From NCBI GenBank assembly GCA_035457655.1, contig DATIBF010000053.1, positions 23,182 through 87,181 on the forward strand: DNA of 64,000 nucleotides. The letters run 5' to 3'. Made by a program: the position numbers and the translations under genes. The notes below the pieces were generated by a model. It did no database searches, was not told where the DNA came from, and was given only the letters and a program-made list of their open reading frames with translations. Source of the stretch: Gaiellaceae bacterium. Its GTDB lineage: Bacteria > Actinomycetota > Thermoleophilia > Gaiellales > Gaiellaceae. Positions 1 to 64,000 of this stretch are shown in pieces; within the stretch, counting starts at the first letter, position 1; each line of letters begins with the position of its first letter.

Positions 1-2
1 CG

Positions 3-1268
3 GACGGGGAGATCTGGAGCAAGACGAACTTCGCCATCAGGCAGGCGCTGATCGCCAAGTACGACCAGGGCTTCCCGGCGGACGACGCCGACCTCCAGTA
101 CGCCTGCGCGAACGGCGAGCTGCCGCCGCAGAGCTGTCCAGGCAACCGACGCTGGATCCAGCTCGTCTTCGACTCGTACCTGCTCATGCCCACGAATCCG
201 TCGATGCTGCAGGCGCGCGACGCCCAGCTCGCGGCGGATCTCATGCGCTTCGGCGGCGCGAACCAGCGAGAGCTCTGGCTCGAGTTTGCCCGGCACGGCT
301 TCGGCAGGAATGCGACGAGCACCAACACGACGGCGAACACCGACACCGACCCGACTCCGGACTTCGAGCCGATCGGGACGGAGCCGGCGACGATCACGTT
401 CCGGGCGCGGGAGCTCAACTCCACCACGCCTGTGGCCGCACGGATCTTCGTCGGGCATTACGAGGGGCGAGCCTCGCCGATCGCCGACACGGATCCGGCG
501 TCGACAGGAGCCAACCTCGACGACGTCGCCAGGTTCGCACCCGGGACGTACGAGTTCGTCGCCACCGCCCCAGGCTACGGCCACCTCCGCTTCCGCGAGG
601 TCATCCGGAGCGGATTGGACCGGACGGTCCTGCTCAGGTTCGCCACCAACTGGGCCTCGGCGAACGCCGGAGCGGTGGCCACGGGAGACACGAGTGGCAC
701 GACTCCTGAGGCGCAGGCGCTCCAACTCCGCAACCTGATCGACGACACCGAGGGAACCATGTGGACCACGGCCGGCAACATCGACGGAGCAGGCAACCTC
801 TCGGTGGACGGCAAGCGCGTGACCGTCGACCTGGCCGGGACGGCGGCGCGGGAGATCCGTCACGTCCAGGTGAGCGCGTTGCTCGGAGGCAACCCGAACC
901 GCTTCACGGCCCTGCGCCAGTTCGAGATCTGGACGTGCGACGCGGCCGACGGCGACGACTGCGCGAGCGACGCTGGCTACATGCTCGTCTACTCGAGCCC
1001 GGCGGACGCGTTTCCGGGTGACCCGCCGCGGCCGGTCGCTCCGCACATGCTGCTCCGGTCCTTCGACATCCCGGACACTCAGGCGACGCACCTCCGGCTC
1101 GTGGTCAAGACGAGCCAGTGCACCGGGGGTCTTCTCTTCCAGGGAGACCAGGACGCCGATCCGGCGGTGAACGCCGACTGCGACTCGAACGTCGTGGCGG
1201 CGTCGCCCCGGAACTTCGTTCGCGCGGCCGAGCTGCAGGCATTCAGCTCCAGCTCGCGGACGAACTAA
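3..1268 (+). CDS. M36 (fungalysin-type) metallopeptidase, C-terminal portion; 5' end lies outside the window
   Basis: The frame is open from nt 3 (DGEIWSKTNF...) and is continuous with listed ORF 186..1268. MLQARDAQLAADLMRFGGANQRELWLEFARHGFG resembles the conserved C-terminal block of M36 peptidases. It is followed by a carboxypeptidase-regulatory-like stretch (GTYEFVATAPGYGHLRF) and a discoidin/F5-8-C-like tail (RQFEIWTC, AELQAF). Confidence 0.7.
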   Translation, partial: DGEIWSKTNFAIRQALIAKYDQGFPADDADLQYACANGELPPQSCPGNRRWIQLVFDSYLLMPTNPSMLQARDAQLAADLMRFGGANQRELWLEFARHGFGRNATSTNTTANTDTDPTPDFEPIGTEPATITFRARELNSTTPVAARIFVGHYEGRASPIADTDPASTGANLDDVARFAPGTYEFVATAPGYGHLRFREVIRSGLDRTVLLRFATNWASANAGAVATGDTSGTTPEAQALQLRNLIDDTEGTMWTTAGNIDGAGNLSVDGKRVTVDLAGTAAREIRHVQVSALLGGNPNRFTALRQFEIWTCDAADGDDCASDAGYMLVYSSPADAFPGDPPRPVAPHMLLRSFDIPDTQATHLRLVVKTSQCTGGLLFQGDQDADPAVNADCDSNVVAASPRNFVRAAELQAFSSSSRTN

Positions 1269-1293
1269 CGGAAGATCGATCGCTCGACCAGAA

Positions 1294-1324
1294 GCGAGGA
1301 GGGGGCCGACGGCCCCCTCCTCGC
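1294..1324 (+). terminator. GC-rich hairpin after the M36 gene (14-bp perfect stem, 3-nt loop, no U-tract)
   Basis: GCGAGGAGGGGGCC-GAC-GGCCCCCTCCTCGC starts 26 nt after the TAA stop at 1266-1268. Confidence 0.5.
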
Positions 1325-1350
1325 TCACCGGGCGCGACTACAGTGGCGGC

Positions 1351-2244
1351 GTGTCGAGCGCCCTGATCGTCAATCCACGGGCGTCGCGGGTCACGCCTGA
1401 GCTGACAGTCGCCGTCGAGCGTGCGCTCGCCGCCGGGGGTGAGGTGGAGACGCTGATCACCGAGGGCCCGAGGCATGCTGCCGACCTCGCGGCGGCGGCC
1501 GCGGACGCGTACGAGCGGATCTACGTCTTCGGAGGCGACGGGGCCTTCAACGAGGTCGTGAACGGGCTCGACAACGCCGACCTGCCGGTCGGGTTCGTGC
1601 CCGGCGGAGGGACGAGCGTCCTCTCGCGGGCACTCGGGCTGCCGCGCGACCCGGTGGCGTGCGCCGCGGCGATCGCCGCGGCGACGCGAGAGCGGCGGAT
1701 CTCGCTCGGGCGGGTCAACGGCCGCCGCTTCACCTTCAGCGCCGGGCTCGGGCTGGACGCCGAGCTCATCCGGCGCGTCGACGACCGCGGGCGCCAGTAC
1801 GGGAAGCGTCCCGGCGACGTCGTCTTCGTCAGGGCGCTCGCCGGCATCCTTGCCGGACGGCGCGGACGGCTCCGGCCGGCCATGACCGTCGCGGGCCACG
1901 GGCGTGTCGCGTTCGCCCTCGTTGCCAACTGCGACCCGTACACCTACGTCGGCGCGATCCCGGTGCACGCCGCGCCGCTGGCGCGGTTCGACCTCGGCCT
2001 CGACCTCGTCGCCCCCCGCGCGGTGGCGCCGTGGCAGCTTCCCCGGCTCGCGGCGTGGGCCTTCGGAGGGCGCGGGCAGGTGAGCTCCTCGCGCGCGCTG
2101 TACCTCCACGACCTCGACGAGCTCGAGATCGAGTGCGACTCTCCGCTGCCGCTCCAGGTCGACGGCGAGGACCTCGGCGACGTGGATGCGGCGCGCTTCG
2201 AGGCGGAACGGGAGGCGCTCAGGGTCCTCGTCGGCGATACTTAG
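1351..2244 (+). CDS. Diacylglycerol/lipid kinase family protein (YegS/BmrU-type)
   Basis: GTG start. FGGDGAFNEVVNGL and GFVPGGGTSVLSRALG are typical of the DAGK catalytic domain. Confidence 0.85.
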   Translation: MSSALIVNPRASRVTPELTVAVERALAAGGEVETLITEGPRHAADLAAAAADAYERIYVFGGDGAFNEVVNGLDNADLPVGFVPGGGTSVLSRALGLPRDPVACAAAIAAATRERRISLGRVNGRRFTFSAGLGLDAELIRRVDDRGRQYGKRPGDVVFVRALAGILAGRRGRLRPAMTVAGHGRVAFALVANCDPYTYVGAIPVHAAPLARFDLGLDLVAPRAVAPWQLPRLAAWAFGGRGQVSSSRALYLHDLDELEIECDSPLPLQVDGEDLGDVDAARFEAEREALRVLVGDT

Positions 2245-2248
2245 GAAC

Positions 2249-3278
2249 GTGGCACAGGTGCTTCCGGCCGAGCACGACGTTCGGCGGATCATCGGCGATG
2301 GGGAAGAGATAGCGGACAGCGAGGTCGAGGGTCTCGGCGACGCTGCGCTCCTCGATCTCTACCGGGGGATGGTCCTGCTGCGGACGTACGACGAGCGCTC
2401 GCTCGTCTATCACCGGCAAGGCCGGATCGGGACGTACGCGATCTTCTGGGGCCACGAGGCAATCCAGGTCGGCTCGGCGCTCGCGCTGGCCGAGGAGGAC
2501 TGGATCTTCCCGTCGTACCGCGAGTCGGCGATCGGTCTCCTGCGCGGGATGCCGCCCGAGACGGTGCTGGCATGGTGGCGCGGCCACCCGGCGGGCTGGT
2601 GGGACCCGCGTGAGTATCACGTCGCGTCCATCACGGTCCCGATCGCGACGCACGTCCCTCATGCGGTCGGCTACGCGTGGGGGGCGAGGCTCAAGGGCCG
2701 CAGCGACTGCGCGATCGCGTACTTCGGCGACGGAGCGACGTCGGAAGGTGCCTTTCACGAGGGCGCGAACTTCGCGGCGGTGATGCGTGCGCCGGTCGTC
2801 CTCCTCTGCAACAACAACCAGTGGGCGATCTCGACGCCGCTCTCGGCGCAGACCCGCGCCGAGTCGCTCGCGGACAAGGCGGTCGGCTATGGAATGCCCG
2901 GTATCCGCGTCGACGGGGGGGACGTCCTGGCCGTCTACGAGGCGACGACCGAGGCGCTGGCGCGGGCGCGTGCCGGCGAGGGGCCGACGTTCGTCGAGGC
3001 GCTGACGTACAGGGCGGCGCCGCACGCGACCGCCGACGACCCGAGCGCCTACTGGGATGAGGCGCGCGTCGAGGCCGAGCGGGCAAACGAGTGCGTGGGC
3101 CGTTTCGAGCGCTACCTCCGCCGGGCGGGGATCCTCACCGACGAGCTCGCCGAGGAGGCGCGCTCGGACGCGCTCGCCCGCATGCGGGAGGGGATCGCGG
3201 CGGTCGAGGCGCTCCCGCCGCCCGACCCCGAGGTCGTCTTCGCCCACGCCTACGCCGACCCGCCTCCGAGCCTCCGCG

Positions 3279-3286
<8 letters not shown>
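2249..3286 (+). CDS. 2-oxoacid dehydrogenase E1 component, alpha subunit (TPP-dependent)
   Basis: Motifs GDGATSEGAFHEGANFAAV, LLCNNNQWAIS and YRAAPHATADDP. I place the start at in-frame GTG 2249, just after the upstream stop; the listed ORF start 2186 lies inside the kinase gene. Confidence 0.9.
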
Positions 3287-4247
<961 letters not shown>

Positions 4248-4249
4248 CC

Positions 4250-5323
4250 ATGGCCTACGAGTTCAGGCTGCCGGACCTCGGCGAGGGGGTCGCAGAGGGC
4301 GAGATCTCGCGCTGGCTCATCGAGGTCGGCCAGGAGATTGCGGAAGACGACCCCCTCGTCGAGGTGCAGACCGACAAGACGACGGTGGAGATTCCCTCGC
4401 CGGCCGGGGGGACGGTGGCGCGGATCCTCGTCGCCGAGGGCGAGCTCGTCCCGGTCGGGACGCCGCTTGTCGTCATCGGCGACGGCGAGGTTGCCGTCGA
4501 GCCGCCCGCCGCTCCCCCCGAGCGGGCCAAGGCAACCCCGCTCGTTCGCAGGGTCGCGGCCGAGCTCGGCGTCGACCTCGCCCTCCTCGCCGGCACCGGT
4601 CCGGACGGGCGCATCACCGAAGAGGACGTCCGGCGCTTCTCGGCCCTGTCCGGGGGTCAGACCCCTGAACGTGGCTCGGGGCGACGTGTCCCGTTGCGCG
4701 GCGTGCGCCGCCAAATCGCCCAGCATCTGGCCGCGGCGCACCGCGAGGTTCCGGCCGTGACCGTGGTCGAGGAGTGCGACTTCACCGACCTGGCTGCGGC
4801 CCGGGGGGAGCGCTCCTACCTCCCCTACCTCCTGCGGGCGGTCGTCGCCGGTCTGAGGGAGTTCCCGGAGCTGAACGCGACGCTCGACGGCGAGGAGATC
4901 GTCTTCTGGGAGCGCTACGACCTCGGCATCGCCGTGCAGACGGAGGAAGGCCTCGTCGTGCCCGTGCTGCGCGGCGCCGACGAGAAGTCGCTGGACGAGC
5001 TCGAGGCCGAGGCGCAGCGGCTCGCCGACGGTGCCCGCGCCGGCACACTGAGGCCCGAGGAGCTGAAGGGCTCGACGTTCACGGTGACGAGTGCAGGGAA
5101 GCTCGGCGGCCTCTTCGCCACCCCCCTCGTCAACCACCCCGAGGTGGGCATTCTCGGCCTCCACCGGATCGCGCCGCGCCCGGCGGTCGTCGAGGGCCAG
5201 ATCGTCGTGCGCGAGGTCGGCTGGCTCGCCTGCACCTTCGACCACCGCGTGGTGGACGGCGCGCGCGCGAGCGCGTTCCTGCTGGCCGTCATCGGCCGCC
5301 TGGAGCTCTCGGAGTCGGTCTGA
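4250..5323 (+). CDS. Dihydrolipoamide acyltransferase (E2)
   Basis: Lipoyl domain (VEVQTDKTTVEIPSP), E3-binding domain (ATPLVRRVAAELGVDLALLAGTGPDGRITEEDV) and catalytic motif DHRVVDGA. ATG 4250 is in frame with listed ORF 3926..5323. Confidence 0.9.
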   Translation: MAYEFRLPDLGEGVAEGEISRWLIEVGQEIAEDDPLVEVQTDKTTVEIPSPAGGTVARILVAEGELVPVGTPLVVIGDGEVAVEPPAAPPERAKATPLVRRVAAELGVDLALLAGTGPDGRITEEDVRRFSALSGGQTPERGSGRRVPLRGVRRQIAQHLAAAHREVPAVTVVEECDFTDLAAARGERSYLPYLLRAVVAGLREFPELNATLDGEEIVFWERYDLGIAVQTEEGLVVPVLRGADEKSLDELEAEAQRLADGARAGTLRPEELKGSTFTVTSAGKLGGLFATPLVNHPEVGILGLHRIAPRPAVVEGQIVVREVGWLACTFDHRVVDGARASAFLLAVIGRLELSESV

Positions 5324-5384
5324 AACCGCCCGGCGAAGCCGCCCGTATAGGCGGTAGTAGGGACCTGGGGAGAAAGGAGGCAGT

Positions 5385-5894
5385 ATGAGGAAGATCCTCT
5401 TCCTCACGGTGCTCGTGGTGGTCGGGGCGTTTGCGGTCGCAGGGGCGACGGCCCTGGCCACGGGGGACGGCGGCCAGAGGTTCTCGACGAACCTGACTGG
5501 CTTCCAGGAGGTGCCCGCCATCTCCACGGCCGCAAGCGGGAGGTTCGTAGCCACGCTGGACGGCGACGAGCTCTCGTACGAGCTCTCGTACTCCGGCATC
5601 GAGGGCGGCACAGCCGTCTTTGCACACATCCATCTCGGCCAGCGTGCCGTGAACGGCGGCGTCAGCGCCTTCCTCTGCGGCGGCGGCGACAAGCCGCCTT
5701 GCCCCGCCACGGGGGGGACCGTGACCGGCGTCATCGACCCGGCTGACGTCATTGGCCCTGCCGGACAGGGCATTGCGCCAGGCGAGTTCGACGAGCTCAT
5801 CCGCGCTATGCGCGCAGGGGTCACGTACGCGAACGTGCACTCGGACCCCATGTGGCTCGGCGGCGAGATCCGCGGACAGATCAAACGCGGCTAG
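5385..5894 (+). CDS. Secreted CHRD domain protein
   Basis: Signal peptide MRKILFLTVLVVVGAFAVAGA. CHRD-type motifs AHIHLGQRAVNGGV and ANVHSD..GGEIRGQI. SD GAAAGGAGG lies upstream. Confidence 0.85.
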   Translation: MRKILFLTVLVVVGAFAVAGATALATGDGGQRFSTNLTGFQEVPAISTAASGRFVATLDGDELSYELSYSGIEGGTAVFAHIHLGQRAVNGGVSAFLCGGGDKPPCPATGGTVTGVIDPADVIGPAGQGIAPGEFDELIRAMRAGVTYANVHSDPMWLGGEIRGQIKRG

Positions 5895-5912
5895 GCCGCG
5901 CTCGAGGCGAGC

Positions 5913-5936
5913 GGGGGCGGTCGCCCAGCCGCCCCC
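5913..5936 (+). terminator. Short GC hairpin after CHRD gene 1 (8-bp stem GGGGGCGG/CCGCCCCC)
   Basis: Begins 19 nt after the TAG stop at 5892-5894 and is followed by CGTCCGCCTCTTTGG. Confidence 0.35.
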
Positions 5937-6021
5937 CGTCCGCCTCTTTGGCCGGGACGCTGAGGCGCGCTAGAGTCCCGTTGCCATTCGTGTGTCCGCA
6001 CGGGAGAAAGGGGAGATACAC

Positions 6022-6531
6022 ATGCGGAAGGTCCTGGGGGTAGGCGTCGCCTTGGTGCTGCTGCTTCTCGCGGTGGCCGGACTGGCGGCGGCGGGGGACA
6101 ACAACAACTACTCGGTTCACTTGGACGGCGACACGGAGGTACCGGCGAACGCCTCGTTGGCGACCGGTCAGGCGATCTTCAAGCTGAGCGCGGACGGCGC
6201 GTCGCTCGACTACAAGCTGATCGTCGCCAACCTGGACAATCCGGTCGCGGCGCACATCCACCTCGGCCCGCCTGGCGTGAACGGCCCGGTGGTCGCGTTC
6301 CTGTTCGGGCCCGCTGCGCCTGGAGGTGGGACCGCGAACGGCGTACTCGCGGAGGGCACGATCACCGCGGCGAACCTCGTCGGGCCGCTGGCCGGTCAGC
6401 CGTTCTCGGCGCTCATCGAGGCTCTGAACTCGGGGAACGCGTACGTCAACGTGCACACGAACGACGGCGTCCCCCCCGCCGGCACGGGCCCGGGCGACCT
6501 CCCGGGTGGGGAGATCCGCGGGAACTTCTAG
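6022..6531 (+). CDS. Secreted CHRD domain protein (tandem paralogue)
   Basis: MRKVLGVGVALVLLLLAVAGLAAA signal; AAHIHLGPPGVNGPVV and YVNVHTN....GGEIRGNF. SD AAAGGGGAG lies before ATG 6022, which is in frame with listed ORF 5992. Confidence 0.85.
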   Translation: MRKVLGVGVALVLLLLAVAGLAAAGDNNNYSVHLDGDTEVPANASLATGQAIFKLSADGASLDYKLIVANLDNPVAAHIHLGPPGVNGPVVAFLFGPAAPGGGTANGVLAEGTITAANLVGPLAGQPFSALIEALNSGNAYVNVHTNDGVPPAGTGPGDLPGGEIRGNF

Positions 6532-6557
6532 TTCAGGCTCGAGAGCGAGAAGGTTGA

Positions 6558-6589
6558 GAGACGGGCGGGCCGCCGGGCCCGCCTGTCTC
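6558..6589. terminator. Hairpin between convergent genes (14-bp stem with one G-U, 4-nt loop); candidate bidirectional terminator
   Basis: GAGACGGGCGGGCC-GCCG-GGCCCGCCTGTCTC lies between the + stop at 6531 and the - stop at 6631. Confidence 0.5.
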
Positions 6590-6630
6590 CCCCTTGCGGC
6601 GAACCGAACTGATGGGTTTCCAGGTGGCAC

Positions 6631-7344
6631 TCAGTCGCGGCCGCCCCGCACCGGGGCCTGCGCCGGCGGCGTGGGGAGCGGGACGTACTGGACGCTAGGG
6701 CGCCTGCGGCCGGCTTGCGGGAAGAGATCCATGAGGTCGTAGACCTCGCGCGGCAGGCCCACGACGACCGGGAGCCCGAGCCCCCGCGCTTCGCTGACCG
6801 TGATCGGGTCGTCGTGCGTGTAGTGGCCGCCGGCGAGCTCCTCGGCGATCGTCTCCGCGCGATCCGCGTCCAACCGGTTGCTGACGAGGTCGCGGACGAC
6901 GTGCTTCATGTGGCGGAGCGCCTTTTCGGCCACGTCGGCCATGATGAGGGTGCGGTCGTCCAGGCGCTCGACCGGCTTCTTGGAGACGACGCGGACGAGT
7001 GCGGCGGCCGGCAGGTCGCCGAGCTGCGGGTCGACGGGCCCGAGCACCGCCGAGTCGTCCATGAGGATCTCGTCTGCCGCGAGCGCGATCAGCGTGCCGC
7101 CCGACATCGCGTAGTGGGGGACGAGAACGGTCACCTTGCCCGGGTGCGCGTGCACGGCGTGCGCGATCTGCTCCGAGGCGAGCACGAGGCCGCCGGGCGT
7201 GTGTAGGAGGAGGTCGATGGCCGTGTCCGCGGGCGTCTGGCGGATCGCGCGCAGGACGGCCTCGGAGTCGTCGATGTCGATGAAGCGGTAGAAGGGGACG
7301 CCGAACACGCCGACGGTCTCCTGACGGTGGATCATGGCGATCAC
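6631..7344 (-). CDS. SDH-family (ClpP-fold) serine proteinase, membrane-anchored type
   Basis: IHRQETV....FIDIDDSEAVLRAI, HTPGGLVLASEQIA and HYAMSGGTLIALAADEILMD. Coordinates use the first canonical start (GTG 7344). The true start is probably upstream (see finding at 7345-7521). Confidence 0.85.
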   Translation of the reverse strand: MIAMIHRQETVGVFGVPFYRFIDIDDSEAVLRAIRQTPADTAIDLLLHTPGGLVLASEQIAHAVHAHPGKVTVLVPHYAMSGGTLIALAADEILMDDSAVLGPVDPQLGDLPAAALVRVVSKKPVERLDDRTLIMADVAEKALRHMKHVVRDLVSNRLDADRAETIAEELAGGHYTHDDPITVSEARGLGLPVVVGLPREVYDLMDLFPQAGRRRPSVQYVPLPTPPAQAPVRGGRD

Positions 7345-7525
7345 CCGCGAGTCGCGGGCTCGCTCCAGGGCCGAGAGCGCTCGCCTCCGCTGGGCGTGGA
7401 GCGTGCGCTGCGCGAGAACGGGAGTCCCGAACAGGACGATGATCAGGACGAAGATCCCGATCGCGAAGACGGTGCCCAGGTCGATCGGGCGAGAATACGG
7501 AGAGACGCGGCTAGTATCCGCCTAG

Positions 7526-7909
7526 ATGGACGGAGCTCTCGACTGGTACGCGCTCGGCGTCGTCTTCGGGCTCGGAGTCGCGGCGGGCGCGGCGGTCGTC
7601 GGCGCCCTGCGCGCCCCGGCCTGGGTCGCCGTTGCCGTCGGCGCCGGCATCGTGGCTCTGGCGCTCGTCCTGACCGTCCTTCCGTGGTGGACGATCGCCG
7701 CGTTCATCGTCGCGCTGGTCGTCGGGTTTGCGTCGCTCCGCAGGCTCTCCGCCGAGGCGATCCCGGCGGCCATCCTCGGCGCGGTCGTCGCCGCAGCCAT
7801 TCCTCTTCTCGGCTACGTCGCGGTCGCGGCGACCCCGATCGCGGGTGCCCGCCTCAACCGGCGGGCGGAGTCGCGCCATGCGGGCCTCCGGATTCTCGCC
7901 AAGGACTGA
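7526..7909 (+). CDS. Small hydrophobic membrane protein (about 4 predicted TM segments), unknown function
   Basis: The ATG ORF has G/C-rich third positions and Ala/Val/Leu-rich helices. No recognisable family. Confidence 0.5.
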   Translation: MDGALDWYALGVVFGLGVAAGAAVVGALRAPAWVAVAVGAGIVALALVLTVLPWWTIAAFIVALVVGFASLRRLSAEAIPAAILGAVVAAAIPLLGYVAVAATPIAGARLNRRAESRHAGLRILAKD

Positions 7910-9320
7910 GCTGACCGGCGCCGACGGACGGAAGCTCGTCCTCGTAGTCATCGACGGGCTGACGCCGGAGGCGCTCGAGCACGGTCTCGCCGCCGACCGT
8001 CTCCCGGCTCTCGCTGCGCTCTCGGAGGCCGGCTGGACGAGCCGCGCCACGAGTGTCTTCCCGTCCCTGACGCCGGTCTGCCTCACCTCCATCGCGACGG
8101 GTGCGTTCCCCGACGTCCATCACATCCCGCACCTCGTCTGGTATCACCGCGGGGAGTCCCGCGTCGTCGAGTACGGCTCGTCGTTCCCGGCCATGCGCGC
8201 GGTCGGGGCGCGCCGGGCGATCCGGGACACGATCTTCGCGATGAGCGGGGAGCACCTCTCGCCGCAGGCGACCACCGTGTTCGAGGCCCTGGAGGACGCG
8301 GGGCTCGAGCCGGCCGCGATCAACTTCACGTGCTATCGGGGGCGGACGCGCCATCCGATCAAGCTGCCGGCGCTCGCTCGCAGGAACCGCTGGTACGAGG
8401 CCGTCGACGGGCCGAAGCACTTCTTCTACTTCAACCTCTTCGAGTCCGAGCGGACCGGCGCTCCGCTCGCCATCCGCTCGCGGCCGGCGGGGTCGATCGA
8501 CGAGTACGCGGCGGCGGTCGGCCGCTGGCTCGTCACCCGCGACGCCTTCGACTTCCTCGTCTTCTATCTCCCGGACTACGACTACGCGTCGCATCTCGCC
8601 GGGCCGGACGGTTCGCTCGACGCGCTCGCGCGGACGGACGGCGCGATCGGCCGGCTCCTGGGGGCCGCCGGCGGCACCGAGTCGTTCCTCGAGCGCTACG
8701 CGGTCGTCGTCACCTCGGACCACGGGCAGACCCGGGTGGAGCGAGTGGGGCGCCTCCAGGACGCGTTCCCGCCCGGCGCGGACGGCACGCTCGCCCTGGC
8801 CTCCAACCGGGCCGGCATGGTCTACAGGCTCCCCGGCTGTCGGCTCGAGACCCGCACGCTCGCGGAGCGGCTCGACACCGAGCCCTGGGCGGACGTGGTG
8901 TTCTTCCGGGAGGACGAAGCGGCGGTGGCCCGGCGCGGCGGCGGTGAGCTCCGCTTCGCCCTGGACGGGGAAGACTGGCGGCTGGAGGGCGACGCTGCCG
9001 TGCTCGATCACGAGCTCTACCCGAACGGGCTCGCTCGCGCCTGGCATGCGTTGCTCGCTCCGACGGCGGGCGACGTGCTCGTCTCGGCGACGGAGGGCTG
9101 GGAGCTCGCCGACGGCGGCGGGCGGCACCACGCCGGTGGAGGCAGCCACGGCTCGCTCGTCGCCGGGGATACGTTCGTGCCGCTGATCGCGGCCGGCTTC
9201 GACATGTCTCCGTTCCCGCCCGAACCGGGAATCACGGACCTCGCCCCGCTCGTGTTGAGCCACTTCGACGTGCCGGTGCCCGAGTCGATGCGGAAGACTC
9301 GTGAGGCGGCGAGAGCCTGA
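7878..9320 (+). CDS. Alkaline-phosphatase-superfamily protein, nucleotide pyrophosphatase/phosphodiesterase (NPP) type
   Basis: LVLVVIDGLTPEAL (metal-ligand Asp), FPSLTPVCLTSIATGAFPDVHHI (Thr nucleophile context), VVTSDHGQ and GGSHGS. ATG 7878 was chosen within listed ORF 7728..9320. Confidence 0.8.
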   Translation: MRASGFSPRTELTGADGRKLVLVVIDGLTPEALEHGLAADRLPALAALSEAGWTSRATSVFPSLTPVCLTSIATGAFPDVHHIPHLVWYHRGESRVVEYGSSFPAMRAVGARRAIRDTIFAMSGEHLSPQATTVFEALEDAGLEPAAINFTCYRGRTRHPIKLPALARRNRWYEAVDGPKHFFYFNLFESERTGAPLAIRSRPAGSIDEYAAAVGRWLVTRDAFDFLVFYLPDYDYASHLAGPDGSLDALARTDGAIGRLLGAAGGTESFLERYAVVVTSDHGQTRVERVGRLQDAFPPGADGTLALASNRAGMVYRLPGCRLETRTLAERLDTEPWADVVFFREDEAAVARRGGGELRFALDGEDWRLEGDAAVLDHELYPNGLARAWHALLAPTAGDVLVSATEGWELADGGGRHHAGGGSHGSLVAGDTFVPLIAAGFDMSPFPPEPGITDLAPLVLSHFDVPVPESMRKTREAARA

Positions 9321-9966
9321 TTTCGAGGCGCTCCGCGAGCGGATGGTCGCGGAGCAGCTCGAGCGGCGTGGCATCTCCGACCCGCGCGTCCTCGAGGCGA
9401 TGAGGAAGGTCCCGCGCGAGGCGTTCACCGACGCCGACGACCGTAAGCGCGCCTACGAGGACATCCCCATCCAGATCGGCTGGGGCCAGACGATCTCGCA
9501 GCCCTACATGGTCGCGCTGATCTGTGAAGCGGCCGCGGTGCGCCCGAGCGACCGGCTCCTCGATGTGGGCACGGGCTCGGGCTACCAGGCGGCGGTGCTC
9601 GCTGAGCTGGCGCAGGAGGTGCACACGATCGAACGCCTGCGGCAGCTCGCCGAGCGCGCTCGCGAGAAGCTCGCCGCGGCGGGATACGAGCGGGTGCAGG
9701 TGCATCTCGGCGACGGCTCGCTCGGCGACCCCGAGCATGCACCCTTCGACGCGATCACCGTCGCTGCGGCGGCGCCCGAGCTCCCGCAGTCCCTCTACGA
9801 CCAGCTCGTCCTCGGGGGGCGGCTCGTGATCCCGGTCGGCGACCGGCGGGGCCAGCGCCTCGAGGTCGTGGTGAAGAGCCCGGAGGGCCCGGCGGTCGCG
9901 CACTCGGTCGAGTGCCGCTTCGTCCCGCTCGTGGGCGAGGAGGGTTACAGCGCCCGTTCCAGGTAA
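9301..9966 (+). CDS. pcm: Protein-L-isoaspartate O-methyltransferase
   Basis: VLEAMRKVPREAF, IGWGQTISQPYMVA, LDVGTGSGYQAAVLAEL and GGRLVIPVG. Confidence 0.95.
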   Translation: MRRREPDFEALRERMVAEQLERRGISDPRVLEAMRKVPREAFTDADDRKRAYEDIPIQIGWGQTISQPYMVALICEAAAVRPSDRLLDVGTGSGYQAAVLAELAQEVHTIERLRQLAERAREKLAAAGYERVQVHLGDGSLGDPEHAPFDAITVAAAAPELPQSLYDQLVLGGRLVIPVGDRRGQRLEVVVKSPEGPAVAHSVECRFVPLVGEEGYSARSR

Positions 9967-10026
9967 CGCCGTTTCACTTGGCGACGGGGTTTCGGGGGAG
10001 GAAGGCTCGGGCATGCCAGGTGCGGG

Positions 10027-10470
10027 ATGGAGCCTCTCCACCGAACCGGCGTGCTCGTACGGAGGCCCGTCGCCGTCGGGGACGTGCGGATCGGGGTCGC
10101 CGTCGAGGCGCTCTTCGACCGCGGGCTCGCGCGCCTCGTCGGTCTCGACGTCGGCTGCCGCGAAGGAGCGCGCCGCTTCCTGCCGTTCCCCGCCTGCGAG
10201 GTAGAGGAGCACCGACTCGCCGTCGCATCCGCGCTCGTCCTGCTCGATCGGGAGCTCGGCTTCTACCGAGCCGGAAGCCGAGCGTTCTCGGATCTCCTCG
10301 GCGAGGAGGTGAGTCTGGCAGGAGAACGCATCGGCCTGCTCGAGGACCTGCTCGTCGACCGAGGGGGCAATGTCAGGCGCGTCATCGTCTCCGTGCCGTC
10401 CGGCGACGTCGACCTCGAGCCGGGCCCGGCGCTCGCGATCGGGAACCACGTTCTTCGCCCGCCCGTCTGA
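10027..10470 (+). CDS. Tandem PRC-barrel-like protein (tentative)
   Basis: Two G-x-x-V..G..IG-type segments (VGDVRIGVAVEALFDRGLARLVGLDV and LLGEEVSLAGERIGLLEDLLVDRGGNVRRVIV). Same strand as its neighbours, fills the pcm-gtrA gap, and has G/C-rich third positions. Competes with antisense ORF 9232..10449. Confidence 0.55.
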   Translation: MEPLHRTGVLVRRPVAVGDVRIGVAVEALFDRGLARLVGLDVGCREGARRFLPFPACEVEEHRLAVASALVLLDRELGFYRAGSRAFSDLLGEEVSLAGERIGLLEDLLVDRGGNVRRVIVSVPSGDVDLEPGPALAIGNHVLRPPV

Positions 10471-10495
10471 ACCGACGATCTAACCTTCCCAGTCC

Positions 10496-10957
10496 GTGGC
10501 CAAAGGAGCCCAACTGACCTCCTCACGCACGAGCGCCTTCGCCGATGCCGCCTCGGGCGCGCTCCGCCGCCCCGCGAACTGGCTGCAGCTCGCGAAGTTC
10601 TGCACGGTCGGAGCCTCGGGCTACGTCGTCAACCTCGCCGTCTACGCGACGCTCCTTTCGCTCGGCGTCCACTACCTGGTCGCCGCCGTCTGCTCGTTCC
10701 TCGTCGCAGTGACGAACAACTACCTGTGGAACCGCGTCTGGACATTCAGGCACCAGCGTGGCCATCTCGTCTTCCAGGGCTTCCGGTTCCTGCTCGTCTC
10801 GACGGTCGCGCTCGGCGCGAACCTAGCGTTCCTGAGCATCCTCGTGGCCCTCGGCGTCCCCAAGCTGCCGGCCCAGGCAATCGCCATCGTGCTCGTCACG
10901 CCGTGGAACTTCGTCGCCAACAAGCTCTGGAGCTTTCGACGGCGGCACGCCCGGTAG
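10496..10957 (+). CDS. GtrA-family membrane protein (putative polyprenyl-phosphate-sugar translocation)
   Basis: FCTVGASGYVVNLAVYATLL, NNYLWNRVWTFR and NFVANKLWSFR. Confidence 0.85.
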   Translation: MAKGAQLTSSRTSAFADAASGALRRPANWLQLAKFCTVGASGYVVNLAVYATLLSLGVHYLVAAVCSFLVAVTNNYLWNRVWTFRHQRGHLVFQGFRFLLVSTVALGANLAFLSILVALGVPKLPAQAIAIVLVTPWNFVANKLWSFRRRHAR

Positions 10958-12744
10958 CGGTAGCGGCCACGCTCCTCGGCGCGCTGGCCCTCGCCGGGAG
11001 CGCATACGCGGCCGTTCCCCCGTCGCCGGTCTACGACGCCCGCGGCAACCTTATCGGGACGCCCTTCGCGCCCGCGCCGGAGAAGCCGGTCCTGACCGAG
11101 GAGGAGGCGGTCAACCGTGCGGTCGCCGACGCCAAGGTCGCCAACTGGCTCGACCGCTACCCGGAGGACAGCCTCACGAAGGAGGGCTCCTTCGACGACG
11201 ACGCCAAGGTCTGGACCGTGAAGGTGTGGTCCGACCTGCCGGATGCCGGACAGGTCGTGCTCGCGAAGGTCGACGACGCGTCGGGTGCCGTCACGGAGGC
11301 CTGGACGGGGCCGCAGGTCGCCTGGAAGATGGCGCGCGGCTACGAGGGTGCGTTCGGCCGGAAGATCAACAACCCCTGGATCTGGGGCTCGCTCTGCGCC
11401 GTCTTCTTCCTCGGGCTGGCGAACCTTCGACGGCCGCTGTCGCTTCGCAACCTCGACCTGCTCGTCCTGCTCTCGTTCAGCGCCTCGCTCTACTTCTTCA
11501 ACCAGGGCGAGGTGTTCACGGCGATGCCGCTCGCGTATCCGCCGATGGTCTACCTGCTCGGACGCATGGCCTGGATCGGCTGGAAGGGTCGCGGGAGCCC
11601 AGGGCGGCCGCTCTGGCCCGTGTGGGTGCTCCTGGCCGCGACCGTGTTCCTCGCCGGCTTTCGCTTCGGGCTGAACCTGCGCGCGTCGAACGTGATCGAC
11701 GTCGGCCTCGCCGGCGTCGTCGGCGCGCAGCGCATCGTCGAGGACGGCCAGGCGCCGTACGGGAACATGCCTGAGGACGTGGGCGAGGAGTGCGGCGAGC
11801 CCGACGCCGACGGCTACGTCCGCGAGCGGATCCAGACGAACGGCCGCTGCGAGGTGGCGAACGGCCGCGGCGACACGTACGGCCCCTTCAGCTACCTCGC
11901 GTACGTGCCCGGCTACGTGACCATGGGCTACGACTATGAGTGGGACTACCTCCCGGCCGCGCACTTCACGTCTCTTCTTTGGGACGCGCTCGCGCTGATC
12001 GGGATGGGCGCGCTCGGCTTTCGCTTCGGGGGACTGCGGCTCGGGGTGACGCTCGCCTTCGCCTGGGCGGCCTACCCCTTCACCCAGTACGTCTCGAGCT
12101 CGAACTCGAACGACGCGATCATGCCCGCGCTGCTCGTCTGGGGGCTCGTCTTCGTGACCTCGGCGCCCGCGCGAGGGCTGTTCGCGGGCCTGGCCGCGTG
12201 GACGAAGTTCGCGGGTCTCCTCCTCCTGCCGCTGTGGGCGTCCTATCCGAAGGCGTGGAAGTGGCCGCGGCAGCAGCTCCTCTTCCTCGCGGGCGTCCTG
12301 CTGGCGACGGCCCTGGCGTTCTGGGTGCTCCTGCTCGAGCCGGACCCGGCGCACGCCGCCCGCGTCTTCTGGGACCGGACGTTCGGCTGGCAGCTCTCAC
12401 GGCCGTCCCCGTTCTCGATCTGGGACTGGGACGAGTACCCCGGCTTCCCGGACCTTCACGTGCTGCAGACGGTCCTGAAGGGGCTGCTGCTGGCCGCCGC
12501 GTGCGTCCTCGCTTTCATCCCGCGCACGCGGAACGTCGTCCAGCTGGCCGCCCTGACCGGCGCGCTCCTGATCGGCTTCGAGCTCGTCCTCACCCACTGG
12601 TTCTACCTCTACATCCCCTGGTTCTTCCCCTTCGTCGCGTTCGCCGTGCTCGTTCCGGTCGCGGTCCGGGCGGCGGAGCCTGAGCCGCTACCCGAGGATT
12701 CGGGCGATGAGCGTCCGGTCGGAGAGCTCGTCCCGACCCGCTGA
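10903..12744 (+). CDS. Polytopic membrane glycosyltransferase-like protein (DUF2029/GT87-like) with N-terminal PepSY-like domain
   Basis: Signal/anchor segment AVAATLLGALALAGSAYA. PepSY-like segment EEEAVNRAVADAKVANWL...VWTVKVWSD...VLAKVDDASGAVTEAW. More than 10 hydrophobic helices follow. Start placed at in-frame GTG 10903; the listed start 10726 lies inside gtrA. Confidence 0.75.
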   Translation: MELRRQQALELSTAARPVAVAATLLGALALAGSAYAAVPPSPVYDARGNLIGTPFAPAPEKPVLTEEEAVNRAVADAKVANWLDRYPEDSLTKEGSFDDDAKVWTVKVWSDLPDAGQVVLAKVDDASGAVTEAWTGPQVAWKMARGYEGAFGRKINNPWIWGSLCAVFFLGLANLRRPLSLRNLDLLVLLSFSASLYFFNQGEVFTAMPLAYPPMVYLLGRMAWIGWKGRGSPGRPLWPVWVLLAATVFLAGFRFGLNLRASNVIDVGLAGVVGAQRIVEDGQAPYGNMPEDVGEECGEPDADGYVRERIQTNGRCEVANGRGDTYGPFSYLAYVPGYVTMGYDYEWDYLPAAHFTSLLWDALALIGMGALGFRFGGLRLGVTLAFAWAAYPFTQYVSSSNSNDAIMPALLVWGLVFVTSAPARGLFAGLAAWTKFAGLLLLPLWASYPKAWKWPRQQLLFLAGVLLATALAFWVLLLEPDPAHAARVFWDRTFGWQLSRPSPFSIWDWDEYPGFPDLHVLQTVLKGLLLAAACVLAFIPRTRNVVQLAALTGALLIGFELVLTHWFYLYIPWFFPFVAFAVLVPVAVRAAEPEPLPEDSGDERPVGELVPTR

Positions 12745-13942
12745 CGCAGGGCTCGTGCTGCTCACCCTGGCCGTCGGGCTGGGGCTCCTCACCGCGTCGT
12801 GGGGAGCGCTGCACCTGCCGCCCTTCGACCGCTACCAGATCATCGACACGCCGGTGTACCAGGAGTACGGCGAGGCGATGGCCGCGGGCGAAGTGCCCTA
12901 CCGCGACTTCGACCTCGAGTACCCGCCGGGAGCGCTTCCGACCTTCTGGCTGCCCACGCTCGGCCCCGCCGAGCATTACGCGTCGATCTTCGAGGCGCTG
13001 ATGTGGCTCTGTGCAGCTGCGCTTCTCGCCCTCGCCGTGTACGGCGCGTCGAGCCTCGGGGGATCTCCGGTGCGCCTGCTCGCCGTCGCGGCCGGCATCG
13101 GCCTCTTCCCGCTCGCGCTCGGGACGGTCGTGCTCACGCGCTACGACCTCTGGCCGGCGGCGCTCACCGCCGCGGTGCTCGCCGCGGTTCTGGCCGGTCG
13201 CGAGCGCCTCGCCCTCGCAGTGCTCGGCCTGGCCGTCGCCGCGAAGATCTACCCGCTCGTGCTGCTTCCTCTCCTTCTCGTCTACGTCGCCCGCAGGCAG
13301 GGTGTCAGCGCCGCGGCGATCGGCTTCGGCTGGTTCGCGGTCGCGCTCGCCGTCGTCGTCCTGCCGTTCGCGGTCATCGCCCCCGAGGGCGTCGTCGACT
13401 CGGCGCAGCGGCAGCTCGAGCGTCCGCTCCAGATCGAGAGCCTCGGCGCCTCCTTCCTGCTGGCGGCCCATCAGCTCGGGCTCTACGACCCGTCCATCGT
13501 CTCGACGCACGGTTCCCAGAACCTCAGCGGCGCCCTGCCGGACGCCCTCGCCACGGCGCAGACCGCGCTCCAGGCCGCGGCGCTCGTGGCGGTGTGGATC
13601 CTGTTCGCCCGCGGCCGGGCGACCCCGCTCCGGCTCGTCGTCGCGTGTGCCGCGTCGGTCGTCGTCTTCGTCGCCTTCGGCAAGGTGCTCTCGCCGCAGT
13701 TCATGATCTGGCTGGTCCCGGTCGCCGCCCTCGTCGCCGGGCGCGTCGGCCTCGCGGCGGGAGCGCTGCTCGGCGCCGCGCTCGTGACGACGCACCTCTG
13801 GTTCCCGACGCGCTACTGGGACCTCGTCGCCCTGGAGCCGGTGGGCTGGCTCGCGCTCGTCAGGAACGTCCTCCTCGTCACGCTCGCGGTGGTGCTCGGC
13901 ATCGCTACGGCACGGGCACGCGCAGCGGCTCGCAGCGGGTAG
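12707..13942 (+). CDS. GT87/DUF2029-family membrane glycosyltransferase-like protein
   Basis: GEVPYRDFDLEYPPGALPTFWLP near the N-terminus is the hallmark loop of this family. A polytopic membrane domain follows. Confidence 0.8.
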   Translation: MSVRSESSSRPADAGLVLLTLAVGLGLLTASWGALHLPPFDRYQIIDTPVYQEYGEAMAAGEVPYRDFDLEYPPGALPTFWLPTLGPAEHYASIFEALMWLCAAALLALAVYGASSLGGSPVRLLAVAAGIGLFPLALGTVVLTRYDLWPAALTAAVLAAVLAGRERLALAVLGLAVAAKIYPLVLLPLLLVYVARRQGVSAAAIGFGWFAVALAVVVLPFAVIAPEGVVDSAQRQLERPLQIESLGASFLLAAHQLGLYDPSIVSTHGSQNLSGALPDALATAQTALQAAALVAVWILFARGRATPLRLVVACAASVVVFVAFGKVLSPQFMIWLVPVAALVAGRVGLAAGALLGAALVTTHLWFPTRYWDLVALEPVGWLALVRNVLLVTLAVVLGIATARARAAARSG

Positions 13943-14687
13943 CCCGCCCGTCGGCCTCGCACTCGACGAGGAGACCTTCGATGCGGACGTCGCCGTCCGC
14001 GGGGTGGAAGCGCACCGGGATCCCCGTCCTCATCCGCTGGATCGCCAGCTCGGCGCGGACGCCGATGACGGAGTCGTGCGGTCCGGTCATGCCAGCGTCG
14101 GTGATCGCCGCCGTGCCCCCGGGAAGGACGCGCGCGTCGTTCGTTTGCACGTGGGTGTGCGTCCCGATCACGGCCGTGACCCTGCCGTCGAGCATCCGGG
14201 CCAGCGCGATCTTCTCGCTGGTCGCCTCCGCGTGGAAGTCGACGAGGACGACCGGCGTCTCCGCCCGGGCCTCCTCGACCAGCGCCTCGGCGACCCGGAA
14301 AGGGTGCACCGGCGTCTGCAGGAAGAGCTGGCCCTGAAGGTTGAGAACGGCGACCGGCGTGCCGTCGCGTGCCTCGGCGACGGTCAACCCGCGACCCGGG
14401 ATGCCGGCGTCCCCGAAGTTGGCGGGACGGAGCACACGCGGATCCGACTCGAGCATCGGCACGAGATCGCGGTGGCGCCACACGTGGTTCCCGGTCGTGA
14501 TCACGTCGGCCCCCGCCTCGAGGAGGCGCGTCGCGAGCTTGGCGGTCAGCCCGATCCCGTCCGCCGCGTTCTCCCCGTTCACGACGCAGAAGTCGGCGTC
14601 CAGCTCGTGCCTGAGCTCGGGGAGGCGGTCGGTCACCGCCCGGCGGCCGGGAGGGCCGAAGACGTCGCCGATGAAGAGCAGCTTCAG
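13905..14687 (-). CDS. YmdB-like (TIGR00282-type) metallophosphoesterase; start inferred at CTG
   Basis: NGENAADGIGLT, TTGNHVW, DFHAEATSEK, GTHTHVQT and TDAGMTGP. The indispensable N-terminal (M/L)KLLFIGDVFGPPGR lies upstream of the first canonical start (GTG 14636). It is in frame, with no ATG/GTG/TTG before the upstream stop, so I use CTG at 14687. Confidence 0.85.
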   Translation of the reverse strand: MKLLFIGDVFGPPGRRAVTDRLPELRHELDADFCVVNGENAADGIGLTAKLATRLLEAGADVITTGNHVWRHRDLVPMLESDPRVLRPANFGDAGIPGRGLTVAEARDGTPVAVLNLQGQLFLQTPVHPFRVAEALVEEARAETPVVLVDFHAEATSEKIALARMLDGRVTAVIGTHTHVQTNDARVLPGGTAAITDAGMTGPHDSVIGVRAELAIQRMRTGIPVRFHPADGDVRIEGLLVECEADGRATRCEPLRVPVP

Positions 14688-14698
14688 GGAGGTCGCTT

Positions 14699-15703
14699 CT
14701 AGGGGCTCGTGAGGGCCGTGGTCGGCTGGACCTCGATGTGCACGTGCTGTCCGTTGTCCTGCGTGTAGCGGGCGAGCCCGGCCCGCTCCACGTCTGAGAG
14801 GTCGATGACGCGGCCGATCTTCGTGGTGCCGGACGAGACCGTCGAGCCGACCGTCAGGGCCGGGTCGGCCCGGATGTTCGAGAGAGAAACGACGACCCCC
14901 GGCGAGCCGGAGGGCTGGATGTCGATCCTCACGCCGTAGACCTTGCCGTTGACGACGTTGTCGGTGATGGCGATCACGCTGCCGTCGACGGGCGCGTAGA
15001 CGTCAGTGTCGACCGGCGCCCCCACGTCGAGGCCGCCCGTCTCGGCGCCGACGCCGCCGTCGAGCATGTAGTAGCGGACGTCCGAGCCGCTCGAGCCGAA
15101 GAGGCGCCGGAAGAGACGCTCGGCGAGGCCCGCGTTCGCCTGGGTTCCCACCGGCTCGAGCGCGAGCGGCAGCGTGCCGCTGGCGTGGTAGCCGAGGGCG
15201 GTGACGCGGCTCTGGTTGACGGGAAGTTGGATCCGCAGGGATTCGTAGGTCGCGACGATCTGCGGCCTGGGCGGGCCGGCGGGCAGGAGGCGCGAGGCGG
15301 GCGCCGGGCCGGTGATCGTGACGGCCGTCTCGCCGCCCCGGCCGAAGGCGGTGAGGAGGAGGGCGACCAGGCACCCGGCCGCGACGACCACGAGGGCCGC
15401 CGTTCGGCGCGCGCGACGGGCCTTGGCCCGGGCTTCCTCACGCTGGCGCTTCCTCGCGCGCGCGGCGAAGCCAGGGGCTTCCGTCGTAGCCATCCGCGGC
15501 ACGGTAACGGATTTCAGGCCGAACGGGGGCTGCGAGGAATGATCCAGAGTGCCGTTCTGTCGTTCCACCGGCTCCGGCTGCAGCGCCAGCGCTCCGTCGG
15601 TCGGGAACTCCCAGTTCTCCTCGACACCCCAGAGGTCGACAACGTTCCCGCGCCTCGCAGGGGCTTCGTGCTCCTGGTCGTAGAGCTGAATCCCGATCGC
15701 CAT
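14699..15703 (-). CDS. M23 (LytM-type) peptidase-domain protein with a membrane anchor
   Basis: C-terminal VYGVRIDIQPSG....GQHVHIEV; TM segment AALVVVAAGCLVALLLTAF. An alternative start is ATG 15493 (MATTEAPGF...). Confidence 0.8.
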   Translation of the reverse strand: MAIGIQLYDQEHEAPARRGNVVDLWGVEENWEFPTDGALALQPEPVERQNGTLDHSSQPPFGLKSVTVPRMATTEAPGFAARARKRQREEARAKARRARRTAALVVVAAGCLVALLLTAFGRGGETAVTITGPAPASRLLPAGPPRPQIVATYESLRIQLPVNQSRVTALGYHASGTLPLALEPVGTQANAGLAERLFRRLFGSSGSDVRYYMLDGGVGAETGGLDVGAPVDTDVYAPVDGSVIAITDNVVNGKVYGVRIDIQPSGSPGVVVSLSNIRADPALTVGSTVSSGTTKIGRVIDLSDVERAGLARYTQDNGQHVHIEVQPTTALTSP

Positions 15704-15790
15704 CGACCGTCCTCGCGGCGTGGTCGCCGTGCGGCCACCTTGCCAAGCGTCCCGGACGGCGGGAACACCGAGCCTCCGGGTGAGTCAAAG

Positions 15791-16188
15791 ATGGCGCTGG
15801 AACTGCGTGCCCTTGCGACAACGGTCGGAGTCGTCCTCTTCACGGCCGTCTTCGCCGGCTGCGCCAGTTCCGGGGAGGCCGACTGCGTCTACGTCGTGAT
15901 GCGCCCGTCGAGCTCTCGGGGCCCTGGCTCGGGATTCTCGGCGCCGACGGCCACGCCGAGCTCGACCTGGCGCCTCCCTACGACGTCGACCTCTTCGTCG
16001 AGCAGGCCTCGGAGCCGAGGTACGAGCGCGCGTATCCGACGGTTCGCGTCCCGCCTGCGGTCGGAAGGCCGATCACGCGCACCGACATCGAGAGCTCGCT
16101 CTGGGAGGGCGGGACAGTCGCTCTGCGCGTGCGCTGCAGTGGTGACGGCGGCTACGTCGCCGAGAACCTCGAAGCCTCACCGCCCTGA
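15791..16188 (+). pseudogene. Lipoprotein gene split over two frames (frameshift near 15.89-15.90 kb)
   Basis: From ATG 15791 the frame gives a lipoprotein signal with lipobox (VVLFTAVFAGC-ASSG), then degenerates into Ser/Arg/Thr-rich nonsense running through hemB. From about 15898 the -1 frame reads a normal-looking 96-codon body (DAPVELSGPWLGILGADGH...GGYVAENLEASPP, stop 16186-16188) that has no start codon of its own. Confidence 0.5.
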
Positions 16189-16230
16189 TAGCCGCTGCTG
16201 GTTCGCGCCGGTTTGCGAAGATGCGGCGAC

Positions 16231-17202
16231 GTGTCGACCTTCCCGCTCACGCGGTTGCGTCGGTTCCGGCGCACGGCCGCGCTCCGCTCGCTCGTCCGCG
16301 AGACCAGGCTCGAGCTCGACGACTTCGTCTACCCGCTCTTCGTCTGCCCCGGCGAGGGCGTCGACCGACCGCTCGAAGGGCTGCCCGGCATCGCGCAGCG
16401 CTCGCTCGACGAGCTCTGCCGCGAGGCCGAGGCGGCGCACCGGGCCGGCGTCCGCGCTGTCCTCCTCTTCGGGATTCCGGAGGAGAAGGACGAAGCCGCC
16501 TCCGGCGCGTACGACGACGACGGGATCGTCCAGCGTGCCCTTCGGGCGCTGCGGGAGGAGGCACCCGGGCTCGTGCTCCTCACCGACGTCTGCCTCTGCG
16601 AGTACACGTCGCACGGCCACTGCGGGGTCGTCGAGGGCGACGAGATCCTGAACGACATCTCGCTCGAGCTGCTCGCGAAGACGGCCTTCAGCCACGCCGA
16701 AGCCGGCGCGGACGCGGTCTGCCCCAGCGACATGCTCGACGGGCGCGTCGGAGCGATCCGCGCTGCGCTCGACGCGGAAGGCCACGAAGAGCTCCCGATC
16801 GTCTCCTACTCAGCGAAGTACGCGTCGGCGTTCTACGGGCCTTTTCGCGAGGCGGCCGACTCCGCGCCGGCGTTCGGCGACCGGCGGAGCTACCAGATGG
16901 ATCCGCCGAACGTCCGGGAGGCGCTCCGCGAGTGCGAGCTCGACCTCGCCGAGGGCGCGGACGCGATCATGGTCAAGCCGGCGCTTCCCTACCTGGACGT
17001 GATCCGGGCCGCCCGCGAGCGCTTCGACGCCCCCCTCTTCGCCTACAACGTGAGCGGGGAGTACGCCATGGTCAAGGCGGCCGGCGCGCGCGGCTGGCTC
17101 GACGAGCGTTCGGCGGCCCTCGAGGGGCTCACCGCGATCAAGCGCGCGGGCGCGGATGTGATCGTCTCGTACTGGGCGCGGGAGCTGGCGGAGTGGCTCT
17201 GA
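16231..17202 (+). CDS. hemB: Porphobilinogen synthase (delta-aminolevulinate dehydratase)
   Basis: [48 protein letters not shown] and [11 protein letters not shown] 16231 is preferred over TTG 16213. Confidence 0.95.
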
Positions 17203-18467
17203 CGTCCACGAGCAGCTTCCAGCGCGCGTCGGCCGTCATTCCCGGCGGGGTGAACTCGCCGGTTCGAGCCTGGGGAGCGGTCGAGGCGGGCGAGCCGTTC
17301 TTCGCCGCACGCGGCGAGGGCGCCTACCTCTGGGACGAGGAGGGCAACCGCTACGTCGACTGGGTGATGTCGTGGGGCCCGCTCGTCTTCGGGCACGCCG
17401 ATCCCGAGGTGGTCGCGGCGGTGCAGGCGGCCGCGGCCGACGGCACGACCTTCGGGACGCCGACCGAGCGTGAGGTCGCGCTCGCCGAGGAGCTCGTCGA
17501 CGCCGTGCCCTCCGTGGAGAAGGTGCGCCTCGTCTCCTCCGGTACCGAAGCTGCGATGAGCGCCCTGCGGCTCGCCCGCGGAGTCACCGGCCGCGACCGA
17601 ATCCTCAAGTTCTCGGGCTGCTACCACGGGCACGCCGATGCGCTGCTCGCCGCGGCCGGCTCGGGGATGGCCACCCTCGGCATCCCCTCGTCCCCGGGCG
17701 TGCCTGCCGCCGCCGCCGCGGACACGATCGTCTGCGCGTACAACGACGTCGAATGCGTCCGGGGCGCTGTCGAGCGCCACGCGGACGACCTCGCGGCGAT
17801 CGTCGTCGAGCCGGTCGCCGGCAACATGGGCGTCATCCAGCCCGAGGCCGGCTTCCTCGAGGCGCTGCGGGCGCTCGCCGACGCCTCCGGCGCCCTGCTC
17901 GTCTTCGACGAGGTGATCACCGGCTTCCGCGTTGCCCGGGGCGGGGCCCAGGAGCTCTACGGCGTCACGCCCGACCTCACCGTCCTCGGCAAGATCGCCG
18001 GCGGCGGCCTGCCGCTCGCCGCCTTCGGTGGTCGGGCAGACCCGATGGACCAGCTTGCACCCGCCGGGCCCGTCTACCAGGCCGGCACGCTGTCCGGAAA
18101 CCCGCTCGCCACCGCAGCCGCCCTCGTCGTCCTCGAGCGCCTGCGGGATCCGGGCGTCTACGGGCGGCTGGAGGCGGCCGGCGCTCGGCTCGAGGCGGGG
18201 CTGCGGGAGGCGGCCGGAGGCGCGGAGGCGTGTGTACAACGCGTGGGCGCGATGGCGACCCTGTTTTTCCGGCCGGGGCCGGTGCGGAGCTTCGAGGAGG
18301 CGGCGGCGTGCGACACGGGGCGCTACGGGGCGTGGTTCCGGCGTGCCCTCGCCCGCGGCCATTACGTCGCCCCGTCGCAGTTCGAGGCCCTCTTCCTCTC
18401 GACCGCGCACGGGGAGCGCGAGATCGACGCGCTCGTGGAGGCCGCGCATGAGCTCTTCGGCGGCTGA
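17193..18467 (+). CDS. hemL: Glutamate-1-semialdehyde 2,1-aminomutase
   Basis: [54 protein letters not shown] and [13 protein letters not shown] 17193 overlaps the hemB stop. Confidence 0.95.
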
Positions 18468-18996
18468 GAACGGCATCTGGGCGACGATCGCCGACGAGGC
18501 CGGGCGCGAGAGCAGGCTCTGGGCCGCCGCGCTTCGCCCGGAGACGGAGCGCGATGACACGCCCGTCTTCTCCACGCTCGCCTCCGGCCGCTACGCGCTC
18601 GGGCTCGAGTCGATCTACGAGGGCTACCTCCTGCACTACGGACGGCCGCGCCTCTTTGCCCCGGCCGACTCCGACACGGCGATCCTGCTCGGTGACTACC
18701 TCTACGCCCACGGCCTCGTGCGCGTCGCCGCCCACCGGGAGGTCGCCGTCGTCTCGGACCTGGCCGAGCTCGTGTCTCTCTGCTCCCAGCTCCGGGCCGA
18801 GGAACGTGATGGGGACGGAGCCGCCTGGGCGGGGACGGTCGCCCTCCTGGGGAACGGTGACGGACGGCTCGATCGCGCGCGCGCGGCGCTCCGGCTGCAC
18901 GGCGATCCCGACCCGCTGCTCGCGGTGGCGGAGATCGAAGCCGGCTCCGCCCCGGTCGAACGGGCGCTGGCGCTGCACGCCGCCCGGCTCGATTGA
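18448..18996 (+). CDS. Hypothetical protein (182 aa), possibly a degenerate isoprenyl-diphosphate-synthase-like fold
   Basis: ATG 18448 overlaps the end of hemL. Coding-like third positions. LESIYEGYLLHYG and AILLGDYLYAHGLVRVA recall polyprenyl synthase helices but lack DDxxD. Confidence 0.6.
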   Translation: MSSSAAENGIWATIADEAGRESRLWAAALRPETERDDTPVFSTLASGRYALGLESIYEGYLLHYGRPRLFAPADSDTAILLGDYLYAHGLVRVAAHREVAVVSDLAELVSLCSQLRAEERDGDGAAWAGTVALLGNGDGRLDRARAALRLHGDPDPLLAVAEIEAGSAPVERALALHAARLD

Positions 18997-19160
18997 GAGC
19001 TTCTAACGCAATGAGGAACGACGCCGTCTGGCCGCGCTAGGCGGCCCGAGGCTGCGTCCTCGGTCGCGCCCAGACCTCATTCGGTATGAACGCTCCCTGC
19101 GTCCTTGCCTAGAACCACCCATCGCACGCAGCCGACGGGCCATCATTCCGTCAGAAGCTC

Positions 19161-19166
19161 TAGGAT
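19161..19166 (+). promoter_or_regulatory. -10-like hexamer TAGGAT, 6 nt upstream of ATG 19173 (leaderless-type arrangement)
   Basis: Fits TANNNT and there is no SD between it and the ATG. Confidence 0.3.
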
Positions 19167-19172
19167 CTGCCC

Positions 19173-19331
19173 ATGCTGAGCGCGCTCGTCCTCGCCGCCG
19201 AGAAGACCCCGGCCGAGGAAGGGAAGGACATCATCGTCGCCATGCTCGTGGTCGGGCTGATCTTCTGCAGCGTCATCGCGCTCGGCCAGCTCGGCCGCTG
19301 GCTCGGCCACCGCCGCAGCCGGAGTCACTGA
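19173..19331 (+). CDS. Small membrane protein (52 aa), hypothetical
   Basis: MLSALVLAAEKTPAEEGKDIIVAMLVVGLIFCSVIALGQLGRWLGHRRSRSH. One TM helix with a positively charged tail. Below the length cut-off of the ORF track. Sits 35 nt upstream of the UbiD-family gene. Confidence 0.35.
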   Translation: MLSALVLAAEKTPAEEGKDIIVAMLVVGLIFCSVIALGQLGRWLGHRRSRSH

Positions 19332-19365
19332 GCCTCAGGAGACTCGCCCGGATAGACTCGAACCG

Positions 19366-20850
19366 GTGGCTGTCGCCGATCTTCGCTCGTGGATCGACCT
19401 GCTCAGGCGGGAGGGCGAGTTGGTGGAGATCGAGGCCGAGGTCGATCCGCGCCTCGAGATCACCGAGGTCACGGACCGCGTCGTCAAGGCCGGAGGCCCC
19501 GCGCTCCTCTTCCGGAACGTCAAGGGCTCCGAGCTGCCGCTTCTCATCAACCAGTTCGGGACCGAGCGGCGCATGTGTCTCGCCTTCGGGGAGGAGAGCC
19601 TGGACGCTGTGGCCCGAAAGCTTGAGGACGTGCTCGAGATGCAGCCGCCGCAGGGGCTCGTCGAGAAGGTCAAGGGCCTCGGCAAGCTCAAGCGTCTCGC
19701 GGACTCGATGCCGAAGTCCGTCTCGCGCGGCGCGTGCCAGGAGCTCGTACTCGAACCGGACCTCGACGCCCTCCCGATCCAGCACTGCTGGCCCGGAGAC
19801 CCGGCGCCGTTCATCACGCTCCCGGCGGTGATCACGAGAGATCCGCGCACCGGCGTACGCAACGTCGGCATGTACCGGATGCAAAAGATCGACTCGCGCT
19901 CCACGTACATGCACTGGCAGATCCACAAGGACGGACGCGCCGACTGGCTCGCCGCGGAGGGCTCGATCCCGGTCGCCGTCGCGCTCGGGCTCGACCCGGT
20001 GACGGCGTACTCGGCGAGCGCCCCGCTCCCGAAGCACATCGACGAGCTCATGCTCGCCGGCTTCCTGCGCGGAGAGGCCGTGGAGACCGTGAAGTGCAAG
20101 ACCGTGGACCTCGAGGTCCCGGCCAACGCGGAGATCGTCCTCGAGGGGACGATCGAGGCGGGCGACGTCGGCACCGAGGGCCCCTTCGGCGACCACACCG
20201 GCTACTACTCGCCGCCGGAGCCGTTCCCGGTCTTCCGGCTGAGCGCAATGACGATGCGCCGGGACGCCGTCTACCCCTCCATCGTCGTCGGAATCCCGCC
20301 CGCCGAGGACGCCTGGCTCGGCAAGGCGACGGAGCGCATCTTCCTCCCCGCGATCCGCATGACCGTTCCCGAGATCGTCGATTACGACCTCCCCGTCGCC
20401 GGGGCGTTCCACAACTGCGTGCTCGTCTCGATCCGCAAGGCGTTTCCCGGCCACGCGCGGAAGGTCATGCACGCGATCTGGGGCCTGGGGATGCTGAGCC
20501 TCTCCAAGTCCGTGGTCGTCGTCGACGAGTTCGTCGACGTGCATGACTACGAGCAGGTCTTCTTCCACGTCTGCGCGAACGTCGACCCGAAGCGCGACGT
20601 GCTTCTGAGCGAGGGGCCGCTCGACCAGCTCGATCACGCGGCCGTGCTGCCCTGCTTCGGCGGTAAGCTCGGCATCGACGCGACGCACAAGCTGCCGGAG
20701 GAAGGGGCGCGCGAGTGGCCCGAGCGGATCGAGATGGCTCCCGAGGTTCGTGACACCGTCGACCGGCGTTGGGAGGAGTACGGGATTGGCTCTCCGCAGG
20801 CCTCGAACGGGCGAATTTCCCAGGTCTTGAGGCAAAAGGTACGTCGTTGA
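19366..20850 (+). CDS. UbiD-family decarboxylase (menaquinone-biosynthesis decarboxylase type associated with the futalosine route)
   Basis: LRSWIDLLRREGELVEIEAEVDPRLEITEV, PALLFRNVKGS, GMYRMQ and GPFGDHTGYY. Confidence 0.95.
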   Translation: MAVADLRSWIDLLRREGELVEIEAEVDPRLEITEVTDRVVKAGGPALLFRNVKGSELPLLINQFGTERRMCLAFGEESLDAVARKLEDVLEMQPPQGLVEKVKGLGKLKRLADSMPKSVSRGACQELVLEPDLDALPIQHCWPGDPAPFITLPAVITRDPRTGVRNVGMYRMQKIDSRSTYMHWQIHKDGRADWLAAEGSIPVAVALGLDPVTAYSASAPLPKHIDELMLAGFLRGEAVETVKCKTVDLEVPANAEIVLEGTIEAGDVGTEGPFGDHTGYYSPPEPFPVFRLSAMTMRRDAVYPSIVVGIPPAEDAWLGKATERIFLPAIRMTVPEIVDYDLPVAGAFHNCVLVSIRKAFPGHARKVMHAIWGLGMLSLSKSVVVVDEFVDVHDYEQVFFHVCANVDPKRDVLLSEGPLDQLDHAAVLPCFGGKLGIDATHKLPEEGAREWPERIEMAPEVRDTVDRRWEEYGIGSPQASNGRISQVLRQKVRR

Positions 20851-20917
20851 CAGAGACGAGCGCCCAGCGAAAGAATGCCGACGCTTGTAACAGCGAGGGC
20901 TGGCAGAAGGGAGCCGT

Positions 20918-21841
20918 GTGGCCGACGAGCTAGAGCGGCCAGGGGAGACCCCAGAGCACGAGGACGCTGAGGCCCACCTCCCATCGCCGACGATCTGGCC
21001 GTTCGCCTTCGCGGGTGCCGTCGCGCTCATCCTGCTCGGGCTGATCGTCAACGCGTGGGCGACGGTGATCGGCGTAGCCCTTGCCGTCGTCTTCGGCTTC
21101 CTCTGGATCCGCCAGGTCACCCACGAGGTCCGCGGCGAGCCGGAGCCCATCGAGGCGCCGGCGCCGCCGACGGTCGAGCCCGAGGCGGAGGAGGAAGGCC
21201 CGCCGCGCTACGAACGTTCGAAGTTTCTCGAGGGAGCGACGATCGGCATCGGCGCTGCTATCGGCGCAATCGTCACGCTGCCGGTGCTCGGCTTCGCCGT
21301 GGCCCCGGCCTTCGTCGACCAGGACTACCCCGAGGTCGACCTGGGGCCGCTCGACGAGTACCCGGAAGGCGAATGGCTGATCGCCACCTTCACGTCGATC
21401 CCCGACGACGGAAAAATCTCGAGACGCACCGCCTTCGTCCGCTACAACGGCATGCAGGACAGCGTGCCGAGCTTCTCCATCCTCTCGAACCGCTGCGTGC
21501 ACCTCGGCTGTCCGACCCAGCCGCAGGGTCCCTCCGGCGAGACGCGCGAGCTCGAGGGCGTTCCGGTCGTGCTGACGCCGACCCAGCCCTCCGGCTACGG
21601 CTGTCCCTGCCACGGCGGCGCTTACGACGTGGAGGGAAACCGGACGGCCGGGCCGCCGGTCCGCGCGCTCGACCGCTACGAGTACTCGATCGTGGAGGGG
21701 AGGCTCGTGCTCGGCTCGCCGTACAGCGTCGCGGAGGTCGAGGGCGAGGGCGCCGACGCCGTGATCGTCAAGTACTCGCCTTCCGACCCGGGCGTCCACG
21801 TGGACGGGCCGGAGCAGTACCTCTACCCCTACGTGCCGTGA
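20918..21841 (+). CDS. qcrA: Rieske [2Fe-2S] subunit of a menaquinol:cytochrome c reductase (bc/b6c-type)
   Basis: The cluster ligands are CVHLGC and CPCHGGAY. A TM anchor precedes them, plus an extra N-terminal two-helix extension. Confidence 0.9.
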   Translation: MADELERPGETPEHEDAEAHLPSPTIWPFAFAGAVALILLGLIVNAWATVIGVALAVVFGFLWIRQVTHEVRGEPEPIEAPAPPTVEPEAEEEGPPRYERSKFLEGATIGIGAAIGAIVTLPVLGFAVAPAFVDQDYPEVDLGPLDEYPEGEWLIATFTSIPDDGKISRRTAFVRYNGMQDSVPSFSILSNRCVHLGCPTQPQGPSGETRELEGVPVVLTPTQPSGYGCPCHGGAYDVEGNRTAGPPVRALDRYEYSIVEGRLVLGSPYSVAEVEGEGADAVIVKYSPSDPGVHVDGPEQYLYPYVP

Positions 21842-21851
21842 GGGCCCGCTG

Positions 21852-22667
21852 ATGGCGCGAGCGAAGTCGAAGCGGAAGCAGCAGCTCGAGCACGCCTTGC
21901 TCGTCCCGGTCGACTGGCTCGAGGAGCGCTCGGGCCTCGTCGGGGGGCTCAAGTACTTCCTCTTCCGCAAGGTCCCGCGCGACACGAACTGGTTCCACAC
22001 GCTCGGGTCGGCGACGCTGACAGCGTTCATCGTGCAGCTCGTCACCGGTGTCGTGCTCGCCTTCTACTACAAGCCGTCGCCGAACGAGGCCTATGCGTCG
22101 ATTCAGTACATCACCAACGACTTGACGCTCGGCTGGCTCGTCCGCGGGATGCACCGCTGGGGGGCGAGCGTCTTCATCATCCTGCTCTTCCTGCACATGG
22201 GGAGGGTCTTCCTCTTCGGCGCCTACAAGTACCCGCGCGAGCTCAACTGGCTCCTGGGCGTGCTCCTCCTCGTGCTCGCCATGCTGGAGGGCTTCACCGG
22301 CTACCTGCTCCCGTGGGACCAGACGGCGTACTGGGCGACCGTCGTCGGCATCAACCTGAACGCGACGGCGCCGTTCCTCGGGCCCTTCCTCTCCGACTTC
22401 CTGCGCGGAGGTCAGGAGATCGGCACCGACACGCTCGCGCGCTTCTATTCGATGCACATGCTGCTCATACCAGGTGGTCTGATCGCCCTGATCACGCTGC
22501 ACCTCTACCTCGTCATCCGCCTCGGCGTCACCTCGCCGCCCTGGTCGAAGGAGGCCGCCGGCGACGAGCGGAAAGAGGTCAGCACCGCGAAGCGAGGCCT
22601 GCTCGAGCCGCGGCCGCGGGGCGACGGCGGCGTGGCGACCGACGTGCGGGGCCGGCCCGAGGCGTGA
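21852..22667 (+). CDS. qcrB: Cytochrome b subunit (b6-like, N-terminal four-helix half)
   Basis: WFHTLGSATLTAFIVQLVTGVVLAFYY, MHRWGASVFIILLFLHM, GYLLPWDQTAYWAT and YSMHMLLIP. Confidence 0.95.
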   Translation: MARAKSKRKQQLEHALLVPVDWLEERSGLVGGLKYFLFRKVPRDTNWFHTLGSATLTAFIVQLVTGVVLAFYYKPSPNEAYASIQYITNDLTLGWLVRGMHRWGASVFIILLFLHMGRVFLFGAYKYPRELNWLLGVLLLVLAMLEGFTGYLLPWDQTAYWATVVGINLNATAPFLGPFLSDFLRGGQEIGTDTLARFYSMHMLLIPGGLIALITLHLYLVIRLGVTSPPWSKEAAGDERKEVSTAKRGLLEPRPRGDGGVATDVRGRPEA

Positions 22668-22671
22668 GCGC

Positions 22672-23487
22672 ATGAGTAACCCGCAAGAGCGCGCCTATTT
22701 CAAGCGCTACAAGGAGGACGTCGAGCGCGAGGGGAAGCCTTTCTTCCCGTACGCGATGTTCCACGACACGGTCATGAGCCTCGTCGTGGTGTGCGTCATC
22801 GTCGCGCTGGCGTGTGTGTGGTACTTCACGTCGGGCGAGGAGGCGGGCGACGCGGGCATCCTCGGGCCGCGCTACACGGAGGAGGCGGACCCGGGGACGA
22901 CCTCGTTCGTGCCGCGCCCCGACTGGTACTTCTACTTCCTCTTTTACCTGCTGCGGATCTTCAAGTGGCCCGAGTCGGTCGTGCTCGGCACGGTCGGCAT
23001 CCCCACGATCGCGCTCATCCTGCTGCTCGTGCTGCCGTTCGTCGACCGGCGCCGCGAGCGGCGGCTCGTGCGCCGGCCGGTGGCGGTCGTCGGGGCGCTC
23101 CTCGTCATCGCCTCGATGGGCATCCTCACCTACAGGGGCGCGACCGCGGAGGAGTCGCTCGCGTCCGAGGCCGTCGAGCAGGTGGACGCATGGGTCGAGG
23201 CGCAGGGGCTTTCGGAGGAGGGCGCAGAGGGTGCTGCGCTCTTTGCAGAGCTCGGCTGCCTGAACTGCCACACCTACCTGGACAGCGGGGCCTCCCAGCT
23301 CGGTGCTCCCGATCTCTCCGAGATCGGCGCCACGGGACAGACCGCGGAGGAGTTCGCAGCGTACATCGCCAACCCGGCCGAGTTCGGCAACAACGTCATG
23401 CCCGCCTACGAGGACCAGGGTGAGGAGATCCTGCTGCTCGTCGGCACGTTCCTCGAAGAGTCGAAGGGCGAGGGCGGCGGCGAGTAG
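22672..23487 (+). CDS. qcrC: Subunit IV-like (cytochrome b C-terminal half) fused to a mono-haem cytochrome c domain
   Basis: RPDWYFYFLFYLLR (PEWY-type motif), three TM helices, and a C-terminal CLNCH haem c site. This is the same architecture as Bacillus-type QcrC. Confidence 0.9.
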   Translation: MSNPQERAYFKRYKEDVEREGKPFFPYAMFHDTVMSLVVVCVIVALACVWYFTSGEEAGDAGILGPRYTEEADPGTTSFVPRPDWYFYFLFYLLRIFKWPESVVLGTVGIPTIALILLLVLPFVDRRRERRLVRRPVAVVGALLVIASMGILTYRGATAEESLASEAVEQVDAWVEAQGLSEEGAEGAALFAELGCLNCHTYLDSGASQLGAPDLSEIGATGQTAEEFAAYIANPAEFGNNVMPAYEDQGEEILLLVGTFLEESKGEGGGE

Positions 23488-23503
23488 CGCCGCCTGGCGC
23501 GCC

Positions 23504-24088
23504 GTGAACATCTTCTTGGGAGTGACAGGCGCCTCCGGCGCGCCTTACGCCGCGCGCCTCCTGCAGGCGCTCTCCGCGGCGGGCGCCGAGATGGGGCTCT
23601 GCATCTCGGATGCCGGCGTGCAGGTCTGTGCGACCGAGCTCTATGGCGACATCTCGCTCGGCCGCGAGGAGGTGACCTCTCGGCTCGTCGAGGGTCTTGA
23701 CGGCGTGGAGGTGGTCGGACTGCGCGACTATACGACCCCGTACGCGAGCGGGTCGGCGCGCGTCGACGGCTACGTCGTCTGTCCCTGCTCGATGTCGACC
23801 GCGGCGAGCATCGCCGCGGGCGCGATGGCGAACCTCGTCCACCGTGCCGCGTCGGTCGCCTTGAAGGAGGAGCGGAAGCTCGTGCTCGTCCCCCGCGAGA
23901 CGCCGCTCTCGGCGATCCACCTCGAGAACCTCCTGCGCCTCCGGCAGGCGGGGGCGACGGTCGTCATGGCGGCCCCGGGCTTCTACCATGCTCCCCAAAC
24001 CATCGACGATCTGGTCAACTTCGTCGTGGCGCGATGTCTCGATCAGCTGGGAATCGACCAGACGCTCGTCAGCCGGTGGGGGCAGTGA
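23504..24088 (+). CDS. ubiX: UbiX-family flavin prenyltransferase
   Basis: NIFLGVTGASGAPYAARLL, VCPCSMSTAASIAAGAMANLVHRAA and LVLVPRETPLS. GTG 23504 is in frame with listed ORF 23303. Confidence 0.9.
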   Translation: MNIFLGVTGASGAPYAARLLQALSAAGAEMGLCISDAGVQVCATELYGDISLGREEVTSRLVEGLDGVEVVGLRDYTTPYASGSARVDGYVVCPCSMSTAASIAAGAMANLVHRAASVALKEERKLVLVPRETPLSAIHLENLLRLRQAGATVVMAAPGFYHAPQTIDDLVNFVVARCLDQLGIDQTLVSRWGQ

Positions 24089-24771
24089 GCCCCGGCACGC
24101 TCGCACCCGCGGCCGTCGAGGCCATGTTCGATCGTGTCTCGCCCGTCTACGACGCGATGAACCGGCTGATGACAGCGGGCCTCGACGGCCGCTGGCGGCG
24201 GCTCACGGCGCGCGCCGCCGTGCGTCCCGGTGACAGAGTGCTCGACGCCTGCTGCGGGACTGGCGACCTCGCGCTCGAGGCGCAGCGGGCGGGCGGGCGC
24301 GTGACCGGGGTCGACTTCTCCGAGCGGATGCTCGAGCGTGCCCGTCAGAAGTCCGCCGCCGTCGAGTGGATCCACGGCGACGTGCTCGCGCTGCCCTTCC
24401 CGGACGGGAGCTTCGACGCGGTTACGGTCGGCTTCGGGATCCGGAACGTCGCGGAGCTTCAGCCGGGGCTAGGCGAGCTGGCCCGCGTGCTTCGCCCCGG
24501 CGGACGCCTCGGCTGCCTGGAGATAACGCGTCCGCGCGGAGCGCTTCGCCCCTTCTTCGCCGTCTGGTTCGACGGGCTCGTGCCACTGGCCGGGAAGGTG
24601 CTGCCGGGCGGCTCCGCCTACGCGTACCTGCCGGCGAGCGTGCGCCGCTTCCCGGGGCCGGAGGACCTCGCCGGGGCCATGCGCAGCGCCGGGTTCGGCG
24701 AGATCGGCTGGCGCCTGCTCGGCGGAGGAATCATCGCGCTGCACGTGGCGACGAGGAGCACCCCCGCGTGA
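24085..24771 (+). CDS. ubiE: Demethylmenaquinone/ubiquinone C-methyltransferase
   Basis: MFDRVSPVYDAMNRLMTAGLDGRWRR, VLDACCGTGDL and FGIRNV. GTG 24085 overlaps the ubiX stop (GTGA). ATG 24034 is an alternative start. Confidence 0.9.
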   Translation: MSPGTLAPAAVEAMFDRVSPVYDAMNRLMTAGLDGRWRRLTARAAVRPGDRVLDACCGTGDLALEAQRAGGRVTGVDFSERMLERARQKSAAVEWIHGDVLALPFPDGSFDAVTVGFGIRNVAELQPGLGELARVLRPGGRLGCLEITRPRGALRPFFAVWFDGLVPLAGKVLPGGSAYAYLPASVRRFPGPEDLAGAMRSAGFGEIGWRLLGGGIIALHVATRSTPA

Positions 24772-25688
24772 CCGCCCTGGCGACCGTCCGCGCGGCCCCG
24801 GGGCTGGACGCCTACCTCGAGCTCCTCGAGGCGCGGCTCGAGCGCTCCGTCGGGTCGCACCCGGGTCGCGTCGGAGAGATCGGCACCGACACTCTCGCTG
24901 CCGGGGGCAAGCGTCTGCGTCCCGTGCTCGTCTTCCTCTGCACGCCGGCGGAGGAGCGAACCGGCGAGGGGGCGGTGGCCAGCGGCGCCGCCGTCGAGCT
25001 CGTGCACATGGCGACGCTCGTCCACGACGACCTCCTCGACGGCGCCGACCTCCGCCGCGGCCGTCCCACGGCGTGGGCCGAACACGGTGCCGGCGCGGCG
25101 AAGGCGACGGGCGACTATCTCTTCGCACGGGCGTTCGCCGAGTTGGCGGGCACGAGAGACGCCAACGCCGTCGTCGTCCTTGCCGAAGCGACCCTGGCGC
25201 TCGCGCGCGGCGAGGCGCTGCAGCGCCGGCAAGCCTTCAGGCCCGACACGACCGTCGACGAGTACCTCACCCGCTGCTCACTGAAGACGGGGAAGCTCTT
25301 CGAGGCAGCCTGTGTCCTGGGCGGCGGAGGCGAGGAGCTGGGCGCCTTCGGGCTCGCTCTCGGAGTCGCCTTCCAGATCGCCGACGACATCCTCGACTGC
25401 ACGGGCGACTTCGACACGACCGGCAAGGCACCGGGGGTCGACCTGCGCGACGGGACGCCGACTCTGCCGCTCATCCTCGCCGCCCGCGAGGACGAGGGCA
25501 TCCGCCGTGCTCTTGCGGGCGAGCGGGTCGACGGTGCCCTCGAGCGGGTAGCGGGCACCGGTGCGATCGAGACCGCCCGCGGCTTCGCCCTGGAGTTCGC
25601 CGCCCGGGCGCGCGCCGCCCTCGACGGCGAGCCCGACCGTGCCTCCCTGGAGGCCCTCACTCATCTCGTCGTGGACCGGGACGGCTAG
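24768..25688 (+). CDS. Long-chain polyprenyl diphosphate synthase (HepT/IspB-like)
   Basis: GGKRLRPVLVFL, first Asp-rich motif LVHDDLLDGADLRRGRPT and second motif FQIADDILD. GTG 24768 overlaps the ubiE stop. Confidence 0.9.
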   Translation: MTALATVRAAPGLDAYLELLEARLERSVGSHPGRVGEIGTDTLAAGGKRLRPVLVFLCTPAEERTGEGAVASGAAVELVHMATLVHDDLLDGADLRRGRPTAWAEHGAGAAKATGDYLFARAFAELAGTRDANAVVVLAEATLALARGEALQRRQAFRPDTTVDEYLTRCSLKTGKLFEAACVLGGGGEELGAFGLALGVAFQIADDILDCTGDFDTTGKAPGVDLRDGTPTLPLILAAREDEGIRRALAGERVDGALERVAGTGAIETARGFALEFAARARAALDGEPDRASLEALTHLVVDRDG

Positions 25689-25696
25689 GGGCACCG

Positions 25697-26803
25697 ATGG
25701 CCACCCAGACGCAGCAAACCGCGCTCGACGAAATCTGGGAGAAGGTGGAGGCGAACGAGCGCCTCGATCTCGAGGACGGGCTGACGCTGATGGAGTCCGA
25801 CGACCTCCTCCAGCTCGGTGAGCTGGCGGACAGGGCCCGCCGGATCCGCGGCGGGACCGACGAGGTCTACTTCGTCCAGAACCTGTACCTGAACCAGACG
25901 AACGTCTGCCGCGTGAAGTGCAAGTTCTGCGCCTTTGCCGTCACGCAGAAGCAGGCCGACGCCTACACGATCAACCCGCAGGAGCTCGTCGAGGACGCGC
26001 TCCGGCAGCGCGAGCGCACCGGGTTCACCGAGATTCACATGGTGAACGGGGAGAACCCGCACGTCGGCTTCGACTTCTACGTGGACACGATCCGGTTTCT
26101 TCACGAGGCGATGCCGGACGTGCACCTCAAGTGCTACACGGCGAGCGAGATCCACCACATGACGAAGCTCTCCGGGCTCTCGCACGAGCAGGTCCTGGTC
26201 GAGCTCAAGGCCGCAGGCCTCGGCTCGCTTCCTGGGGGTGGTGCCGAGGTCTTCGCGGAGCGCGTGCGCCGGCTGATCGCTCCCGGGAAGGAGCACCCCG
26301 ACTTCTGGTTCCACACCCATCGGACGGCCCACGGGCTTGGCATCCCGACGCACTGCACGATGCTCTACGGCCACGTCGAGACCTACGAGGAGCGTGTCGA
26401 CCACCTGCTCCGCCTGCGCGCGCTGCAGGACGAGACAGGCGGCTTCCTCGCCTTCATCCCGCTCGCGTTCCATCCCGAGAACACGGTCTTCGAGCGGCGC
26501 GGGTGGACGCACACCGCCGGCTCCGACGACCTGAAGATGATGGCCGTCTCGAGGCTCGTCCTCGACAACGTCGAGAACGTGAAGGCCTACTGGATCATGA
26601 TGGGCATGCCGCTTGCGGCCGTCGCGCTCCACTTCGGGGCGAACGACGTCCAGGGCACGGTGGTGCGCGAGGAGATCTTCCACGCGGCCGGCGCGACGAC
26701 GGAGACCGAGCAGAAGATCGAGGAGCTCGTCCGCTTCGTCCGGGAGACGGGGCGGATCCCGGTCCAGCGCGACACCCTGTACAACGAGCTGCGGCGATGG
26801 TGA
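25697..26803 (+). CDS. mqnE: Radical-SAM futalosine-pathway enzyme, most likely aminofutalosine synthase MqnE
   Basis: NQTNVCRVKCKFCAF (CxxxCxxC), TEIHMVNG, YTASEIHH, TMLYGHVET and RLRALQDETGGF..FIPLAF. The E versus C assignment rests on remembered family signatures and on the other paralogue sitting next to mqnA. Confidence 0.8.
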   Translation: MATQTQQTALDEIWEKVEANERLDLEDGLTLMESDDLLQLGELADRARRIRGGTDEVYFVQNLYLNQTNVCRVKCKFCAFAVTQKQADAYTINPQELVEDALRQRERTGFTEIHMVNGENPHVGFDFYVDTIRFLHEAMPDVHLKCYTASEIHHMTKLSGLSHEQVLVELKAAGLGSLPGGGAEVFAERVRRLIAPGKEHPDFWFHTHRTAHGLGIPTHCTMLYGHVETYEERVDHLLRLRALQDETGGFLAFIPLAFHPENTVFERRGWTHTAGSDDLKMMAVSRLVLDNVENVKAYWIMMGMPLAAVALHFGANDVQGTVVREEIFHAAGATTETEQKIEELVRFVRETGRIPVQRDTLYNELRRW

Positions 26804-27006
26804 TGTTGAGCCAGACGATTCCGGCGCTTCCCGTCCGAGACGCGCCGGCCGCTGTCGACTTCTACTGCGGCCGGCTGGGGTTCGACGTTCTGCACCCCGC
26901 GGCGCGTGACGGCGTGGCCGACCCCGAGTACGGCGCCCGAGAAGTGGCAACGATCGACCTCGACGGGAACCTCATCGTCTTCTTCGAGTGGGACGACGCG
27001 AGTTGA
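26797..27006 (+). CDS. 69-aa VOC (glyoxalase/bleomycin-resistance) superfamily mini-protein or remnant
   Basis: MVMLSQTIPALPVRDAPAAVDFYCGRLGFDVL....GAREVATIDLDGNLIVFFEW. This is a single beta-alpha-beta-beta-beta module. ATG 26797 overlaps the mqnE stop (ATGGTGA). Confidence 0.5.
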   Translation: MVMLSQTIPALPVRDAPAAVDFYCGRLGFDVLHPAARDGVADPEYGAREVATIDLDGNLIVFFEWDDAS

Positions 27007-27139
27007 CACGCTTCTGGGCCAGCCGGTTCCACACGCGTGCGGAAACCCGCATTAGGCTGGAGCCGAGCAGGGGGCGGGCCGGGACCCGAAGTTACTCGCG
27101 TCTAACGGAGATGCGAGACCGCCTGGAGGCGGTGCGCTC

Positions 27140-27904
27140 GTGATCCGTCTCGGACGCATCTCCTACGTGAACATGGCGCCCGTCTTCCACCGGCTCGACG
27201 CGGACGTCGAGGAGATTTCGGGCGTCCCCACCGAGCTGAACGCACGCCTGCTGGCGGGCGAGATCGACCTCGCACCGATCTCTTCCATTGAATACGCGCG
27301 CCACGCCGACCGGCTGCGGTTGTTGCCCCGCCTCTGCGTGTCCTCCGAGGGGGCGGTCGACTCCATCCAGCTCGTCTCGCGCATTCCGCTCGAGCACGTC
27401 GATTCGGTCGCCGTCACTCCGGAGAGCGCGACGTCGGTCGTCCTGACGAAGGTGCTCCTGCCGGAGGCCCTCCTCGTGCCGCTCGGGAAGAAGGCCGAGG
27501 CGAAGCTCTTGATCGGCGACGCGGCGCTGAGGAGCGCCTTCGAGGACCCCACGCCCCACTACGACCTCGGAAAGCTTTGGCTCGAGCGGACCGGCCTGCC
27601 GATGGTCTTCGCGGTCTGGGCCTGCCCCGACCCTCCTCCTCCGGGCGTCCTCGAGCTCGAGGAGGCGCTCGTCTCATCCGTCCGCCTCGCGCGCTCCGAG
27701 CCCGAACGCCTCGCCTACGAGGCGAGCAGCGAGTACGGCTACCCGGCAGGCTTCCTCGCCCGCTACTTCGAAAAGCTCCGCTACAGCTTCGGCCCGCGCG
27801 AGCGCGCCGGGCTGATCACGTTCTTCGAGCTCGCGCGCGACGTCGGCGAGCTGGAACGGGTGCCCGAGCTCCGCTTCGTCCTCCCGGAGGCGGTCTCGGC
27901 ATGA
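27140..27904 (+). CDS. mqnA: Chorismate dehydratase MqnA
   Basis: RLGRISYVNMAPVFHRL, ELNARLLAGEIDLAPISSIEYA and PMVFAVWA. GTG start with GGAGG 10 nt upstream. Confidence 0.9.
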   Translation: MIRLGRISYVNMAPVFHRLDADVEEISGVPTELNARLLAGEIDLAPISSIEYARHADRLRLLPRLCVSSEGAVDSIQLVSRIPLEHVDSVAVTPESATSVVLTKVLLPEALLVPLGKKAEAKLLIGDAALRSAFEDPTPHYDLGKLWLERTGLPMVFAVWACPDPPPPGVLELEEALVSSVRLARSEPERLAYEASSEYGYPAGFLARYFEKLRYSFGPRERAGLITFFELARDVGELERVPELRFVLPEAVSA

Positions 27905-27927
27905 CCGTCCCTCGCCTTCGGCTGAGT

Positions 27928-27958
27928 CCCGTGGGGGAAACCATTTTCCCCCCACGGG
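27928..27958 (+). promoter_or_regulatory. Intercistronic hairpin between mqnA and mqnC (about 13 bp with one bulged C, 4-nt loop)
   Basis: CCCGTGGGGGAAA-CCAT-TTTCCCCCCACGGG lies 24 nt after the mqnA stop and 35 nt before the mqnC ATG. Confidence 0.45.
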
Positions 27959-27992
27959 CTCCCTTCTCCCACGCTCATAAGCCAGGTGGCCC

Positions 27993-29090
27993 ATGAACGG
28001 CAACGGCAACGGGCGCGTCGTGGAGATCCTCGACCGGACACTCGCCGGCGAGCGGCTCGGCGACGCCGACGCGCTCGTCCTGCTTCGCAGCCGCGACCTG
28101 GTTCGCATCGGCAGGGCCGCCGACGAGCTCCGCAACCGCAAGGTCGACCCGAAGCGGGTGACCTTCATCATCGACCGCAACGTCAACTACACGAACATCT
28201 GCCACACGGACTGCGACTTCTGCGCCTTCTACCGGCGCCCGGGCGACCGCAAGGAGGGCTACCTGCTGCCCAAGCCCGTCATCTTCAAGAAGATCGAGGA
28301 GACGCTGGCCATCGGCGGCACGGCGCTCCTCATGCAGGGCGGCCACCATCCCGATCTCGGCGTCGACTTCTACGAGGATCTCTTCGGCTCGATCAAGGAG
28401 CGCTACCGCATCCACCTGCACGCGCTCTCGCCACCTGAGATCCAGCACATCGCGCGGCGCTCGAGACTCACGATCCCGGAGACACTGACCCGCCTGCGGG
28501 ACGCCGGGCTCGACTCGCTCCCCGGCGGCGGAGCCGAGATCCTCGTCGACCGGGTCCGCGACATCATCGCTCCCAAGAAGACGAAGTCGGCGGAGTGGCT
28601 CGGAGTCATGCGCGACGCGCACCGCCTCGGCGTCTCCTCGACGGCCACGATGATGTATGGGCACGTCGAGACCCTCGAGGAGCGGGTCGAGCACATGCGG
28701 CGGATCCGCGAGCTTCAGGACGAGACCGGCGGCTTCCGCGCCTTCATTTCCTGGACGTTCCAGCCGGCCGGCACCCGCCTCGCCGCCCGGGTCACCGACC
28801 ACCCGACCTCGTTCGACTACCTACTGACGCAGGCGGTCAGCCGCATCTACCTCGACAACGTCGACCACATCCAGTCGAGCTGGGTTACGCAGGGCATGAA
28901 GGTGGGACAGGTGGCGCTCGGGTTCGGCGCCGACGACATGGGCTCGGTGATGATCGAGGAGAACGTCGTCTCCGCGGCCGGGACGACGCACCGCGCGGAC
29001 ACCGACGACTTCGTCCGCGCGATCAAGGCGCTCGGCAAGGTTCCCGTCCAGCGCGACACGCTGTATCGCGACGTCAAGATCTGGGCCTAG
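27993..29090 (+). CDS. mqnC: Radical-SAM futalosine-pathway enzyme, most likely cyclic dehypoxanthinyl futalosine synthase MqnC
   Basis: NYTNICHTDCDFCAF, LLMQGGHHPDL, LSPPEIQH, TMMYGHVET, FISWTFQ and SWVTQG. It is adjacent to mqnA, as I recall for Thermus. Confidence 0.8.
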   Translation: MNGNGNGRVVEILDRTLAGERLGDADALVLLRSRDLVRIGRAADELRNRKVDPKRVTFIIDRNVNYTNICHTDCDFCAFYRRPGDRKEGYLLPKPVIFKKIEETLAIGGTALLMQGGHHPDLGVDFYEDLFGSIKERYRIHLHALSPPEIQHIARRSRLTIPETLTRLRDAGLDSLPGGGAEILVDRVRDIIAPKKTKSAEWLGVMRDAHRLGVSSTATMMYGHVETLEERVEHMRRIRELQDETGGFRAFISWTFQPAGTRLAARVTDHPTSFDYLLTQAVSRIYLDNVDHIQSSWVTQGMKVGQVALGFGADDMGSVMIEENVVSAAGTTHRADTDDFVRAIKALGKVPVQRDTLYRDVKIWA

Positions 29091-29134
29091 ACCCCTTCTA
29101 GGCCTCGGCGCAGGCTTGTCCACGGCCGAGGGCT

Positions 29135-30877
29135 GTGCTTACCTGTTCGCGGGTGCTGAAGAGGGGTCTTCCGTGCGCCGCGCTCGCGGCCGTCCTCGTG
29201 CTCCCGGCGACAGCGGGGGCGAGCGAGCTGCTGGTGCCCGGCGTCACCCATTCCCGTGAGCTCATCTTCAACGGGGGCCGCCCGGTCGTGCTCCACGTCG
29301 TGAGGGCGCCGCCTCCGAGCGATCTCTACCGCCTGCTCCCGGTCCGCGCTCGCGGGGGCGACGTTCGGCGCCAGACGGTGCCCTCGATGCAGCGGCGCCT
29401 CTCGCCGCGCGCCACGACCGTCGGCGTCAACGGCGGCTTCTTCAGGATCGAGACGGGTCACCCCACCGGCATCTTCATGCGCGACGGAGTGATCTCGGCC
29501 CCGCCGAGCCGGCGCCGATCGGCCCTGGCCTTGGGCCTGGACGGCAGGCTCCTGGTCGACCTGTTCGGCTTCGACTCCACGTGGCAGGCGGTCGGTGACC
29601 AGCCCCGCCGCCTGCACGACTTCAACCGACCTGTGGCGAACCTTCCGAAGGTTGGGCTCTTCACGAGGCCGTGGGGAGCGGCCACGCCCCGGGCGCGACG
29701 CGCCGTCGAGCTCGTGCTGGACGGTTTTCCGCCGGCGAGGCTCGGCGCGGATCTCACGGGGACCGTGGTGGCCGTCGAGCGTGGCGGACGCACACCGATC
29801 CCCACCGGGGGCGCAGTTCTGCAGGCGCGCAGGGACAAGCGTGAGCTCCTCCTCGCCTTGGGGCCGGTCGGAACGACGGTCACCGTGCGTCTTGGCGTGC
29901 CCGAGCTCTCGGCCGGGACGCTCGAAGCCCTGGGGGGCGGCCCGACCCTGGTCGAGAACGGCAGCGTCGTGCGCCAAGCCCGGCAGGGCTTCTCGTCCGG
30001 CCACACCCACGTTCGCCATCCGCGCACGGCGGTCGCCCAGCTGGCGAACGGCCGGCTGCTCTTCGTCGTCGCCGACGGCCGCAGCAGCCTAAGCCACGGC
30101 CTGACGACCCGCGCGCTGGCGACGATCCTCGCCAACCGCGGCGCGGTGACCGCGATCAGCCTCGACGGGGGCGGGTCGTCGACGATCGCCTTCGACGGCG
30201 GCGTGCTGAACGTCCCCTCGGACGGGAAGCCTCGCCGCGTGGCCAACGGGCTCTTTCTCCACTACTACGGCATCTACGCGCCGGCAGCCAACGGAACGGT
30301 GCTCTCGCCCAACGGGGACGGCGTCGGAGACCGGAAGACGCTCACCGCGAAGATCGTGAGGAGATCCGAAGTCCGCCTGCGGCTGCGCCGCCCGGACGGC
30401 TCGGTGGCCTGGAGCAGTCAAGCGGTGGAGGAGCCGGGCTGGCTCAGGCGCACGGTCTCCAGCCCGGGAATGGCCGAGGGTCTCTGGCGATGGGAGGTCC
30501 AGGCCGTTGAGAGCGGGACGGGGCGGGTGACCGAGATGCAGCGGGCCTTTCGAGTGAACAAGACGATCGGCCACCTGCGCCTCTCCCGTCAGCGGATGTG
30601 GGTCAAGCCGCGCCGTGGCGGTCGGCTGGGCGTCTCGGTCGTTCTCACCCGCCGCGCACGGCTCCAGGTGCTGGTCCTCGGCCCAGGCGGGAAGGTCCGC
30701 CGGGCGCTCTTCCGTGGGGAGCGCGGTCCCGGCGACCACTCCTGGCGCTGGAACGGGAAGACCGGCGCCGGCAAGGTCGTCGACCCGGGGACCTATGCGG
30801 TGCGCGTCACCGCCCGCAACCAGCTCGGGGCCGTGACTCTCCGCCGCTCGTTCCGGGTTCTCCACACCGGCGGGTAG
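29135..30877 (+). CDS. Secreted phosphodiester glycosidase (DUF2233/NAGPA-like) protein with C-terminal FlgD-Ig-like repeats
   Basis: Signal AALAAVLVLPATAGA. GVNGGFF, GGGPTLVENG, HPRTAVAQLANGRLLFVVADGRS and AISLDGGGSST. The C-terminus has GDGVGD...VRLRLRRPDG and GKVVDPGTYAVRVTA. Confidence 0.85.
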   Translation: MLTCSRVLKRGLPCAALAAVLVLPATAGASELLVPGVTHSRELIFNGGRPVVLHVVRAPPPSDLYRLLPVRARGGDVRRQTVPSMQRRLSPRATTVGVNGGFFRIETGHPTGIFMRDGVISAPPSRRRSALALGLDGRLLVDLFGFDSTWQAVGDQPRRLHDFNRPVANLPKVGLFTRPWGAATPRARRAVELVLDGFPPARLGADLTGTVVAVERGGRTPIPTGGAVLQARRDKRELLLALGPVGTTVTVRLGVPELSAGTLEALGGGPTLVENGSVVRQARQGFSSGHTHVRHPRTAVAQLANGRLLFVVADGRSSLSHGLTTRALATILANRGAVTAISLDGGGSSTIAFDGGVLNVPSDGKPRRVANGLFLHYYGIYAPAANGTVLSPNGDGVGDRKTLTAKIVRRSEVRLRLRRPDGSVAWSSQAVEEPGWLRRTVSSPGMAEGLWRWEVQAVESGTGRVTEMQRAFRVNKTIGHLRLSRQRMWVKPRRGGRLGVSVVLTRRARLQVLVLGPGGKVRRALFRGERGPGDHSWRWNGKTGAGKVVDPGTYAVRVTARNQLGAVTLRRSFRVLHTGG

Positions 30878-30887
30878 AGTCCTTTCG

Positions 30888-31577
30888 GTGCACGCGATCA
30901 CCGAGGCCGTCACCGGCGTCATCGGGGACTACGGCCTCTACGCCGTGTTCCTCCTCATGTTCGTCGATGCGATCCTGCCCGCCGCCAGCGAGCTCGTGAT
31001 GGTCTACGGGGGCGCGGTGGCCGCCGGGGCGTTCGCCGGCTCGGAGGTCACGGTCTTCGGAAGCGAGCTCGAGTCGACGGCATGGGCCTACGTGGCCATC
31101 GCGCTGGCCGGCACGATCGGGTACACGCTCGGCTCGATCCTCGGCTGGGCGATCGGACTGTACGGCGGCAGGCCCTATCTCGAGCGGCACGGGCGCTGGC
31201 TCCACGTCACGCCGGAGAAGCTCGACAAGACGGACGAGTGGTTCGAGCGCTACGGGGACGCGACCGTCTTCGTCACGCGCATGCTTCCCGTCGTCCGCTC
31301 GTTCGTTTCCATCCCCGCGGGCATCGGCGAGATGCCGCTCGTCCGCTACACCGTTCTCACCTTCCTGGGAACGCTTCCCTGGTGCTTCGGCCTCGCAGCG
31401 GTTGGAGTCGCCCTCGGCAGCCAGTGGGAGGAGTTCCACGCGAGCTTCAGGTACGCGGACTACGCGATCGTCGCCCTCGTCGTCGCCGGAATCGCCGCCC
31501 TCGTATACCGGACGCATCGCCGGCGCACGCGCAGGCGCGCCGTGGAGGAGCGGTCCGCCGAAGGGACCGGGCGCTAG
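30888..31577 (+). CDS. DedA-family membrane protein
   Basis: FLLMFVDAILPAASELVMVYGG, GRPYLERHG and VFVTRMLPVVRSFVSIPAGIGEMP. Confidence 0.9.
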   Translation: MHAITEAVTGVIGDYGLYAVFLLMFVDAILPAASELVMVYGGAVAAGAFAGSEVTVFGSELESTAWAYVAIALAGTIGYTLGSILGWAIGLYGGRPYLERHGRWLHVTPEKLDKTDEWFERYGDATVFVTRMLPVVRSFVSIPAGIGEMPLVRYTVLTFLGTLPWCFGLAAVGVALGSQWEEFHASFRYADYAIVALVVAGIAALVYRTHRRRTRRRAVEERSAEGTGR

Positions 31578-31609
31578 AATCGCCCGGCGTGCCTGCCGGA
31601 GCGAGGCCG

Positions 31610-32713
31610 ATGCGCATCCCCCACGTCGACGTCAAGGCGCAGTACGCGCCGCTCCTCGGCGAGCTCAAGGAGCGCCTCGCAGCCGTGCTCGACTCGGGTC
31701 AGTTCGTGCTCGGGCCCGAGGTGCGCGCCTTCGAGGAGGAGGCCGCGGCCTTCCTGGGGGTGCGAGAGTCCGTCGGGGTCGCCAACGGGACGGACGCGCT
31801 CGAGCTCGTCCTCGCGGCGATCGGAGTCGGTGCCGGCGACGAGGTCGTCTGCCCTGCCTTTACGTTCTATGCCACGGCAGAGGCGATCTCGAGGGTCGGC
31901 GCGACGCCCGTCTTCTGCGACGTCGACCCCGCCACCCTGAACCTCGACCCCGCCGATGTCGCCGCGAGGATGACCGGCCGGACACGCGCGATCGTCGCCG
32001 TCCACCTCTTCGGCCGCCCGGTGCCGCTCGCCGAGCTTCCGGCAGACGTCCCCGTCGTCGAGGACGCCGCGCAGGCCTTCGGCGCCACCGTGGCCGACCG
32101 ACGCGCCGGCTCGGTGGGTGTGGCGGGAACATTCAGTTTCTTCCCGACGAAGAACCTGTTCGGTCTCGGCGACGGCGGCCTCGTCGTCTCGAATGACGCC
32201 GAGCTCGCCGCGCGCGTCCGCCTCCTCCGCTTCCACGGCTCGCGCGACAAGGAGCGCTTCGAGGCCGTCGGCATGAACTCCCGCCTCGACGAGATCCAGG
32301 CTGCGGCGCTGCGCCTCTTCCTCGGTCACGTGGACGGCTGGAACGCGGCCCGTCGCGAGGCAGCCGCCCGCTACGCGGAGCTGGGCCTGGGGCGGCACTG
32401 CGTGCTCCCGGCGGACGAGCCCGGCCACGTCTACCACATGTACGTCGTGCGCTCGCCGCAGCGCGACCGCGTGGCGGAGGCGCTGCAGGCAGCCGGGATC
32501 GGCCACGCGACGTACTACCGGACGCCGCTCCACCTGCAGCCGGTCTACGCGGGTCTCTCCTACGGGCCAGGTAGCCTGCCGGAGACAGAGCGCGCCGCGC
32601 GTGAGACGATCGCCCTCCCTCTCTGGGCCGGGATCTCCGCGGCACAGCAGGAGGAGGTAGTGGCCACGATCAGAGGAGCGACAGAGACGGGAGCGGCGCG
32701 TGAGGTTGCCTAG
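31610..32713 (+). CDS. DegT/DnrJ/EryC1/StrS-family sugar aminotransferase
   Basis: FVLGPEVRAFEEEAAAFLGV, VANGTDALEL, AVHLFG, SFFPTKNL and GMNSRLDEIQAA. ATG 31610 lies within listed ORF 31082. Confidence 0.9.
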   Translation: MRIPHVDVKAQYAPLLGELKERLAAVLDSGQFVLGPEVRAFEEEAAAFLGVRESVGVANGTDALELVLAAIGVGAGDEVVCPAFTFYATAEAISRVGATPVFCDVDPATLNLDPADVAARMTGRTRAIVAVHLFGRPVPLAELPADVPVVEDAAQAFGATVADRRAGSVGVAGTFSFFPTKNLFGLGDGGLVVSNDAELAARVRLLRFHGSRDKERFEAVGMNSRLDEIQAAALRLFLGHVDGWNAARREAAARYAELGLGRHCVLPADEPGHVYHMYVVRSPQRDRVAEALQAAGIGHATYYRTPLHLQPVYAGLSYGPGSLPETERAARETIALPLWAGISAAQQEEVVATIRGATETGAAREVA

Positions 32714-34580
32714 CCGCCACCGGATCTGGCAGATCGCCGCCGACGCGGCGCTCCTCGCCATCGCCTGGTATCTCGCCTTCCAGGTGCGCTTCGACGAGGG
32801 CGTCCCGACGCGCTACGACCAGTTCCTCTCGCTGGGCGTCTTCGCGGTCGTCGTCGGCGCCCAGCTTGCGGTCTTCGTCCTCTTCGGCCTCTATCAGCAC
32901 TGGTGGCGATACGTGTCCATCAGGGACATGTGGCGGGCCATCCTTGCGGTCACGGTCGGCTCGATCGGCGTCCTCGTCGTCCTCTATCTGTGGCGGCCCG
33001 TGGACGGGCTTAGCGTGCCCCGGGGGGTCGTCGCGATCGACTGGCTCTTCGCGCTCGCGTTCATCACGGGAGCACGGCTCCTCGTGCGGACGCTCATCGA
33101 GCGGCCGGGAAGGGGACGGTTCGTGGCCCGCGGCAAGGAGGCGCTGATCGTCGGCGCCGGCGACGCGGGCCAGCTCGTCATTCGCGAGATGCTGAAGACG
33201 CCTCGGCTCGGTTACACGCCGATCGGGCTCGTCGACGACGATCCGCGCAAGCGGAACATGCGCCTGCACGGGGTGCGCGTCCTCGGCACGACGGAGCAGC
33301 TGCCGCGACTGCTCGTCGACAATCGACCCGACGAGGTGATCATCGCCATTCCGTCCGGGGCGGGCGCGGTCCGCCAGAACGTCGTCAACGCCTGCCGCGA
33401 CGCCGGCGTCCCCGTGAAGACGCTGCCGGGGGTGCACGAGCTGATCACCGGCGACCTCAACCTCTCCCGGCAGCTCCGCGAGGTCCAGGTGGAGGACGTC
33501 CTCGGACGCGAGGCGGTCGAGCTCGACATGCCCTCGATCGCCTCCTACATCTCGGGCGCGACCGTGCTCGTGACGGGCGCGGGCGGCTCCATCGGCTCCG
33601 AGCTCTGTCGGCAGGTGGCGGCGCTCGGCGCCGAGCAGATCGTCCTCGTCGACCACTCCGAGAACGCTCTCGTGCAGATCGACCACGAGCTGCAGCACGA
33701 GCGCGGCTACCTGGCGACGGTACCGGCGCTCGCCGACGTCAAGGAGCCCGCAAAGATCGGCCGGCTCTTCGAGCGCCATCGGCCGGCGGTCGTCTTCCAT
33801 GCCGCCGCCTACAAGCACGTCCCGCTCATGGAGGCCAACCCGCTCGAGTCGATCCGCAACAACGTGCTCGGGACCAAGGTGTTGGCCGAGCTGGCCGCCG
33901 AGCACGGGACGAAGCGGTTCGTCCTCGTCTCGACGGACAAGGCGGTGCGACCGAAGAACGTCCTCGGGCAGACGAAGGCGATCTGCGAGTGGCTCGTTGC
34001 GGCCGCCGCGGCCAGGGACGGCAACGGGACGTCGTTCATCGCGGTCCGCTTCGGCAACGTGCTGGCCTCGTCGGGCAGCGTGATCCCGCTCTTCCGCCGG
34101 CAGATCGCCCTGGGCGGGCCGGTAACGGTCACCGATCCGGCGATGGAGCGCTACTTCATGACCATCCCGGAGGCGGTACAGCTCGTCGTCCAGGCCGGTG
34201 CCCTCGGGGAGAGCGGGGACATCTTCGTGCTCGACATGGGCGAGCCGGTGAAGATCATCGACCTCGCGCACAACATGATCCGCCTCTCCGGCAAGGAGCC
34301 GGACCGGGACGTTCCGGTCGAGTTCATCGGCGCCCGCCCGGGCGAGAAGCTCAAGGAGGAGCTCTGGGGAGACGGTGAGGTCGCGGTCCCGACCTCGCAC
34401 CCGAAGATCCTCCGCGCGGCCTGCCCGCCCGTCGACCCCGCGTGGCTCGAGGAGGAGGTCGCCGAGCTCGAGCGCCTCGTCGAGGCGGGCGAGACCGTCG
34501 AGGTCGTCGCGCGTCTGGGGGAGATGGTCGCAACGCCGCGCCGGGTGCAGGGGCCGACGGCCGAGGCCGCTCGGGCCTAG
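32700..34580 (+). CDS. Membrane-anchored nucleotide-sugar 4,6-dehydratase/epimerase (CapD/PglF/WbpM-like)
   Basis: Four N-terminal TM helices, then IVGAGDAGQ, VLVTGAGGSIGSELCRQ, FHAAAYKHVP and STDKAVRPKNVLG. Confidence 0.9.
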   Translation: MRLPSRHRIWQIAADAALLAIAWYLAFQVRFDEGVPTRYDQFLSLGVFAVVVGAQLAVFVLFGLYQHWWRYVSIRDMWRAILAVTVGSIGVLVVLYLWRPVDGLSVPRGVVAIDWLFALAFITGARLLVRTLIERPGRGRFVARGKEALIVGAGDAGQLVIREMLKTPRLGYTPIGLVDDDPRKRNMRLHGVRVLGTTEQLPRLLVDNRPDEVIIAIPSGAGAVRQNVVNACRDAGVPVKTLPGVHELITGDLNLSRQLREVQVEDVLGREAVELDMPSIASYISGATVLVTGAGGSIGSELCRQVAALGAEQIVLVDHSENALVQIDHELQHERGYLATVPALADVKEPAKIGRLFERHRPAVVFHAAAYKHVPLMEANPLESIRNNVLGTKVLAELAAEHGTKRFVLVSTDKAVRPKNVLGQTKAICEWLVAAAAARDGNGTSFIAVRFGNVLASSGSVIPLFRRQIALGGPVTVTDPAMERYFMTIPEAVQLVVQAGALGESGDIFVLDMGEPVKIIDLAHNMIRLSGKEPDRDVPVEFIGARPGEKLKEELWGDGEVAVPTSHPKILRAACPPVDPAWLEEEVAELERLVEAGETVEVVARLGEMVATPRRVQGPTAEAARA

Positions 34581-34635
34581 ACCTGGGCCCACGCATCTGG
34601 TAGACCCTCGTCGGCCACGACTTAGGGGAGAAGAT

Positions 34636-36399
34636 ATGAGAAGACGCACGTTCTTTGCATGTGCGGCGCTCGCAGTGGGGATCTCAGTCTCGGCGGCTGC
34701 CGCGGTCGCAAGCGGCGGCGACAGTGGTTTCACGACGGCGCAGCCCTCGATGCTGACCGCCGTCAAGCCGGGGGTGGAGATCACGCCGCTCCTGACTGTC
34801 GGGGACGTCCTACCGAGCGGCTTTCGCTTCGAGGCCATTCCGGACGGGATCTCCGTGCGAACCCGAGGTCAGGGCAGAGTGGACCTCTTCGTGAACCACG
34901 AAACGAGCAAGGTGCCGTTCCCGTACAACGCGACGGCGCCCACGGCGGCCAACGGGGAGAACGACTTCGACAACGCGCAGGTGAGCCGGCTGATTCTCAA
35001 CCAACAGTCGGCGGGGGTGCTCAACGGCTCCTTCGTCATCGCGAGCAGGTCCGGCTACCAGCGCTTTTGCTCCAACTATCTCGCCACGGCGAAGGAGGGG
35101 TTCGACCGAGAGATCCTGTTCACGAACGAAGAGTCGCCGGACTACGTGTACCGGCAGGAGGCATCCTGGCCGCCGACCTCCGGGGACCCGGCGGAGGAGG
35201 AGGCCGGTCTCACAGTTGCGCTTGACGTGAGAACGGGCAAGCATCGCCCGATCTACGGGATGGGGAGGCACAACCACGAGAACAACGTCGCGATCCCGGG
35301 GTACGGGCACCCGGTGGTGTTCTCGGGTGACGACACATTCACGAGCGGACCGCTCACGGACCCGCTCAGCCCGCCCGCGAAGCTCGCACCCGCTCAGTCG
35401 CAGCTCTACTCCTACATCGCGCCCAGCACGGACGGGCTGCTGGCCGACGAAGGAGACCTCTGGGCCTTCGTCTCCGACACGCCGGGCGTTAGGAACTACT
35501 ACGACGTCGCCCCCGGCTCGGGAACCGAAGTCACCGGACACTTCATCAAGGTGCCGAAGGACATCGCCACCGGCAAGAATCCGGACGGTTCGGAGTTGAA
35601 GGCAGCAGACAAGGGTTACCCGCTTCCCCCGACCGACGGCAGCTGGCAACTCGACCTTCGCTTCGCGACCACCCCCCCGGGTCCCGGCATCGACGGCCCG
35701 CAGTGGGTGCTCGAGTACTGGAGCGACCTCAACAACGTGTTCCAGTTCGTCCGCGTCGAGGACATCGCCTACGACAAGCGGCCCGGCATGGGGAACGTCG
35801 TCTATATCGTCGACTCGGGCCGAGGCCGAACTGCCGCGCAGAGCCTCGACACGAACTTCAGGTCGACGAACGGTCGCGTGTGGAAGATGGTGCTCGACAA
35901 GGATGACCCGACGAAGGTCGCGTCCCTGACCGTGCTCGTCGAGGGAGACGACAATCCGGTCAAGACGCCGACCGAGATCCATCAGCCGGACAACCTCGAG
36001 TCGACCCCGACCGGGCTGGTCGTGACGGAGGATCCCGGGTCGAGCCAGCAGTTCCCGTTCGGCTCCACGGATCCCGCTGCGACGACGGCCCGCCTCTGGT
36101 ACGTCCCGTTCTTGGGTACGCCCGAGGTGGTCGCCAAGGTCGATCAGTCCGCCGACGGGCCGAACGGCCCCACCGACGTCGATGGCCGGCCGCCCGGAAA
36201 TCTTGGTGCATGGGAGTCGAGCGGGATCGTCGACGCCTCTGCCGCGTTTGGTCCCGGTGCGTTCCTGATCGACGTCCAGGCGCACACGCTCTGGGTGGAG
36301 AGGGCACCGGGTGACGACAACAACGGGGACGGTCAGCCCGACTTCACGTACAAGCGTGAAGGCGGGCAGCTGGCCCTGATCCGCATCCCCGGGATCTAG
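34636..36399 (+). CDS. Secreted PhoX/DUF839-like beta-propeller protein (function tentative)
   Basis: SD GGGGAG and a signal peptide. IPDGISV...VDLFVNHE, FCSNYL...ILFTNEE, FVRVEDIAYD, QPDNLESTPTGLVVTEDPG and WESSGIVD...FLIDVQAH follow the motif order I associate with PhoX-type phosphatases. Confidence 0.7.
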   Translation: MRRRTFFACAALAVGISVSAAAAVASGGDSGFTTAQPSMLTAVKPGVEITPLLTVGDVLPSGFRFEAIPDGISVRTRGQGRVDLFVNHETSKVPFPYNATAPTAANGENDFDNAQVSRLILNQQSAGVLNGSFVIASRSGYQRFCSNYLATAKEGFDREILFTNEESPDYVYRQEASWPPTSGDPAEEEAGLTVALDVRTGKHRPIYGMGRHNHENNVAIPGYGHPVVFSGDDTFTSGPLTDPLSPPAKLAPAQSQLYSYIAPSTDGLLADEGDLWAFVSDTPGVRNYYDVAPGSGTEVTGHFIKVPKDIATGKNPDGSELKAADKGYPLPPTDGSWQLDLRFATTPPGPGIDGPQWVLEYWSDLNNVFQFVRVEDIAYDKRPGMGNVVYIVDSGRGRTAAQSLDTNFRSTNGRVWKMVLDKDDPTKVASLTVLVEGDDNPVKTPTEIHQPDNLESTPTGLVVTEDPGSSQQFPFGSTDPAATTARLWYVPFLGTPEVVAKVDQSADGPNGPTDVDGRPPGNLGAWESSGIVDASAAFGPGAFLIDVQAHTLWVERAPGDDNNGDGQPDFTYKREGGQLALIRIPGI

Positions 36400-36413
36400 C
36401 TCGCCTACGAGAA

Positions 36414-36442
36414 ACGGGGGGCGTCCTCGCGGCGCCCCCCGT
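36414..36442 (+). terminator. GC hairpin after the PhoX-like gene (10-bp stem ACGGGGGGCG/CGCCCCCCGT, 9-nt loop)
   Basis: Starts 15 nt after the TAG stop at 36397-36399. No U-tract. Confidence 0.5.
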
Positions 36443-36477
36443 CCCACGTCGGCGCGGCGCGCTCGATTTCTCCCTCG

Positions 36478-36485
36478 TATAAGCT
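36478..36485 (+). promoter_or_regulatory. -10-like TATAAGCT immediately upstream of the LysR-type gene start (leaderless-type arrangement)
   Basis: TATAAG and TAAGCT end 8 and 6 nt before ATG 36492. No SD is present. Confidence 0.3.
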
Positions 36486-36491
36486 GTGCTT

Positions 36492-37388
36492 ATGGATACG
36501 CGCCAGCTGGCGATGTTCTGCGCGGTCGTCGAGCGCGAGAGCTTCTCCCAGGCGGCCGAGCGGCTCGGCGTGACGCAGCCCGCGGTGAGCCTCCAGGTGC
36601 GGGCCCTCGAGGAGCGGCTGGAAGTCAAGCTGCTCGACCGTTCCGGCCGGCGCGTCGAGCCGACCGAGGCCGGACGGCGGCTGTACCGAAACGCGCAACG
36701 GCTTCTGCAGGTCGAGGAGCAGCTGATCGAGGACGTCGCCGGCGCCGAAGGTGGCCTCCTCACGGGGACACTGGCAATCGGGGCCTCGACGGGCCCCGGC
36801 GCCCATCTCGTACCGCTCCTCCTCTGCGAGTTCCAGCGGGAGCACACCGAGCTCCGGGTCTCGCTCTCCGTCTGGGACACGCAGGCGGTGATCGAGCGCG
36901 TCGCCGATCGAGACGTCGAGCTCGGGGTCGTGGGCGCCGCCAGGCGGCACCGCTCGCTCGTCTTCGAGCCGCTTGCTCGCGACGAGATCGTCCTGGCGGT
37001 GCCCCCAGGGCACCCGGCGGCGGGCGGCGACATCGCCGTCGACGACCTGCGGGCGGAGACGCTTGTCGTCATGCAGGAGGGCGCCGGCGTGCGGCACGTG
37101 GTCGAGGAGGAGCTGCGCCGGGCCGGGCTTCGGCTCCGCGGCCTCGACCCGCGGCTGGAGCTGGGGCTGCAGGAGTCGGTGAAGAGCGCCGTCGCGGCCG
37201 GGTACGGCGTCGCGTTCATCTCGCGCACTGCGATCGAGGGCGAGCTCGCGGCAGGCACGCTCGGCTTCGCGCGGGTCACGGGGCTCGAGCCGTCGCGACA
37301 GCTCTATGTCGTCCGGCCGAAAGGTCGCTCGCCGACGCGCGCTGCCGGGGCCTTTCTGGAGTTCGCCCGTGCGCGGGTCGCCGCGTGA
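36492..37388 (+). CDS. LysR-family transcriptional regulator
   Basis: MDTRQLAMFCAVVERESFSQAAERLGVTQPAVSLQVRALEERLEVKLLDR (wHTH) followed by a substrate-binding domain. GTG 36486 is an alternative start. Confidence 0.9.
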   Translation: MDTRQLAMFCAVVERESFSQAAERLGVTQPAVSLQVRALEERLEVKLLDRSGRRVEPTEAGRRLYRNAQRLLQVEEQLIEDVAGAEGGLLTGTLAIGASTGPGAHLVPLLLCEFQREHTELRVSLSVWDTQAVIERVADRDVELGVVGAARRHRSLVFEPLARDEIVLAVPPGHPAAGGDIAVDDLRAETLVVMQEGAGVRHVVEEELRRAGLRLRGLDPRLELGLQESVKSAVAAGYGVAFISRTAIEGELAAGTLGFARVTGLEPSRQLYVVRPKGRSPTRAAGAFLEFARARVAA

Positions 37389-38362
37389 TCGTCCGCTGGG
37401 GCCTCGACAGCTATCCCGAGGTGCTGGCGGAGCTCGGGATCGAGCGGCCGCTCCTCATCACCACGCGCCGGTGGGATCACCTGCGGCTGCCGGTCGCGGC
37501 GCGGTTCTCCGGCGTCCGCCGGCACGTTCCGCGGGAGACGGTGGAGGAGGCGGTCGCTGCCGCCGAGAGCGCTGACGGCCTCGTAGCGCTCGGCGGCGGG
37601 AGCGCCATCGACACGGCGAAGGCGGTCAGCGCGGCCACCGGCCTGCCGGTGGTCTCGATCCCGACGACCTACTCGGGCGCCGAGTGGGCGACGGGGTTCG
37701 GCGTCCGGGACGAGGAGCGCGGGGTCAAGGTCGGGGGAGGAGGGGCCCGCGTCGAGGGCATCGTCTACGAGACGGACCTGACGCTCGGGCTTCCTCGGGA
37801 GGAGACCGGCGGCACGGCGCTGAATGCTCTTGCCCACTCGGCGGAGGCGCTCTACGTCACCGGCCGGAACCCGGATGCGGACCGCGAGGCGTTGGCCGGC
37901 GCCCGTCTCATCGCCTCCTCGCTGCCGGTGGTGCTCGCGAACGGAGACGATGTGGAAGCCCGGCGTGAGCTGCTCGAGGGCGCCCTCCACGCGGGCGCGG
38001 CGCTGGCGGGAGCGGGGCTCGGGCTCGGGCACGCCATGGCGCAGGCGCTCGGCGGCCGTTACGGGATCTCGCATGGTGCTCTCAATGCCGTCTGCCTTCC
38101 GCCTGCCCTGCGCTTCAACGAGCCGGTCGCGGCGGCCGAGATCGCCCGCTTCGGCGAGGCGATCGGCAGCCCTGACGAGGCTGCCGCGAAGGTCGAGGAG
38201 CTGGCCCGCCTGGCCGGCTTCGAGCGCCTTCGGGACCTGGGCGTCCCCGGGCCCGAGCTCCCGCTCGTCGCGGCCGCGGCGGCCGAGCGCGCCGGCGCGA
38301 AGGCGAACCCGCGGCCGGCCTCCCCGGAGGAGATCGCCGACCTCCTGCGCACAGTCTGGTAG
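37385..38362 (+). CDS. Iron-containing alcohol dehydrogenase family protein (maleylacetate-reductase-like)
   Basis: ALGGGSAIDTAKAV and NALAHSAEALY...HAMAQALGGRYGISHGALNA. GTG 37385 overlaps the LysR stop (GTGA). Confidence 0.85.
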   Translation: MIVRWGLDSYPEVLAELGIERPLLITTRRWDHLRLPVAARFSGVRRHVPRETVEEAVAAAESADGLVALGGGSAIDTAKAVSAATGLPVVSIPTTYSGAEWATGFGVRDEERGVKVGGGGARVEGIVYETDLTLGLPREETGGTALNALAHSAEALYVTGRNPDADREALAGARLIASSLPVVLANGDDVEARRELLEGALHAGAALAGAGLGLGHAMAQALGGRYGISHGALNAVCLPPALRFNEPVAAAEIARFGEAIGSPDEAAAKVEELARLAGFERLRDLGVPGPELPLVAAAAAERAGAKANPRPASPEEIADLLRTVW

Positions 38363-38372
38363 GAATTCGGCC

Positions 38373-39020
38373 GTGGCCGAGGACTGGCGCATCACGGTCG
38401 ACTTCGACGACGAGGGCGACGGCACCCAGCTCGTCGAGTGGCTCGCAGCTCGGCGCTTCCAGTCGGAGGAGCGCGAGAGCCTCGGCGGCCGGGTCGCTGT
38501 CAGCAGGGACGGTCCGCGCGTCTTTCTCTACGCCGACACCGAGGAGCTCGCCCGCGAGGCCGACGGCATCGTGCGCGCGCTCCTCTCCTCGGAAGGACGG
38601 CAGGCGCGGCTCGCGCTCGAGCGCTGGCATCCGGTCGAGCAGGACTGGAAGGACGCGAACGTCCCCCTGCCGCGAACGGAGGGGGAGGTCGACGCCGAGC
38701 GGCGGCGCCAGCAGGCGCGCGAGGAGGCGGAGTCGCTCGAGAGCGGTCACGCCGAGTGGGAGGTGCGGGTCTCCCTCCCGAATCGCGAGGCGACGCACGA
38801 GCTGGCGAAGCGGCTCGAAGCCGAGGGGATTCCGGTGATCCGACGCTCGACGTTCCTCCTCGTTGGGGCCGTGAACCAGGACGAGGCCGCGGCGCTTGCC
38901 GAGCGCCTGCGCACCGAGGCCCCGCAGGGCGCGGCCGTCGAGGTCGAGCCGGGCGGCGCCATGGTCTGGGAGGTCAGCCCCCGGAACCCGTTCGCCGTCT
39001 TCGGCGGTCTCGGCGGCTGA
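38373..39020 (+). CDS. Hypothetical protein (215 aa) with two similar alpha/beta modules
   Basis: GTG 38373 is in frame with listed ORF 37824. Coding-like composition, no family recognised. Confidence 0.55.
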   Translation: MAEDWRITVDFDDEGDGTQLVEWLAARRFQSEERESLGGRVAVSRDGPRVFLYADTEELAREADGIVRALLSSEGRQARLALERWHPVEQDWKDANVPLPRTEGEVDAERRRQQAREEAESLESGHAEWEVRVSLPNREATHELAKRLEAEGIPVIRRSTFLLVGAVNQDEAAALAERLRTEAPQGAAVEVEPGGAMVWEVSPRNPFAVFGGLGG

Positions 39021-39156
39021 CAACTCCAGGCTCGTCGAGTAGGCTTCTTCCGACCCGTTCCGCGACGAGAGGAGGATGAAGACCATGGAAGTTGCCAGTC
39101 TTTTCTCCTTGCGCGGTCCGGGCTTCCTCTAGCAGCCGAGCCTCCGAAGCCACGCT

Positions 39157-39176
39157 CGAGACCGCGCGAGACCGCG
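39157..39176 (+). repeat. Perfect tandem duplication of a 10-mer (CGAGACCGCG x2) in the rsgA upstream region
   Basis: Read directly at 39157-39166 and 39167-39176. Confidence 0.9.
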
Positions 39177-39210
39177 TCTCAGCCCCTGCACGAAGCAAAG
39201 GAGTCTCAGG

Positions 39211-40272
39211 TTGTCGTTCACGATGAGCGCGCTCGGGTGGAGCCCGAGCCGAGCAGCAGAGTTCGAAGCGTACGCCGCAAACGGGCTCGACCCCGCCCGT
39301 GTCGCCGCGCAGCATCGCGGCGCCTTCGTCGTCTACGTCGAGGGCGGCGAACGGCCCGCGGAGGTCGCCGGCCGCCTCCGCCACGCCGCCGCCACGGCGG
39401 CCGATCTTCCCGCGGTCGGCGACTGGGTGGCCGTCGAGGACCGGCCGGGCGCCGCGGCCGCGACCATCCATGCCGTCCTCGAGCGGTCGACCGCCTTCTC
39501 GCGGAAGGCCGCCGGCGAGGCAACGGCCGAGCAGGTGGTGGCCGCGAATGTCGACCTCGTCTTCGTCGTCAGCGCGTTCGGCGAGGATCTCAACCTCCGG
39601 CGGCTGGAGCGCTTCCTCGCCTCCGGGTGGGAGAGCGGCGCGCAGCCGGTGATCGTGCTCAACAAGAGCGACCTCGCCCAGGATCTCCCGACCGTCGTGG
39701 CCGAGGTCGAGGCGGTCGCGTTCGGCGTGCCCGTGCACGTCGTCAGCTGTCTCGACGCCGTCGGGCTCGAGGAGCTGGCCGCGTATCCGGCCGGCGGGCG
39801 CACGGTGGCGCTGCTCGGCTCCTCCGGCGTGGGCAAGTCCTCGCTCCTCAACCGCCTGCTCGGCTGGGAGCGCCAGCCGGTGCAGGGCCTGCGCGGCGGC
39901 GGGAAGGGCAGGCACACGACCACGCACCGCGAGCTCGTGCCGCTGCCCGGTGGCGGGCTCGTGCTCGACACGCCGGGCATGCGCGAGCTGGGGCTCTGGA
40001 ACGCAGGCGCGGGCGTGGAGGAGACGTTCGCCGACGTCGCCGAGCTCGCCGCTTCGTGCCGCTTCTCCGACTGCGCCCACGACACGGAGCCAGGCTGCGC
40101 CGTCCGCGCGGCGATCGTCGAGGGTCTCCTCGCCGAGGAACGCTTGGAGAGCTACCGCAAGCTGCAGCGCGAGCTCCGGCACCTCGAGCTCAAGGCCGAT
40201 CCGCGCGCGCGGTCGGAGGCGCGCCGTGCACGGCGCCGCTTCGCGCGCTCGCTCAGGAAGGGCGCCTACTGA
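39211..40272 (+). CDS. rsgA: Ribosome small-subunit-dependent GTPase A
   Basis: VLNKSDL, GSSGVGKSSLLNRL, GRHTTTHRELVPLPGGGLVLDTPGMRE and zinc knuckle CRFSDCAHDTEPGCAV. TTG 39211 or ATG 39223 as start. Confidence 0.9.
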   Translation: MSFTMSALGWSPSRAAEFEAYAANGLDPARVAAQHRGAFVVYVEGGERPAEVAGRLRHAAATAADLPAVGDWVAVEDRPGAAAATIHAVLERSTAFSRKAAGEATAEQVVAANVDLVFVVSAFGEDLNLRRLERFLASGWESGAQPVIVLNKSDLAQDLPTVVAEVEAVAFGVPVHVVSCLDAVGLEELAAYPAGGRTVALLGSSGVGKSSLLNRLLGWERQPVQGLRGGGKGRHTTTHRELVPLPGGGLVLDTPGMRELGLWNAGAGVEETFADVAELAASCRFSDCAHDTEPGCAVRAAIVEGLLAEERLESYRKLQRELRHLELKADPRARSEARRARRRFARSLRKGAY

Positions 40273-40278
40273 GCCGCC

Positions 40279-41577
40279 ATGGGGCTCGGGACGGCATTCG
40301 AGACCGGCCGCCTGTCGCGGGTGGGCATCCTCCGCCCGCTCAGGATCAGGGACTTCGCCCTGCTCTGGGCGGGTGCCGCGGTGTCGCTCGCCGGCGACGG
40401 CGTGTACGTGGTCGCGCTCGCGTGGCAGGTCTACGAGCTGTCCGACTCCCCGACCGCGCTCTCGCTCGTCGGGGTGGCCTGGACGGCGCCGCTCGGGCTC
40501 TTCGTGCTTCTCGGCGGCGTCGTCTCGGACCGGTTCTCGCGGCGCCGAATCATGATCGCCGCCGACCTCGTGCGAACGGCGGCGGCCGCCACGCTCGCGG
40601 CTCTCTCGCTCAGCGGGGTGATCGAGCTCTGGCACCTGATTGCGCTCGCGGCGGTGTTCGGCATCGGCGAGGCGTTCTTCGGCCCTGCCTTCACGTCGAT
40701 CGTTCCGCAGATCGTCCCTCGAGAGCTCCTGCTGCAGGCGAACTCGCTCGACCAGTTCATCCGGCCGTTCGCTTTTCTGCTGCTCGGTCCGGCGATCGGC
40801 GGCTGGCTGGTGGCGACGGCCGGTCCCGGCTGGGCCTTTGCCCTCGACGCGTGCACCTTCCTCGTCTCCGCCGGTGCGATCTTCCTCATCCGGCACCGGG
40901 GGGCCGTTCGGACCGATGCCTCCGAGCGAGGGGCGTCCATGCTGCGCGAGCTCCGCGAAGGCTTCGCCTTCGTCAGGGAGCATGCCTGGCTCTGGGCGAC
41001 GCTCCTCGCCGCGGCGGTGTTCCTGCTCGCGTACTGGGGCCCGATCGACGTGCTCGTCCCCTACCGGGTGAAGAACGAGCTCGGCGGGAGCGCCGGCGAC
41101 TTCGGCTTCGTCCTCGCGTGCGGCGGCGTCGGCTCGATCCTCGCCGCGCTCGTCCTCGGTCAGCGCGGCCTGCCGCGCCGGCACATCACCTTCATGTACT
41201 CGGCCTGGGCGCTCGGCTCGCTCGCCCTGGTCGGCTTCGGCCTGGCGACCGCGGTCTGGCAGCTCCAGGCGATCAGCCTCTTCGAGGGAGCTTCCTTCAC
41301 GGCCGGCCTCGTCGTGTGGGGGACGCTCGTGCAGACGCTCGTGCCGGGCGAGCTGCTCGGGCGCGTGACCAGCCTCGACTGGTTCGTCTCCACGAGTCTC
41401 GTGCCGGTCTCGTTCGCGCTTACCGGCCCGGTCTCGCACGCTCTGGGCGCGCAGACGACGCTCGTCGCGGGCGGCCTCGCAGCCGCGTTCGTCACGATCG
41501 CGTTCCTGTTCGTCCCCGGCGTTCGCGACACCGAGCGCGACGACAGCCTGCGCGACGCCCGCACCGCTCAAGAATAA
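40279..41577 (+). CDS. MFS transporter (EntS/MFS_3-like)
   Basis: 12 predicted TM helices. FALLWAGAAVSLAGDGVYVVALAWQV and SDRFSRRRIM loop. Confidence 0.85.
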   Translation: MGLGTAFETGRLSRVGILRPLRIRDFALLWAGAAVSLAGDGVYVVALAWQVYELSDSPTALSLVGVAWTAPLGLFVLLGGVVSDRFSRRRIMIAADLVRTAAAATLAALSLSGVIELWHLIALAAVFGIGEAFFGPAFTSIVPQIVPRELLLQANSLDQFIRPFAFLLLGPAIGGWLVATAGPGWAFALDACTFLVSAGAIFLIRHRGAVRTDASERGASMLRELREGFAFVREHAWLWATLLAAAVFLLAYWGPIDVLVPYRVKNELGGSAGDFGFVLACGGVGSILAALVLGQRGLPRRHITFMYSAWALGSLALVGFGLATAVWQLQAISLFEGASFTAGLVVWGTLVQTLVPGELLGRVTSLDWFVSTSLVPVSFALTGPVSHALGAQTTLVAGGLAAAFVTIAFLFVPGVRDTERDDSLRDARTAQE

Positions 41578-41608
41578 GCAAGGCAAATATGTGTGATTAG
41601 GAGAACAG

Positions 41609-41617
41609 TGGTATAGT
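41609..41617 (+). promoter_or_regulatory. Extended -10-like element TGGTATAGT, 9 nt upstream of ATG 41627
   Basis: This is the only AT-rich patch in the 49-nt gap. No SD lies at a functional distance; AGGAG is 24 nt upstream. Confidence 0.35.
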
Positions 41618-41626
41618 CAGACCGTC

Positions 41627-42820
41627 ATGGGCGAGCCCATCTCCGTCGACGTGCTCGTGGTCGGCAGCGGCGCCTCGGGACTCGCGGCCGCGGTGTCCGC
41701 CGCGCGCGCGGGCGCACGCGTGGCGCTCGCGGCGAAGGCATCGCTCCAGTCGTGCAACTCGGCCAAGGCCCAGGGCGGCATCCAGGCGGCCTTCGGAGAG
41801 GACGATTCCCCGGAGCAGCACGCGGAGGACGTCTGGAAGAGCTCGCACGAGACGGCGAACATGGAGCTGGTCCACGTGCTCACGTCGGAAGCGCCGGGGA
41901 CGATCCACTGGCTCGAGGAGCACGGCGTCGAGTTCACCCGCTCGAACGGTGGCTACCGTCTCGCCCGCTGCGGCGGCGCGAGCCGTAGGCGCCTGCTCCA
42001 GGTCGGCGACCGCACTGGCCTCGCCATCACGAGCGCGCTGCGCGGCGCCGTCGAGGCCCCGACCGTCCTCACGCTGCCGAAGTCGCCTCTCTCCGAGCTC
42101 GAGGCTACCGGGAGCGGCTGGCGGGCCCGCTGCGGCGAGCACGTCGTCGAGGCGGGCGCGGTCGTGCTCGCGGCCGGCGGGCGGTGCTTCCGCGAGGCCG
42201 AGGAGCGCCGCGAGCTCACCACCAACCACCCCGGCGCGACCGGCGAGGTGACCCAGATCGCGCTCGGCCTGGGCGCCGAGGCGCGCGACCTCGACGCGCT
42301 CCAGTACCACCCGAACGGCGGCGCGTGGCCGGCGACCATGCAGGGCTACTCGATTCCCGAGACGACGCGCGCCTACGGAGCCGTGCTCCTGAACGCCGCG
42401 CGCGAGGAGTTCACCGACTCGCTCGGCCCCCGCGACGAGGTCTCGCAGGCGATCTTCGACGAGGTCGAGGAAGGACGCGGGGTCGAGAGCCCCGACGGCC
42501 GGCCGGCCGTGTGGCTCGACACCACCCGGATCTCGCCCGAGGACGCCGAGATCTCGCTCCCCTACATGCTCCGGCGCTATCGCGCGGCCGGGATCGATCC
42601 GCTCGCCGAGCCGATCCTCACCTATCCCGTCCTCCACTACCAGAACGGCGGGCTCGTGATCGACGAGCATGGCGAGACGACCGTCGAGGGGCTCTTCGCC
42701 TGCGGCGAGATCGCCGGCGGCACGCACGGCCGGAACCGGATGATGGGCAACTCGCTGCTCGAGTGCTGCGTCTTCGGGCGCCGGGCCGGGAACGCCGCGG
42801 CCGAGAAGGCGACGAGCTGA
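41627..42820 (+). CDS. FAD-dependent oxidoreductase of the FrdA/SdhA/NadB flavoprotein family, lacking the C-terminal helical domain
   Basis: VDVLVVGSGASGLAAAVSAARAG, AQGGIQAAF, LQYHPNG and GRNRMMGNSLLECCVFGRRAG. It is only 397 aa. Confidence 0.85.
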   Translation: MGEPISVDVLVVGSGASGLAAAVSAARAGARVALAAKASLQSCNSAKAQGGIQAAFGEDDSPEQHAEDVWKSSHETANMELVHVLTSEAPGTIHWLEEHGVEFTRSNGGYRLARCGGASRRRLLQVGDRTGLAITSALRGAVEAPTVLTLPKSPLSELEATGSGWRARCGEHVVEAGAVVLAAGGRCFREAEERRELTTNHPGATGEVTQIALGLGAEARDLDALQYHPNGGAWPATMQGYSIPETTRAYGAVLLNAAREEFTDSLGPRDEVSQAIFDEVEEGRGVESPDGRPAVWLDTTRISPEDAEISLPYMLRRYRAAGIDPLAEPILTYPVLHYQNGGLVIDEHGETTVEGLFACGEIAGGTHGRNRMMGNSLLECCVFGRRAGNAAAEKATS

Positions 42821-43713
42821 TGGCGGTCGCCACCGATCTCCAGAAGGTCGTCGAGGACGCCGCGGCGCACCTCTACGTCTGGGCGCTGAAGGACATCCCG
42901 CAGGATCTCCGCGACGCGCTCGCGGAGGCCGCCGGCCGGGAGACCTCCGTCCCGGGGCAGCGCGTCCTGCAGACGATCCTCAGGAACGTCGAGGTCGCGG
43001 AGGAGGAGCGCAACCTCGTCTGCCAGGACACCGGGATCGCGGTCTACTACTGCCGGGTCGGCGAGCACTTCCCGCTGCATCCGGCCCGGATCTACGAGGC
43101 GCTGTACGACGGCACCGAGCGCGCGACGGTCGAGCATCCGCTGCGCTCGAACACCGTTCACACGCTCACCCGCGAGAACACGGGCCAGAACGTCGGCCAC
43201 CGCGTGCCGATCGTTCACTGGGATTTCGTCGCCGACTGGGACGGGCTCGACGTCAAGTGCGTCCCCAAAGGCTCGGGCTCCGAGAACATGAGCTTCCTGA
43301 AGATGTGCGTGCCGGCCGACGGCGTCGCAGGGATCAAGCGCTTCGTGCTCGACTCGATCGTCGGCGCCGGGGGGAAGCCGTGCCCGCCCGGGATCGTCGG
43401 AGTCGGCATCGGCGGCTCGGCCGACTATGCGATGTACCTCGCCAAGGAGGCAATCGCCCGCCCGGTCGGGACTCGCAACTCCGACCCGCTCGTGGCGCAG
43501 CTCGAGGACGAGCTCAAGGAGCTCCTCAACGAGACCGGCATCGGCCCGATGGGCCTCGGCGGCGACGTCACCGTCCTCCAGTGCCACGTCGAGCACGCGG
43601 ACACGCACATGACCCTGAACCCGGTCGCCGTCAACTACCAGTGCTGGGCCGCGCGTCGAGCGACGGCGCACATCGCCGCCGACGGCTCGGTCGACTACGA
43701 CCGGGAGGCGTGA
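42820..43713 (+). CDS. Fe-S type (class I) hydro-lyase, fumarate/tartrate family, alpha subunit
   Basis: VCQDTGIAVYY, VPKGSGSENMS and GIVGVGIGGSAD. The ATG overlaps the upstream TGA (TGATG). Confidence 0.85.
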   Translation: MAVATDLQKVVEDAAAHLYVWALKDIPQDLRDALAEAAGRETSVPGQRVLQTILRNVEVAEEERNLVCQDTGIAVYYCRVGEHFPLHPARIYEALYDGTERATVEHPLRSNTVHTLTRENTGQNVGHRVPIVHWDFVADWDGLDVKCVPKGSGSENMSFLKMCVPADGVAGIKRFVLDSIVGAGGKPCPPGIVGVGIGGSADYAMYLAKEAIARPVGTRNSDPLVAQLEDELKELLNETGIGPMGLGGDVTVLQCHVEHADTHMTLNPVAVNYQCWAARRATAHIAADGSVDYDREA

Positions 43714-44297
43714 TGGAAGAGCATCGCCTCACCTTCCCCGCGTCCGAGGAGGCCGTCCGCGAGCTGCGGGCCGGCGACTCCGTGCTCGTCGACGGGCACG
43801 TCATCGGCATCCGCGACCGGACGCAGATCCGCATCTTCGACCAGGGCATCGCGCCGCCGCTCGACCTCACCGGAGCCTTCCTCCTGCACACCGCGCCGAA
43901 CGTCCGCAAGGTCGGCGAGGGCCGGTACGAAAAGCTCTGCATCGGGACGACGACGAGCGCGCGCATGGTGCGCTTCACCGAGCCGCTCGGCCGCGACTAC
44001 GGCGTGCGCGCCATCTGCGGCAAGGGCGGGCTCCCCGACGAGGCGATCGAGCCGATGCGCCGCTACGGGATGGTCTACTTCGCCATCGTCGGCGGCGCGG
44101 CGGCGCTCGAGACGACCCAGATCGAGGAGATCGAGGAGGTCTACTGGGAGGAGCTCATGCCCGAGTGCCTGTGGAAGTTCCGGGTCAAGGACTTCGGCCC
44201 GCTGACCGTCGCCATCGACTCGCACGGAACCTCGCTCTACCACGACGTCCAGGAAGAGGCGAAGAAGCGATTGGAGGATCTCTATGCCCGGCTTTGA
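43713..44297 (+). CDS. Fe-S type (class I) hydro-lyase, beta subunit
   Basis: AGDSVLVDGHVIGIRDRTQIRIF, ICGKGGL and FAIVGGAAAL. TGATG overlap with the alpha subunit. Confidence 0.85.
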   Translation: MEEHRLTFPASEEAVRELRAGDSVLVDGHVIGIRDRTQIRIFDQGIAPPLDLTGAFLLHTAPNVRKVGEGRYEKLCIGTTTSARMVRFTEPLGRDYGVRAICGKGGLPDEAIEPMRRYGMVYFAIVGGAAALETTQIEEIEEVYWEELMPECLWKFRVKDFGPLTVAIDSHGTSLYHDVQEEAKKRLEDLYARL

Positions 44298-45072
44298 CGG
44301 CTTTCTCGACGTGCCGGCGCGCTCGCCGAAGCCGCGCGTCAAGGGGCTCACCCACGTTCTCGACAAGGGGCTGAGCCTCCCCGACATCGAGGGCCTGTTC
44401 GACACGGCGGGCGACTACGTCGACATCGTCAAGCTCGGCTGGGGAACGTCGTACGTGACGAACAACCTCGAGAAGAAGATCGCCCTCTACCGCTCGTTCG
44501 AGACCCCGGTCGTCTGCGGAGGGACGCTCTTCGAGGCCGCCGTCGCGCGCGAGAAGCTCGATGAGTACAAGAGCTGGCTTTCCGCGAACCGGCTGGCGCA
44601 CGTCGAGGTCTCCGATGGGACGGTCGACCTCCCGCGCGAGCAGAAGCTTGAGCTCATCGCCGACCTGGCTCGGGACTTCGTGGTCCTGTCCGAGGTGGGC
44701 TCGAAGGACGCCGAAGTCGTCTTCCCACCCTTCCAGTGGGTCGAGTGGATCAAGGAGGACCTCGACGCCGGCGCGTGGAAGGTGATCACCGAGGGTCGCG
44801 AGACCGGCACCGCCGGCATCTACAGGCCTTCCGGCGACATGCGCACAGGGCTCATCGACGAGATCGTGCACGAGATCGATGTGTCGGACGTCGTGTTCGA
44901 GGCGCCCGCCAGCGCGGCGCAGGCCTGGTTCGTCCAGCGCTTCGGCCCCGAGGTCAATCTCGGCAACATCCCGCCGGAGGAGGTCATCCCGCTCGAGACT
45001 CTTCGCCTGGGGCTCCGGGCCGACACGCTGAGGGAGGTGCTCCTGCGTGACGAGCCTGCTCTCGCTGACTGA
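44284..45072 (+). CDS. comA: (2R)-phospho-3-sulfolactate synthase
   Basis: Close collinear resemblance to archaeal ComA as I remember it: VLDKGL, GDYVDIVKLGWGTS, GGTLFE, VEVSDG, LSEVG, DLDAGAWKVITEGRE, VVFEAP and IPLETLRLGLRADT. Confidence 0.85.
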   Translation: MPGFDGFLDVPARSPKPRVKGLTHVLDKGLSLPDIEGLFDTAGDYVDIVKLGWGTSYVTNNLEKKIALYRSFETPVVCGGTLFEAAVAREKLDEYKSWLSANRLAHVEVSDGTVDLPREQKLELIADLARDFVVLSEVGSKDAEVVFPPFQWVEWIKEDLDAGAWKVITEGRETGTAGIYRPSGDMRTGLIDEIVHEIDVSDVVFEAPASAAQAWFVQRFGPEVNLGNIPPEEVIPLETLRLGLRADTLREVLLRDEPALAD

Positions 45073-45739
45073 GTCGGAGATCGAGGCGTTGCCGGCAGAG
45101 GACGTCCTCCGCTGGGCGGCGGAGGAGTTCGGCGACCGGCTCTGCCTCTCGTGCTCCTGGCAGAAGCAGTCCTCGGTGCTCGTGCACATGGTCTCCGAGC
45201 TCGGGCTCGACGTCGACTTCGTCGAGCTCGACACCCACCTCTTCTTCAAGGAGTCCTACGAGACGCGCGAGCGGCTCGTCGAGCGCTACGGGATCACGTT
45301 GATCGTCCCGGAGGTGCTGACGATCGCCGAGCAGCACAGGCGCGAGGGGCCGAACCTCTGGGAGACGAACCCCGACCGCTGCTGCCACATCCGGAAGGTC
45401 GAGCCGTTGCTTCGCCTGCTGGAGCCGTACGACGCGTGGGTCTCCGGCATCCGCCGCGAGCAAGCGCCGTCGCGCGCGAGCGCGCGGAAGGTCGAGCGCT
45501 CCGAGCGCTACGGCGTCTGGAAGGTGCAGCCCCTGGCGGACTGGAGCGAGAAGGAGGTCTGGCTGTACATCCTCCAGAACGACATCCCCTACAACCCGCT
45601 CCACGACGTCGGCTACCGTTCCATCGGCTGCATCCCGTGCACGAGGCCCACGAGGCCCGACGAGGAGGAGCGCGCGGGGCGCTGGGCCGGCTCCGACAAG
45701 CTGGAGTGCGGCATCCACGTCGAAGACAAGGACACGTAG
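45047..45739 (+). CDS. cysH: Assimilatory APS/PAPS reductase, Fe-S-cluster (APS-reductase) type
   Basis: SCSWQKQSSVLVHM, DRCCHIRKVEPL, SIGCIPCT (CC...CxxC cluster ligands) and C-terminal ECGIH. Confidence 0.9.
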   Translation: MTSLLSLTESEIEALPAEDVLRWAAEEFGDRLCLSCSWQKQSSVLVHMVSELGLDVDFVELDTHLFFKESYETRERLVERYGITLIVPEVLTIAEQHRREGPNLWETNPDRCCHIRKVEPLLRLLEPYDAWVSGIRREQAPSRASARKVERSERYGVWKVQPLADWSEKEVWLYILQNDIPYNPLHDVGYRSIGCIPCTRPTRPDEEERAGRWAGSDKLECGIHVEDKDT

Positions 45740-45751
45740 AAGGAGACAGGT

Positions 45752-46351
45752 TTGAGCGAGCACATTTTCGCCCACGAGCACCCGGAGTCCGACCGCGCGC
45801 GCGGCGGCGGCTTCACGATCTGGTTCACGGGTCTCTCGGGCTCCGGCAAGTCGACGATCGCGCACCTCGTCGGCCCGGCCCTGGACGAGCGCGGGCACAT
45901 CGTCGAGTACCTCGACGGCGACACCGTCCGCACCCATCTCTCGAAGGGCCTCGGCTTCTCGAAGGAGGACCGCGACACGAACATCGAGCGCATCGGCTGG
46001 GTCGCTTCGCGCATCACGCGCCACGGTGGGGCTGCCATCACCGCGGCCATCTCGCCCTACGTGGAGACGCGGCAGAAGGCGCGCGAGATGGTGGAGCAGT
46101 TCGGGCCGTTCGTCGAGGTCTTCGTCAAGGCGTCGGTCGAGGAGTGCGCGCGGCGGGACGTCAACGGTCTCTACGCCAAGGCCTTCGCCGGCGAGATCAA
46201 GGGCTTCACCGGCGTGGACGACCCGTACGAGGAGCCGGAGAGCCCGGAGATCATCGTCGACACGGAGGCGCAGACCCCGGAAGAAAGCGCCCAGATCGTC
46301 GTCCAGCGCCTGGAGGAACTCGGGCTCGTCGGCGCCGAGGTGCGGGCGTGA
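45752..46351 (+). CDS. cysC: Adenylylsulfate (APS) kinase
   Basis: [37 protein letters not shown] and SPY. TTG start with AAGGAGA upstream. Confidence 0.95.
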
Positions 46352-47484
46352 GCGCGGTCACGACGGACCACCTCATCCGTCCGCACGGCGGCGTTCTCGT
46401 TGAGCGCTCGGGCCCGCGACCCGACGACGTCGACTCGCTCGAAGTGATGACGCTCACCTCCCGCGAGCTCTCCGACCTCGACATGCTCGCCTCGGGCGCG
46501 CTCTCCCCGCTCACCGGCTTCATGGGCCGCGAGGACTACGAGGGAGTCGTCGAGTCGATGCAGCTCGCCAACGGCCTCCGCTGGGCCCTGCCCGTCTGCC
46601 TGGCGGTCGCCGAGGCGCCGAAGGGCGACCGGGTGGCGCTCGCGGACGAGTCGGGCCGCCGGCTCGCCGTGCTCGACGTCGAGGAGGTGTACTCCTACGA
46701 CAAGGAGCGCGAGGCCGAACAGTGCTTCCGGACGGCCGACGGCGAGCATCCGGGCGTGGCCCAGCTGTACGCGCAGGAGAGCTCGTACCTGGCCGGTTCG
46801 GTGAGCGTGTTCGAGCGGCTCGAACCCGAGTTTCCGGAGCTGCACCGCGATCCGGCCGACACGCGGGCGCTCTTCGCCGAGCGTGGCTGGCGGGGCGTGG
46901 TCGGCTTCCAGACCCGCAACCCCATCCACCGAGCGCACGAGTACCTGACGAAGTGCGCGCTCGAGACCGTGGACGGCCTGCTCATCCACCCGCTCGTCGG
47001 CGCGACGAAGTCGGACGACGTTCCCGTTGACGTCCGCGTGAAGGCCTACGACATTCTCGTCGAGGGCTACTACCCGGCCGACCGCGTCGTCGTCTCCGCC
47101 TTCCCGGCCGCCATGCGTTACGCAGGGCCGCGGGAGGCGATCTGGCACGCGATCTGCCGCAAGAACTACGGCTGCTCGCACTTCATCGTCGGGCGCGACC
47201 ATGCCGGCGTGGGCAACTACTACGGCACCTACGACGCCCAGCTCATCTTCGACGAGTTCGAGCCGCACGAGCTCGACATCGAGCCGATGTTCTTCGAGCA
47301 CTCGTTCTGGTGCAAGGTCTGCGGCCAGATGGCGACGGCAAAGACCTGCCCGCACGGAGGCGACGACCACGTCTTCCTCTCGGGCACGAAGGTGCGCGAG
47401 CTGCTCTCGGCGGGCAAGCTGCCGCCGGAGGAGTTCACGCGTCCCGAGGTCGCGGAGATCCTGATCGAGGCATACCGCGGCTAG
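46348..47484 (+). CDS. sat: Sulfate adenylyltransferase (homo-oligomeric ATP sulfurylase)
   Basis: [33 protein letters not shown] and [13 protein letters not shown] 46348 overlaps the cysC stop (GTGA). Confidence 0.95.
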
Positions 47485-47537
47485 AACCCGTGTCGAAATG
47501 ACGCCTCGGGACAGGGCTTCGTTTTGACACGGGTTCT
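47483..47537 (+). promoter_or_regulatory. 16-bp stem / 23-nt loop structure pairing the sat stop codon region with the TTG start of the downstream sulfotransferase
   Basis: AGAACCCGTGTCGAAA (47483-47498) pairs with TTTTGACACGGGTTCT (47522-47537) with one G-U. TTG 47524-47526 lies inside the 3' arm. Confidence 0.6.
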
Positions 47538-48534
47538 GAACAACGACAGACCGATCATCGTCCTCGGGTGCCCGCGCTCGGGCACGACGATGCTGCAGCT
47601 CATGCTGCACAGCCACCCCAGGATCGCGATTGCGCCCGAGACTCGGTTCACGCTGCTTGCGTACCGGCAGCGCCTAGACTTTGGGAACCTCGAGGCGCCC
47701 TCCGGTCGCCGTGTGCTCGCCGAGTCGATCGTCGCGAGCCCTGCCTTCGAGAAGCTCGGCCTCGATCGGCAGCTGATGGTCGACCAGATCGTCGCGGGGC
47801 CCGCGACGGTCGGGTCGGCGATCGGGATCGTCCTGCGCGCGTACGCCGACCGGTTCGGAAAGCCACGGTGGGGCGAGAAGCGGCCGGGCTACTACCGGTA
47901 CATCCACGTGCTGATGCGCCTTTTCCCGGATGCGCAGATCGTCCACATCGTCCGCGACCCCCGAGACTGCATCGCCTCCCTCAAGCGGATGCCGTGGTGG
48001 ACGCAAGGGGCCTACCACTCGGCGTTCGCCTGGGCGCATTCGATCGATCTCACGGCGAAGGCGGCCCGGACCTGGCCGGTGCTGCGCGTGCGCTACGAGT
48101 CTCTCGTCGCCGACCCCGAGGGCGAGCTGCGGAAGCTCTCCGCGGCGCTCGGCGAGGACTACGTTCCGGAGATGGCCGCGCCGGAGCGGCTTGCCGCGGC
48201 GATCGTCCCGGATCGAGGTTGGGGTCACCGCCGGACGCGGGAGAAGCCGCCGACCACCGCCCTCATCGGCAGCTGGCAGGGGACGCTCGAGCCGTGGGAG
48301 CTCGCGCTCTGCGAGACGGTGCTCGCCGGGCGGATGGAGAGGTTCGGCTACGAGCTCACGGACGCCGGCCGCCCGTCCCCGCGGCACCTCGCGCGCTACG
48401 CGTGGGTGGCGGCAACCCGGACGCAGCACCACCGCGTCAAGCTGCTGCGCGACCGCTGGCAGCGGCGCTCCGAGCCGAACCCTGTGGCCGCCGAGCTCAC
48501 GTCCGCCCAGCGAGCGGCCGTCGGGGTCGTATAG
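47524..48534 (+). CDS. Sulfotransferase (PAPS-dependent, Sulfotransfer_1/3-like)
   Basis: 5'-PSB-type loop IVLGCPRSGTTMLQLML; later IVHIVRDPRD (3'-PB-type). Confidence 0.8.
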   Translation: MTRVLNNDRPIIVLGCPRSGTTMLQLMLHSHPRIAIAPETRFTLLAYRQRLDFGNLEAPSGRRVLAESIVASPAFEKLGLDRQLMVDQIVAGPATVGSAIGIVLRAYADRFGKPRWGEKRPGYYRYIHVLMRLFPDAQIVHIVRDPRDCIASLKRMPWWTQGAYHSAFAWAHSIDLTAKAARTWPVLRVRYESLVADPEGELRKLSAALGEDYVPEMAAPERLAAAIVPDRGWGHRRTREKPPTTALIGSWQGTLEPWELALCETVLAGRMERFGYELTDAGRPSPRHLARYAWVAATRTQHHRVKLLRDRWQRRSEPNPVAAELTSAQRAAVGVV

Positions 48535-48536
48535 AG

Positions 48537-50456
48537 CTACACCCGGACGAGCTGGCGGAGGATGCGCTCGGCGAGGGCTCCGGGCTCGCGCTCCTTCTGC
48601 GGGAGCCAGACCGAGCGCACGTAGTCGATGACGTGAGCCCCGTCGGGGGACTCGACCGGGACAACCTCGTCCGGGGGCTCGCCGCCGTCGGCGAGCGCGC
48701 GGAACACCTCCCACTCACGTCGCTTGCGCCGTGTGCGGGTCGTCGTGTGGAAGTCGGTGTCCGTCCAGTGATCGAACTCGTCGGCGTCGAGGTACTTCAG
48801 CTCGACACAGGACCAGTCGGGAAGGACGATGCGCTGGACCTCGCGCGGCAGGACGGGCTGTTCCCACTCCATCGCCTTGACGAAGCTGTAGCCGGGACGG
48901 TTCGGCCACCCCCAGGCCTCGCAGTTGGCCAGCCCGAGGTCGAGGAACGCCCGCCGGTCGTCGGCGACGTAGAGCGGAAAGCGGGGGATCTTCACGACCG
49001 CGTCGGAGGCCTCCAGCTGCCAGGCGAGGTCGCGCAGCGTGCTGACGGCCGTGTCGGTCAGGATCATGTCTGCGTCCCACTTGAGCGCGTAGCGGGTGCG
49101 CACGTGTGAGAACGACCAGTTGTAGAAGTAGACGAGGCTGTGCAGGGACATGGCCGGAGTGCCGAGGTGCTCCTCGCCGCAGCGCGCCACCGAGAACGGG
49201 TACAGGTGGATCTCGAGGCGGTCTTCGGCGCCCTCGTCGGCCGCTGTGGCACGCGCCACCTCGAGCGTCCGGTCCGTGGAGCCGTTGTCGATCAGGACGA
49301 CGCGCTCGGCGGCACGGAGGAGCGGAGGCAGCACCCAGGGGAGCGCCCGCTCCTCGTTCTTCGCCCGAACGACCGCCGTGAAGCCGGGCGCGGGCGTTCC
49401 CTCCGCCCAGCCCCAGCGGACGTTGAAGTCGGCCTGGTGCTCGAGGTTGGTCAGCACCGGCGACCTGGAGTGGCCCACGCGTCGGGCGGCACCCTGCTCC
49501 AGCCAGCCCTCGACTGTGTGCACCCGCCGGGCCATCCGATGGAGCTGGCCGATGCGCGTGTGCCTGTCGATCGTCTCCTGCACCAGCGGAACGAGCGGCG
49601 TCACCTGCTCCCGCCAGTCGGCCAGGTCGTCCTTTCCGCCGGACGGCCGGACGGGCTCGTACCCGTACTCGTCGAAGTCGGCCGCGTAGTGTCGGTTGAG
49701 CCCCTCGGCCGTGGCGGCGTCGAACGCCGACCGCGGCAGCGGGAGCGGTGTGCGGTTCTCGTGCCTCGTCTCCGTCGGCCACAGCTCTTCCGGGACGTGC
49801 GCCTTGAGGAGCGCGAGCGTCTCGTCGAGCGCCTCGAGTCGTCCGACGTGGCCGAGGGGGAGCCGAGCGACGAGATCGTGCTGAACCGCCCAGTGCACGT
49901 CGACGGCCTCCCCGGCTGCCACGGCTGCGACGAAGCGGCGAAAGTCCTCCACGGCGTCATCGGGAGAGTGGGGGACCCGGGGGAACCACGGCTCCTCTCC
50001 GTACTCCGTGAAAAAGCGAGGCTCGCGCAGGAGCAGCTTCGACTGCCACGCCGACCACAGGCGCGGGGCGGGGTCGCGAACGACGGAGAAGCGCAGCCAG
50101 CCGTCCTCGGTGAGCACGCGCTCGCGCTCCTCGCCCTCGTAGTCGGCCAGCCGCCTGCCGGGCCCCCAGAGGCTCATGTCGTGCACGGTCAGCGCGGGGG
50201 AGACCCCCGGCAGCGTCGAGTGCTCGAAGGTCTCCGCCGGGATGCCCGCGAGCTCGGACAGGAGCCAGAGCACGGTCGTCCACCCAGCCTTCGGAATGGG
50301 CAGGTACAGGACGCGCAGCTCCCGGAGCACGACCGTCCGCAACTCCACGTGCTGAGCGAACGGGAAGTCGGCCTCGCCCTGAACGGGAGGCTCGAGCGCG
50401 TCCTCCGACGCGGCGGCGGGGGCTACCGACTCGGCTGTCTCGAGGCTTTCGGTCAC
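48537..50456 (-). CDS. Bifunctional-looking fusion of an N-terminal Sulfotransfer_2-type sulfotransferase and a C-terminal GT2 glycosyltransferase
   Basis: N-terminal half: YLPIPKAGWTTVLWLL (PKxGxT 5'-PSB), FSVVRDPAPRLWSAW (3'-PB) and VDVHWAVQ. C-terminal half: TAVVRAKNEERALPWVL...VVLIDNGSTDRT and KWDADMIL (DxD). Start placed at GTG 50456. The listed 828-aa ORF start at 51023 would run antisense through the next gene. Confidence 0.8.
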   Translation of the reverse strand: MTESLETAESVAPAAASEDALEPPVQGEADFPFAQHVELRTVVLRELRVLYLPIPKAGWTTVLWLLSELAGIPAETFEHSTLPGVSPALTVHDMSLWGPGRRLADYEGEERERVLTEDGWLRFSVVRDPAPRLWSAWQSKLLLREPRFFTEYGEEPWFPRVPHSPDDAVEDFRRFVAAVAAGEAVDVHWAVQHDLVARLPLGHVGRLEALDETLALLKAHVPEELWPTETRHENRTPLPLPRSAFDAATAEGLNRHYAADFDEYGYEPVRPSGGKDDLADWREQVTPLVPLVQETIDRHTRIGQLHRMARRVHTVEGWLEQGAARRVGHSRSPVLTNLEHQADFNVRWGWAEGTPAPGFTAVVRAKNEERALPWVLPPLLRAAERVVLIDNGSTDRTLEVARATAADEGAEDRLEIHLYPFSVARCGEEHLGTPAMSLHSLVYFYNWSFSHVRTRYALKWDADMILTDTAVSTLRDLAWQLEASDAVVKIPRFPLYVADDRRAFLDLGLANCEAWGWPNRPGYSFVKAMEWEQPVLPREVQRIVLPDWSCVELKYLDADEFDHWTDTDFHTTTRTRRKRREWEVFRALADGGEPPDEVVPVESPDGAHVIDYVRSVWLPQKEREPGALAERILRQLVRV

Positions 50457-50516
50457 GTGTCCGTCGGTAGCCCAGTCTACGTCACGGTCCGGCACGGGCC
50501 GCGCCGCCGCTCTCGC

Positions 50517-50522
50517 TAAGCT
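50517..50522 (+). promoter_or_regulatory. -10-like TAAGCT, 7 nt upstream of ATG 50530 (leaderless-type arrangement) in a 73-nt divergent intergenic region
   Basis: Fits TANNNT, with no SD. Confidence 0.3.
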
Positions 50523-50529
50523 GCGCGCG

Positions 50530-51603
50530 ATGAGCACCCCGGTGGAGCAGGGCGAGCCAACAGCCGCCGTCGAGCAGCACGCGCCGTCCGACGACCGCAC
50601 CCTCGTTCTCGTCGTCGGCTCGGGTCGCAGCGGGACGAGCCTCTTCACGGGGATCATGCAGCGGCTCGGCTTCCACGTGCCGCAGCCGGAGGTGGGCGCG
50701 GACCCGACGAATCCGCGTGGGTTCGCCGAGCCCAAGTGGGTGGTCGACTTCCACAACGGGCTCCTCGGCCGCGCCGGTGTGCAGGTCGCGGACGCGAGGC
50801 CGTCCGCCTGGGCACAGACCGGCCGGGTGGCCATCGACGAGGACGTCCGGCGCAACCTGCGGGAGTGGCTCGCGGGCGAGTTCGCGAAGGACGACCACGT
50901 CATCATCAAGGACCCCCGGCTCTCCTGGTTCCTGCCCCTCTGGCGACAGGCGGCGCTCGACGTGGGCGCGTCGCCGAGATTCGTGACCGTGCTCCGCCAC
51001 CCGGCTGCCGTCATCGAGAGCAAGCAGCGCTCCTACGGCAGCTGGCAGGGCGACGTCGAGCGGACGGCCGGCTGGGTCAACCAGGTGCTCTTCACCGAGC
51101 GGGCGACCCGCGAGGGTCCCAGGGCGTTCGTCAGGTACCAGGACCTCCTCGACGACTGGACGGGCGTGACCGCCCACGTCGGGGACGCCCTCGACCTGGC
51201 CGTCGTCCGCGACGCGCCGGCGGCGACGATCGTCCAGATCCACGAGTTCGTCGACCGCTCGCTCAGCCGCTCGCGCTCGAGCTGGGAGGACTTCGAGATC
51301 CCGGAGAGCCTTCGCACGCTCGCCGATGAGGTGTGGGACCTCGTCTCCGGCCTCGCGGATCACGAGGCCGACCGCGCGGTGCTTGATCGGCTGGAAGCGG
51401 CGCGCCTCGCCTACATCGAGCTCTACGAGGACGCCGAAGCGATCGCTCAGTCCTCGATTACGGCGGCCGCGCGCGGCTCGACCGAGCGCAGCACGGCGGT
51501 CCGGGCCCTCAGAAGGGTTCCGAAGCGCTACAAGCGGAAGATCCCGCGGAGCTGGCGCGTCACCGTCTCCCGCGCTCTGTCGCGCGGCGGCGTGAACCCC
51601 TAG
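50530..51603 (+). CDS. Sulfotransferase family protein
   Basis: LVLVVGSGRSGTSLFTGIM (P-loop-like PAPS 5'-phosphosulfate binding loop) and VTVLRHPAAVIES (3'-PB-like). Confidence 0.8.
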   Translation: MSTPVEQGEPTAAVEQHAPSDDRTLVLVVGSGRSGTSLFTGIMQRLGFHVPQPEVGADPTNPRGFAEPKWVVDFHNGLLGRAGVQVADARPSAWAQTGRVAIDEDVRRNLREWLAGEFAKDDHVIIKDPRLSWFLPLWRQAALDVGASPRFVTVLRHPAAVIESKQRSYGSWQGDVERTAGWVNQVLFTERATREGPRAFVRYQDLLDDWTGVTAHVGDALDLAVVRDAPAATIVQIHEFVDRSLSRSRSSWEDFEIPESLRTLADEVWDLVSGLADHEADRAVLDRLEAARLAYIELYEDAEAIAQSSITAAARGSTERSTAVRALRRVPKRYKRKIPRSWRVTVSRALSRGGVNP

Positions 51604-53603
51604 CTCGGAGGCTGCAGGCAGGTCAAACCCGCCGTGCGGAAGGTCGGCGAGTAGCCGGCCGCTTGCAAGGTCTCGAGAGCGCCGAGCCTCCGGCTCTCGA
51701 CACAAGCTACGTCGACCCCGACAAGGCGGAGCGCCCGGCCGACGGCCGATTCGTCGCGGGGCCGCTCGGACACTCCGGTGACCGTCGCGACGAGCTCGGG
51801 CTCGAGGATCGACTGCAGCAAGAGTCGTTCCTGCACGAAAGCCTCCGGCACGTCCTCCAGCGCTCTGGTGTAGAAGACCCTCGGAGAGACCGTCGTGACG
51901 TTGCCCGACATGATGAGCAGCGTCTGCGCGACCTGTTGGGGCGCGAGGACGACGTCACCGGGCTCTGCCCGGGCGAGGATCCGTCGCGCCGCCGTCAAAG
52001 TCTCCGGAGGACGCTTCCAGGACGGCTCGGAGCGAACAGTCCCGGCGTCCCAGATCGGGCTCCCCCAGACGATCAACGCCACGCAGAGGAGCCCTGCCGG
52101 AAGCGCACGCAGCACGGCCGGGCCGGCGCGCGGCGGCAGCGCGGTGACGGCTACTCCCACGAGAGCGGCGACCGGGACGATCCAGACGACCCGCCAGAGG
52201 ACGCGGCCGATCCCGGTGACTTCCCAGATGAACGGCGGCACCGGGGGCGCGTAGAGGACGGCCACGAGCAGCACTGTCGATGCGGCCATGAGAGCGGCGC
52301 GGCGGTCGGCGATCAGCGGGGGCCCGATCAGCGCGGCCGCGACCGCGACGAACGCCAGGAAGCCGCTCCCGAGAACGATCCTGGCGATCTCGCCAGTGGC
52401 CACGTCGGAGGAGAAGTCCTCGCCGGCCCTGCGTTGCCCTGCGGCCGCGGTGACGACGAGGGCGCCGAGCGGGTAGGCGGCAACCGCCGCGAGCCCGAGC
52501 GCCGCCTCCCTGACGGAACGCAGGGCCAGTGGAGCGAGGCACCCCGCGCCGAGCGCCAGGAGCACGAAGGTTCCGCTGCTGGTCAGGCCCACCCCGGCCG
52601 CTCCGGCAGCGGCAAGTAGCACGAGCGCGCGCCGAGTGGGCCGCTCCGAGTACTCCTGCGCGAGGACGAACAGGACGGGGACGAGAACGACGAGCAGGAT
52701 GATCTTCCCCTGCCAGATGCGCCCGACGAACAGGTTGCCGAGGGTTCGGTGCTCCTCGGCGGCTATGACCAAGAAGACCATCGCGGTGGTGAGGGCGAGC
52801 CCGACGAGCGGCACTTTCCATGCGCGCAGCAGCCGCCACGTGGCCAGGACGCCGAGGACCGTCGCCAGCGGCGTGACGACCAGATAGGTCACGCCGGCGG
52901 CCGAGACGCCGACGGCTCCGGCAAGCGAGCCGATCAGCGCCTCGAAGGACGAGATTGGCGGGTAGATGATCGCCGGGAAGACCTCGTCGGAGAAGAGCGT
53001 GTCCCGCAGCGGAAAGCTGCCGTGCTCGGCGATCCACGTGGACAGATGGACGTACTGCGTGTCGTCGGCGTCCGGGCGGACGAAGAGCAACGAGAACACC
53101 GCGAGTCCGGCCGCCCAGACGAAGGCCACGACGGTTCCCGGCCACGCCCGCGCGCCGTCGGCCGCGAGGTCGAGGCGAAGTCGCCCGGTCGCCCTCAGGT
53201 ACGCGAGGCCCGTCCCTGCGGCCGCGGTCAGGAAGAGCAGGAGCCAGACGACCGCCCAGCGCGCCTCGGCGAACGCGTAGACGGCGGCGCTCAGGCCCAC
53301 TGCCGCCGAGTAGCCGCAGAGCGCGAGGGCCAGCCGGCTTGGCGGCCAGGCCGCGGGCCGCGACGGCTCGTGTGTGGGCCGTGCGTCGTCATCGCGCCGG
53401 AAGGCAATCCACGCTGACGCGACGAGCCCGGCTGCCCAGGCGATCAGAGCCCAGACGGCGTCGATTCCGAGCACCACGCACGCGTGGTAGACGACGGTCC
53501 ACGCGGCAAGGGCGAGCACGACGAAATCGAGCAAGCCGTCGCAACCGCGCGCGATACCGGCCGGCGGCAGCTGGAACGACCTTCCCGCACGCAAGTCCAC
53601 CAT
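51600..53603 (-). CDS. Large polytopic membrane protein, GT-C-like (putative lipid-carrier-dependent glycosyltransferase)
   Basis: 667 aa from ATG 53603 (MVDLRAG...), with more than 12 hydrophobic helices followed by a roughly 150-aa soluble C-terminal domain. The listed 928-aa ORF start is antisense to the next gene. Confidence 0.7.
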   Translation of the reverse strand: MVDLRAGRSFQLPPAGIARGCDGLLDFVVLALAAWTVVYHACVVLGIDAVWALIAWAAGLVASAWIAFRRDDDARPTHEPSRPAAWPPSRLALALCGYSAAVGLSAAVYAFAEARWAVVWLLLFLTAAAGTGLAYLRATGRLRLDLAADGARAWPGTVVAFVWAAGLAVFSLLFVRPDADDTQYVHLSTWIAEHGSFPLRDTLFSDEVFPAIIYPPISSFEALIGSLAGAVGVSAAGVTYLVVTPLATVLGVLATWRLLRAWKVPLVGLALTTAMVFLVIAAEEHRTLGNLFVGRIWQGKIILLVVLVPVLFVLAQEYSERPTRRALVLLAAAGAAGVGLTSSGTFVLLALGAGCLAPLALRSVREAALGLAAVAAYPLGALVVTAAAGQRRAGEDFSSDVATGEIARIVLGSGFLAFVAVAAALIGPPLIADRRAALMAASTVLLVAVLYAPPVPPFIWEVTGIGRVLWRVVWIVPVAALVGVAVTALPPRAGPAVLRALPAGLLCVALIVWGSPIWDAGTVRSEPSWKRPPETLTAARRILARAEPGDVVLAPQQVAQTLLIMSGNVTTVSPRVFYTRALEDVPEAFVQERLLLQSILEPELVATVTGVSERPRDESAVGRALRLVGVDVACVESRRLGALETLQAAGYSPTFRTAGLTCLQPPS

Positions 53604-53627
53604 AGTAAGCAACCGGAGCCACTCGGC

Positions 53628-55340
53628 ATGAAGCTGACAGCGACGACGCACGAGGCGCCAGGCGCATCGCCGCCGGCATCCGAGCCGACCGTTTTGCGGG
53701 CGATGCCTTCGTCTCGGCTCGACTGGGTGGTCGGCGGGATCACGGTCGCCCTGTACCTGCTCGGCCAGCTCGTGTACCTGCAGGGCCCGCATCCCTACGA
53801 CCCCTCGTGGTACTTCCGCACGGCCTTCGACTTCCCGGACGTTGCCCCGGACCTCTTCACCCTGCGCATCGGCCTCATGGCCCCGGTCCGCGCCGCGCTC
53901 GGGGTCTTCGGGCCCTCGGAAGCCGCCCTCTACGCCGTTCCGCTCCTCTCGGGCATGGCCCTCGTGGGAGCGGTCTACGCGACCATGCTCCTGCTCTTCC
54001 GAGATCGTCTGCTCGCCGCTGCGGCGGCGCTCGTGACCGGGCTGAACGTCAACTACCTGGTCAACTCGAGCCAGATCTTCCCCGATCTCACCGCGACCGC
54101 GACGTTCACCGCCGCGTTTCTCTGCCTCTTGATCGCCGGCTCGCGGCCGCAGGAGTCCCCGCGCACGTGGGTGCCGACCGCGGCCGTGGTCTGCGGCGGC
54201 GTCCTCCTCGGCTGGAGCTACCTCGTGCGTGAGTTCAGCCCGATCCTCCTCCCCGCCGTCATCGCCCTGGTGCTCCTCCTCCGCTATCCCCTCCGTCGGA
54301 TTGTCCTGCTCGCGGGCGCTGCGGTGGCCACGGCAGCGCTCGAGCTCCTCTACGGCTGGGTGTACGCAGGCGACCCGTTCGTGCACCTACGGCTCCTGCT
54401 CGAGCGAGGCGACGCCGAGCTTGTCGAAGGCCAGGTTCGGATGGAGCACATCCAGGACCAGCTCGGCAGCCCCCTCGACACACTGCTCGTCCTCCCGCGC
54501 CTGCTCCTGGCCTGGGACACGGGCTGGGTGTTCCTTCTGCTGGCCGCGCTCCTCCTGGTGGCGCTCGTGCTGCTCCGAGACCGCCGTCTCTGGCTGCTGG
54601 CGGCCTGGTTCCTGAGTTTTCTCGTCGCGATGGCGCTCGTCGGGCTGGGGTCGTTCTCCTCGGGCCGCTGGGTCCTGAACATCACGAACATCCGCTACTG
54701 GTATCCGGTCTTTCCGCCGCTCGTGATGGGGGCGTTCGGCGGCCTGTGGCTCCTTCTGCGCAGGCGGATCGACGGACGACGCGGGCTCCGCGCGGCGCAG
54801 CTGGGTGCCGTCGCGCTCGCGGCCCTGGTGCTGATCCCCGGCTTCCGCGAGTTCTCGCGGTGTGACGACAGAGAAGCGTGGAGGAACGACCCGGCCACGC
54901 GCTGGCACGAGCTCCGTTCGTGGTTCTCGACTCCCGAGGCTGCGCAGATGGACGTCGTGTGGACCGACCCGTACACGAGCCGCCTCCTTCCCGCCTTCAC
55001 CGGGTCGACCTTCGGAGTGCGGGTCTGGGACGGCGACGTCGAGACGCTGGACTCCTTCGGGGACGTGCCGTCCACCGGTGATCCCGCGACCTTGCTCCTG
55101 GTGCACAAGGACCGCTGGGTCGCCCGGGAGGACGCGTCTCAGGCGCTCGAAGCGCTTCGCGAGGAGTGGGCGCCGGTGTTCGTCACCGGCGACAAGAGGA
55201 TGGTCGTGCTCGCCCCTCGCGGGGCGGCGATCACGGACGAGGTGCCGGCGGGCGGGGAGTGGTGGAACCTGTGGACCGGCTTCGTGCCGGTGGCACCGGG
55301 CGGTACGTGCGGCCGCAACCCGTACGACCTCGGCGCCTAG
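53628..55340 (+). CDS. Polytopic membrane protein, GT-C/ArnT-PMT-like (putative glycosyltransferase)
   Basis: Multiple TM helices plus a C-terminal soluble domain. YDPSWYFRTAFDFPDV first-loop region. Alternative start ATG 53703 (MPSSRLDW...). Confidence 0.7.
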   Translation: MKLTATTHEAPGASPPASEPTVLRAMPSSRLDWVVGGITVALYLLGQLVYLQGPHPYDPSWYFRTAFDFPDVAPDLFTLRIGLMAPVRAALGVFGPSEAALYAVPLLSGMALVGAVYATMLLLFRDRLLAAAAALVTGLNVNYLVNSSQIFPDLTATATFTAAFLCLLIAGSRPQESPRTWVPTAAVVCGGVLLGWSYLVREFSPILLPAVIALVLLLRYPLRRIVLLAGAAVATAALELLYGWVYAGDPFVHLRLLLERGDAELVEGQVRMEHIQDQLGSPLDTLLVLPRLLLAWDTGWVFLLLAALLLVALVLLRDRRLWLLAAWFLSFLVAMALVGLGSFSSGRWVLNITNIRYWYPVFPPLVMGAFGGLWLLLRRRIDGRRGLRAAQLGAVALAALVLIPGFREFSRCDDREAWRNDPATRWHELRSWFSTPEAAQMDVVWTDPYTSRLLPAFTGSTFGVRVWDGDVETLDSFGDVPSTGDPATLLLVHKDRWVAREDASQALEALREEWAPVFVTGDKRMVVLAPRGAAITDEVPAGGEWWNLWTGFVPVAPGGTCGRNPYDLGA

Positions 55341-55366
55341 GCGGAGGGGTGCCCACGGGCACTCGG

Positions 55367-55372
55367 TATCCT
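55367..55372 (+). promoter_or_regulatory. -10-like TATCCT, 8 nt upstream of ATG 55381
   Basis: Fits TANNNT, with no SD before the ATG. Confidence 0.25.
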
Positions 55373-55380
55373 CCTCGCCC

Positions 55381-56886
55381 ATGGCCAACCGCGTGCTCGT
55401 CGTCGGCTGGGACGGCGCCGACTGGGACGTCCTCGACCCGCTCCTCGCCGCCGGCGAGCTGCCCGCGCTCCAGGAGCTGATCGCGCGCGGCCGGCGGGGC
55501 GTATCGCGCTCGTGTCTTCCGTCCCATTCCTGGGCCGCCTGGCCGACGTTCCTCACCGGCAGGGACCCGGCGGGCCATGGGGTGTTCGACATCCTCGAGT
55601 ACCGCCCCGGGGCGACGCGGCGGCTGCCGGTCTCGTACCGCTCCATCCTCGCGCCGACGTGGCCCGACCGGCTGTCCGCGGCCGGGAAGGCGACGCTGCT
55701 CGTCAACGTGCCGCTGACGTACCCGCCGCCGGAGATCCGGGGCGTGGCAATCGCCGGGGGCGTCGTCCCCCCCGGACGGACGTTCAGCCACCCTGCCGAC
55801 GCCGGCCCGCGACTGGGCTGGCCGATCAACGGCGGCTCGTGGACGACGCTCCGGCACAAGCCGCTCCAACTCGTCGCCGAGCTCGAGCAGCTGACTCGCA
55901 GGCGTGCCGCCGCCGTGCGCACGCTCCTGGACGAGGAGCCTTGGGACGCGGCCTGCATCGTCTTCGTCTCGCCCGACCGGCTCCAGCATTGCCTGCTCGA
56001 GTACGTCCACCCCGAGCATCCCCGGCATGCAGAGGTGGCCGCCTCGCCCGTCGGCGACCGCGTGCGCGACGTCTATCGTCTGCTCGACCGCGAGCTGCGC
56101 ACCCTGGAGGCCCGGACCGACGACGACGACCTCGTCGTCCTCATGTCGGACCACGGTCACCAGCCCGTGACGCGGGCGCTCTCGATGAACAAGGTGCTCG
56201 AGCACCTCGGCTTTCTGCGCTTCGGCCGCGGCTCCGGGCTCGTCAACCTGCTCGCGTGGGGCCGGGTTCGGTCGCTCGCGCGGGTCGTGTACGACCGGCT
56301 GGGGCTGCACGGGCGCGTCGCCGTCCCGACTGCGCCCATCGACTGGGCGCACACGATGGCCTACACGAGCGTGATCTCCACGGGCGAGGGCGTCTCCCTC
56401 AACCTCGCAGGCCGCGAGCCAAACGGCATCGTCGCGGGCGCCGACTACGAGCGCGTGCGCGACGAGGTCGCCGCCGCCTTGCTCGAGCTCACGGACCCCG
56501 AGACGGGCGCGCATCCGATCGGCGGCGTGCTCCGCAAGGAGGACGTGCTCGCCGGCCCGTACCTGGACCGCGCCCCCGACCTCCTTCTCCAGCCGGCGCC
56601 GCTCTACAGCCTCACGCATGCTCGCCAGCTCGTCGAGGAGGCCGACTGGCTCTCCGGCGACCACCGGCCTGAGGGGATCTACGCGCTCGCCGGGCCGGGC
56701 GTCGATCCGGGTGAGGGCCCCGAGACTTCCCTCGCGGACTTCGCGGGCCGGATCGCCGAGGCGGTCGGGCTCGATCCCGACCCGGAGTGGGGCCGCAGCC
56801 CCTCGGGAGAGGCGGTCGGCGTCTTCAGCGAGGAGGAGGAGCGCCTGGTGGAGGAGCGACTCCGCGGCCTTGGCTATCTCGAGTAG
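55381..56886 (+). CDS. Alkaline-phosphatase-superfamily protein, NPP/phosphodiesterase type (second copy in the window)
   Basis: VLVVGWDGADWDVL, LPSHSWAAWPTFLTGRDPAGHGVF, VLMSDHGH and GDHRPEG. Confidence 0.85.
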   Translation: MANRVLVVGWDGADWDVLDPLLAAGELPALQELIARGRRGVSRSCLPSHSWAAWPTFLTGRDPAGHGVFDILEYRPGATRRLPVSYRSILAPTWPDRLSAAGKATLLVNVPLTYPPPEIRGVAIAGGVVPPGRTFSHPADAGPRLGWPINGGSWTTLRHKPLQLVAELEQLTRRRAAAVRTLLDEEPWDAACIVFVSPDRLQHCLLEYVHPEHPRHAEVAASPVGDRVRDVYRLLDRELRTLEARTDDDDLVVLMSDHGHQPVTRALSMNKVLEHLGFLRFGRGSGLVNLLAWGRVRSLARVVYDRLGLHGRVAVPTAPIDWAHTMAYTSVISTGEGVSLNLAGREPNGIVAGADYERVRDEVAAALLELTDPETGAHPIGGVLRKEDVLAGPYLDRAPDLLLQPAPLYSLTHARQLVEEADWLSGDHRPEGIYALAGPGVDPGEGPETSLADFAGRIAEAVGLDPDPEWGRSPSGEAVGVFSEEEERLVEERLRGLGYLE

Positions 56887-56901
56887 CCCGTCCCGAGCGG
56901 C

Positions 56902-58371
56902 GTGAGCGAAGAGCGCACGCTCCTCTCGGGCACGGCGGCGAACGTCGTCGGCCTCGGCGTTGGGGTGGCGGCGGCCATGGGCACGCAGATCCTGCTCGGC
57001 CGGACGCTCCTGCCGGGCGCGTTCGGCATCGTCACGGTCGCCGTCCAGGTCGCGTTCGTCGCGTCGGCGGGAACCCGCTTCGGCATGGACATGGCCGCGG
57101 TGCGGCTGGTCGCGATCGGCCGAGGCGCGAGCGCGGCCGACCATCTCCGCAGCCTCGTCGACCGCTGCGCGCTCATCGCCTTCGCCGCCAGCATCGTACT
57201 CGCCGCCGTACTCGCGGCGTCGGCGCCGCTCTTCGGCGACTACGCCCGGGCCATCGCGCTCGCCGCGCCGGGGATCCCCTTCATCGCACTCACGAGCGTC
57301 TACCTCGGCGCCACGCGGGGACTGACCCAGATGCGGCAGACCCTCTACGTCTTCTGGATCGGCCAGCCGCTCGTCTGGATCGTCCTCGCGGGAGCCGCGA
57401 TCGCCGCAGGCGGCGAGAGCGACGCGGTCATCCTCGCCTACGGCGCCTCCTGGCTCGTCGCGTCCCTGGCCGCCTGGGCCCTCTGGCGCTGGGAAGCACG
57501 CGCCTTCGCGGGCCGGCCGGCCACCAGGGAGGAGGTGCGCGCGGTCATCCGCTACGGGCTTCCGCGCGCGCCGGCGGCGCTGCTCGCCCAGGCGATCTTC
57601 TGGGCGGATCTCTGGGTGCTCGCCGCCTTCGAGCAGGGAACCGAGCTCGACGCCTACTCGGCCGCGGCCCGCATCTCGCAGGTGCTGCTCCTCTTCCTCA
57701 CGTCGCTCAACCTCGTCTTCTCCCCGTTTGCCGCCGACCTCCACGCCCGTGGCGAGCGCGAGCGGCTCGGAGAGCTCTTCAAGCGCAGCACCCGCTGGGC
57801 GCTCGCGGCCACGCTGCCACTCCTGATCGTCCTCTTCGTCGCCGCCGACGACGTCCTGGAGGCGTTCTCGAGCCGGTACGAGGTAGGCGAGAGCGCCCTT
57901 CGCATCCTCCTCGCCGGCCAGGCCGTGAACGTCGCCACCGGCGGCGTCGCCTTCATCCTGATCATGACCGGGTTCACCGGCGTCGACCTCGTCGACAACG
58001 CGCTCGGCCTGGCACTCCTCGTGGGCCTCGCAGTCGGGCTCACCGCCGCCTTCGGGATGGAGGGCGCCGCGGCTGCCGCCGCCGTGAGCATCGCCGTCTT
58101 GAACGTCGTGCGCCTCGTCCAGGTCCGCCGCCGCGTCGGCATCCAGCCCTACGAGCGCGCCTATGTCGGCCTTGCCTTGCCGGCGGGAGCCGCCGCCCTG
58201 ACCGCCGTCGTGCTCCAGGCCGCACTCGCCGGCCGGGCCTGGTGGGTCTCGCTGGCGGCGACCGCCGCGGGCGCCTTCATCGCCTACGCGGCGGTGCTTC
58301 CCGTCGTCCTGCCTGCGGCCGAGCGTGCGCTCTTGACCGCGCCGGTGGTGCGGCTCAGACGGGGCACCTGA
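56902..58371 (+). CDS. Wzx/MOP-superfamily oligosaccharide flippase-like protein
   Basis: 489 aa with about 12-14 TM helices. The loop spacing and charged loops are typical of polysaccharide biosynthesis (PST) proteins. Confidence 0.75.
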   Translation: MSEERTLLSGTAANVVGLGVGVAAAMGTQILLGRTLLPGAFGIVTVAVQVAFVASAGTRFGMDMAAVRLVAIGRGASAADHLRSLVDRCALIAFAASIVLAAVLAASAPLFGDYARAIALAAPGIPFIALTSVYLGATRGLTQMRQTLYVFWIGQPLVWIVLAGAAIAAGGESDAVILAYGASWLVASLAAWALWRWEARAFAGRPATREEVRAVIRYGLPRAPAALLAQAIFWADLWVLAAFEQGTELDAYSAAARISQVLLLFLTSLNLVFSPFAADLHARGERERLGELFKRSTRWALAATLPLLIVLFVAADDVLEAFSSRYEVGESALRILLAGQAVNVATGGVAFILIMTGFTGVDLVDNALGLALLVGLAVGLTAAFGMEGAAAAAAVSIAVLNVVRLVQVRRRVGIQPYERAYVGLALPAGAAALTAVVLQAALAGRAWWVSLAATAAGAFIAYAAVLPVVLPAAERALLTAPVVRLRRGT

Positions 58372-58479
58372 ACTGGGCGGCCGGTCCGGCGGTGGCGGCT
58401 GCTATGGTCGCCGGTTGCTGCAGGTCATCATCGAGGCGCGGGAACACGCGCAGGCTGTGAAAACGGAAGGGAGCTCCGA

Positions 58480-59655
58480 ATGCGGGTCCTGATTCTCGGC
58501 GGCGACGGCTACCTTGGTTGGCCCACGGCCATGCGCTTCTCCGGGCAGGGTCACGAGGTCGCGGTGGCCGACAGCTTCGCGCGCCGCCGCTGGGTCGAGG
58601 AGGCCGGCTCGCATTCCCTCACTCCCATCGTCTCCCTCGTCGAGCGGATCCAGGCCTGGAGCGAGGTCTCGGGCAAGGACATCGAGCCGTACGTCGGCGA
58701 CATCGCCGAGGGCACCTTCATCGCCGACGTCGTCCGGGAGTTCGAGCCCGACGCGATCGTCCACTACGGCGAGCAGCCGAGCGCGCCGTGGTCGATGAAG
58801 AGCGTCGACCACGCGGTCATGACGCAGGCGAACAACGTCATCGGCTCGCTCAAGCTTCTGTGGGCGATGCGCGACTACGCCCCCGCCGCCCACCTGATCA
58901 AGCTCGGGACGATGGGCGAATACGGAACGCCCAACATCGACATCGAGGAGGGCTTCATCGAGATCGACCACAAGGGCCGCAAGGACACCCTTCCCTTCCC
59001 GAAGCTGCCCGGGTCGCTCTACCACCTCTCGAAGGTGCACGACAGCCACAACATCCACTTCGCGTGCCGAATCTGGGGGCTCCGCGCGACCGACCTCAAC
59101 CAGGGCGTCGTCTACGGCATCGAGACTCCCGAGACGCGCCTCGACGACCGCCTCATCACGAGGTTCGACTACGACGAGCTGTTCGGCACGGCCCTGAACC
59201 GGTTTGCCGTGCAGGCCGTGATCGGGCACCCACTGACGGTCTACGGGAAAGGCGGCCAGACGCGCGGGTTCCTGAACATCGTCGACACGCTGCAGTGCGT
59301 CTCGCTCACGGCGGAGAACCCGCCGACCGAGGGCGAGTACCGCGTTTTCAACCAGTTCACGGAGGTCTTCAACGTCGGCGACCTGGCGGAGAAGGTCCGC
59401 CACGCCGCGGGCGAGCTCGGGATCGACGTGCGGGTCGACCACGTGACCAACCCGCGTCTCGAGCTGGAGGAGCACTACTACAACCCGACGCATACGAAGC
59501 TCCTCGAGCTGGGACTGCAGCCGACGCTGCTCTCCGAGACCCTGATCGAGTCCATGCTCGAGGTCATCCGCCGCTACCAGGATCGCGTCCTCGCCGACGT
59601 CATCGATCCGGTGACGCAGTGGCGCCCTGAGCCGCTGAGTCAGCGCGCGGAGTAG
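58480..59655 (+). CDS. sqdB: UDP-sulfoquinovose synthase (SQD1/SqdB/Agl3 family)
   Basis: Near-collinear match to plant SQD1 as I remember it: ILGGDGYLGWPTA, SLTPI, HYGEQPSAPWSM, KLGTMGEYGTPNIDIEEG, catalytic YHLSKVHD (Tyr-His...Lys), RATDLNQGVVYG, FGTALNRF, HPLTVYGKGGQTRGFL, RVFNQFTE and EEHYYNPTHTKL. Confidence 0.9.
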   Translation: MRVLILGGDGYLGWPTAMRFSGQGHEVAVADSFARRRWVEEAGSHSLTPIVSLVERIQAWSEVSGKDIEPYVGDIAEGTFIADVVREFEPDAIVHYGEQPSAPWSMKSVDHAVMTQANNVIGSLKLLWAMRDYAPAAHLIKLGTMGEYGTPNIDIEEGFIEIDHKGRKDTLPFPKLPGSLYHLSKVHDSHNIHFACRIWGLRATDLNQGVVYGIETPETRLDDRLITRFDYDELFGTALNRFAVQAVIGHPLTVYGKGGQTRGFLNIVDTLQCVSLTAENPPTEGEYRVFNQFTEVFNVGDLAEKVRHAAGELGIDVRVDHVTNPRLELEEHYYNPTHTKLLELGLQPTLLSETLIESMLEVIRRYQDRVLADVIDPVTQWRPEPLSQRAE

Positions 59656-59669
59656 GGCACTCGGGCGAG

Positions 59670-60722
59670 ATGGACCTGACGCCGCTTCGGGCCGCCGGGC
59701 TGCTTGCGGCGCTCGCGTTCGCGGTCGTCTCCATCTGGGCGTACCGCCGGCGGCGAATCGGCAACGGCGACCTGATCCTCCGGTTCGGGTTCTTCGTCCT
59801 CCCGCTGCTCGTCGTCTCCCTGCAGCCGGCGATCTTCAGCTGGTTCCTCGACCTATTCTCCTTCAACGAGGAGGGCGCCGGCCGGATCCTCGGCGCCGCG
59901 ATCGTGGCCGTCGCGGTGCTCTACGTTCTTGGCTACATCCTCGCCTCGCGCCAGGAGAAGACACGCCGCGACCTGACGCGGCTGATCGAGAACCTCGCCC
60001 TGAACGAGTTCCAGGCGACGGCCGACGTCGACGAGTTCGCCGGCGGGATCGCCGTCGTCATCCCCGCCTACAACGAGGCCGGCAACATCGGCCTGGTGAT
60101 CGCGAGCCTGCCCCCCGAGGTCTCCGGTCTCGAGCTCCACGCTATCGTGGTCGACGACGGCTCCTCCGACGAGACGATCGGCCGCGCGCGTCAGGCTGGG
60201 GCGGCGGCGGTGCACCTCCCCCTCAACCGCGGCCAGGGCGCGGCGCTTCGCACCGGCTACAGGTTGGCCCTCGCGACGGGCGCGCGCCTCGTCGTGACCA
60301 TGGACGCGGACGGCCAGCACCAGCCCTCCGAGCTCCCCCGCCTCGTCCAGCCGATCCTCGACGACGAGGTGGACGTCGTCAACGGCTCTCGCGTCCTCGG
60401 CGCGGCCGACCCGAACCATGCCGCCCGGATACTGGGCATCAAGGTCTTCGCCTGGGCCCTCTCGCTCTTGACGACCAGCCGCGTCACCGATCCTGCGTGC
60501 GGCTATCGCGCCGTCCGCACCGAAGCGCTCCGCGAGCTCGAGTTCCACCAGGACCAGTTCCACAACTCGGAGTTCATCCTCGAGGCGTCCAAGCGCAAGC
60601 TCAGGACGATGGAGGTGCCGGTGACGGTGTCGAGCCGGCTCTCGGGGGCGTCGAAGAAGCCGCCGCACTTCCGCTACGGGCTGGGGTTCGCGAACGCTCT
60701 GCTCCGGGCGTGGCTGCGCTAG
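59670..60722 (+). CDS. GT2 glycosyltransferase of the polyprenyl-phosphate-sugar synthase type, with an N-terminal three-helix membrane module (DUF2304-like)
   Basis: Three N-terminal TM helices, then IAVVIPAYNEAGNIG, VVDDGSSDET, LNRGQGAALRTG, VTMDADGQH and NGSR. Confidence 0.85.
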   Translation: MDLTPLRAAGLLAALAFAVVSIWAYRRRRIGNGDLILRFGFFVLPLLVVSLQPAIFSWFLDLFSFNEEGAGRILGAAIVAVAVLYVLGYILASRQEKTRRDLTRLIENLALNEFQATADVDEFAGGIAVVIPAYNEAGNIGLVIASLPPEVSGLELHAIVVDDGSSDETIGRARQAGAAAVHLPLNRGQGAALRTGYRLALATGARLVVTMDADGQHQPSELPRLVQPILDDEVDVVNGSRVLGAADPNHAARILGIKVFAWALSLLTTSRVTDPACGYRAVRTEALRELEFHQDQFHNSEFILEASKRKLRTMEVPVTVSSRLSGASKKPPHFRYGLGFANALLRAWLR

Positions 60723-62581
60723 CGGACCGCGACGGCAGTACCGCAGAGTCGGAGGCGAGGCCGGAAGCGTTCGTCCGCGTCCTTCGCTCTCGTCTCTTCG
60801 AGGAAGCCCTCGTCGTGACGATCGCGCTCCTGGCCACGCTGCATGCCGAGTGGCGCATCGTCTCGCAGGCGCTGACTTTCCAGACGGACTCGATGATCCA
60901 CGAGTTCTGGATGCGACGGTTCCGGGACGACGGGCTCTTCGGCGACCCGCTCACCGAGTCTCTCCTCGAGACGGGCTACAGCCCACCCGCATTCCGTGCC
61001 CTGTACTGGCTTGCGAGCCGCGTCGTCGACCCGGTCACGTTCGGCGAGCTGCTGCCCCTCGTGCTCCAGCCGCTGGCCGTGTGGCTGGTTTTCAGGATCG
61101 TCCGCACGCAGGTGTCCTGGCGTCCCGCCGCTTGGATCTCGGGCGCTCTCTTTCTCGTGCCGTGGGAGATACACCGCTTCAGCGGCGGCCACCCCCGCGC
61201 GTTCGCGCAGCCGATCGTGTTACTGACCGTCCTCCTACTGCTCTCACGGAGGAACCGCGCCGCGGCCCTCGTCCCGCCCGTTGGGCTCCTCCTCTATCCG
61301 CCCGCCGGCGTCGTCGCTCTCGCCGTCGTGCTGCTTTCGACGCTCGCCCGAGATCGGCGCGCCTACGTCGATGTCGAGCGCGCACGCTGGGCTGCCGTCA
61401 GCGTTCTGGGAGTTGTGGCGGCGTTCGTCCTCACGCGGTTCACGACCGGATCGCAGGATGTGATCACGGAGGCCGAGGCTCGCCTCTACCCCGAGTTCGG
61501 ACCAGGCGGCCAGATGCACTTCTTCGCCTCGTCGACGCTCGAGTACCTGCGCCAGAACTACAGCGGCTTCTTCCTTCAGGAGTCCGGCTCGATCATCGCG
61601 GTCACCGCGCTGCTCCTCCTGCTCGTCCGTCCGTCCAACACGCGGCTCCTCCGCTGGGAGGTCTGGACGATTCCGATCGTCGCGCTCGCACTCTTCCTCC
61701 TCGCGCACGCCCTCCTCTTCCGTCTCTACCTTCCACACCGCTACACGTACGCGCTGCTGCCGTTCTTCTGCATCGCCATAGGAGTCTTCCTGCGTCCCAC
61801 TCTCCAGGCCCTCTCCGCGCGTGGGCGTGCTGCCCTCGTCGTGGCACCGTTGCTCGGGCCGGCCGCCGCCTTCCTCGCGTTGGCGTTCTTCCCGCTCGGA
61901 CCTCGCTTCTCGGTCGCGGAGTTCGGCTCCTGGCTGGCGGACGCGGCGCCCGAGCTCGTCGTGGGTCTACTCGCAGGGCTCCTCTTGGCGGTGGCACTCT
62001 GGCCCAGGGAGCCCGGAGGAGCACGCTCGTTCGCGGCGGCGGCGCTCGCCGTGCCGGCGGCGCTCGTCACCGCGGCAGTGCTGGTCGCGACGGTTGCCGT
62101 CGCGGGTGGTGGACGGAGCCCTGGAGCAGTTGCCTGCCAGGAAGCCGAGCTCTACAGCTTCCTCGAGACCGTGCCGAAGGAGTCGGTCCTCGCGGCCGAC
62201 CCGCTCGACGCGAACTGCATCCCGATCGCCGCCCGGCGACCCGTCGTGATCTCGCGGAAGCTCTACCAGCCGTGGGCGGTCGAGTACTTCGACGTCATCC
62301 GCGAGCGGATGTCCGCCTCCGTCGAGGCGTTCTACGGCCCCTCGCTGTCGGCGGTGACCGAGCTGCGCGAGCGCTACGGAGCTGACTACCTCGTCGTTCG
62401 CACCCGCGGCCAGGCACACGCCTGGGGGAGCATGCAGCCGTTCACGAGCGAGGTTTCACGGCTCCGGCGCACGACCGAGGTACCCGCGGTGGAGCGACTG
62501 CCCCGTCGCTGCCTCTCGTGGAGCGGGGAGCGCTACGAGGTCTACAGCCTCGCCTGCCTGGCCGGGGAGGAGTCGGCGTGA
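60710..62581 (+). CDS. Large polytopic membrane protein (GT-C-like candidate) with a C-terminal soluble domain
   Basis: About 12 TM helices followed by a roughly 150-aa extracytoplasmic-looking tail. GTG 60710 overlaps the GT2 stop; GTG 60815 is an alternative start. Confidence 0.7.
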   Translation: MAALADRDGSTAESEARPEAFVRVLRSRLFEEALVVTIALLATLHAEWRIVSQALTFQTDSMIHEFWMRRFRDDGLFGDPLTESLLETGYSPPAFRALYWLASRVVDPVTFGELLPLVLQPLAVWLVFRIVRTQVSWRPAAWISGALFLVPWEIHRFSGGHPRAFAQPIVLLTVLLLLSRRNRAAALVPPVGLLLYPPAGVVALAVVLLSTLARDRRAYVDVERARWAAVSVLGVVAAFVLTRFTTGSQDVITEAEARLYPEFGPGGQMHFFASSTLEYLRQNYSGFFLQESGSIIAVTALLLLLVRPSNTRLLRWEVWTIPIVALALFLLAHALLFRLYLPHRYTYALLPFFCIAIGVFLRPTLQALSARGRAALVVAPLLGPAAAFLALAFFPLGPRFSVAEFGSWLADAAPELVVGLLAGLLLAVALWPREPGGARSFAAAALAVPAALVTAAVLVATVAVAGGGRSPGAVACQEAELYSFLETVPKESVLAADPLDANCIPIAARRPVVISRKLYQPWAVEYFDVIRERMSASVEAFYGPSLSAVTELRERYGADYLVVRTRGQAHAWGSMQPFTSEVSRLRRTTEVPAVERLPRRCLSWSGERYEVYSLACLAGEESA

Positions 62582-63702
62582 GCGGCCCGCTGAGCTCCGG
62601 GCGGCGCAGGCGGCTCACCTCCTATGTCCTCGCCACCGCGGTGACGGTGGCCTTCGCGTACCTCGCCGTGCGCGACGTCGACGTCGCCGAGCTCGGCCGG
62701 TCATTACGCGAGAGCAACTACTGGTATCTCGTACCCGCGTTCGCCCTCCTGGCTCTTGCCTTCTTCATGCGCGTCCTCCGCTGGCGCTCGTTGTTCTCCC
62801 CCCGGACGCGACCCGGTCTGTGGCCGCTCTCGAAGGCGCTCCTGCTCGGTCAATTCTTGAACAACGTTCTCCCCTTCCGAGCGGGTGACGCGGCTCGTGT
62901 CGTCGTCTTGCGATCGTTCGGCGGCCCGTCCCGGGTCGAGACGGCCGGGACCGTCGTCGTCGAGCGGATCTTCGACGTTCTCGCGCTCCTCCTGCTCCTC
63001 TTCGTTTCTTTGCCGTGGCTTCCCGAGGTGACGTGGATCCAGGCGGCGGGCACGCTCGCGATCGCGTTCGTCGTCCTCGTGGCAGCCGCAGTCGTCGTCT
63101 TGCGCGTGTACGGCGAGAGAGCCGTCGGTTTCGTCCTGCGTCCGCTGGTCCGCCTTCCCTTCCTCTCACCGAAGCGCGTCGAGGCGGCCGTCCGAAATCT
63201 GACCGTGGGAGTCATCGCCCTACGGAGCGCGCGTGTCGGGCTCGTCGGCTTTGCCTGGACGCTGCTCTCGTGGGTCGTCTTCGGCTTCTCGTTCTGGTTC
63301 GTCATGCTCGGATTCGATCTCGGGCTGTGGCCGGAGGCAGGCGTCTTCGTCGTCATCACGACCGGACTGTCCCACCTCCTTCCGTCGGCGCCGGCCGCGG
63401 TTGGCGTGTTCGAGGCCGCGGCCGTCGTGGCGTTGATCGCCTACGGGATCCCGCGCGCGGAGGCGCTCTCATACGCGCTCGTCGTGCACGCGCTTAGCGT
63501 GCTCCCGTTCGTGGCGGCGGGCCTCCTTCTCGTCAGCCTGCGTGGGCGCGACCAGGGTCTTCGCGCCGAGGAATCGGCTTTCCAGGCCTCCGGTCCCTCC
63601 GTGCTTCGCGGAGACCGGGAGCGGGCGGGCGACGACGAGGACGACGTCACCCAGCCAGCCAACCGGCAGCCTGAAGTCGACCAGGCTCGTGAGTCGCGCT
63701 GA
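62578..63702 (+). CDS. UPF0104 / lysyl-PG-synthase-TM-like (flippase-like) membrane protein
   Basis: The GTG overlaps the upstream stop (GTGA). FFMRVLRWRSLF, LLLGQFLNNVLPFRAGDAARV and about 8 TM helices. Confidence 0.75.
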   Translation: MSGPLSSGRRRRLTSYVLATAVTVAFAYLAVRDVDVAELGRSLRESNYWYLVPAFALLALAFFMRVLRWRSLFSPRTRPGLWPLSKALLLGQFLNNVLPFRAGDAARVVVLRSFGGPSRVETAGTVVVERIFDVLALLLLLFVSLPWLPEVTWIQAAGTLAIAFVVLVAAAVVVLRVYGERAVGFVLRPLVRLPFLSPKRVEAAVRNLTVGVIALRSARVGLVGFAWTLLSWVVFGFSFWFVMLGFDLGLWPEAGVFVVITTGLSHLLPSAPAAVGVFEAAAVVALIAYGIPRAEALSYALVVHALSVLPFVAAGLLLVSLRGRDQGLRAEESAFQASGPSVLRGDRERAGDDEDDVTQPANRQPEVDQARESR

Positions 63703-64000
63703 GGCCTCGCCGCCCCGCCCGAGGCTCGACTTCATCCGGTTGGCGACATACGAGAGGTGGAACGAGCGGGGGACGAGCGCCCACTCCACCATCCTGTAGC
63801 CCGCCGAGCGTAGAAGCGCCTCGACCGTGGCGGGTGTGAAGTAGTGCAGGTGGGGACGGATCAGCCAAGGCCATCTCTCTCCTCGCAGCCTCGCGTGGAG
63901 GCCTGCGAGGTTGATCGTGGAGAGCGTGAGCAGGCCCTCGTCGTCGAGCAGCGTCCGAAGTCTCCGGAGCGCGTCGAGCGGATCCACGAGGTGCTCGAGG
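63469..64000 (-). CDS. Class I SAM-dependent methyltransferase, C-terminal part (5' end beyond the right edge of the window)
   Basis: The frame is open to nt 64000 (LEHLVDPLDALRRLRTLLDDEGLLTLST, HLHYFTPATVEALLRSAGY and VVLVVARP). Confidence 0.7.
   Translation of the reverse strand, partial: LEHLVDPLDALRRLRTLLDDEGLLTLSTINLAGLHARLRGERWPWLIRPHLHYFTPATVEALLRSAGYRMVEWALVPRSFHLSYVANRMKSSLGRGGEASARLTSLVDFRLPVGWLGDVVLVVARPLPVSAKHGGTGGLESRFLGAKTLVAPTQADEKEARRHEREHAKRVHDERV

Follow-up and report, generated by a model that had tools for sequence, protein, structure and literature searches.

A conserved ComA operon of Gaiellaceae and its candidate route to a three-carbon sulfonate through sulfoacrylate

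In the 64,000-nucleotide stretch of DNA analysed here (the window), from a soil actinobacterium of the Gaiellaceae, seven tightly coupled genes on the + strand (41627-47484) encode a flavoprotein, the two subunits of an Fe-S hydro-lyase (HylAB), ComA, CysH, CysC and Sat. The most likely function of this operon is to make a three-carbon sulfonate from sulfate and phosphoenolpyruvate, and the reading we favour, by a modest degree of confidence, is a biosynthesis that passes from phosphosulfolactate through sulfoacrylate to 3-sulfopropanoate. Gene content, coupling, family membership, conservation and co-occurrence are established; every substrate and product after ComA is one that we infer. A continuation from ComA by means of a fumarase-like Fe-S enzyme and a short fumarate-reductase-like flavoprotein is previously undescribed.

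In the proposed scheme, Sat would produce APS and the Fe-S-type CysH would reduce it to sulfite, while CysC would divert part of the APS to PAPS for neighbouring sulfotransferases. ComA would join sulfite to phosphoenolpyruvate, giving (2R)-phosphosulfolactate. HylAB, taking the place of an XcbC-type (class II fold) lyase, would then yield sulfoacrylate, either by dehydration of sulfolactate after a phosphatase step or by direct elimination of phosphate, and the flavoprotein, with non-covalent FAD, would convert sulfoacrylate to 3-sulfopropanoate by reduction, sulfoacrylate being the sulfonate analogue of fumarate. Transcription of the operon would probably be controlled by a conserved LysR regulator and give a leaderless mRNA. 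Equivalent cassettes in other phyla include a ligase (ATP-grasp or adenylating) and in some cases a sugar N-deacetylase as well, which by analogy suggests that the acid may be joined to a surface glycan through one of its amino sugars.

Gene content and control of the operon

Re-reading of the gene layout (Table 1) returned the same seven + strand coding sequences and junctions that the first-pass annotation had described: a TGATG joins the flavoprotein gene to hylA (1-nt overlap) and another joins hylA to hylB, hylB overlaps comA by 14 nt and comA overlaps cysH by 26 nt, a gap of 12 nt separates cysH from cysC, and cysC meets sat in GTGA (4-nt overlap). Family assignments were checked against Pfam and NCBIfam profiles. 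ComA scores 279 bits with Pfam ComA, matches the phosphosulfolactate synthase 1u83 (E = 6e-64) and is 36.5% identical to XcbB; its 236 bits with TIGR03849 fall below a cutoff (280) that is archaeal. The sulfite-supply proteins all exceed their cutoffs: CysH with 249 bits for NF002537 (cutoff 154) and the motifs CC112-113, CxxC195-198 and ECGIH220-224, CysC with 212 bits for TIGR00455 (cutoff 139; APS_kinase 206 bits), and Sat with 524 bits for NF003166 (cutoff 387). The sulfotransferase encoded just downstream, homologues of which follow the operon in 10-11 related loci, is a likely consumer of the PAPS made by CysC, and Sat and CysC probably also supply adjacent sulfotransferases.

Table 1. 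Features of the operon and its flanks (positions in the window)
Feature	Coordinates	Strand	Basis or remark
LysR-family transcriptional regulator	36486..37388	+	Pfam HTH_1 + LysR_substrate
Fe-dependent alcohol-dehydrogenase-family protein (Fe-ADH), maleylacetate-reductase-like	37385..38362	+	Pfam Fe-ADH, ADH_Fe_C
Conserved upstream motif ATAAG...ATTAG, candidate LysR-type operator	41574..41600	+	sequence reading and orthologous upstream regions
Extended -10-like element TGGTATAGT	41609..41617	+	9 nt 5' of flavoprotein ATG
Short FrdA/NadB-fold flavoprotein, 397 aa, candidate sulfoacrylate reductase	41627..42820	+	family, fold, residues, tree
hylA, class I Fe-S hydro-lyase alpha subunit, 297 aa	42820..43713	+	Pfam Fumerase, NCBIfam NF004885
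hylB, class I Fe-S hydro-lyase beta subunit, 194 aa	43713..44297	+	Fumerase_C, TIGR00723
ComA, (2R)-phospho-3-sulfolactate synthase, 262 aa	44284..45072	+	Pfam ComA
CysH, Fe-S-type (APS) sulfonucleotide reductase, GTG start	45047..45739	+	PAPS_reduct, NF002537
CysC, APS kinase (PAPS-making), TTG start	45752..46351	+	APS_kinase, TIGR00455
Sat, ATP sulfurylase	46348..47484	+	PUA_2 + ATP-sulfurylase, NF003166
PAPS-type sulfotransferase, 39 nt 3' of sat	47524..48534	+	Sulfotransfer_3, 127 bits

The window had been said to lack ComB and ComC, and this was upheld by Pfam scans of its called genes, which matched neither, and for ComB also by six-frame searches with two real ComB queries (tblastn E > 0.3, HMM E > 0.6); ComB was likewise not found within 10 kb in 64 related loci. 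No XcbC-like, XcbD-like or ligase gene, and no other consumer of 3-sulfopropanoate, occurs in the window, and no phosphatase for phosphosulfolactate was found. A bacterial coenzyme M pathway in variant form, suggested by the combination of ComA with a lyase step as in the Xcb pathway, is a highly improbable reading of the operon: homologues of XcbD, XcbE, ComB, ComC and ComDE are absent, no alkene or epoxide genes dependent on coenzyme M were seen in the window, and the surroundings consist of glycan synthesis genes and sulfotransferases.

The LysR and Fe-ADH genes upstream are conserved and had been overlooked in the first-pass annotation. An orthologue of the LysR gene lies 5' of the flavoprotein gene in 52 loci, directly abutting it in the eight that lack hylAB, and its product is the probable regulator of the operon. 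The Fe-ADH gene, coupled to the LysR gene (start at 37385, LysR end at 37388), is kept between the LysR and flavoprotein genes in most Gaiellaceae loci; the closest named PDB entries to its product are the maleylacetate reductases 3w5s and 3hl0. A simple scan of the operon upstream region found no full sigma-70 -35/-10 pair. The -10-like TGGTATAGT previously placed 9 nt before the first ATG is present as claimed and recurs in orthologous upstream regions, with G[GC]TAnnnT ending 6-10 nt 5' of the start codon in most of the loci; since the element sits so close to the ATG, the operon mRNA is probably leaderless or near-leaderless. The ATAAG...ATTAG motif recurs 5' of orthologous operons regardless of the upstream gene, and of 59 orthologous upstream regions, 35 contain the -10-like element together with an upstream AT[TA]AG motif, a combination seen in 0.5% of random windows. 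We regard the LysR regulator, the Fe-ADH and the (probable) leaderless-type promoter as parts of the same system as the operon.

A short flavoprotein clade that accompanies ComA

The flavoprotein matches Pfam FAD_binding_2 (221 bits) and, as its best NCBIfam profile, NadB (252 bits), of which it spans positions 2-389 of 489; it aligns with residues 5-416 of the 602 of E. coli FrdA, and its AlphaFold model (pLDDT 95.9) compares with FrdA at a TM score of 0.90 normalised to the query span and 0.63 over the target. Profile, alignment and model thus bear out the missing C-terminal domain of what had been called a truncated FrdA/NadB-like flavoprotein, but this protein is no isolated case of truncation; it belongs as an ordinary member to a clade of short proteins (397-425 aa), which is monophyletic in our tree (28 of 28 members). 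Residues H228, E245, R248, R269, H337 and R371 are kept, as are, in the comparison with the FrdA fold, the equivalents of catalytic His232, Glu245, Arg248, Arg287, His355 and Arg390, and the clade at large retains the His and Arg residues for dicarboxylate binding and catalysis. The position of the covalent-FAD His (His44) is occupied by N44, that of NadB Glu121 by C115 and that of FrdA Thr244 by P244. Judged by such residues, the clade is distinct both from NadB, in lacking Glu121, and from FrdA/SdhA, in lacking the covalent-FAD His.

Its sister clade comprises putative soluble fumarate reductases (discussed in PMC13147460), the genes for which sit in reductive-TCA clusters with ATP-citrate lyase, aconitase and succinyl-CoA synthetase, beside Fe-S or NuoF-like partners. 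This relationship fits a reductive, enoate-reducing role for the flavoprotein, although, unlike in the sister clade, no electron donor is encoded nearby. The enzymes could on paper run backwards, by oxidation and hydration, in a catabolic cluster that degrades 3-sulfopropanoate or sulfolactate and releases sulfite. We find this very hard to credit: the cluster shares a transcript with the sulfite-producing sat, cysC and cysH, a reversed ComA would require a sulfolactate kinase, sulfite exporter and sulfite oxidase are absent, and non-covalent FAD, expected from N44, is thermodynamically unfavourable for C-C desaturation.

That the clade co-occurs with comA, a matter left to neighbourhood analysis at first, is borne out in every one of the 55 Thermoleophilia loci that could be evaluated; of the 11 distant contexts examined, 10 have ComA next to the flavoprotein. 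The order flavoprotein-hylA-hylB-comA is present in 47 of the 55 Thermoleophilia species genomes; the remaining eight loci have flavoprotein and ComA alone and lack a lyase of both classes within 10 kb, so that the flavoprotein must be able to act without a lyase, unless one is encoded elsewhere. Among the 43 loci having enough downstream sequence, cysH follows in 34, cysC in 29 and sat in 26.

An XcbC-like (ASL-like) lyase adjoins the flavoprotein in nine of the distant contexts. These nine lyases share 30-38% identity with XcbC over nearly their full length, and the one scanned had XcbC as its top NCBIfam match (387 bits, against 255 for ArgH). Seven of the 11 contexts show the order flavoprotein-XcbC-like-ComA, which mirrors flavoprotein-hylAB-ComA; the XcbC-like lyase thus stands where the window has the Fe-S hydro-lyase. 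An ATP-grasp or AMP-binding (adenylating) ligase is adjacent in seven of the 11 and a VimE-like or PIG-L deacetylase in two, and every one of the 11 lies within or next to polysaccharide-biosynthesis genes. In Xanthobacter, where xcbB and xcbC are adjacent, XcbC eliminates phosphate from phosphosulfolactate to give sulfoacrylate (PMC9457059), in agreement with the aspartase/fumarase-superfamily reaction given in the first-pass annotation. The ComA-initiated C3-sulfonate pathway advanced there, with an undescribed elimination or hydration followed by flavin redox, is accordingly supported by comparative genomics, through the clade, its co-occurrence with comA and its XcbC-like neighbours.

The Fe-S hydro-lyase and the steps after ComA

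HylA scores 305 bits with Pfam Fumerase and 307 bits with the fumarate hydratase equivalog NF004885 (cutoff 276), matches the M. jannaschii fumarase chain 7xky_A (E = 3.5e-74), and keeps the cluster ligands Cys68, Cys188 and Cys275 and the fumarase active-site residues D70, R109 and G153. HylB scores 95 bits with Fumerase_C and 150 bits with TIGR00723 (above the cutoff of 145), but its 151 bits with the fumarase equivalog NF004708 fall short of the cutoff (269); relative to 7xky_B it keeps R34, T80, T81, R84 and K104. With all ligands and fumarase residues kept and HylA above the equivalog cutoff, HylAB is indistinguishable by sequence from a true, housekeeping fumarase, and its putative sulfonate role is therefore drawn entirely from gene context. 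Within the operon, hylA shows the strongest conservation among close relatives (82-95% identity), which is what one might see for an enzyme of central metabolism.

HylAB might then be an ordinary fumarase that sits in the operon, perhaps moonlighting, the core being LysR, flavoprotein and ComA. The flavoprotein would then act on a substrate derived from ComA, by chemistry with no need of a dedicated lyase, or else a lyase would be encoded elsewhere. The intact residues of HylAB, the equivalog score of HylA, the conservation of hylA and the eight loci with flavoprotein and ComA only would all suit such an arrangement, which we nevertheless consider unlikely, given the translational coupling of hylAB on both sides, its correspondence in position to the XcbC-like lyase of seven distant cassettes, its retention in 47 species-level genomes, and the low score of HylB against the fumarase equivalog.

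NadB-type enzymes take fumarate as oxidant. HylAB could accordingly supply fumarate as acceptor to a NadB-like ping-pong flavoprotein that forms sulfopyruvate by oxidising (R)-sulfolactate (or a related 2-substituted C3 sulfonate) while fumarate becomes succinate, a non-orthologous replacement of ComC. The NadB profile match, the lack of a redox partner encoded nearby and the intact fumarase residues are consistent with this; the partner of the clade elsewhere, however, is an XcbC-like lyase with sulfoacrylate, not fumarate, as known product, the flavoprotein lacks Glu121 of NadB, and the evidence of the sister clade favours fumarate-type reduction over oxidation at a 2-substituent. As ComB to make sulfolactate is also absent, and the operon contains no gene for use of sulfopyruvate (ComDE, aminotransferase), we consider this reading quite improbable, and retain reduction of sulfoacrylate as the favoured role of the flavoprotein.

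Comparison with known systems

Like the Xcb pathway of Xanthobacter autotrophicus (PMC9457059), the window operon starts with ComA (XcbB) and would most likely proceed via sulfoacrylate, and relatives of its flavoprotein adjoin XcbC-like lyases; unlike it, the window has a class I Fe-S hydro-lyase pair in the slot of the aspartase/fumarase-superfamily lyase, lacks XcbD and XcbE, and includes sulfite-supply genes in the same operon. With a flavoprotein in place of XcbD/XcbE, the product would not be coenzyme M. ComA is shared with the methanogen ComA-ComB-ComC-ComDE route and with Bacillus-type comA-comB systems (the two genes are adjacent in Brevibacillus and Legionella), but ComB, ComC and ComDE have no counterpart in the window. 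The B. subtilis yit locus also places paralogous sat and cysH genes beside comA.

Some distant cassettes, which combine an ATP-grasp ligase with a VimE-like or PIG-L deacetylase in glycan loci, resemble the Wbp/Vim-type deacetylation-reacylation of amino sugars in P. gingivalis (PMC7468200); the Gaiellaceae window has no such deacetylase or ligase, and the bearing of this likeness on the operon is indirect.

With the soluble fumarate reductases and the FrdA-SdhA/NadB superfamily the flavoprotein shares fold and catalytic residues, yet it lacks the C-terminal domain, the covalent-FAD His and Glu121, has Pro for Thr244, and is partnered in genomes by ComA rather than by TCA or NAD genes; its sister clade (putative soluble rTCA fumarate reductase A subunits) has an N-terminal extension and an Fe-S or NuoF partner, both missing here. 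HylAB, finally, has the alpha/beta architecture, three cluster Cys and active-site residues of M. jannaschii fumarate hydratase (7xky) and TtdAB, but hylAB lies inside a ComA operon with translational coupling to its neighbours, HylB scores well under the fumarase and tartrate dehydratase equivalog cutoffs, and the proposed substrate would be sulfolactate or phosphosulfolactate.

Organization of the comA operon and its surroundings

Re-reading of the gene calls gave seven forward-strand genes in the window (G+C content, 71%) with exactly the extents and junctions proposed in the first-pass annotation: in order, overlaps of 1, 1, 14 and 26 nt, a gap of 12 nt and an overlap of 4 nt. They encode a short, 397-aa flavoprotein of the FrdA/NadB fold, the two subunits of a class I Fe-S hydro-lyase (HylAB), ComA, and the sulfate-assimilation proteins CysH, CysC and Sat; all seven families were confirmed with Pfam and NCBIfam models. 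ComA scores 279 bits against the Pfam ComA model and matches 1u83 at E = 6e-64; its 236 bits against the archaeal equivalog model lie below the cutoff of 280. CysH combines the PAPS_reduct fold with CC...CxxC and ECGIH (ECG[IL]H-type) motifs, as in Fe-S APS-type reductases. These cysteine motifs tell APS from PAPS preference, and from them the window enzyme is predicted to prefer APS.

Features of the window: the comA operon, the conserved genes upstream of it and genes of the adjoining glycan cluster
Feature	Coordinates	Strand	Remarks
LysR regulator gene	36486-37388		kept upstream in most loci
Fe-ADH-family gene	37385-38362		translationally coupled to LysR gene; kept in most Gaiellaceae loci
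flavoprotein gene	41627-42820	+	
hylA	42820-43713	+	class I Fe-S hydro-lyase alpha subunit
hylB	43713-44297	+	class I Fe-S hydro-lyase beta subunit
comA	44284-45072	+	
cysH	45047-45739	+	
cysC	45752-46351	+	
sat	46348-47484	+	
PAPS-type sulfotransferase gene	47524 (start)		begins 39 nt 3' of sat
Sulfotransfer_2 + GT2 fusion gene	48537-51023	-	828 aa
AlkP-type phosphodiesterase gene	55369-56886		

The LysR and Fe-ADH genes, the latter encoding a protein whose closest named PDB entries are maleylacetate reductases, often directly abut the flavoprotein gene in related loci; the window has three inserted genes at 38.4-41.6 kb, for an unassigned ORF, RsgA and an MFS transporter, separating the pair from the operon. 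Upstream of the LysR gene, genes for a DegT aminotransferase and a Polysacc_synt_2 dehydratase belong to the conserved neighbourhood. Ahead of the flavoprotein start, both at 41574-41617 of the window and in the corresponding stretches of loci L001-L063 from our genome scan, we found a conserved ATAAG...ATTAG motif, the ATAAG of which shares bases in the window with the MFS stop codon, and, ending 6-10 nt 5' of the start codon, a (T)GGTAnnnT element. The two together recur in 35 of 59 loci, as against 0.5% of random windows, a result that supports the -10 sequence called from the window alone. A simple sigma-70 scan returned no -35/-10 pair, and the basis for proposing a promoter is cross-species conservation. 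The elements look like a candidate LysR-type operator and an extended -10, the latter so near the start codon that an mRNA with little or no leader, controlled by LysR, is implied.

Beyond the first sulfotransferase gene lie two further sulfotransferase-domain genes and glycan-synthesis genes. The region 47524-60722 as a whole is a sulfotransferase-rich glycan cluster with three sulfotransferase-domain genes, which also includes a flippase, an epimerase and a GT2 gene, and suggests that CysC feeds the O-sulfation of a surface glycan. Within it, long ORFs on opposite strands overlap (51600-54386, reverse; 53418-55340, forward), one with a match to DUF6077 and the other with no Pfam match. At 19366-29090, reading of the translations points to menaquinone genes (futalosine-type radical SAM, UbiD/UbiX/UbiE-like) together with Rieske/cytochrome b genes, which appear unrelated to the sulfonate operon.

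Conservation among Thermoleophilia

A profile made from a seven-sequence alignment, used to scan a genome collection with one genome per species, retrieved 64 Thermoleophilia-type loci. ComA adjoins the flavoprotein in all 55 of those with enough sequence to evaluate; 47 of the 55 have flavoprotein, hylA, hylB and comA in the same order, and in eight, L035, L052, L055 and L058-L062, the flavoprotein adjoins comA without the hydro-lyase. Among loci with at least 6 kb of downstream sequence, cysH (34/43), cysC (29/43) and sat (26/43) follow comA, and some loci have another cysH paralogue and a CysN-like gene in place of the window-type sulfate genes. This other paralogue, which shares 40-46% identity with the window CysH, is the cysH that follows comA in Gaiellaceae loci L008, L010, L013, L018-L020, L025, L029, L031, L035 and L050; these lack sat, and L035 has a CysN-like GTPase in its place. 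The substitution of cysH and the missing sat argue that the sulfate-activation module has been swapped while its link to comA was kept. Counts and replacements together point to sulfite supply as a constant partner of ComA in these loci.

Gene calls in the related loci were simple ORF calls. In several loci from metagenome-assembled genomes (L005, L014, L015, L018, L047, L051, L053, L056 and L063) sat, cysH, hylA, hylB or the flavoprotein gene appeared as two adjoining tblastn pieces, a pattern more probably due to frameshifts in the assembly than to pseudogenes. Several of the LysR-flavoprotein-ComA loci without a lyase (L055, L058-L062, L083, L084, L093) share conserved downstream genes, encoding a secreted protein of ~650 aa with only a faint GH42 match and a Cys-rich protein of 113-150 aa; an aldo-keto reductase also lies 3' in some of them.

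The flavoprotein, its relatives and the lyase position

The window flavoprotein is identical to an annotated protein of a Gaiellaceae metagenome-assembled genome, and a search in which 8000 candidates were scored, all with E <= 1e-20, placed Gaiellaceae soil proteins closest to it. Its AlphaFold model (pLDDT 95.9) has the FrdA/NadB fold, with E. coli FrdA as best PDB match; TM is 0.90 over the query but 0.63 over FrdA, indicating that the FAD and capping domains alone are present; the protein ends near FrdA residue 416. When the protein is aligned with FrdA and NadB of E. coli, FrdA residues His232, Arg248, Arg287, His355 and Arg390 correspond to H228, R248, R269, H337 and R371, and E245 is also kept. 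The position of the covalent-FAD His44 is occupied by Asn44, that of NadB Glu121, which binds the amino group, by Cys115, and that of FrdA Thr244 by proline. The match to the NadB profile stops at position 389 of 489 and scores 252 bits, short of the 452.75 cutoff, and a Pfam scan of the window genes detected no Fe-S subunit gene (FrdB/SdhB) adjoining the flavoprotein gene. Non-covalent FAD favours reduction over C-C desaturation, which argues for the flavoprotein as a reductase rather than a C-C desaturase.

In a neighbour-joining tree of 97 homologues, computed without support values, the short proteins with proline at the Thr244 position form one clade (28/28) that excludes both the NadB group, in which Glu121 is universal, and the FrdA/SdhA group, whose members all carry the histidine. 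The window protein has the attributes of this clade: ~400 aa, the proline, neither Glu121 nor the covalent histidine, and a ComA neighbour. Clade members carry the annotation "L-aspartate oxidase / FAD-binding". Two familiar identities were considered and rejected: NadB by the missing Glu121, the length, the score and the clade, and a respiratory FrdA/SdhA by the missing covalent histidine, C-terminal domain and FrdB.

The sister group of the short clade consists of proteins of 526-560 aa with an N-terminal extension of ~85 aa (L065-L080, e.g. L076:3385-12613 and L067:9089-12664). In Nitrospira their genes neighbour those for ATP-citrate lyase, aconitase and succinyl-CoA synthetase and follow the gene of a 4Fe-4S protein; in sulfur-oxidiser-type gammaproteobacteria (Sedimenticola-, Thiomargarita-type) the gene precedes a NuoF-like protein. 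This sister group is what PMC13147460 discusses as "incomplete" soluble fumarate reductases; its members are probably unusual soluble fumarate reductases of the rTCA cycle, so that the nearest relatives of the flavoprotein with an assigned role are putative fumarate reducers. These full-length matches (40-43% identity; Nitrospira and sulfur-oxidiser-type gammaproteobacteria) were rejected as members of the system itself, being an N-extended sister clade in rTCA-type clusters.

A distant set of 11 proteins was assembled. They share 29-64% identity with the reference sequence of a profile made from short homologues (33-40% identical to the window flavoprotein), and their contigs derive from marine, soil and other samples. 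ComA adjoins the flavoprotein in 10 of these 11 contexts, which, with its presence in 55/55 evaluable Thermoleophilia loci, answers in the affirmative, for the flavoprotein, the question raised at first pass, whether a clade distinct from housekeeping enzymes, here NadB/FrdA, co-occurs with comA. An argininosuccinate-lyase-like Lyase_1 protein adjoins in 9/11, an ATP-grasp or AMP-binding ligase in 7/11 (with a carrier protein too in one locus) and a VimE-like or PIG-L sugar deacetylase in 2/11; polysaccharide-biosynthesis genes lie around or beside all 11. All nine lyases show 30-38% identity, over nearly their full length, to XcbC of the Xanthobacter coenzyme M pathway (Xcb) and are weakly similar to XcbD. 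The one scanned against NCBIfam gave XcbC as top model (387 bits, versus 255 for ArgH), and its best plasmid matches were CoM-biosynthesis plasmids of alkene oxidisers, in which xcbC follows xcbB, the comA equivalent. XcbC is known to produce sulfoacrylate from phosphosulfolactate by phosphate elimination (PMC9457059). The usual distant order is flavoprotein, XcbC-like lyase, ComA, so that the lyase occupies the slot held by hylA-hylB in the window. A different arrangement was seen in a Legionella lytica plasmid (NZ_CP071528.1; L096:6856-10484), where the annotated phosphosulfolactate synthase, an ORF of 970 aa, is a fusion of ComA to ~700 extra residues, with ComB after it and an aminotransferase before.

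HylA and HylB match the alpha and beta subunits of the Methanocaldococcus jannaschii class I fumarase at E = 3.5e-74 (7xky_A) and E = 1.2e-32 (7xky_B). The cluster cysteines of HylA (C68, C188, C275) are all kept. So are all residues of the fumarase active-site criteria in PMC13147460 (7xky alpha D75, R115 and G160; beta R32, T80, T81, R84 and K104), as HylA D70, R109 and G153 and HylB R34, T80, T81, R84 and K104. HylA exceeds the NCBI fumarate hydratase equivalog cutoff and HylB the subfamily model only. Judged by its residues, HylAB is a fumarase-type enzyme that bears no sulfonate-specific mark. We place it in a sulfonate pathway because its genes are coupled on both sides, are kept in 47 species and hold the position of the XcbC-like lyase. 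The intact fumarase residues, together with the eight hydro-lyase-less loci, keep two other assignments alive: HylAB may be the plain fumarase of the cell, the core being flavoprotein and ComA as in those eight loci, which we think unlikely, or, with marginally less likelihood, it may feed fumarate to a NadB-like oxidase converting sulfolactate to sulfopyruvate. The XcbC-like partner in other phyla weakens both.

A predicted route to 3-sulfopropanoate and its relation to known pathways

Genes of established ComA routes were sought around the operon. ComB was represented by two queries, from Brevibacillus and Legionella, where it adjoins ComA; in all six frames of the window they gave only E > 0.3 (tblastn) and E > 0.6 (HMM), and no match lay within 10 kb in any of 80 genome loci (L001-L080). 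Pfam scans of the window genes, some of which, at 2-31 kb, were read by translation only, gave no Ldh_2 match as a sign of ComC and nothing read as ComDE. The absence of ComB and ComC from the window reported in the first-pass annotation is thus borne out. With four XcbC-like lyases as tblastn queries (from L081, L082 and L085-L087) nothing was found in the window or in L001-L080, and the window gene scans gave neither a Lyase_1 match (XcbD) nor anything read as an XcbE-type PLP enzyme. That the operon is a variant of the CoM pathway seems to us very improbable, and we give equally little credence to a catabolic role for the cluster.

We lean towards a C3-sulfonate pathway. The data establish which genes are there, how they are coupled, their families, their conservation and their co-occurrence; the reactions that follow are inferred. 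Sat and CysH would supply sulfite, from which ComA would form phosphosulfolactate; HylAB would yield sulfoacrylate, by direct elimination of phosphate or after the action of a phosphatase; and the flavoprotein, a candidate sulfoacrylate reductase, would reduce this to 3-sulfopropanoate, while CysC may provide PAPS for the adjoining sulfotransferases. In chemical terms (R)-sulfolactate has the spatial arrangement of (S)-malate, and sulfoacrylate is the counterpart of fumarate. Elsewhere, the ligase-bearing cassettes suggest by analogy that the product may acylate an amino sugar; homologues of their ATP-grasp, AMP-binding, VimE-like and carrier proteins were detected neither in the window, where no ligase was found, nor in the 80 genome loci.

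More tentatively, the cassettes may represent a widespread pathway from PEP and sulfite through sulfoacrylate to 3-sulfopropanoate, with a short FrdA-like sulfoacrylate reductase as a new enzyme and a C-sulfonate acyl group on surface glycans in many phyla, in which the XcbC-type lyase of class II fold would have been displaced in Gaiellaceae by a class I Fe-S hydro-lyase. Such a change would amount to the replacement of one lyase by a non-homologous one in an unchanged operon slot, and would bring a new substrate class to Fe-S hydro-lyases, with HylAB the first of fumarase type to act on a sulfonate. The large clade mis-annotated as "L-aspartate oxidase / FAD-binding" would gain a function, and C-sulfonated, not O-sulfated, surface glycans would be predicted in several phyla. 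Gaiellaceae are among the most abundant soil actinobacteria, and their sulfate assimilation would be tied to an output of organosulfonates, with a bearing on the soil pool of organic sulfur.

In the literature searched, of which our coverage was incomplete, neither a ComA-lyase-flavoprotein cassette nor a sulfoacrylate reductase was found described. The system is of a known kind, ComA-initiated sulfonate biosynthesis, to which it would add a third fate of the ComA product beside coenzyme M and sulfolactate; what is new in it are two undescribed enzyme roles and the apparent non-homologous replacement of the lyase.

What the first reader, a model, noticed from the sequence alone, without database searches (positions are those of the whole stretch)
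41627..64000. A 22-kb island in which one sulfate-activation module appears to feed three different sulfur-transfer chemistries for the cell envelope
Seen in the sequence, all within one contiguous stretch:
- sat, cysC and an Fe-S-type cysH.
- Two sulfite-consuming C-S bond-forming enzymes, ComA and SqdB.
- Three PAPS-type sulfotransferases of visibly different sequence families (47524, 48537 and 50530).
- At least three GT-C-like polytopic proteins, two GT2 domains, a Wzx-like flippase, a UPF0104 protein, an NPP-type phosphodiesterase and a methyltransferase.

APS is therefore a branch point. CysC takes it to PAPS for O- or N-sulfation. CysH takes it to sulfite for sulfonate formation. No sulfite reductase or cysteine synthase gene is present, so the module does not look like ordinary assimilation.

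Inference: this is a dedicated locus for a heavily sulfated and/or sulfonated envelope glycoconjugate. I do not recognise this combination from described loci. The mycobacterial sulfolipid, rhizobial Nod-factor and cyanobacterial SQDG loci each contain only one of these chemistries.
Basis: partly seen in the sequence, partly recalled or inferred. Interest (0 to 1): 0.75.

Follow-up and report, generated by a model that had tools for sequence, protein, structure and literature searches.

The report
Sulfonate operon beside sulfated-glycan locus
In an uncultured soil actinobacterium (Gaiellaceae), an order-wide operon that activates sulfate and fixes sulfite onto a three-carbon acid lies next to a gene set for a sulfated, probably sulfo-sugar-decorated surface polysaccharide, so the gene inventory is real but it is two modules rather than one dedicated island.

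Summary
These are Sat, CysC, an Fe-S-type CysH, ComA, a genuine UDP-sulfoquinovose synthase, three distantly related PAPS sulfotransferases, Wzx, NPP, UPF0104 and GT2 domains. One polytopic protein is a confirmed GT-C.

They encode a truncated fumarate-reductase-like flavoprotein and a two-subunit Fe-S fumarase-like hydro-lyase, both translationally coupled to ComA.

I surveyed 52 Gaiellales species genomes.
- **Module A** is the conserved unit: LysR, Fe-ADH, FAD, FumAB, ComA, CysH, CysC, Sat or CysDN, and TauE. The hydro-lyase genes are present in 44 of 52 loci.
- **Module B** is the sulfotransferase, SqdB and glycan part. It lies beside module A in only about 4 of 52. Elsewhere it occurs in the same gene order without the operon.

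The APS branch point (PAPS for sulfation, sulfite for C-S bond formation) is supported. The claim of one dedicated envelope island is only partly supported.

The ComA branch more likely makes a small sulfonate by the route phosphosulfolactate, then sulfoacrylate, then 3-sulfopropanoate (inferred). Sulfoquinovose probably reaches the envelope on a polyprenyl-phosphate carrier, as in the GacI/GacJ system (inferred). I could not test whether a second assimilatory gene set exists.

The parts
36486..37388 (+). LysR-family regulator, a conserved upstream partner of the ComA operon
   Evidence: Pfam HTH_1 plus LysR_substrate. An orthologue lies within 10 kb of ComA in 41-47 of 52 Gaiellales loci.
37385..38362 (+). 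Short Fe-ADH-family dehydrogenase, a conserved partner. It may act on a sulfonated aldehyde or alcohol (inferred).
   Evidence: Pfam ADH_Fe_C and Fe-ADH. The best NCBIfam match is 4-hydroxybutyrate dehydrogenase, and SarD sulfoacetaldehyde reductase also matches; all are far below cutoff. Present in 34-35 of 52 loci.
40279..41577 (+). MFS_3 efflux-type transporter, 49 nt upstream of the operon. It is a candidate exporter in lineages such as this one that lack TauE here.
   Evidence: Pfam MFS_3 at 1e-46. Adjacent to the operon in L002, L003 and L088 and in 8-9 of 52 loci. No TauE homologue is in the window.
41627..42820 (+). Truncated (397 aa) fumarate-reductase / L-aspartate-oxidase-like flavoprotein. 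Proposed sulfoacrylate reductase (inferred).
   Evidence: FAD_binding_2 at 4e-65. It lacks the C-terminal domain and scores below the nadB, TfrA and FrdA cutoffs. Alignment to E. coli FrdA keeps the QYHP, R(AYG), HYxxGG and HGxNR substrate residues, and there is no covalent-FAD His. It is 87-100% identical across the 120 closest Gaiellaceae cluster representatives.
42820..43713 (+). Alpha subunit of a class-I (Fe-S) fumarase-type hydro-lyase. Proposed (phospho)sulfolactate to sulfoacrylate step (inferred).
   Evidence: Fumerase at 7e-91. 253 bits to fumarate hydratase 7XKY_A. The CQDTG, CPP and QCWA cluster cysteines are present. Its start overlaps the stop of the FAD gene.
43710..44297 (+). 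Beta subunit of the hydro-lyase
   Evidence: Fumerase_C at 4e-27, TIGR00723 at 150 bits. It overlaps both neighbouring genes.
44284..45072 (+). Phosphosulfolactate synthase ComA (PEP + sulfite)
   Evidence: PF02679 at 279 bits. PDB 1U83 and 1QWG. TIGR03849 scores 236 against a cutoff of 280.
45047..45739 (+). Fe-S-type APS/PAPS reductase CysH
   Evidence: PAPS_reduct at 7e-48, NF002537 at 249 bits. CC...CxxC and ECGIH motifs.
45752..46351 (+). APS kinase CysC
   Evidence: APS_kinase at 5e-61, TIGR00455 at 212 bits against a cutoff of 139.
46348..47484 (+). ATP sulfurylase Sat
   Evidence: PUA_2 plus ATP-sulfurylase, NF003166 at 524 bits. Replaced by CysDN in 10 relatives.
47524..48534 (+). Cytoplasmic PAPS sulfotransferase (Sulfotransfer_3)
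   Evidence: PF13469 at 2e-36. PRSGTT and RDPRD..S motifs.
48537..50456 (-). Fusion of a Sulfotransfer_2 domain and a GT-A (GT2-like) glycosyltransferase domain
   Evidence: PF03567 at 7e-8 plus weak PF00535. The AF2 model matches only GT-A/GT2 enzymes in the PDB. 428 homologues were found; the 120 listed are at least 61% identical, and those that carry a name are Gaiellaceae.
50530..51603 (+). Divergent cytoplasmic sulfotransferase
   Evidence: PF13469 at 1e-6. GRSGTS and RHP..S motifs. It always lies divergently beside the ST2-GT2 gene in relatives.
51600..53534 (-). DUF6077 polytopic protein (13 predicted TM). Candidate GT-C for the sulfoquinovose branch (unverified).
   Evidence: PF19554 at 2e-10. 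TM prediction. Invariant R153/D157/D158/Y161 loop. Part of the conserved block in L087.
53634..55340 (+). Polytopic membrane protein with no family match. The start is uncertain, somewhere in 53484-53727.
   Evidence: No Pfam or NCBIfam hit even at E=1. Orthologues in L002 and L017.
55381..56886 (+). Cytoplasmic NPP / alkaline-phosphatase-superfamily enzyme, role unknown
   Evidence: Phosphodiest at 3e-29. 81% identical in L087, where it travels with Wzx and SqdB rather than with ComA.
56902..58371 (+). Wzx/MOP-family flippase
   Evidence: Polysacc_synt at 6e-13 plus MatE. 13 predicted TM.
58480..59655 (+). UDP-sulfoquinovose synthase (SqdB/SQD1)
   Evidence: 508 bits to 1QRR over its full length, with catalytic motifs kept. 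NF041015 scores 502 against a cutoff of 575. 89% identical in L087.
59670..60722 (+). DUF2304 (GacJ-like) fused to a GacI/PpgS-type GT2. Proposed polyprenyl-phosphate sulfoquinovose synthase (inferred).
   Evidence: DUF2304 plus Glycos_transf_2. Best NCBIfam matches are PpgS, AglJ and dolichyl-P hexose transferase. It starts 14 nt after SqdB, and the pair is conserved in L087 and L090. Precedent in 10.1101/180810.
60710..62581 (+). GT-C-fold glycosyltransferase (DUF2079/DUF6311-like)
   Evidence: AF2 pLDDT 90.1, pTM 0.90. Foldseek matches STT3, ArnT (TM 0.50/0.56), PglB, DPY19 and ALG9. Start taken from L084.
62578..63702 (+). LPG_synthase_TM / UPF0104 flippase-like protein
   Evidence: PF03706 at 2e-46. 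It follows the GT-C gene in L088 and L089 as well.
63469..64000 (-). C-terminal part of a GT2+methyltransferase fusion that runs off the window
   Evidence: Methyltransf_23. The full gene in L085 is at least 615 aa with GT2 plus Methyltransf_23. The same trio (GT-C, UPF0104, GT2-MTase) occurs in L089.

Best explanation
The interval is two juxtaposed modules in a Gaiellaceae (Thermoleophilia, Actinomycetota) genome.

**Module A (about 36.5-47.5 kb)** is an order-wide operon.
- Sat makes APS.
- CysC makes PAPS.
- The Fe-S CysH makes sulfite.
- ComA adds sulfite to PEP to give phosphosulfolactate.
- The co-translated Fe-S fumarase-like hydro-lyase then probably forms sulfoacrylate, the sulfonate analogue of fumarate. 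The truncated fumarate-reductase-like flavoprotein probably reduces it to 3-sulfopropanoate, or to a close derivative handled by the Fe-ADH.
- The product is a small sulfonate that is kept in the cell or exported. Export would be by TauE in most relatives and perhaps by the MFS_3 transporter here.

**Module B (47.5 to beyond 64 kb)** is a Gaiellaceae surface-glycan locus.
- Three cytoplasmic PAPS sulfotransferases, one fused to a GT-A glycosyltransferase, sulfate a lipid-linked glycan.
- SqdB makes UDP-sulfoquinovose from sulfite.
- The fused GacJ/GacI-type GT2 loads sulfoquinovose onto polyprenyl phosphate.
- A Wzx or UPF0104 protein flips it across the membrane.
- A polytopic transferase adds it to the glycan outside the membrane. 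DUF6077 is the best-linked candidate. The verified GT-C at 60710 belongs to a parallel GT-C/UPF0104/GT2-methyltransferase set.

Module A supplies PAPS and sulfite to module B. Their adjacency is lineage-specific.

**Shown:** the domain identities, the catalytic motifs, the operon coupling, the synteny statistics and the GT-C fold.

**Inferred:** all substrates after ComA, the polyprenyl-phosphate sulfoquinovose intermediate, the acceptor glycan, and the flow of sulfite and PAPS between the modules.
For: - **Taxon:** named database hits are Gaiellaceae, Gaiellales or Thermoleophilia.
- **Operon coupling:** the start and stop codons of the FAD, FumA, FumB, ComA, CysH, CysC and Sat genes overlap or lie at most 12 nt apart (coordinates).
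- **Module A conservation:** in 52 species-level loci, FAD is present in 43, FumA and FumB in 44, CysH in 37-41, CysC in 39-43, Sat or CysDN in 38, TauE in 38 and LysR in 41-47.
- **Stronger constraint on module A:** its proteins are 83-95% identical in relatives where the sulfotransferases are 62-80% identical.
- **TauE tracks ComA:** TauE stays beside ComA even where cysH and sat are absent from the locus (L035, L050, L054, L064).
- **Flavoprotein active site:** it keeps the H-R-H-R dicarboxylate site.
- **Hydro-lyase cluster:** it keeps the three cluster cysteines.
- **Non-orthologous parallel:** in other lineages ComA is preceded by an aspartase/fumarase-superfamily lyase (L123 and L127). 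That is the enzyme type shown in Xanthobacter to turn phosphosulfolactate into sulfoacrylate (PMC9457059).
- **The chemistry has been reported:** a 3-sulfopropanoate, sulfoacrylate, sulfolactate sequence has been reported in catabolism, and a TauE is proposed there as a 3-sulfopropanoate exporter (PMC11489063).
- **Module B conservation:** g51, g50, DUF6077, NPP, Wzx, SqdB (89%) and DUF2304-GT2 (76%) keep the same order in L087.
- **Many sulfotransferases in relatives:** they cluster with Wzy_C, GT4, GT8 and ABC2 genes.
- **SqdB identity:**
- **GacI/GacJ/GacK/GacL and PpgS/Rv3632 precedent,** including known DUF2304-GT2 fusions.
- **GT-C fold:**
- **GT-A fold of the fusion protein:**
Against: - No step after ComA has biochemical support.
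- The hydro-lyase alpha subunit passes NCBI's 'fumarate hydratase' equivalog cutoff (307 against 276) and is close to fumarate hydratase 7XKY_A (253 bits). It could simply be the cell's fumarase.
- No ComB-type phosphatase is present to make free sulfolactate.
- Eight of the 52 loci have ComA, CysH, CysC, CysDN and TauE without FAD or FumAB. The two enzymes are therefore not obligatory neighbours.
- The electron donor for the truncated flavoprotein is unknown.
- TauE could be a sulfate or sulfite importer rather than a product exporter.
- The DUF6077 protein is not verified as a GT-C.
- The verified GT-C also occurs with rhamnose genes and no SqdB (L089).
- Sat, CysC and CysH may also be the genome's only assimilatory set.
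Confidence: 0.5

Rival explanations
1. Ordinary assimilation. Sat, CysC and CysH are the genome's single, general sulfate-assimilation set, with sulfite reductase encoded elsewhere. ComA, SqdB and the sulfotransferases simply draw on a housekeeping pool. On this reading nothing here is a 'dedicated' activation module. This overlaps with the best explanation rather than excluding it.
For: - In about 8 of the mapped relatives the FAD-FumAB-ComA-TauE genes stand without cysH and sat, so those genes must lie elsewhere and serve the whole cell.
- Sat is swapped for CysDN in 10 loci, which is the behaviour of an interchangeable housekeeping function.
- A LysR regulator and a TauE/CysZ-like permease are typical companions of assimilatory cys operons (my own knowledge of the Corynebacterium cysZ cluster, not tested here).
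- Module B also exists without the operon nearby.
Against: - No sulfite reductase, CysK or CysE is in the 64 kb or in the Pfam-annotated 10-kb flanks of the relatives.
- CysC is not needed for assimilation through an Fe-S APS reductase, yet it is kept in 39-43 of 52 loci.
- The cys genes are translationally coupled to ComA.
Confidence: 0.3
2. All three chemistries, including the ComA-derived sulfonate, decorate one heavily sulfated and sulfonated envelope glycoconjugate that this island makes.
For: - The genes are contiguous here and in L002, L003/L007, L017, L019 and L088.
- In most Gaiellales the ComA operon is flanked by glycan genes: PglF, DegT, PglC, AsnB and DUF354 upstream, and Wzy_C, GT87 and PIG-L downstream.
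- In other lineages ComA is fused to or sits beside ATP-grasp or AMP-binding/ACP ligases, a GT4 or WbqC. ComA-derived acids can therefore be ligated onto other molecules.
Against: - No ligase, acyltransferase or nucleotidyltransferase that could attach a sulfonated acid is in the conserved operon or in the window.
- The two modules separate freely.
- The operon's constant partner is a small-molecule permease.
Confidence: 0.12
3. The FAD and FumAB genes are housekeeping enzymes: a class-I fumarase and a soluble aspartate oxidase or fumarate reductase. They share an operon with ComA by accident of genome organisation. ComA's product is just (phospho)sulfolactate, as in Bacillus spores.
For: - The alpha subunit scores above the NCBIfam fumarate hydratase equivalog cutoff and 253 bits against fumarate hydratase 7XKY_A.
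- Conservation is very high, 87-95%.
- Eight loci lack these genes beside ComA.
Against: - The fixed order FAD-FumA-FumB-ComA with overlapping codons is seen in 43-44 of 52 species loci.
- The flavoprotein lacks the C-terminal domain and scores far below the NadB, Frd and Sdh cutoffs.
- A different fumarase-type lyase occupies the same position beside ComA in other lineages.
Confidence: 0.22
4. Catabolic reading. The operon takes up a sulfonate such as 3-sulfopropanoate through TauE or the MFS transporter, oxidises and hydrates it to sulfolactate, and releases sulfite.
For: A 3-sulfopropanoate, sulfoacrylate, sulfolactate route has been reported in Roseovarius (cited in PMC11489063). TauE/TSUP proteins also include importers (my own knowledge).
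Against: - Sat, CysC and a thioredoxin-type CysH in the same operon only make sense in the biosynthetic direction.
- No sulfolactate sulfo-lyase (SuyAB) or kinase is present.
- ComA is known only as a synthase.
Confidence: 0.06

Closest known systems
Bacterial coenzyme M pathway of Xanthobacter autotrophicus (XcbB = ComA, XcbC/XcbD aspartase-fumarase-superfamily lyases, XcbE, XcbA; PMC9457059)
   Same: The first step is ComA (PEP + sulfite). A 'fumarase-type' enzyme is encoded next to ComA, and in Xanthobacter that enzyme yields sulfoacrylate.
   Different: Here the neighbour is a class-I Fe-S hydro-lyase, which is unrelated to the class-II/aspartase superfamily. It comes with a fumarate-reductase-like flavoprotein. 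There is no second lyase, no PLP enzyme and no XcbA, so no route to a thiol. The cys genes are inside the operon.
Archaeal coenzyme M pathway and Bacillus YitD/YitC sulfolactate synthesis (ComA, ComB, ComC, ComDE)
   Same: A ComA orthologue: 219 bits to B. subtilis 1U83 and 157 bits to 1QWG.
   Different: No ComB phosphatase, ComC dehydrogenase or ComDE decarboxylase domains are in the window.
GacI/GacJ/GacK/GacL side-chain system of the Streptococcus pyogenes group A carbohydrate, and PpgS/Rv3632/Rv3779 of M. tuberculosis (10.1101/180810)
   Same: A GT2 polyprenyl-phosphate sugar synthase with a DUF2304 partner (fused here), a Wzx-type flippase, and polytopic GT-C-type transferases in the same locus.
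   Different: The sugar-nucleotide gene immediately upstream is a UDP-sulfoquinovose synthase rather than one supplying GlcNAc or GalNAc. The cognate GT-C is not identified.
SQDG sulfolipid loci (cyanobacterial sqdB-sqdX, Rhodobacter sqdA-D, plant SQD1/SQD2) and Sulfolobus Agl3 N-glycan sulfoquinovose (PMC4388408)
   Same: A genuine SqdB/SQD1-type UDP-sulfoquinovose synthase.
   Different: No SqdX/SQD2 (GT4) or SqdD (GT8) lipid glycosyltransferase is in the 64 kb. The partner is a DPM1/GacI-like GT2, so the target is more likely a glycan than diacylglycerol. Unlike Sulfolobus, the host is a bacterium and a monophosphate carrier is implied.
Synechan (xss) sulfated exopolysaccharide cluster of Synechocystis (PMC8205485), and rhizobial NodH/NoeE/LpsS sulfation
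   Same: PAPS sulfotransferases are embedded in a Wzx(/Wzy)-type polysaccharide locus. The weak NCBIfam hit of g49 is to NoeE.
   Different: The host is an actinobacterium. One sulfotransferase is fused to a GT-A domain. The locus also holds SqdB and, in this lineage, lies beside the sulfate-activation operon.

Membership tests
UDP-sulfoquinovose synthase (SQD1/SqdB/Agl3) | Full-length SDR-type similarity to a solved SQD1, with the catalytic Thr, Tyr-His and Lys retained | tested here: met
   E 1.7e-151, residues 2-383 aligned to 3-384 of 1QRR. GTMGEYG and YHLSKVHD are identical.
UDP-sulfoquinovose synthase (SQD1/SqdB/Agl3) | Score above the NCBIfam equivalog cutoff (NF041015) | tested here: not met
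   502 bits against a cutoff of 575. The match covers the full length of the model, 1-384.
Phosphosulfolactate synthase (ComA) | Full-length match to the ComA family and to solved ComA structures | tested here: met
   PF02679 at 279 bits, positions 2-243 of 243; 1U83, 1QWG. TIGR03849 is below cutoff at 236 against 280.
Fe-S assimilatory APS reductase (CysH type) | PAPS_reduct fold plus the CC...CxxC cluster cysteines and a C-terminal ECG(L/I)H | tested here: met
   CCHIRK, CIPC and ECGIH. The APS-specific model TIGR02055 scores 211 against a cutoff of 235, so the APS versus PAPS preference is not settled.
PAPS-dependent sulfotransferases | 5'-PSB (P/G-K/R-x-G-T/W-T/S) and 3'-PB (R-D/H-P...S) motifs, plus a Pfam sulfotransferase domain | tested here: met
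   for all three proteins. The g51 match is weak (29 bits against a cutoff of 27).
GT-C glycosyltransferases | GT-C membrane fold with a periplasmic C-terminal domain (protein 60710-62581) | tested here: met
   pLDDT 90. The 19 hits with E<=0.001 are all GT-C enzymes (STT3, ArnT, PglB, DPY19, ALG9). Invariant D60 and D79 lie near the first loop.
GT-C glycosyltransferases | The same, for 51600-53534 (DUF6077) and 53634-55340 | tested here: inconclusive
   Both are polytopic. DUF6077 has a conserved DD loop. hhalign against the verified GT-C family gives a probability of about 4%.
GacI/PpgS-type polyprenyl-phosphate glycosyl synthases | GT2 catalytic domain with DxD, plus a DUF2304 (GacJ/Rv3632) partner | tested here: met
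   (DDGSSD, DADGQ). Precedent. The sugar and lipid substrates cannot be tested with these tools.
Class-I (Fe-S) fumarate hydratase / tartrate dehydratase | Alpha subunit with three cluster cysteines, plus a beta subunit | tested here: met
   The alpha subunit is above the NF004885 cutoff (307 against 276). The beta subunit is below NF004708 (151 against 269) but above TIGR00723.
Fumarate reductase / succinate dehydrogenase / L-aspartate oxidase flavoproteins | FAD and capping domains with H-R-H-R, plus the C-terminal helical domain | tested here: not met
   The substrate residues are kept. The protein ends at residue 397, has no Succ_DH_flav_C domain, and is far below every equivalog cutoff. 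It is a truncated relative, not a member of NadB, FrdA or SdhA.
Bacterial Xcb coenzyme M pathway | Two aspartase/fumarase-superfamily lyases, a PLP desulfhydrase-like enzyme and XcbA next to ComA | tested here: not met
   No Lyase_1 or PLP enzyme is in the operon. Lyase_1 lies beside ComA only in other lineages.
SQDG sulfolipid pathway | An SqdX/SQD2 (GT4) or SqdD (GT8) lipid glycosyltransferase accompanying SqdB | tested here: not met
   No GT4 or GT8 domain is in the window. Genes elsewhere in the genome could not be examined.

The most novel reading that the evidence does not exclude
Gaiellales make a so far undescribed C3 sulfonate, 3-sulfopropanoate or a derivative. The proposed route is a third fate of phosphosulfolactate. 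An Fe-S class-I fumarase paralogue and a truncated fumarate-reductase paralogue would run 'malate, fumarate, succinate' chemistry on the sulfonate analogues, fed by an in-operon sulfate-to-sulfite supply.

In addition, some Gaiellaceae would deliver sulfoquinovose to a sulfated cell-surface polysaccharide through a polyprenyl-phosphate carrier. That would be a bacterial sulfoquinovose glycoconjugate that is not a diacylglycerol lipid.
Probability: 0.3. Interest if true: 0.8.

Novelty: new variant of a known kind. Interest (0 to 1): 0.6.

Why it matters
Gaiellales are among the most abundant uncultured actinobacteria in soils, and almost nothing is known about their envelope or sulfur metabolism.

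- **If the operon makes and releases a C3 sulfonate,** it is a new biological source of organosulfonates in soil. It would also be a new enzymatic route from ComA, with two well-known TCA-type enzymes recruited to sulfonate analogues.
- **If sulfoquinovose and sulfate esters decorate the envelope,** this extends sulfated polysaccharides beyond cyanobacteria and rhizobia. It also extends sulfoquinovose beyond thylakoid-type lipids and archaeal N-glycans. A strongly anionic surface of this kind could be relevant to desiccation tolerance, metal binding and phage resistance.

All of this is testable in the cultured relative Gaiella occulta, provided it carries the genes.

Tried and rejected
- **Non-coding signals.** An Rfam scan of the whole window found no riboswitch or RNA family. 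The promoter and terminator scan gave nothing above shuffled expectation.
- **Genome scan query.** A 35-sequence ComA alignment was too diverse to use, so I replaced it with an 11-sequence one. The best 80 loci were all Gaiellales, so the genome scan said nothing about other phyla. I used a metagenome scan with a sister-clade ComA for that instead.
- **DNA beyond the window end.** Only 4.9-6.7 kb contigs carry the exact proteins.
- **Literature.** The Gaiella occulta genome paper says nothing about assimilatory sulfate reduction. No paper links Gaiellales with sulfotransferases, sqdB or phosphosulfolactate.
- **GT-C status of g52 and g53.** Profile-profile comparison of the verified GT-C with the two other polytopic proteins found nothing.
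- **Horizontally acquired island: rejected.** There is no GC deviation, and the flanking genes are housekeeping (menaquinone, cytochrome bc, haem).
- **NPP enzyme as the missing ComB-like phosphatase: rejected.** It travels with Wzx and SqdB in L087, not with ComA.
- **Coenzyme M synthesis: rejected.** No downstream Xcb or ComB-E genes are present.
- **Not possible with these tools.** I could not search complete Gaiellales chromosomes for a second cys set, sulfite reductase, another fumarase or a full-length NadB.

Full report
**Gene calling and the observation**

The window is 67-73% GC throughout, so raw ORF lists are dominated by spurious frames. I called genes from third-position GC and a codon model trained on the window, then scanned the products against Pfam and NCBIfam.

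- Sat is at 46348-47484, CysC at 45752-46351 and CysH at 45047-45739. CysH carries the CC...CxxC Fe-S cysteines and ECGIH.
- ComA is at 44284-45072. It scores 219 bits against the B. subtilis structure 1U83.
- The protein at 58480-59655 aligns end to end with Arabidopsis SQD1 at E 1.7e-151. The catalytic GTMGEYG and YHLSKVHD motifs are intact, so it is a real UDP-sulfoquinovose synthase.
- Three cytoplasmic sulfotransferases lie at 47524 (+), 48537-50456 (-) and 50530 (+). Each has both PAPS-binding motifs. The first and third share only a 72-residue local match.
- The 639-aa minus-strand protein is a Sulfotransfer_2 domain fused to a GT-A glycosyltransferase domain. The Foldseek hits of its AF2 model are all GT2/GT-A enzymes.
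- Wzx, an NPP-type phosphodiesterase, a DUF2304-GT2 fusion, an LPG_synthase_TM protein and the tail of a GT2-methyltransferase fusion complete the list.

Of the 'three GT-C-like' proteins, only 60710-62581 could be verified. Its AF2 model has pLDDT 90, and the 19 PDB matches with E<=0.001 are all GT-C enzymes (STT3, ArnT, PglB, DPY19, ALG9). The DUF6077 protein and the family-less protein ending at 55340 remain unverified.

No sulfite reductase or cysteine synthase domain occurs anywhere in the 64 kb.

- 41627-42820 encodes a 397-aa FAD_binding_2 protein. It is a fumarate-reductase / L-aspartate-oxidase relative without the C-terminal domain.
- 42820-43713 and 43710-44297 encode the alpha and beta subunits of a class-I Fe-S fumarase-type hydro-lyase.

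Their stop and start codons overlap one another and ComA. The overlaps or gaps of at most 12 nt continue through CysH, CysC and Sat. This is one seven-gene, translationally coupled operon (coordinates).

The flavoprotein keeps the His-Arg-His-Arg set that binds fumarate, succinate or aspartate in FrdA. It lacks the covalent-FAD histidine. The hydro-lyase keeps its three cluster cysteines and scores 253 bits against fumarate hydratase 7XKY_A.

**Organism and conservation**

Named database hits identify a Gaiellaceae MAG in Thermoleophilia, Actinomycetota. I scanned one genome per GTDB species with a ComA alignment. The 80 best loci were all Gaiellales or Thermoleophilia, and 52 had full 10-kb flanks.

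I ran tblastn with the window proteins and, separately, clustered de novo gene calls into families. The typical arrangement is:

LysR > Fe-ADH > FAD > FumA > FumB > ComA > CysH > CysC > Sat (or CysD-CysN) > TauE

Counts out of 52 loci:

| Gene | Loci |
|---|---|
| FAD | 43 |
| FumA, FumB | 44 |
| CysH | 37-41 |
| CysC | 39-43 |
| Sat or CysDN | 38 |
| TauE (PF01925) | 38 |
| LysR | 41-47 |
| Fe-ADH | 34-35 |

Two variants exist. Eight loci have ComA, the cys genes and TauE without FAD or FumAB. About eight have FAD-FumAB-ComA-TauE without cysH and sat.

The sulfotransferase genes behave differently.
- Orthologues of the ST2-GT2 gene and its divergent neighbour occur next to ComA in only 2-3 of 52 loci, with a partial copy in a fourth.
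- The 47524 sulfotransferase has no orthologue at 40% identity or better in any of them.
- A different Sulfotransfer_3 gene is present in 16 loci, in two cases directly beside cysC.

The ST2-GT2 protein is itself common: 428 homologues, of which the 120 listed are at least 61% identical. I looked at five contigs centred on it. Three lie beside the operon (L002, L003, L088) and two do not (L086, L087). In L087 the block g51, g50, DUF6077, NPP, Wzx, SqdB (89% identical) and DUF2304-GT2 (76%) is in the window's order with no sulfate operon within 10 kb.

The interval is therefore two modules.
- **Module A** is order-wide and more strongly conserved, at 83-95% identity against 62-80% for the sulfotransferases.
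- **Module B** is a Gaiellaceae glycan locus that is only sometimes its neighbour.

**Module A mechanism**

Shown:
- The operon contains what is needed to take sulfate to APS, PAPS and sulfite, and to fix sulfite onto PEP.
- It contains no sulfite reductase.
- It keeps CysC, which an Fe-S APS reductase does not need.

Inferred: the hydro-lyase and the flavoprotein act on ComA's product.
- (2R)-sulfolactate is the steric analogue of L-malate. Sulfoacrylate is the analogue of fumarate, and 3-sulfopropanoate that of succinate.
- That sequence has been reported in the catabolic direction, and a TauE protein has been proposed as a 3-sulfopropanoate exporter (PMC11489063).
- In Xanthobacter an aspartase/fumarase-superfamily lyase next to ComA eliminates phosphate from phosphosulfolactate to give sulfoacrylate (PMC9457059).
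- In a metagenome survey of a sister ComA clade, none of the 71 loci had FumAB or FAD beside ComA. Two contigs of 50-53% GC had exactly such a Lyase_1 gene directly upstream of ComA.

Two unrelated 'fumarase-type' enzymes in the same position beside ComA is the best argument that FumAB makes sulfoacrylate here. The flavoprotein would then reduce it.

The constant partners are a LysR regulator, a short Fe-ADH whose nearest named relatives are 4-hydroxybutyrate and sulfoacetaldehyde reductases, and a small-molecule permease. No ligase or transferase is among them. I therefore read the product as a free sulfonate rather than an envelope substituent.

Weak points:
- There is no ComB-type phosphatase.
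- The electron donor is unknown.
- The alpha subunit passes NCBI's fumarate hydratase cutoff, so a housekeeping fumarase cannot be excluded.

**Module B mechanism**

Three soluble sulfotransferases sit in a locus with Wzx. In relatives the locus also holds Wzy_C, GT4, GT8, ABC-2 transporters and up to six or more further sulfotransferases. One of the three is fused to a GT-A domain. This points to a sulfated surface polysaccharide that is sulfated on the cytoplasmic face. The closest described case is the synechan cluster of Synechocystis (PMC8205485).

SqdB is followed after 14 nt by a protein that fuses DUF2304 to a GT2. The nearest named relatives of that GT2 are PpgS, AglJ and dolichyl-phosphate hexose transferases. 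DUF2304 is the GacJ/Rv3632 family, which activates the polyprenyl-phosphate sugar synthases GacI and PpgS. Fusions of the two are known, and those systems use a Wzx-type flippase and a GT-C transferase (10.1101/180810).

The order Wzx, SqdB, GacJ/I-like here mirrors that logic, and the pair is conserved in L087 and L090. No SqdX or SqdD lipid glycosyltransferase is in the window. I therefore infer polyprenyl-phosphate sulfoquinovose as a donor for extracytoplasmic decoration of a glycan.

The best-linked polytopic partner is the DUF6077 protein. The verified GT-C at 60710 travels instead with the LPG_synthase_TM protein and a GT2-methyltransferase, including in a locus with rhamnose genes and no SqdB (L089). 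It probably belongs to a parallel decoration system.

**Verdict on the interpretation**

The APS branch-point idea is reasonable and partly backed by synteny: the cys genes are co-operonic with ComA, and cysC lies beside a sulfotransferase in relatives.

'One island feeding three chemistries for the envelope' overstates the case. The linkage between activation and the sulfation/SqdB genes is lineage-specific. The ComA branch has its own conserved enzymology and a transporter, with no visible link to the envelope.

The tools gave no access to whole Gaiellales genomes, and the G. occulta genome paper is silent on the point.

**Novelty**

Each chemistry is known separately.

I found no description, in the searches I could run, of the following:
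- the order-wide FAD-FumAB-ComA-cys-TauE operon;
- the SqdB plus GacJ/I-type pairing;
- sulfotransferase-rich glycan loci in Thermoleophilia.

I file the finding as a new variant of known kinds, of moderate to good interest. All substrate assignments beyond domain identity are inference.

Noticed in passing
window 10496-13942: A GtrA-family protein (PF04138), a 613-aa protein with no family match and a GT87 polytopic glycosyltransferase lie together. They look like a second polyprenyl-phosphate-sugar / membrane glycosyltransferase set unrelated to the island.
   Followed up: no
window 7878-9320: A second NPP/Phosphodiest paralogue (1e-32) lies far from the island.
   Followed up: no
window 19366-29090: Housekeeping block: UbiD/UbiX/UbiE-type genes, a polyprenyl synthase, MqnA and two CofH/MqnC-type radical SAM genes (futalosine menaquinone route), and Rieske/cytochrome b/c genes. 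It shows that the sulfur region sits in core genome.
   Followed up: partly
window 63469-63702: The LPG_synthase_TM gene (+) and the GT2-methyltransferase gene (-) overlap convergently by 234 nt. The last 55 or so residues of the plus-strand product are low-complexity and may not be real.
   Followed up: no
L123:6447-10038 and L127:6445-10526: In organisms of 50-53% GC, ComA is preceded by an aspartase/fumarase-superfamily lyase (Lyase_1). In L127 it is followed by CysH and a WbqC-family polysaccharide protein. This is an Xcb-like start with a different continuation.
   Followed up: partly
P0270, P0321, P0323, P0353, P0246 (ComA cluster representatives): ComA occurs fused to AMP-binding(-ACP) modules and to an ATP-grasp ligase. 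ComA-derived sulfonated acids therefore appear to be activated and ligated in other lineages.
   Followed up: no
L088:1-9887: At least six separate sulfotransferase genes surround the ST2-GT2 gene next to the ComA operon in one Gaiellaceae contig.
   Followed up: no
L090:2688-8776: Sulfatase (PF00884) gene fragments lie beside the SqdB/DUF2304-GT2 genes in a frameshift-rich long-read contig.
   Followed up: no
window 36486-37388: The LysR regulator scores 244.5 bits on NCBIfam 'selenium metabolism-associated LysR' (cutoff 250), which is its best match.
   Followed up: no
window 29153-34580: Further glycan genes lie upstream of module A: an NAGPA phosphodiester glycosidase with a FlgD-Ig domain, a DedA protein, a DegT/PseC-type aminotransferase and a PglF/PseB-type membrane-anchored 4,6-dehydratase. 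The same families flank the ComA operon in many relatives.
   Followed up: partly

Follow-up and report, generated by a model that had tools for sequence, protein, structure and literature searches.

Organization of the sqdB locus

The window analyzed here, a stretch of 64,000 nucleotides from a soil actinobacterium of the Gaiellaceae, contains a + strand string of seven genes (53628-63702) whose order is kept in six related genomes, and the homology and fold matches obtained at this locus are far above the chance level. The coordinates, spacings and motifs described in a first-pass annotation, which was made from the DNA letters alone, were all found in place. The genes listed there for the operon stood, but its start at 53628, upstream of sqdB, had been missed together with a second GT-C gene and a gene for an alkaline-phosphatase-superfamily phosphodiesterase, as had another Dpm1-like GT2 that carries a methyltransferase fusion and converges on the operon from the right edge of the window. 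Inside the operon, 14 nt separate sqdB from the following GT2 gene, the GT2 gene and that of a polytopic protein (POLY) overlap by 13 nt, and the POLY and UPF0104 genes overlap by 4 nt.

The first gene of the string (53628-55340, +) encodes a GT-C glycosyltransferase of the GT39/PMT_2/ArnT-like type. The protein itself had no match in Pfam, and its homologs carry PF13231/PF02366 and names such as 'GT39' and 'ArnT-like'; the best Foldseek matches of its AF2 model (pLDDT 78, pTM 0.83) were STT3, AglB, ArnT, DPY19, AftA and Pmt4. The start given for this gene by NCBI lies 25 codons further in. It is followed by the gene of the phosphodiesterase/nucleotide pyrophosphatase (55381-56886, +; Pfam Phosphodiest, 2.7e-29), a protein with no obvious signal peptide that is kept beside the module in Gaiellaceae loci and is also present, with 56% identity, in a distant sqdB locus (L050). 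The third gene (56902-58371, +) ends 108 nt upstream of sqdB and encodes a candidate Wzx-like flippase of the MOP family (Pfam Polysacc_synt 6e-13, MatE 4e-8), as had been proposed. A Wzx-like gene is also found upstream of sqdB in loci L001, L002 and L005-L008, and by analogy the protein resembles GacK.

SqdB and the probable supply of sulfite

The sqdB gene (58480-59655, +) encodes a protein of 391 aa that matches Arabidopsis SQD1 (PDB 1qrr; E 1.7e-151) along its full length, over residues 2-383. The catalytic Thr and the Tyr-His-x-x-Lys signature, contained in the motifs KLGTMGEYG and YHLSKVHD, are identical in both proteins. Judged by its sequence, SqdB is thus a bona fide, full-length SQD1 homolog with intact catalytic residues, which bears out its previous identification as a UDP-sulfoquinovose (UDP-SQ) synthase. 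Its match to the NCBIfam model UDPsulfquin_syn (E 9e-151) scores 502 bits and falls short of the curated equivalog cut-off of 575, as could be expected if the protein made another nucleotide sugar, or if the GT2 used another donor and the adjacency of the two genes had no functional meaning. We consider this most improbable in view of the full-length SQD1 match with identical catalytic and substrate motifs, the conservation of the sqdB/GT2 adjacency over GC contents from 0.33 to 0.72, and the sulfite- and PAPS-producing genes that surround the locus. These genes, cysH (45032-45739, +; Pfam PAPS_reduct 7e-48), cysC (45740-46351, +; Pfam APS_kinase 5e-61) and sat (46351-47484, +; ATP-sulfurylase 9e-99), are present about 11-13 kb upstream of sqdB, where the annotation had placed sat and cysH, and are likely the source of the sulfite used by SqdB as well as of PAPS for neighboring sulfotransferases.

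A DUF2304-GT2 fusion of the polyprenyl-phosphate type

The gene following sqdB (59670-60722, +) encodes a Dpm1/GacI/PpgS-type protein of 350 aa in which Pfam domains DUF2304 and Glycos_transf_2 are fused. The latter covers residues 129-289 (E 7e-23), with the GT2 motifs PAYNE, DDGSSD and DADGQH. The N-terminal module consists of three transmembrane helices and passes the DUF2304 cut-off of 25.5 bits with 28.9 bits over residues 9-113; the three-helix module had been recognized before, but not its membership in the known GacJ/Rv3632 family. GacJ and Rv3632 associate with GacI and PpgS, increase their activity and in some cases form a single polypeptide with them; partners of this type are known only from polyprenyl-phosphate-sugar synthases. 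The fusion resembles a single-chain equivalent of GacJ plus GacI or of Rv3632 plus PpgS. A positive-inside topology derived from the sequence places the GT2 domain in the cytoplasm.

The four best NCBIfam matches of the protein were PpgS (1.7e-30), AglJ (4.9e-25), dolichyl-phosphate hexose transferase (1.2e-20) and ArnC (3.7e-14), and its best sequence matches in the PDB were the Pyrococcus furiosus Dol-P-Man synthase and ArnC (5mlz, 9hwj). Its closest characterized relatives are therefore exclusively polyprenyl-phosphate sugar synthases (PpgS, AglJ, DPMS, ArnC), in agreement with the class first assigned to it. It scores far under the equivalog cut-offs of every characterized polyprenyl-phosphate synthase, so that its donor and acceptor are inferred. 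We predict it to be a polyprenyl-phosphate sulfoquinovose synthase. Grouping with diacylglycerol-directed or processive GT2 enzymes was not observed, and the significant matches included no diacylglycerol glycosyltransferase.

The comparison of sqdB neighborhoods that had been suggested revealed a pairing conserved across very different genomes. Among 29 metagenome loci with fusion-type GT2 homologs (34-51% identity), four were uninformative, and sqdB adjoined the fusion gene in 19 of the remaining 25, with GC contents of 33-72%. The same arrangement was found in all six related Gaiellaceae loci (6/6), whereas around generic GT2 relatives sqdB was present at only 2 of the 43 loci. The sqdB/DUF2304-GT2 core pair occurs in a wide range of unrelated bacteria from the environment. 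At distant loci, the pair is repeatedly accompanied by UPF0104 genes and by GT-C genes from other families (YfhO-like, PMT_2), GT-C genes being found near it in four independent lineages; on the other hand, no GT-C gene was found within about 5 kb in the largest group of distant loci (GC about 0.70).

The only use of UDP-SQ established in bacteria is, to our knowledge, the sulfolipid SQDG. No GT4 or GT8 enzyme was found among the 47 window ORFs scanned, so that the description of the operon as lacking sqdX and sqdD holds for these ORFs; a canonical SQDG synthase may be encoded elsewhere in the genome. Both points would fit a GT2 that acts as a non-canonical sulfolipid synthase in place of SqdX/SqdD, transferring SQ directly onto diacylglycerol, phosphatidylglycerol or another lipid; the UPF0104 protein would then flip the completed glycolipid, a role already proposed for MprF, GpgF and HexF, and the GT-C genes would be unrelated. 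The many distant sqdB-GT2 loci with no nearby GT-C gene and the UPF0104 proteins encoded in the glycerolipid-glycosylation operons gpgSDF and hexSDF are also consistent with such a role, which we nevertheless regard as unlikely given the GT2 matches, the DUF2304 partner and the recurrence of GT-C genes near the pair. In addition, GT2 enzymes are inverting, and the product would therefore be beta-linked, unlike SQDG, which is alpha-linked.

The GT2 might also add SQ in the cytoplasm to a growing undecaprenyl-diphosphate-linked oligosaccharide, which the Wzx-like protein would then flip. This would resemble the situation proposed in Sulfolobus, where a membrane-bound glycosyltransferase encoded next to agl3 would add SQ to the Dol-PP-linked N-glycan in the cytoplasm, and it agrees with the position of the Wzx-type gene and with the Bac_transf initiating transferase and ABC-2 exporters present in related loci. 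However, the GT2 subfamily and the GacJ-type module favor a monophosphate carrier product, Wzx-type proteins serve monophosphate carriers too, as GacK shows, and the ORFs scanned (window about 27-64 kb) included no initiating phosphoglycosyl transferase, all of which makes cytoplasmic addition very unlikely.

GT-C proteins and candidate flippases

POLY (60710-62581, +; GTG start at 60710) is a protein of 623 aa with 13 transmembrane helices, equal in length and sequence to VLA87_03830 (NCBI, Gaiellaceae MAG), and had no match in Pfam or NCBIfam. Its AF2 model (pLDDT 89.4, pTM 0.90) shows a 13-helix GT-C fold; ArnT (5ezm, 8e-7) was its first Foldseek match, followed by STT3, DPY19, PglB, Emb and ALG9, and the top 26 matches were all GT-C proteins. 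Acidic residues D60, D73, D79 and D107 are conserved in the first outer loop, cysteines C503, C601 and C616 are invariant, and the C-terminal outer domain contains Cys. On the basis of the model, POLY is a GT-C-fold glycosyltransferase and a candidate transferase for a lipid-linked sugar; it belongs to a new family confined to Thermoleophilia. The annotation had suggested a GT-C protein here and had named a missing GT-C fold or acidic first-loop motif, like a diacylglycerol-type GT2, as findings against its reading; each such check that was run came out in favor of it.

The UPF0104 gene (62578-63702, +), whose start overlaps POLY by GTGA as first described, encodes an LPG_synthase_TM membrane protein similar to the MprF flippase domain (Pfam 1.8e-46; TIGR00374 'flippase-like domain' 5.7e-22). 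Proteins of its family are predicted to flip AglD-type Dol-P-sugars, and we consider the protein a candidate flippase. Abutting it, the convergent GT2-methyltransferase gene (63469-64000, -; 3' part, running off the window edge) was matched by tblastn to the complete ortholog L005:12794-15115(-). This fusion combines Pfam GT2 and Methyltransf_23 domains, and its GT2 domain is also AglJ/PpgS-like (NCBIfam AglJ 3e-20, PpgS 1e-14).

Proposed pathway for sulfoquinovose

Altogether, we propose, with a probability of about 0.6, that the operon loads SQ onto a polyprenyl-monophosphate carrier for an extracytoplasmic envelope acceptor, a prediction that we consider well supported. Sulfite would be provided by Sat, CysC and CysH, and SqdB would convert UDP-glucose and sulfite into UDP-SQ in the cytoplasm, as its strong SQD1 homology indicates. 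At the inner leaflet, DUF2304-GT2 would transfer SQ to undecaprenyl or decaprenyl phosphate, yielding beta-SQ-P-polyprenol, a step suggested by its family, its topology and the conserved sqdB adjacency. The lipid-linked SQ would be flipped by the UPF0104 protein, the Wzx-like protein or both, and at the outer face a GT-C protein would pass it to a glycan, lipoglycan or protein. Three-component glycosylation of this kind is already known; the predicted system would be a novel form of it. We found no paper describing polyprenyl-phosphate-SQ, and the pathway, if true, would be a use of SQ through a polyprenyl-phosphate carrier not described before in bacteria.

The GT-C protein acting on SQ would be either POLY, whose 13-nt overlap with the DUF2304-GT2 stop suggests translational coupling, or the GT39-like 53628-55340 protein, a candidate alternative transferase. 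POLY homologs (40-59% identity) are accompanied by UPF0104 and the GT2-methyltransferase fusion, with no sqdB, in at least ten loci, one of which (L003) also contains dTDP-rhamnose genes, and these two proteins are the ancestral partners of POLY. As the GT2-methyltransferase fusion is also encoded at this locus, the lipid-linked sugar used by POLY may be another one, and a specific link of POLY to SQ is uncertain. Two carrier systems might thus lie side by side: SQ-P-polyprenol would be made, flipped by the Wzx-like protein and used by the 53628 GT-C or one encoded elsewhere, while POLY and UPF0104 would serve the GT2-methyltransferase enzyme, which would load the carrier with another sugar, perhaps a methylated or 6-deoxy one. 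The GT-C and Wzx-like genes upstream of sqdB, a layout mirroring GacI/J/K/L, fit this possibility, which we regard as less likely than the pathway above. Against it stand, besides the gene overlap, the POLY phylogeny, in which the sqdB-linked sequences form one clade, and loci L007 and L008, in which sqdB, GT2 and POLY are kept but neither a UPF0104 nor a GT2-methyltransferase gene lies within 10 kb, DUF2304-GT2 being the only Dpm1-like GT2 found near POLY in both.

Gene organization and the UDP-sulfoquinovose synthase

The window has a GC content of about 71%, and a string of + strand genes begins in it at position 53628. Three genes precede sqdB: those for a second, GT39-like GT-C protein (53628-55340; recognized by homologue annotation and Foldseek) and an alkaline-phosphatase-superfamily phosphodiesterase (55381-56886; Pfam), both missing from the first-pass annotation, and a Wzx-like gene (56902-58371) separated by 108 nt from the gene for the UDP-sulfoquinovose (UDP-SQ) synthase SqdB (58480-59655). 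After a gap of 14 nt comes the gene for a GT2 glycosyltransferase (59670-60722), which overlaps by 13 nt the gene for a 623-aa polytopic protein, here called POLY (60710-62581), and this in turn shares a 4-nt GTGA overlap with the UPF0104 gene (62578-63702), the last of the string. ORF listing and start-codon checks exactly reproduced the coordinates and spacings of the first-pass annotation, and every motif quoted in it was found. The genes for the GT2 synthase, the flippase candidate and the GT-C protein are adjacent, overlapping and on one strand, as in three-component systems of the Gtr, Arn or GacIJKL type, and their products would be functionally coupled to one another. A promoter and terminator scan of the 53-64 kb interval revealed nothing exceeding shuffled expectation, the operon limits being defined by gene spacing only.

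A convergent gene on the - strand enters the window with its 3′ end (63469-64000). The product of its counterpart in L005, a locus 83-97% identical to the window (L-numbers denote loci found in scans of other genomes and metagenomes), is a fusion of a GT2 with a SAM methyltransferase, and the GT2 part again resembles AglJ and PpgS. This GT2-methyltransferase gene and the UPF0104 gene share up to 234 nt at their 3′ ends (63469-63702), with high third-position GC in both frames, and the same overlap is present in L005; beyond the folded domains, low-complexity tails overlap over about 100 nt.

Comparison of SqdB with Arabidopsis SQD1 (PDB 1qrr, phmmer) revealed a full-length extended SDR match (E 1.7e-151, residues 2-383 vs 3-384) in which the SQD1 family-specific insertions are retained and the segments KLGTMGEYG and YHLSKVHD are identical, including the catalytic residues T145, Y182, H183 and K186. 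The score against the NCBIfam equivalog NF041015 (502.1 bits, E 9.4e-151) is under the curated cut-off of 575, which we read as clade-specific because of the SQD1 match. The proposed SQD1/SqdB/Agl3-type identity is thus borne out by this match, with the catalytic Thr and the Tyr-His-x-x-Lys signature kept; strong homology indicates that SqdB is a UDP-SQ synthase, and it is very unlikely that this homologue has a different product. No GT4 (Glycos_transf_1) or GT8 (Glyco_transf_8) match was found in the 47 window ORFs scanned, a set that left out about eight weaker candidates, in agreement with the reported absence of sqdX and sqdD beside sqdB.

A GT2 of the polyprenyl-phosphate sugar synthase type with a fused DUF2304 module

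The Pfam GT2 domain of the protein following SqdB covers residues 129-289, with DADGQH as the DxD motif of the GT-A catalytic domain. Its best four NCBIfam matches were PpgS (1.7e-30), AglJ (4.9e-25), a haloarchaeal dolichyl-phosphate hexose transferase (1.2e-20) and ArnC (3.7e-14), and the nearest solved structures were the Dol-P-Man synthase of P. furiosus (5mlz) and ArnC. All these matches are below the equivalog cut-offs, indicating a member of the superfamily branch that is an orthologue of none of them. No diacylglycerol glycosyltransferase appeared among the significant matches in NCBIfam or PDB, and the sole processive synthase listed, PgaC/IcaA, reached only 1.8e-7. By computed sequence similarity, the protein is therefore assigned to the polyprenyl-phosphate sugar synthases, as had been suggested, with PpgS, AglJ and ArnC as nearest relatives and apart from diacylglycerol-directed and processive GT2s.

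The three-helix N-terminus of this GT2 corresponds to Pfam PF10066 (DUF2304; residues 9-113, 28.9 bits vs a cut-off of 25.5), fused in cis. The DUF2304 family comprises small membrane proteins such as S. pyogenes GacJ and M. tuberculosis Rv3632, which bind and stimulate the polyprenyl-phosphate-sugar synthases GacI and PpgS and are occasionally fused to them (10.1101/180810; PMC6487176); a DUF2304-GT2 fusion has already been seen in Geobacter and other genera (10.1101/180810). The presence of the module suggests that the window protein is a single-chain enzyme of the GacJ-GacI/PpgS type, and, judging by where its positive charges lie, the catalytic part faces the cytoplasm.

Association of sqdB with the fusion GT2 across genomes

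The pairing of the two genes was counted by a metagenome scan with the GT2 followed by tblastn for SqdB. The GT2 match covered the DUF2304 region in 29 loci, with 34-45% identity to the window protein and GC contents of 0.33-0.72. SqdB (39-70% identity) was found in 19 of these, usually as the adjacent upstream gene; six were negative, and four were uninformative because they have less than 700 nt of upstream sequence. Among loci matching the catalytic domain only, that is, generic Dpm1-like GT2s, SqdB was present in 2/43. The GC range indicates that the pair is kept well beyond Actinomycetota. We assign a probability of about one half to the reading that this pair of sqdB and a GacJ-GacI-type fusion marks a widespread, phylum-spanning pathway for sulfoquinovosyl-phosphopolyprenol, with SQ placed on envelope glycans or proteins in many non-photosynthetic bacteria, including the abundant soil Gaiellaceae. 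The conserved core of two genes is small, which makes the prediction directly testable.

The neighbours of the distant pairs include a UPF0104 gene (L060), two YfhO-like GT-C genes (L050) and a PMT_2 GT-C gene (L072), and large unclassified polytopic proteins are encoded nearby in L050, L053, L056 and L072. In L050 (14523-19498), the pair is flanked by the two divergent YfhO-like genes and by three gene copies for an unclassified polytopic protein of 500-720 aa. The largest distant group (GC about 0.70) has a class-V aminotransferase gene as its conserved upstream neighbour and no GT-C gene within about 5 kb of the pair. Such loci without a nearby GT-C would suit direct synthesis of an SQ glycerolipid by the GT2 followed by flipping by the UPF0104 protein, a route with precedents in gpgSDF and hexSDF (PMC12713373), but this route is disfavoured by the relatives of the GT2, by its GacJ module and by the stereochemistry of GT2 enzymes, and we consider it unlikely.

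In seven loci with the pair (L046, L047, L052, L054, L057, L061 and L065), the gene directly upstream is class-V aminotransferase/cysteine-desulfurase-like (e.g., 5141-6550 in L054) and may provide an alternative sulfur supply in this GC-0.70 lineage, in which PfkB-kinase and AIR-synthase-related genes lie downstream on the opposite strand. Locus L056 contains, besides the fusion GT2 and the large polytopic protein, a GT4 gene (599-1807, +; Glycos_transf_1, E 1.3e-8) about 1 kb upstream of sqdB; it could be SqdX-like, in which case both routes would occur in one organism. Four of the six negative loci (L044, L048, L070 and L077) have the fusion GT2 without sqdB; downstream of it come genes for another GT2, a UPF0104 protein, two sulfotransferases and a large TPR protein (about 10000-18000 in L077). 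For sulfate esters, these clusters may correspond to what the SQ system is for sulfonates. In one negative locus, a PMT_2 GT-C gene is directly downstream of the fusion GT2.

POLY and the GT39-like protein as predicted GT-C glycosyltransferases

POLY is identical to the hypothetical protein VLA87_03830 of a Gaiellaceae MAG, which assigns the window to an uncultivated bacterium of the Thermoleophilia (Actinomycetota). It had no Pfam or NCBIfam match at E<=0.01, and a profile of 45 sequences gave only noise (E>0.2) against all PDB sequences; some homologues carry faint DUF2079 or PF19830 marks and nothing else. The assignment of POLY to the GT-C proteins is thus based on fold. The AF2 model, built with 45 homologues (pLDDT 89.4, pTM 0.90), comprises 13 long helices and, at the C-terminus, an alpha/beta domain, and its first outer loop is long and includes short helices, in line with the features that define the GT-C fold (N-in, about 13 TM helices, a long outer loop 1 with juxtamembrane helices and a C-terminal outer domain). 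The best 26 Foldseek matches in PDB were all GT-C proteins, with ArnT first (E 7.9e-7; TM-scores normalised by the ArnT chain of 0.54 for 5ezm and 0.57 for 5f15), followed by STT3, DPY19, PglB, EmbA/B and ALG9. Loop 1, on the extracytoplasmic side, contains two acidic residues that are invariant among the 45 homologues (D79 and D107) and two with at least 90% conservation (D60 and D73); three invariant cysteines in the C-terminal domain fit an extracytoplasmic location. The modelled structure and the conserved acidic residues of loop 1 thus agree with the GT-C-like character attributed to POLY in the first-pass annotation, and computation assigns it a predicted GT-C fold outside every described GT-C sequence family of Pfam and NCBIfam.

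A scan with POLY, limited to one genome per species, yielded 38 loci, all in Gaiellales or Solirubrobacterales MAGs. The sqdB and DUF2304-GT2 genes were found upstream of POLY only in the nearest clade, with POLY at least 64% identical (L001, L002 and L005-L008). The remoter homologues stand alone or beside UPF0104 and the GT2-methyltransferase fusion. Neighbour-joining placed the sqdB-linked POLYs in a single clade, nested among lineages linked to UPF0104 and GT2-methyltransferase; these ancestral partners are absent from the vicinity in L007 and L008. Tree and neighbourhoods together suggest that POLY likely belonged to an old three-component module with UPF0104 and the GT2-methyltransferase, into which sqdB and the fusion GT2 were inserted later.

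The module of POLY, UPF0104 and GT2-SAM methyltransferase recurs in Thermoleophilia (L003 at 10001-17852, L009, L010, L011, L016, L019, L020, L036 and L037) and appears not to have been described previously. In L003, it is followed by dTDP-rhamnose genes (rmlA, B, C and D-like). These gene contents suggest that the module handles a methylated or 6-deoxy sugar on a lipid carrier.

The GT39-like protein has homologues with PF13231/PF02366 annotated as PMT_2, GT39 or ArnT-like. Its model has a moderate pLDDT of 78, and its best 17 Foldseek matches were all GT-C proteins, including STT3, AglB, ArnT, DPY19, AftA and Pmt4, so that a GT-C fold is also computationally predicted for this protein. Hhalign gave no signal when the POLY profile was compared with the GT39-like window protein and vice versa, or when both profiles were compared with the large polytopic proteins lacking Pfam matches beside the sqdB-GT2 pair in L053 and L056 (all probabilities <1%). 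The gene cluster that would have made the GT39-like protein a widely conserved partner consists instead of the phosphodiesterase ORF, over-extended at its N-terminus. L050 contains a copy of the window phosphodiesterase with 56% identity, so this enzyme may be a true, conserved component of the SQ module.

Proposed pathway and its significance

In the pathway that we infer, with its SQ donor, polyprenyl carrier, flippase and acceptor, Sat, CysC and CysH would supply sulfite, SqdB would form UDP-SQ, and the fusion GT2 would transfer SQ to polyprenyl phosphate at the inner leaflet. The SQ-P-polyprenol would be beta-linked, since GT2 glycosyltransferases are inverting, and with a second inversion SQ on the envelope would be alpha-linked. 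The carrier-linked sugar would then be flipped by one or both of two candidates, the UPF0104 protein and the Wzx-like protein, and a GT-C would transfer SQ on the outer side of the membrane. The UPF0104 protein matches PF03706 (LPG_synthase_TM; residues 17-315, 159.5 bits vs 33.4, E 1.8e-46) and TIGR00374 (78.6 vs a cut-off of 43.2), a family predicted to be the flippase for AglD-type Dol-P-sugars (PMC5898192); for the Wzx-like protein, a parallel exists in GacK, the Wzx-type flippase of GacIJKL (10.1101/180810).

The weakest link of this scheme is which GT-C uses SQ. Translational coupling to the GT2 and the monophyly of the sqdB-linked clade speak for POLY, whereas the gene of its ancestral donor synthase, the GT2-methyltransferase fusion, still lies close by, which speaks against. 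The GT39-like GT-C and the Wzx-like gene upstream of sqdB would likewise complete a GacIJKL-like set.

SQ is among the most abundant organosulfur compounds, and nearly all of its production is credited to SQDG in phototrophs, some archaeal N-glycans being a niche use. A literature search of limited coverage found no polyprenyl- or dolichyl-phosphate SQ and no SQ in bacterial glycans. If correct, the proposed pathway would be a third fate of UDP-SQ beside SQDG and archaeal N-glycans, and an unrecognised SQ source for soil sulfoglycolysis and the sulfur cycle, offering SQ degraders a non-photosynthetic substrate. SQ-P-polyprenol would be a new donor molecule for glycobiology, a strongly anionic, sulfatase-resistant sulfonate decoration of actinobacterial envelopes would be predicted, and functions would be given to a new GT-C family and to many proteins annotated as "DUF2304 family protein".

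Comparison with known systems

Known three-component systems include Gtr, Arn, GacIJKL, PpgS/Rv3632/Rv3779 and CsbB/GtcA/YfhO. The logic of the operon is that of these systems, and the new element is the sugar; its parts belong to the respective superfamilies but stay under every orthologue-level cut-off. Kinship with the hopanoid proteins HpnB and HpnL was rejected, the matches being weak (4e-10 and 2e-7) and far under the cut-offs. The parts list resembles that of GacI/GacJ/GacK/GacL, which adds the GlcNAc side chain of the group A carbohydrate in S. pyogenes with a Dpm1-like GT2 making sugar-P-undecaprenol, a three-helix DUF2304 activator, a Wzx-type flippase and a GT-C transferring the sugar outside the membrane (10.1101/180810). 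In the window, however, the predicted donor is UDP-SQ instead of UDP-GlcNAc, the GT-C is of an undescribed family, and a UPF0104 protein and a second GT-C are added.

The M. tuberculosis system for galactosamine on arabinogalactan is likewise actinobacterial and contains the best NCBIfam match of the GT2, PpgS (Rv3631), together with Rv3632 and Rv3779, a GT-C transferring the sugar from a polyprenyl-phosphate donor outside the membrane. With 106 bits against the PpgS cut-off of 370, the window GT2 is not a PpgS orthologue; the sugar also differs, and synthase and activator are fused here, whereas Rv3632 is a separate DUF2304 protein stimulating PpgS (10.1101/180810; PMC6487176). The archaeal AglD-type module (Makarova et al. 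2015) also unites a Dpm1-like GT2, UPF0104 and a PMT/STT3-like GT-C in one neighbourhood, but it serves N-glycan decoration without SQ, and UPF0104 rather than DUF2304 is usually the part fused to the GT2. In ArnC/ArnE-F/ArnT and GtrA/GtrB/Gtr(type), a GT2 loads C55-P and a small flippase and a periplasmic GT-C follow; POLY resembles ArnT most closely in structure, and the GT2 matches ArnC significantly in sequence. Arn and Gtr differ in their flippase families and act on lipid A and O-antigen, and the GT2 of the window has an N-terminal DUF2304 module and no C-terminal TM helices.

The pathways to SQDG (GT4 SqdX/SQD2 or GT8 SqdD) and the Sulfolobus Agl3 pathway share the first enzyme, UDP-SQ synthase. 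Unlike the SQDG pathways, the partner here is a polyprenyl-phosphate-type GT2, with no GT4 or GT8 in the window ORFs scanned. In Sulfolobus, a membrane-bound glycosyltransferase encoded beside agl3 has been proposed to attach SQ to a Dol-PP-linked glycan (PMC4388408), whereas a monophosphate carrier is proposed here. This precedent would favour cytoplasmic addition of SQ to an Und-PP-oligosaccharide exported by Wzx, to which we give very little weight in view of the subfamily of the GT2.

Sulfur genes and further envelope genes in the window

Upstream of the operon, the window encodes ComA, CysH, CysC, Sat, three sulfotransferase-domain proteins and a DUF6077 polytopic protein. On the + strand upstream of cysH-cysC-sat lie a flavoprotein gene (FAD_binding_2; within 41597-45072), genes for class-I fumarate-hydratase-like alpha and beta subunits (42784-43713 and 43857-44297) and the gene for ComA, a (2R)-phospho-3-sulfolactate synthase (44206-45072). 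This actinobacterial group (41597-45072) looks like a second sulfite-consuming pathway, with chemistry of the sulfolactate or coenzyme-M type. In the unrelated locus L044, a gene for a similar flavoprotein precedes that of the fusion GT2.

Two sulfotransferase-domain proteins (47485-48534 and 50383-51603, +) and an 831-aa protein with Sulfotransfer_2 and a weak GT2 signal (48537-51032, -) are encoded between the PAPS genes and the GT-C genes. The related loci L005 and L007 contain sulfatases, and together these genes give the appearance of an island for sulfated as well as sulfonated envelope glycans. The DUF6077 membrane protein gene (51600-53603, -) is divergent from that of the GT39-like GT-C, with starts only about 25-100 nt apart; its product is conserved in L005 (84%) and may be a third GT-C-like enzyme. 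Further envelope genes on the + strand encode a GT87-like GT-C mannosyltransferase (12572-13942), a NAGPA phosphodiester glycosidase with a FlgD-Ig domain (29102-30877) and a CapD/PglF-type membrane-anchored sugar dehydratase (32661-34580).
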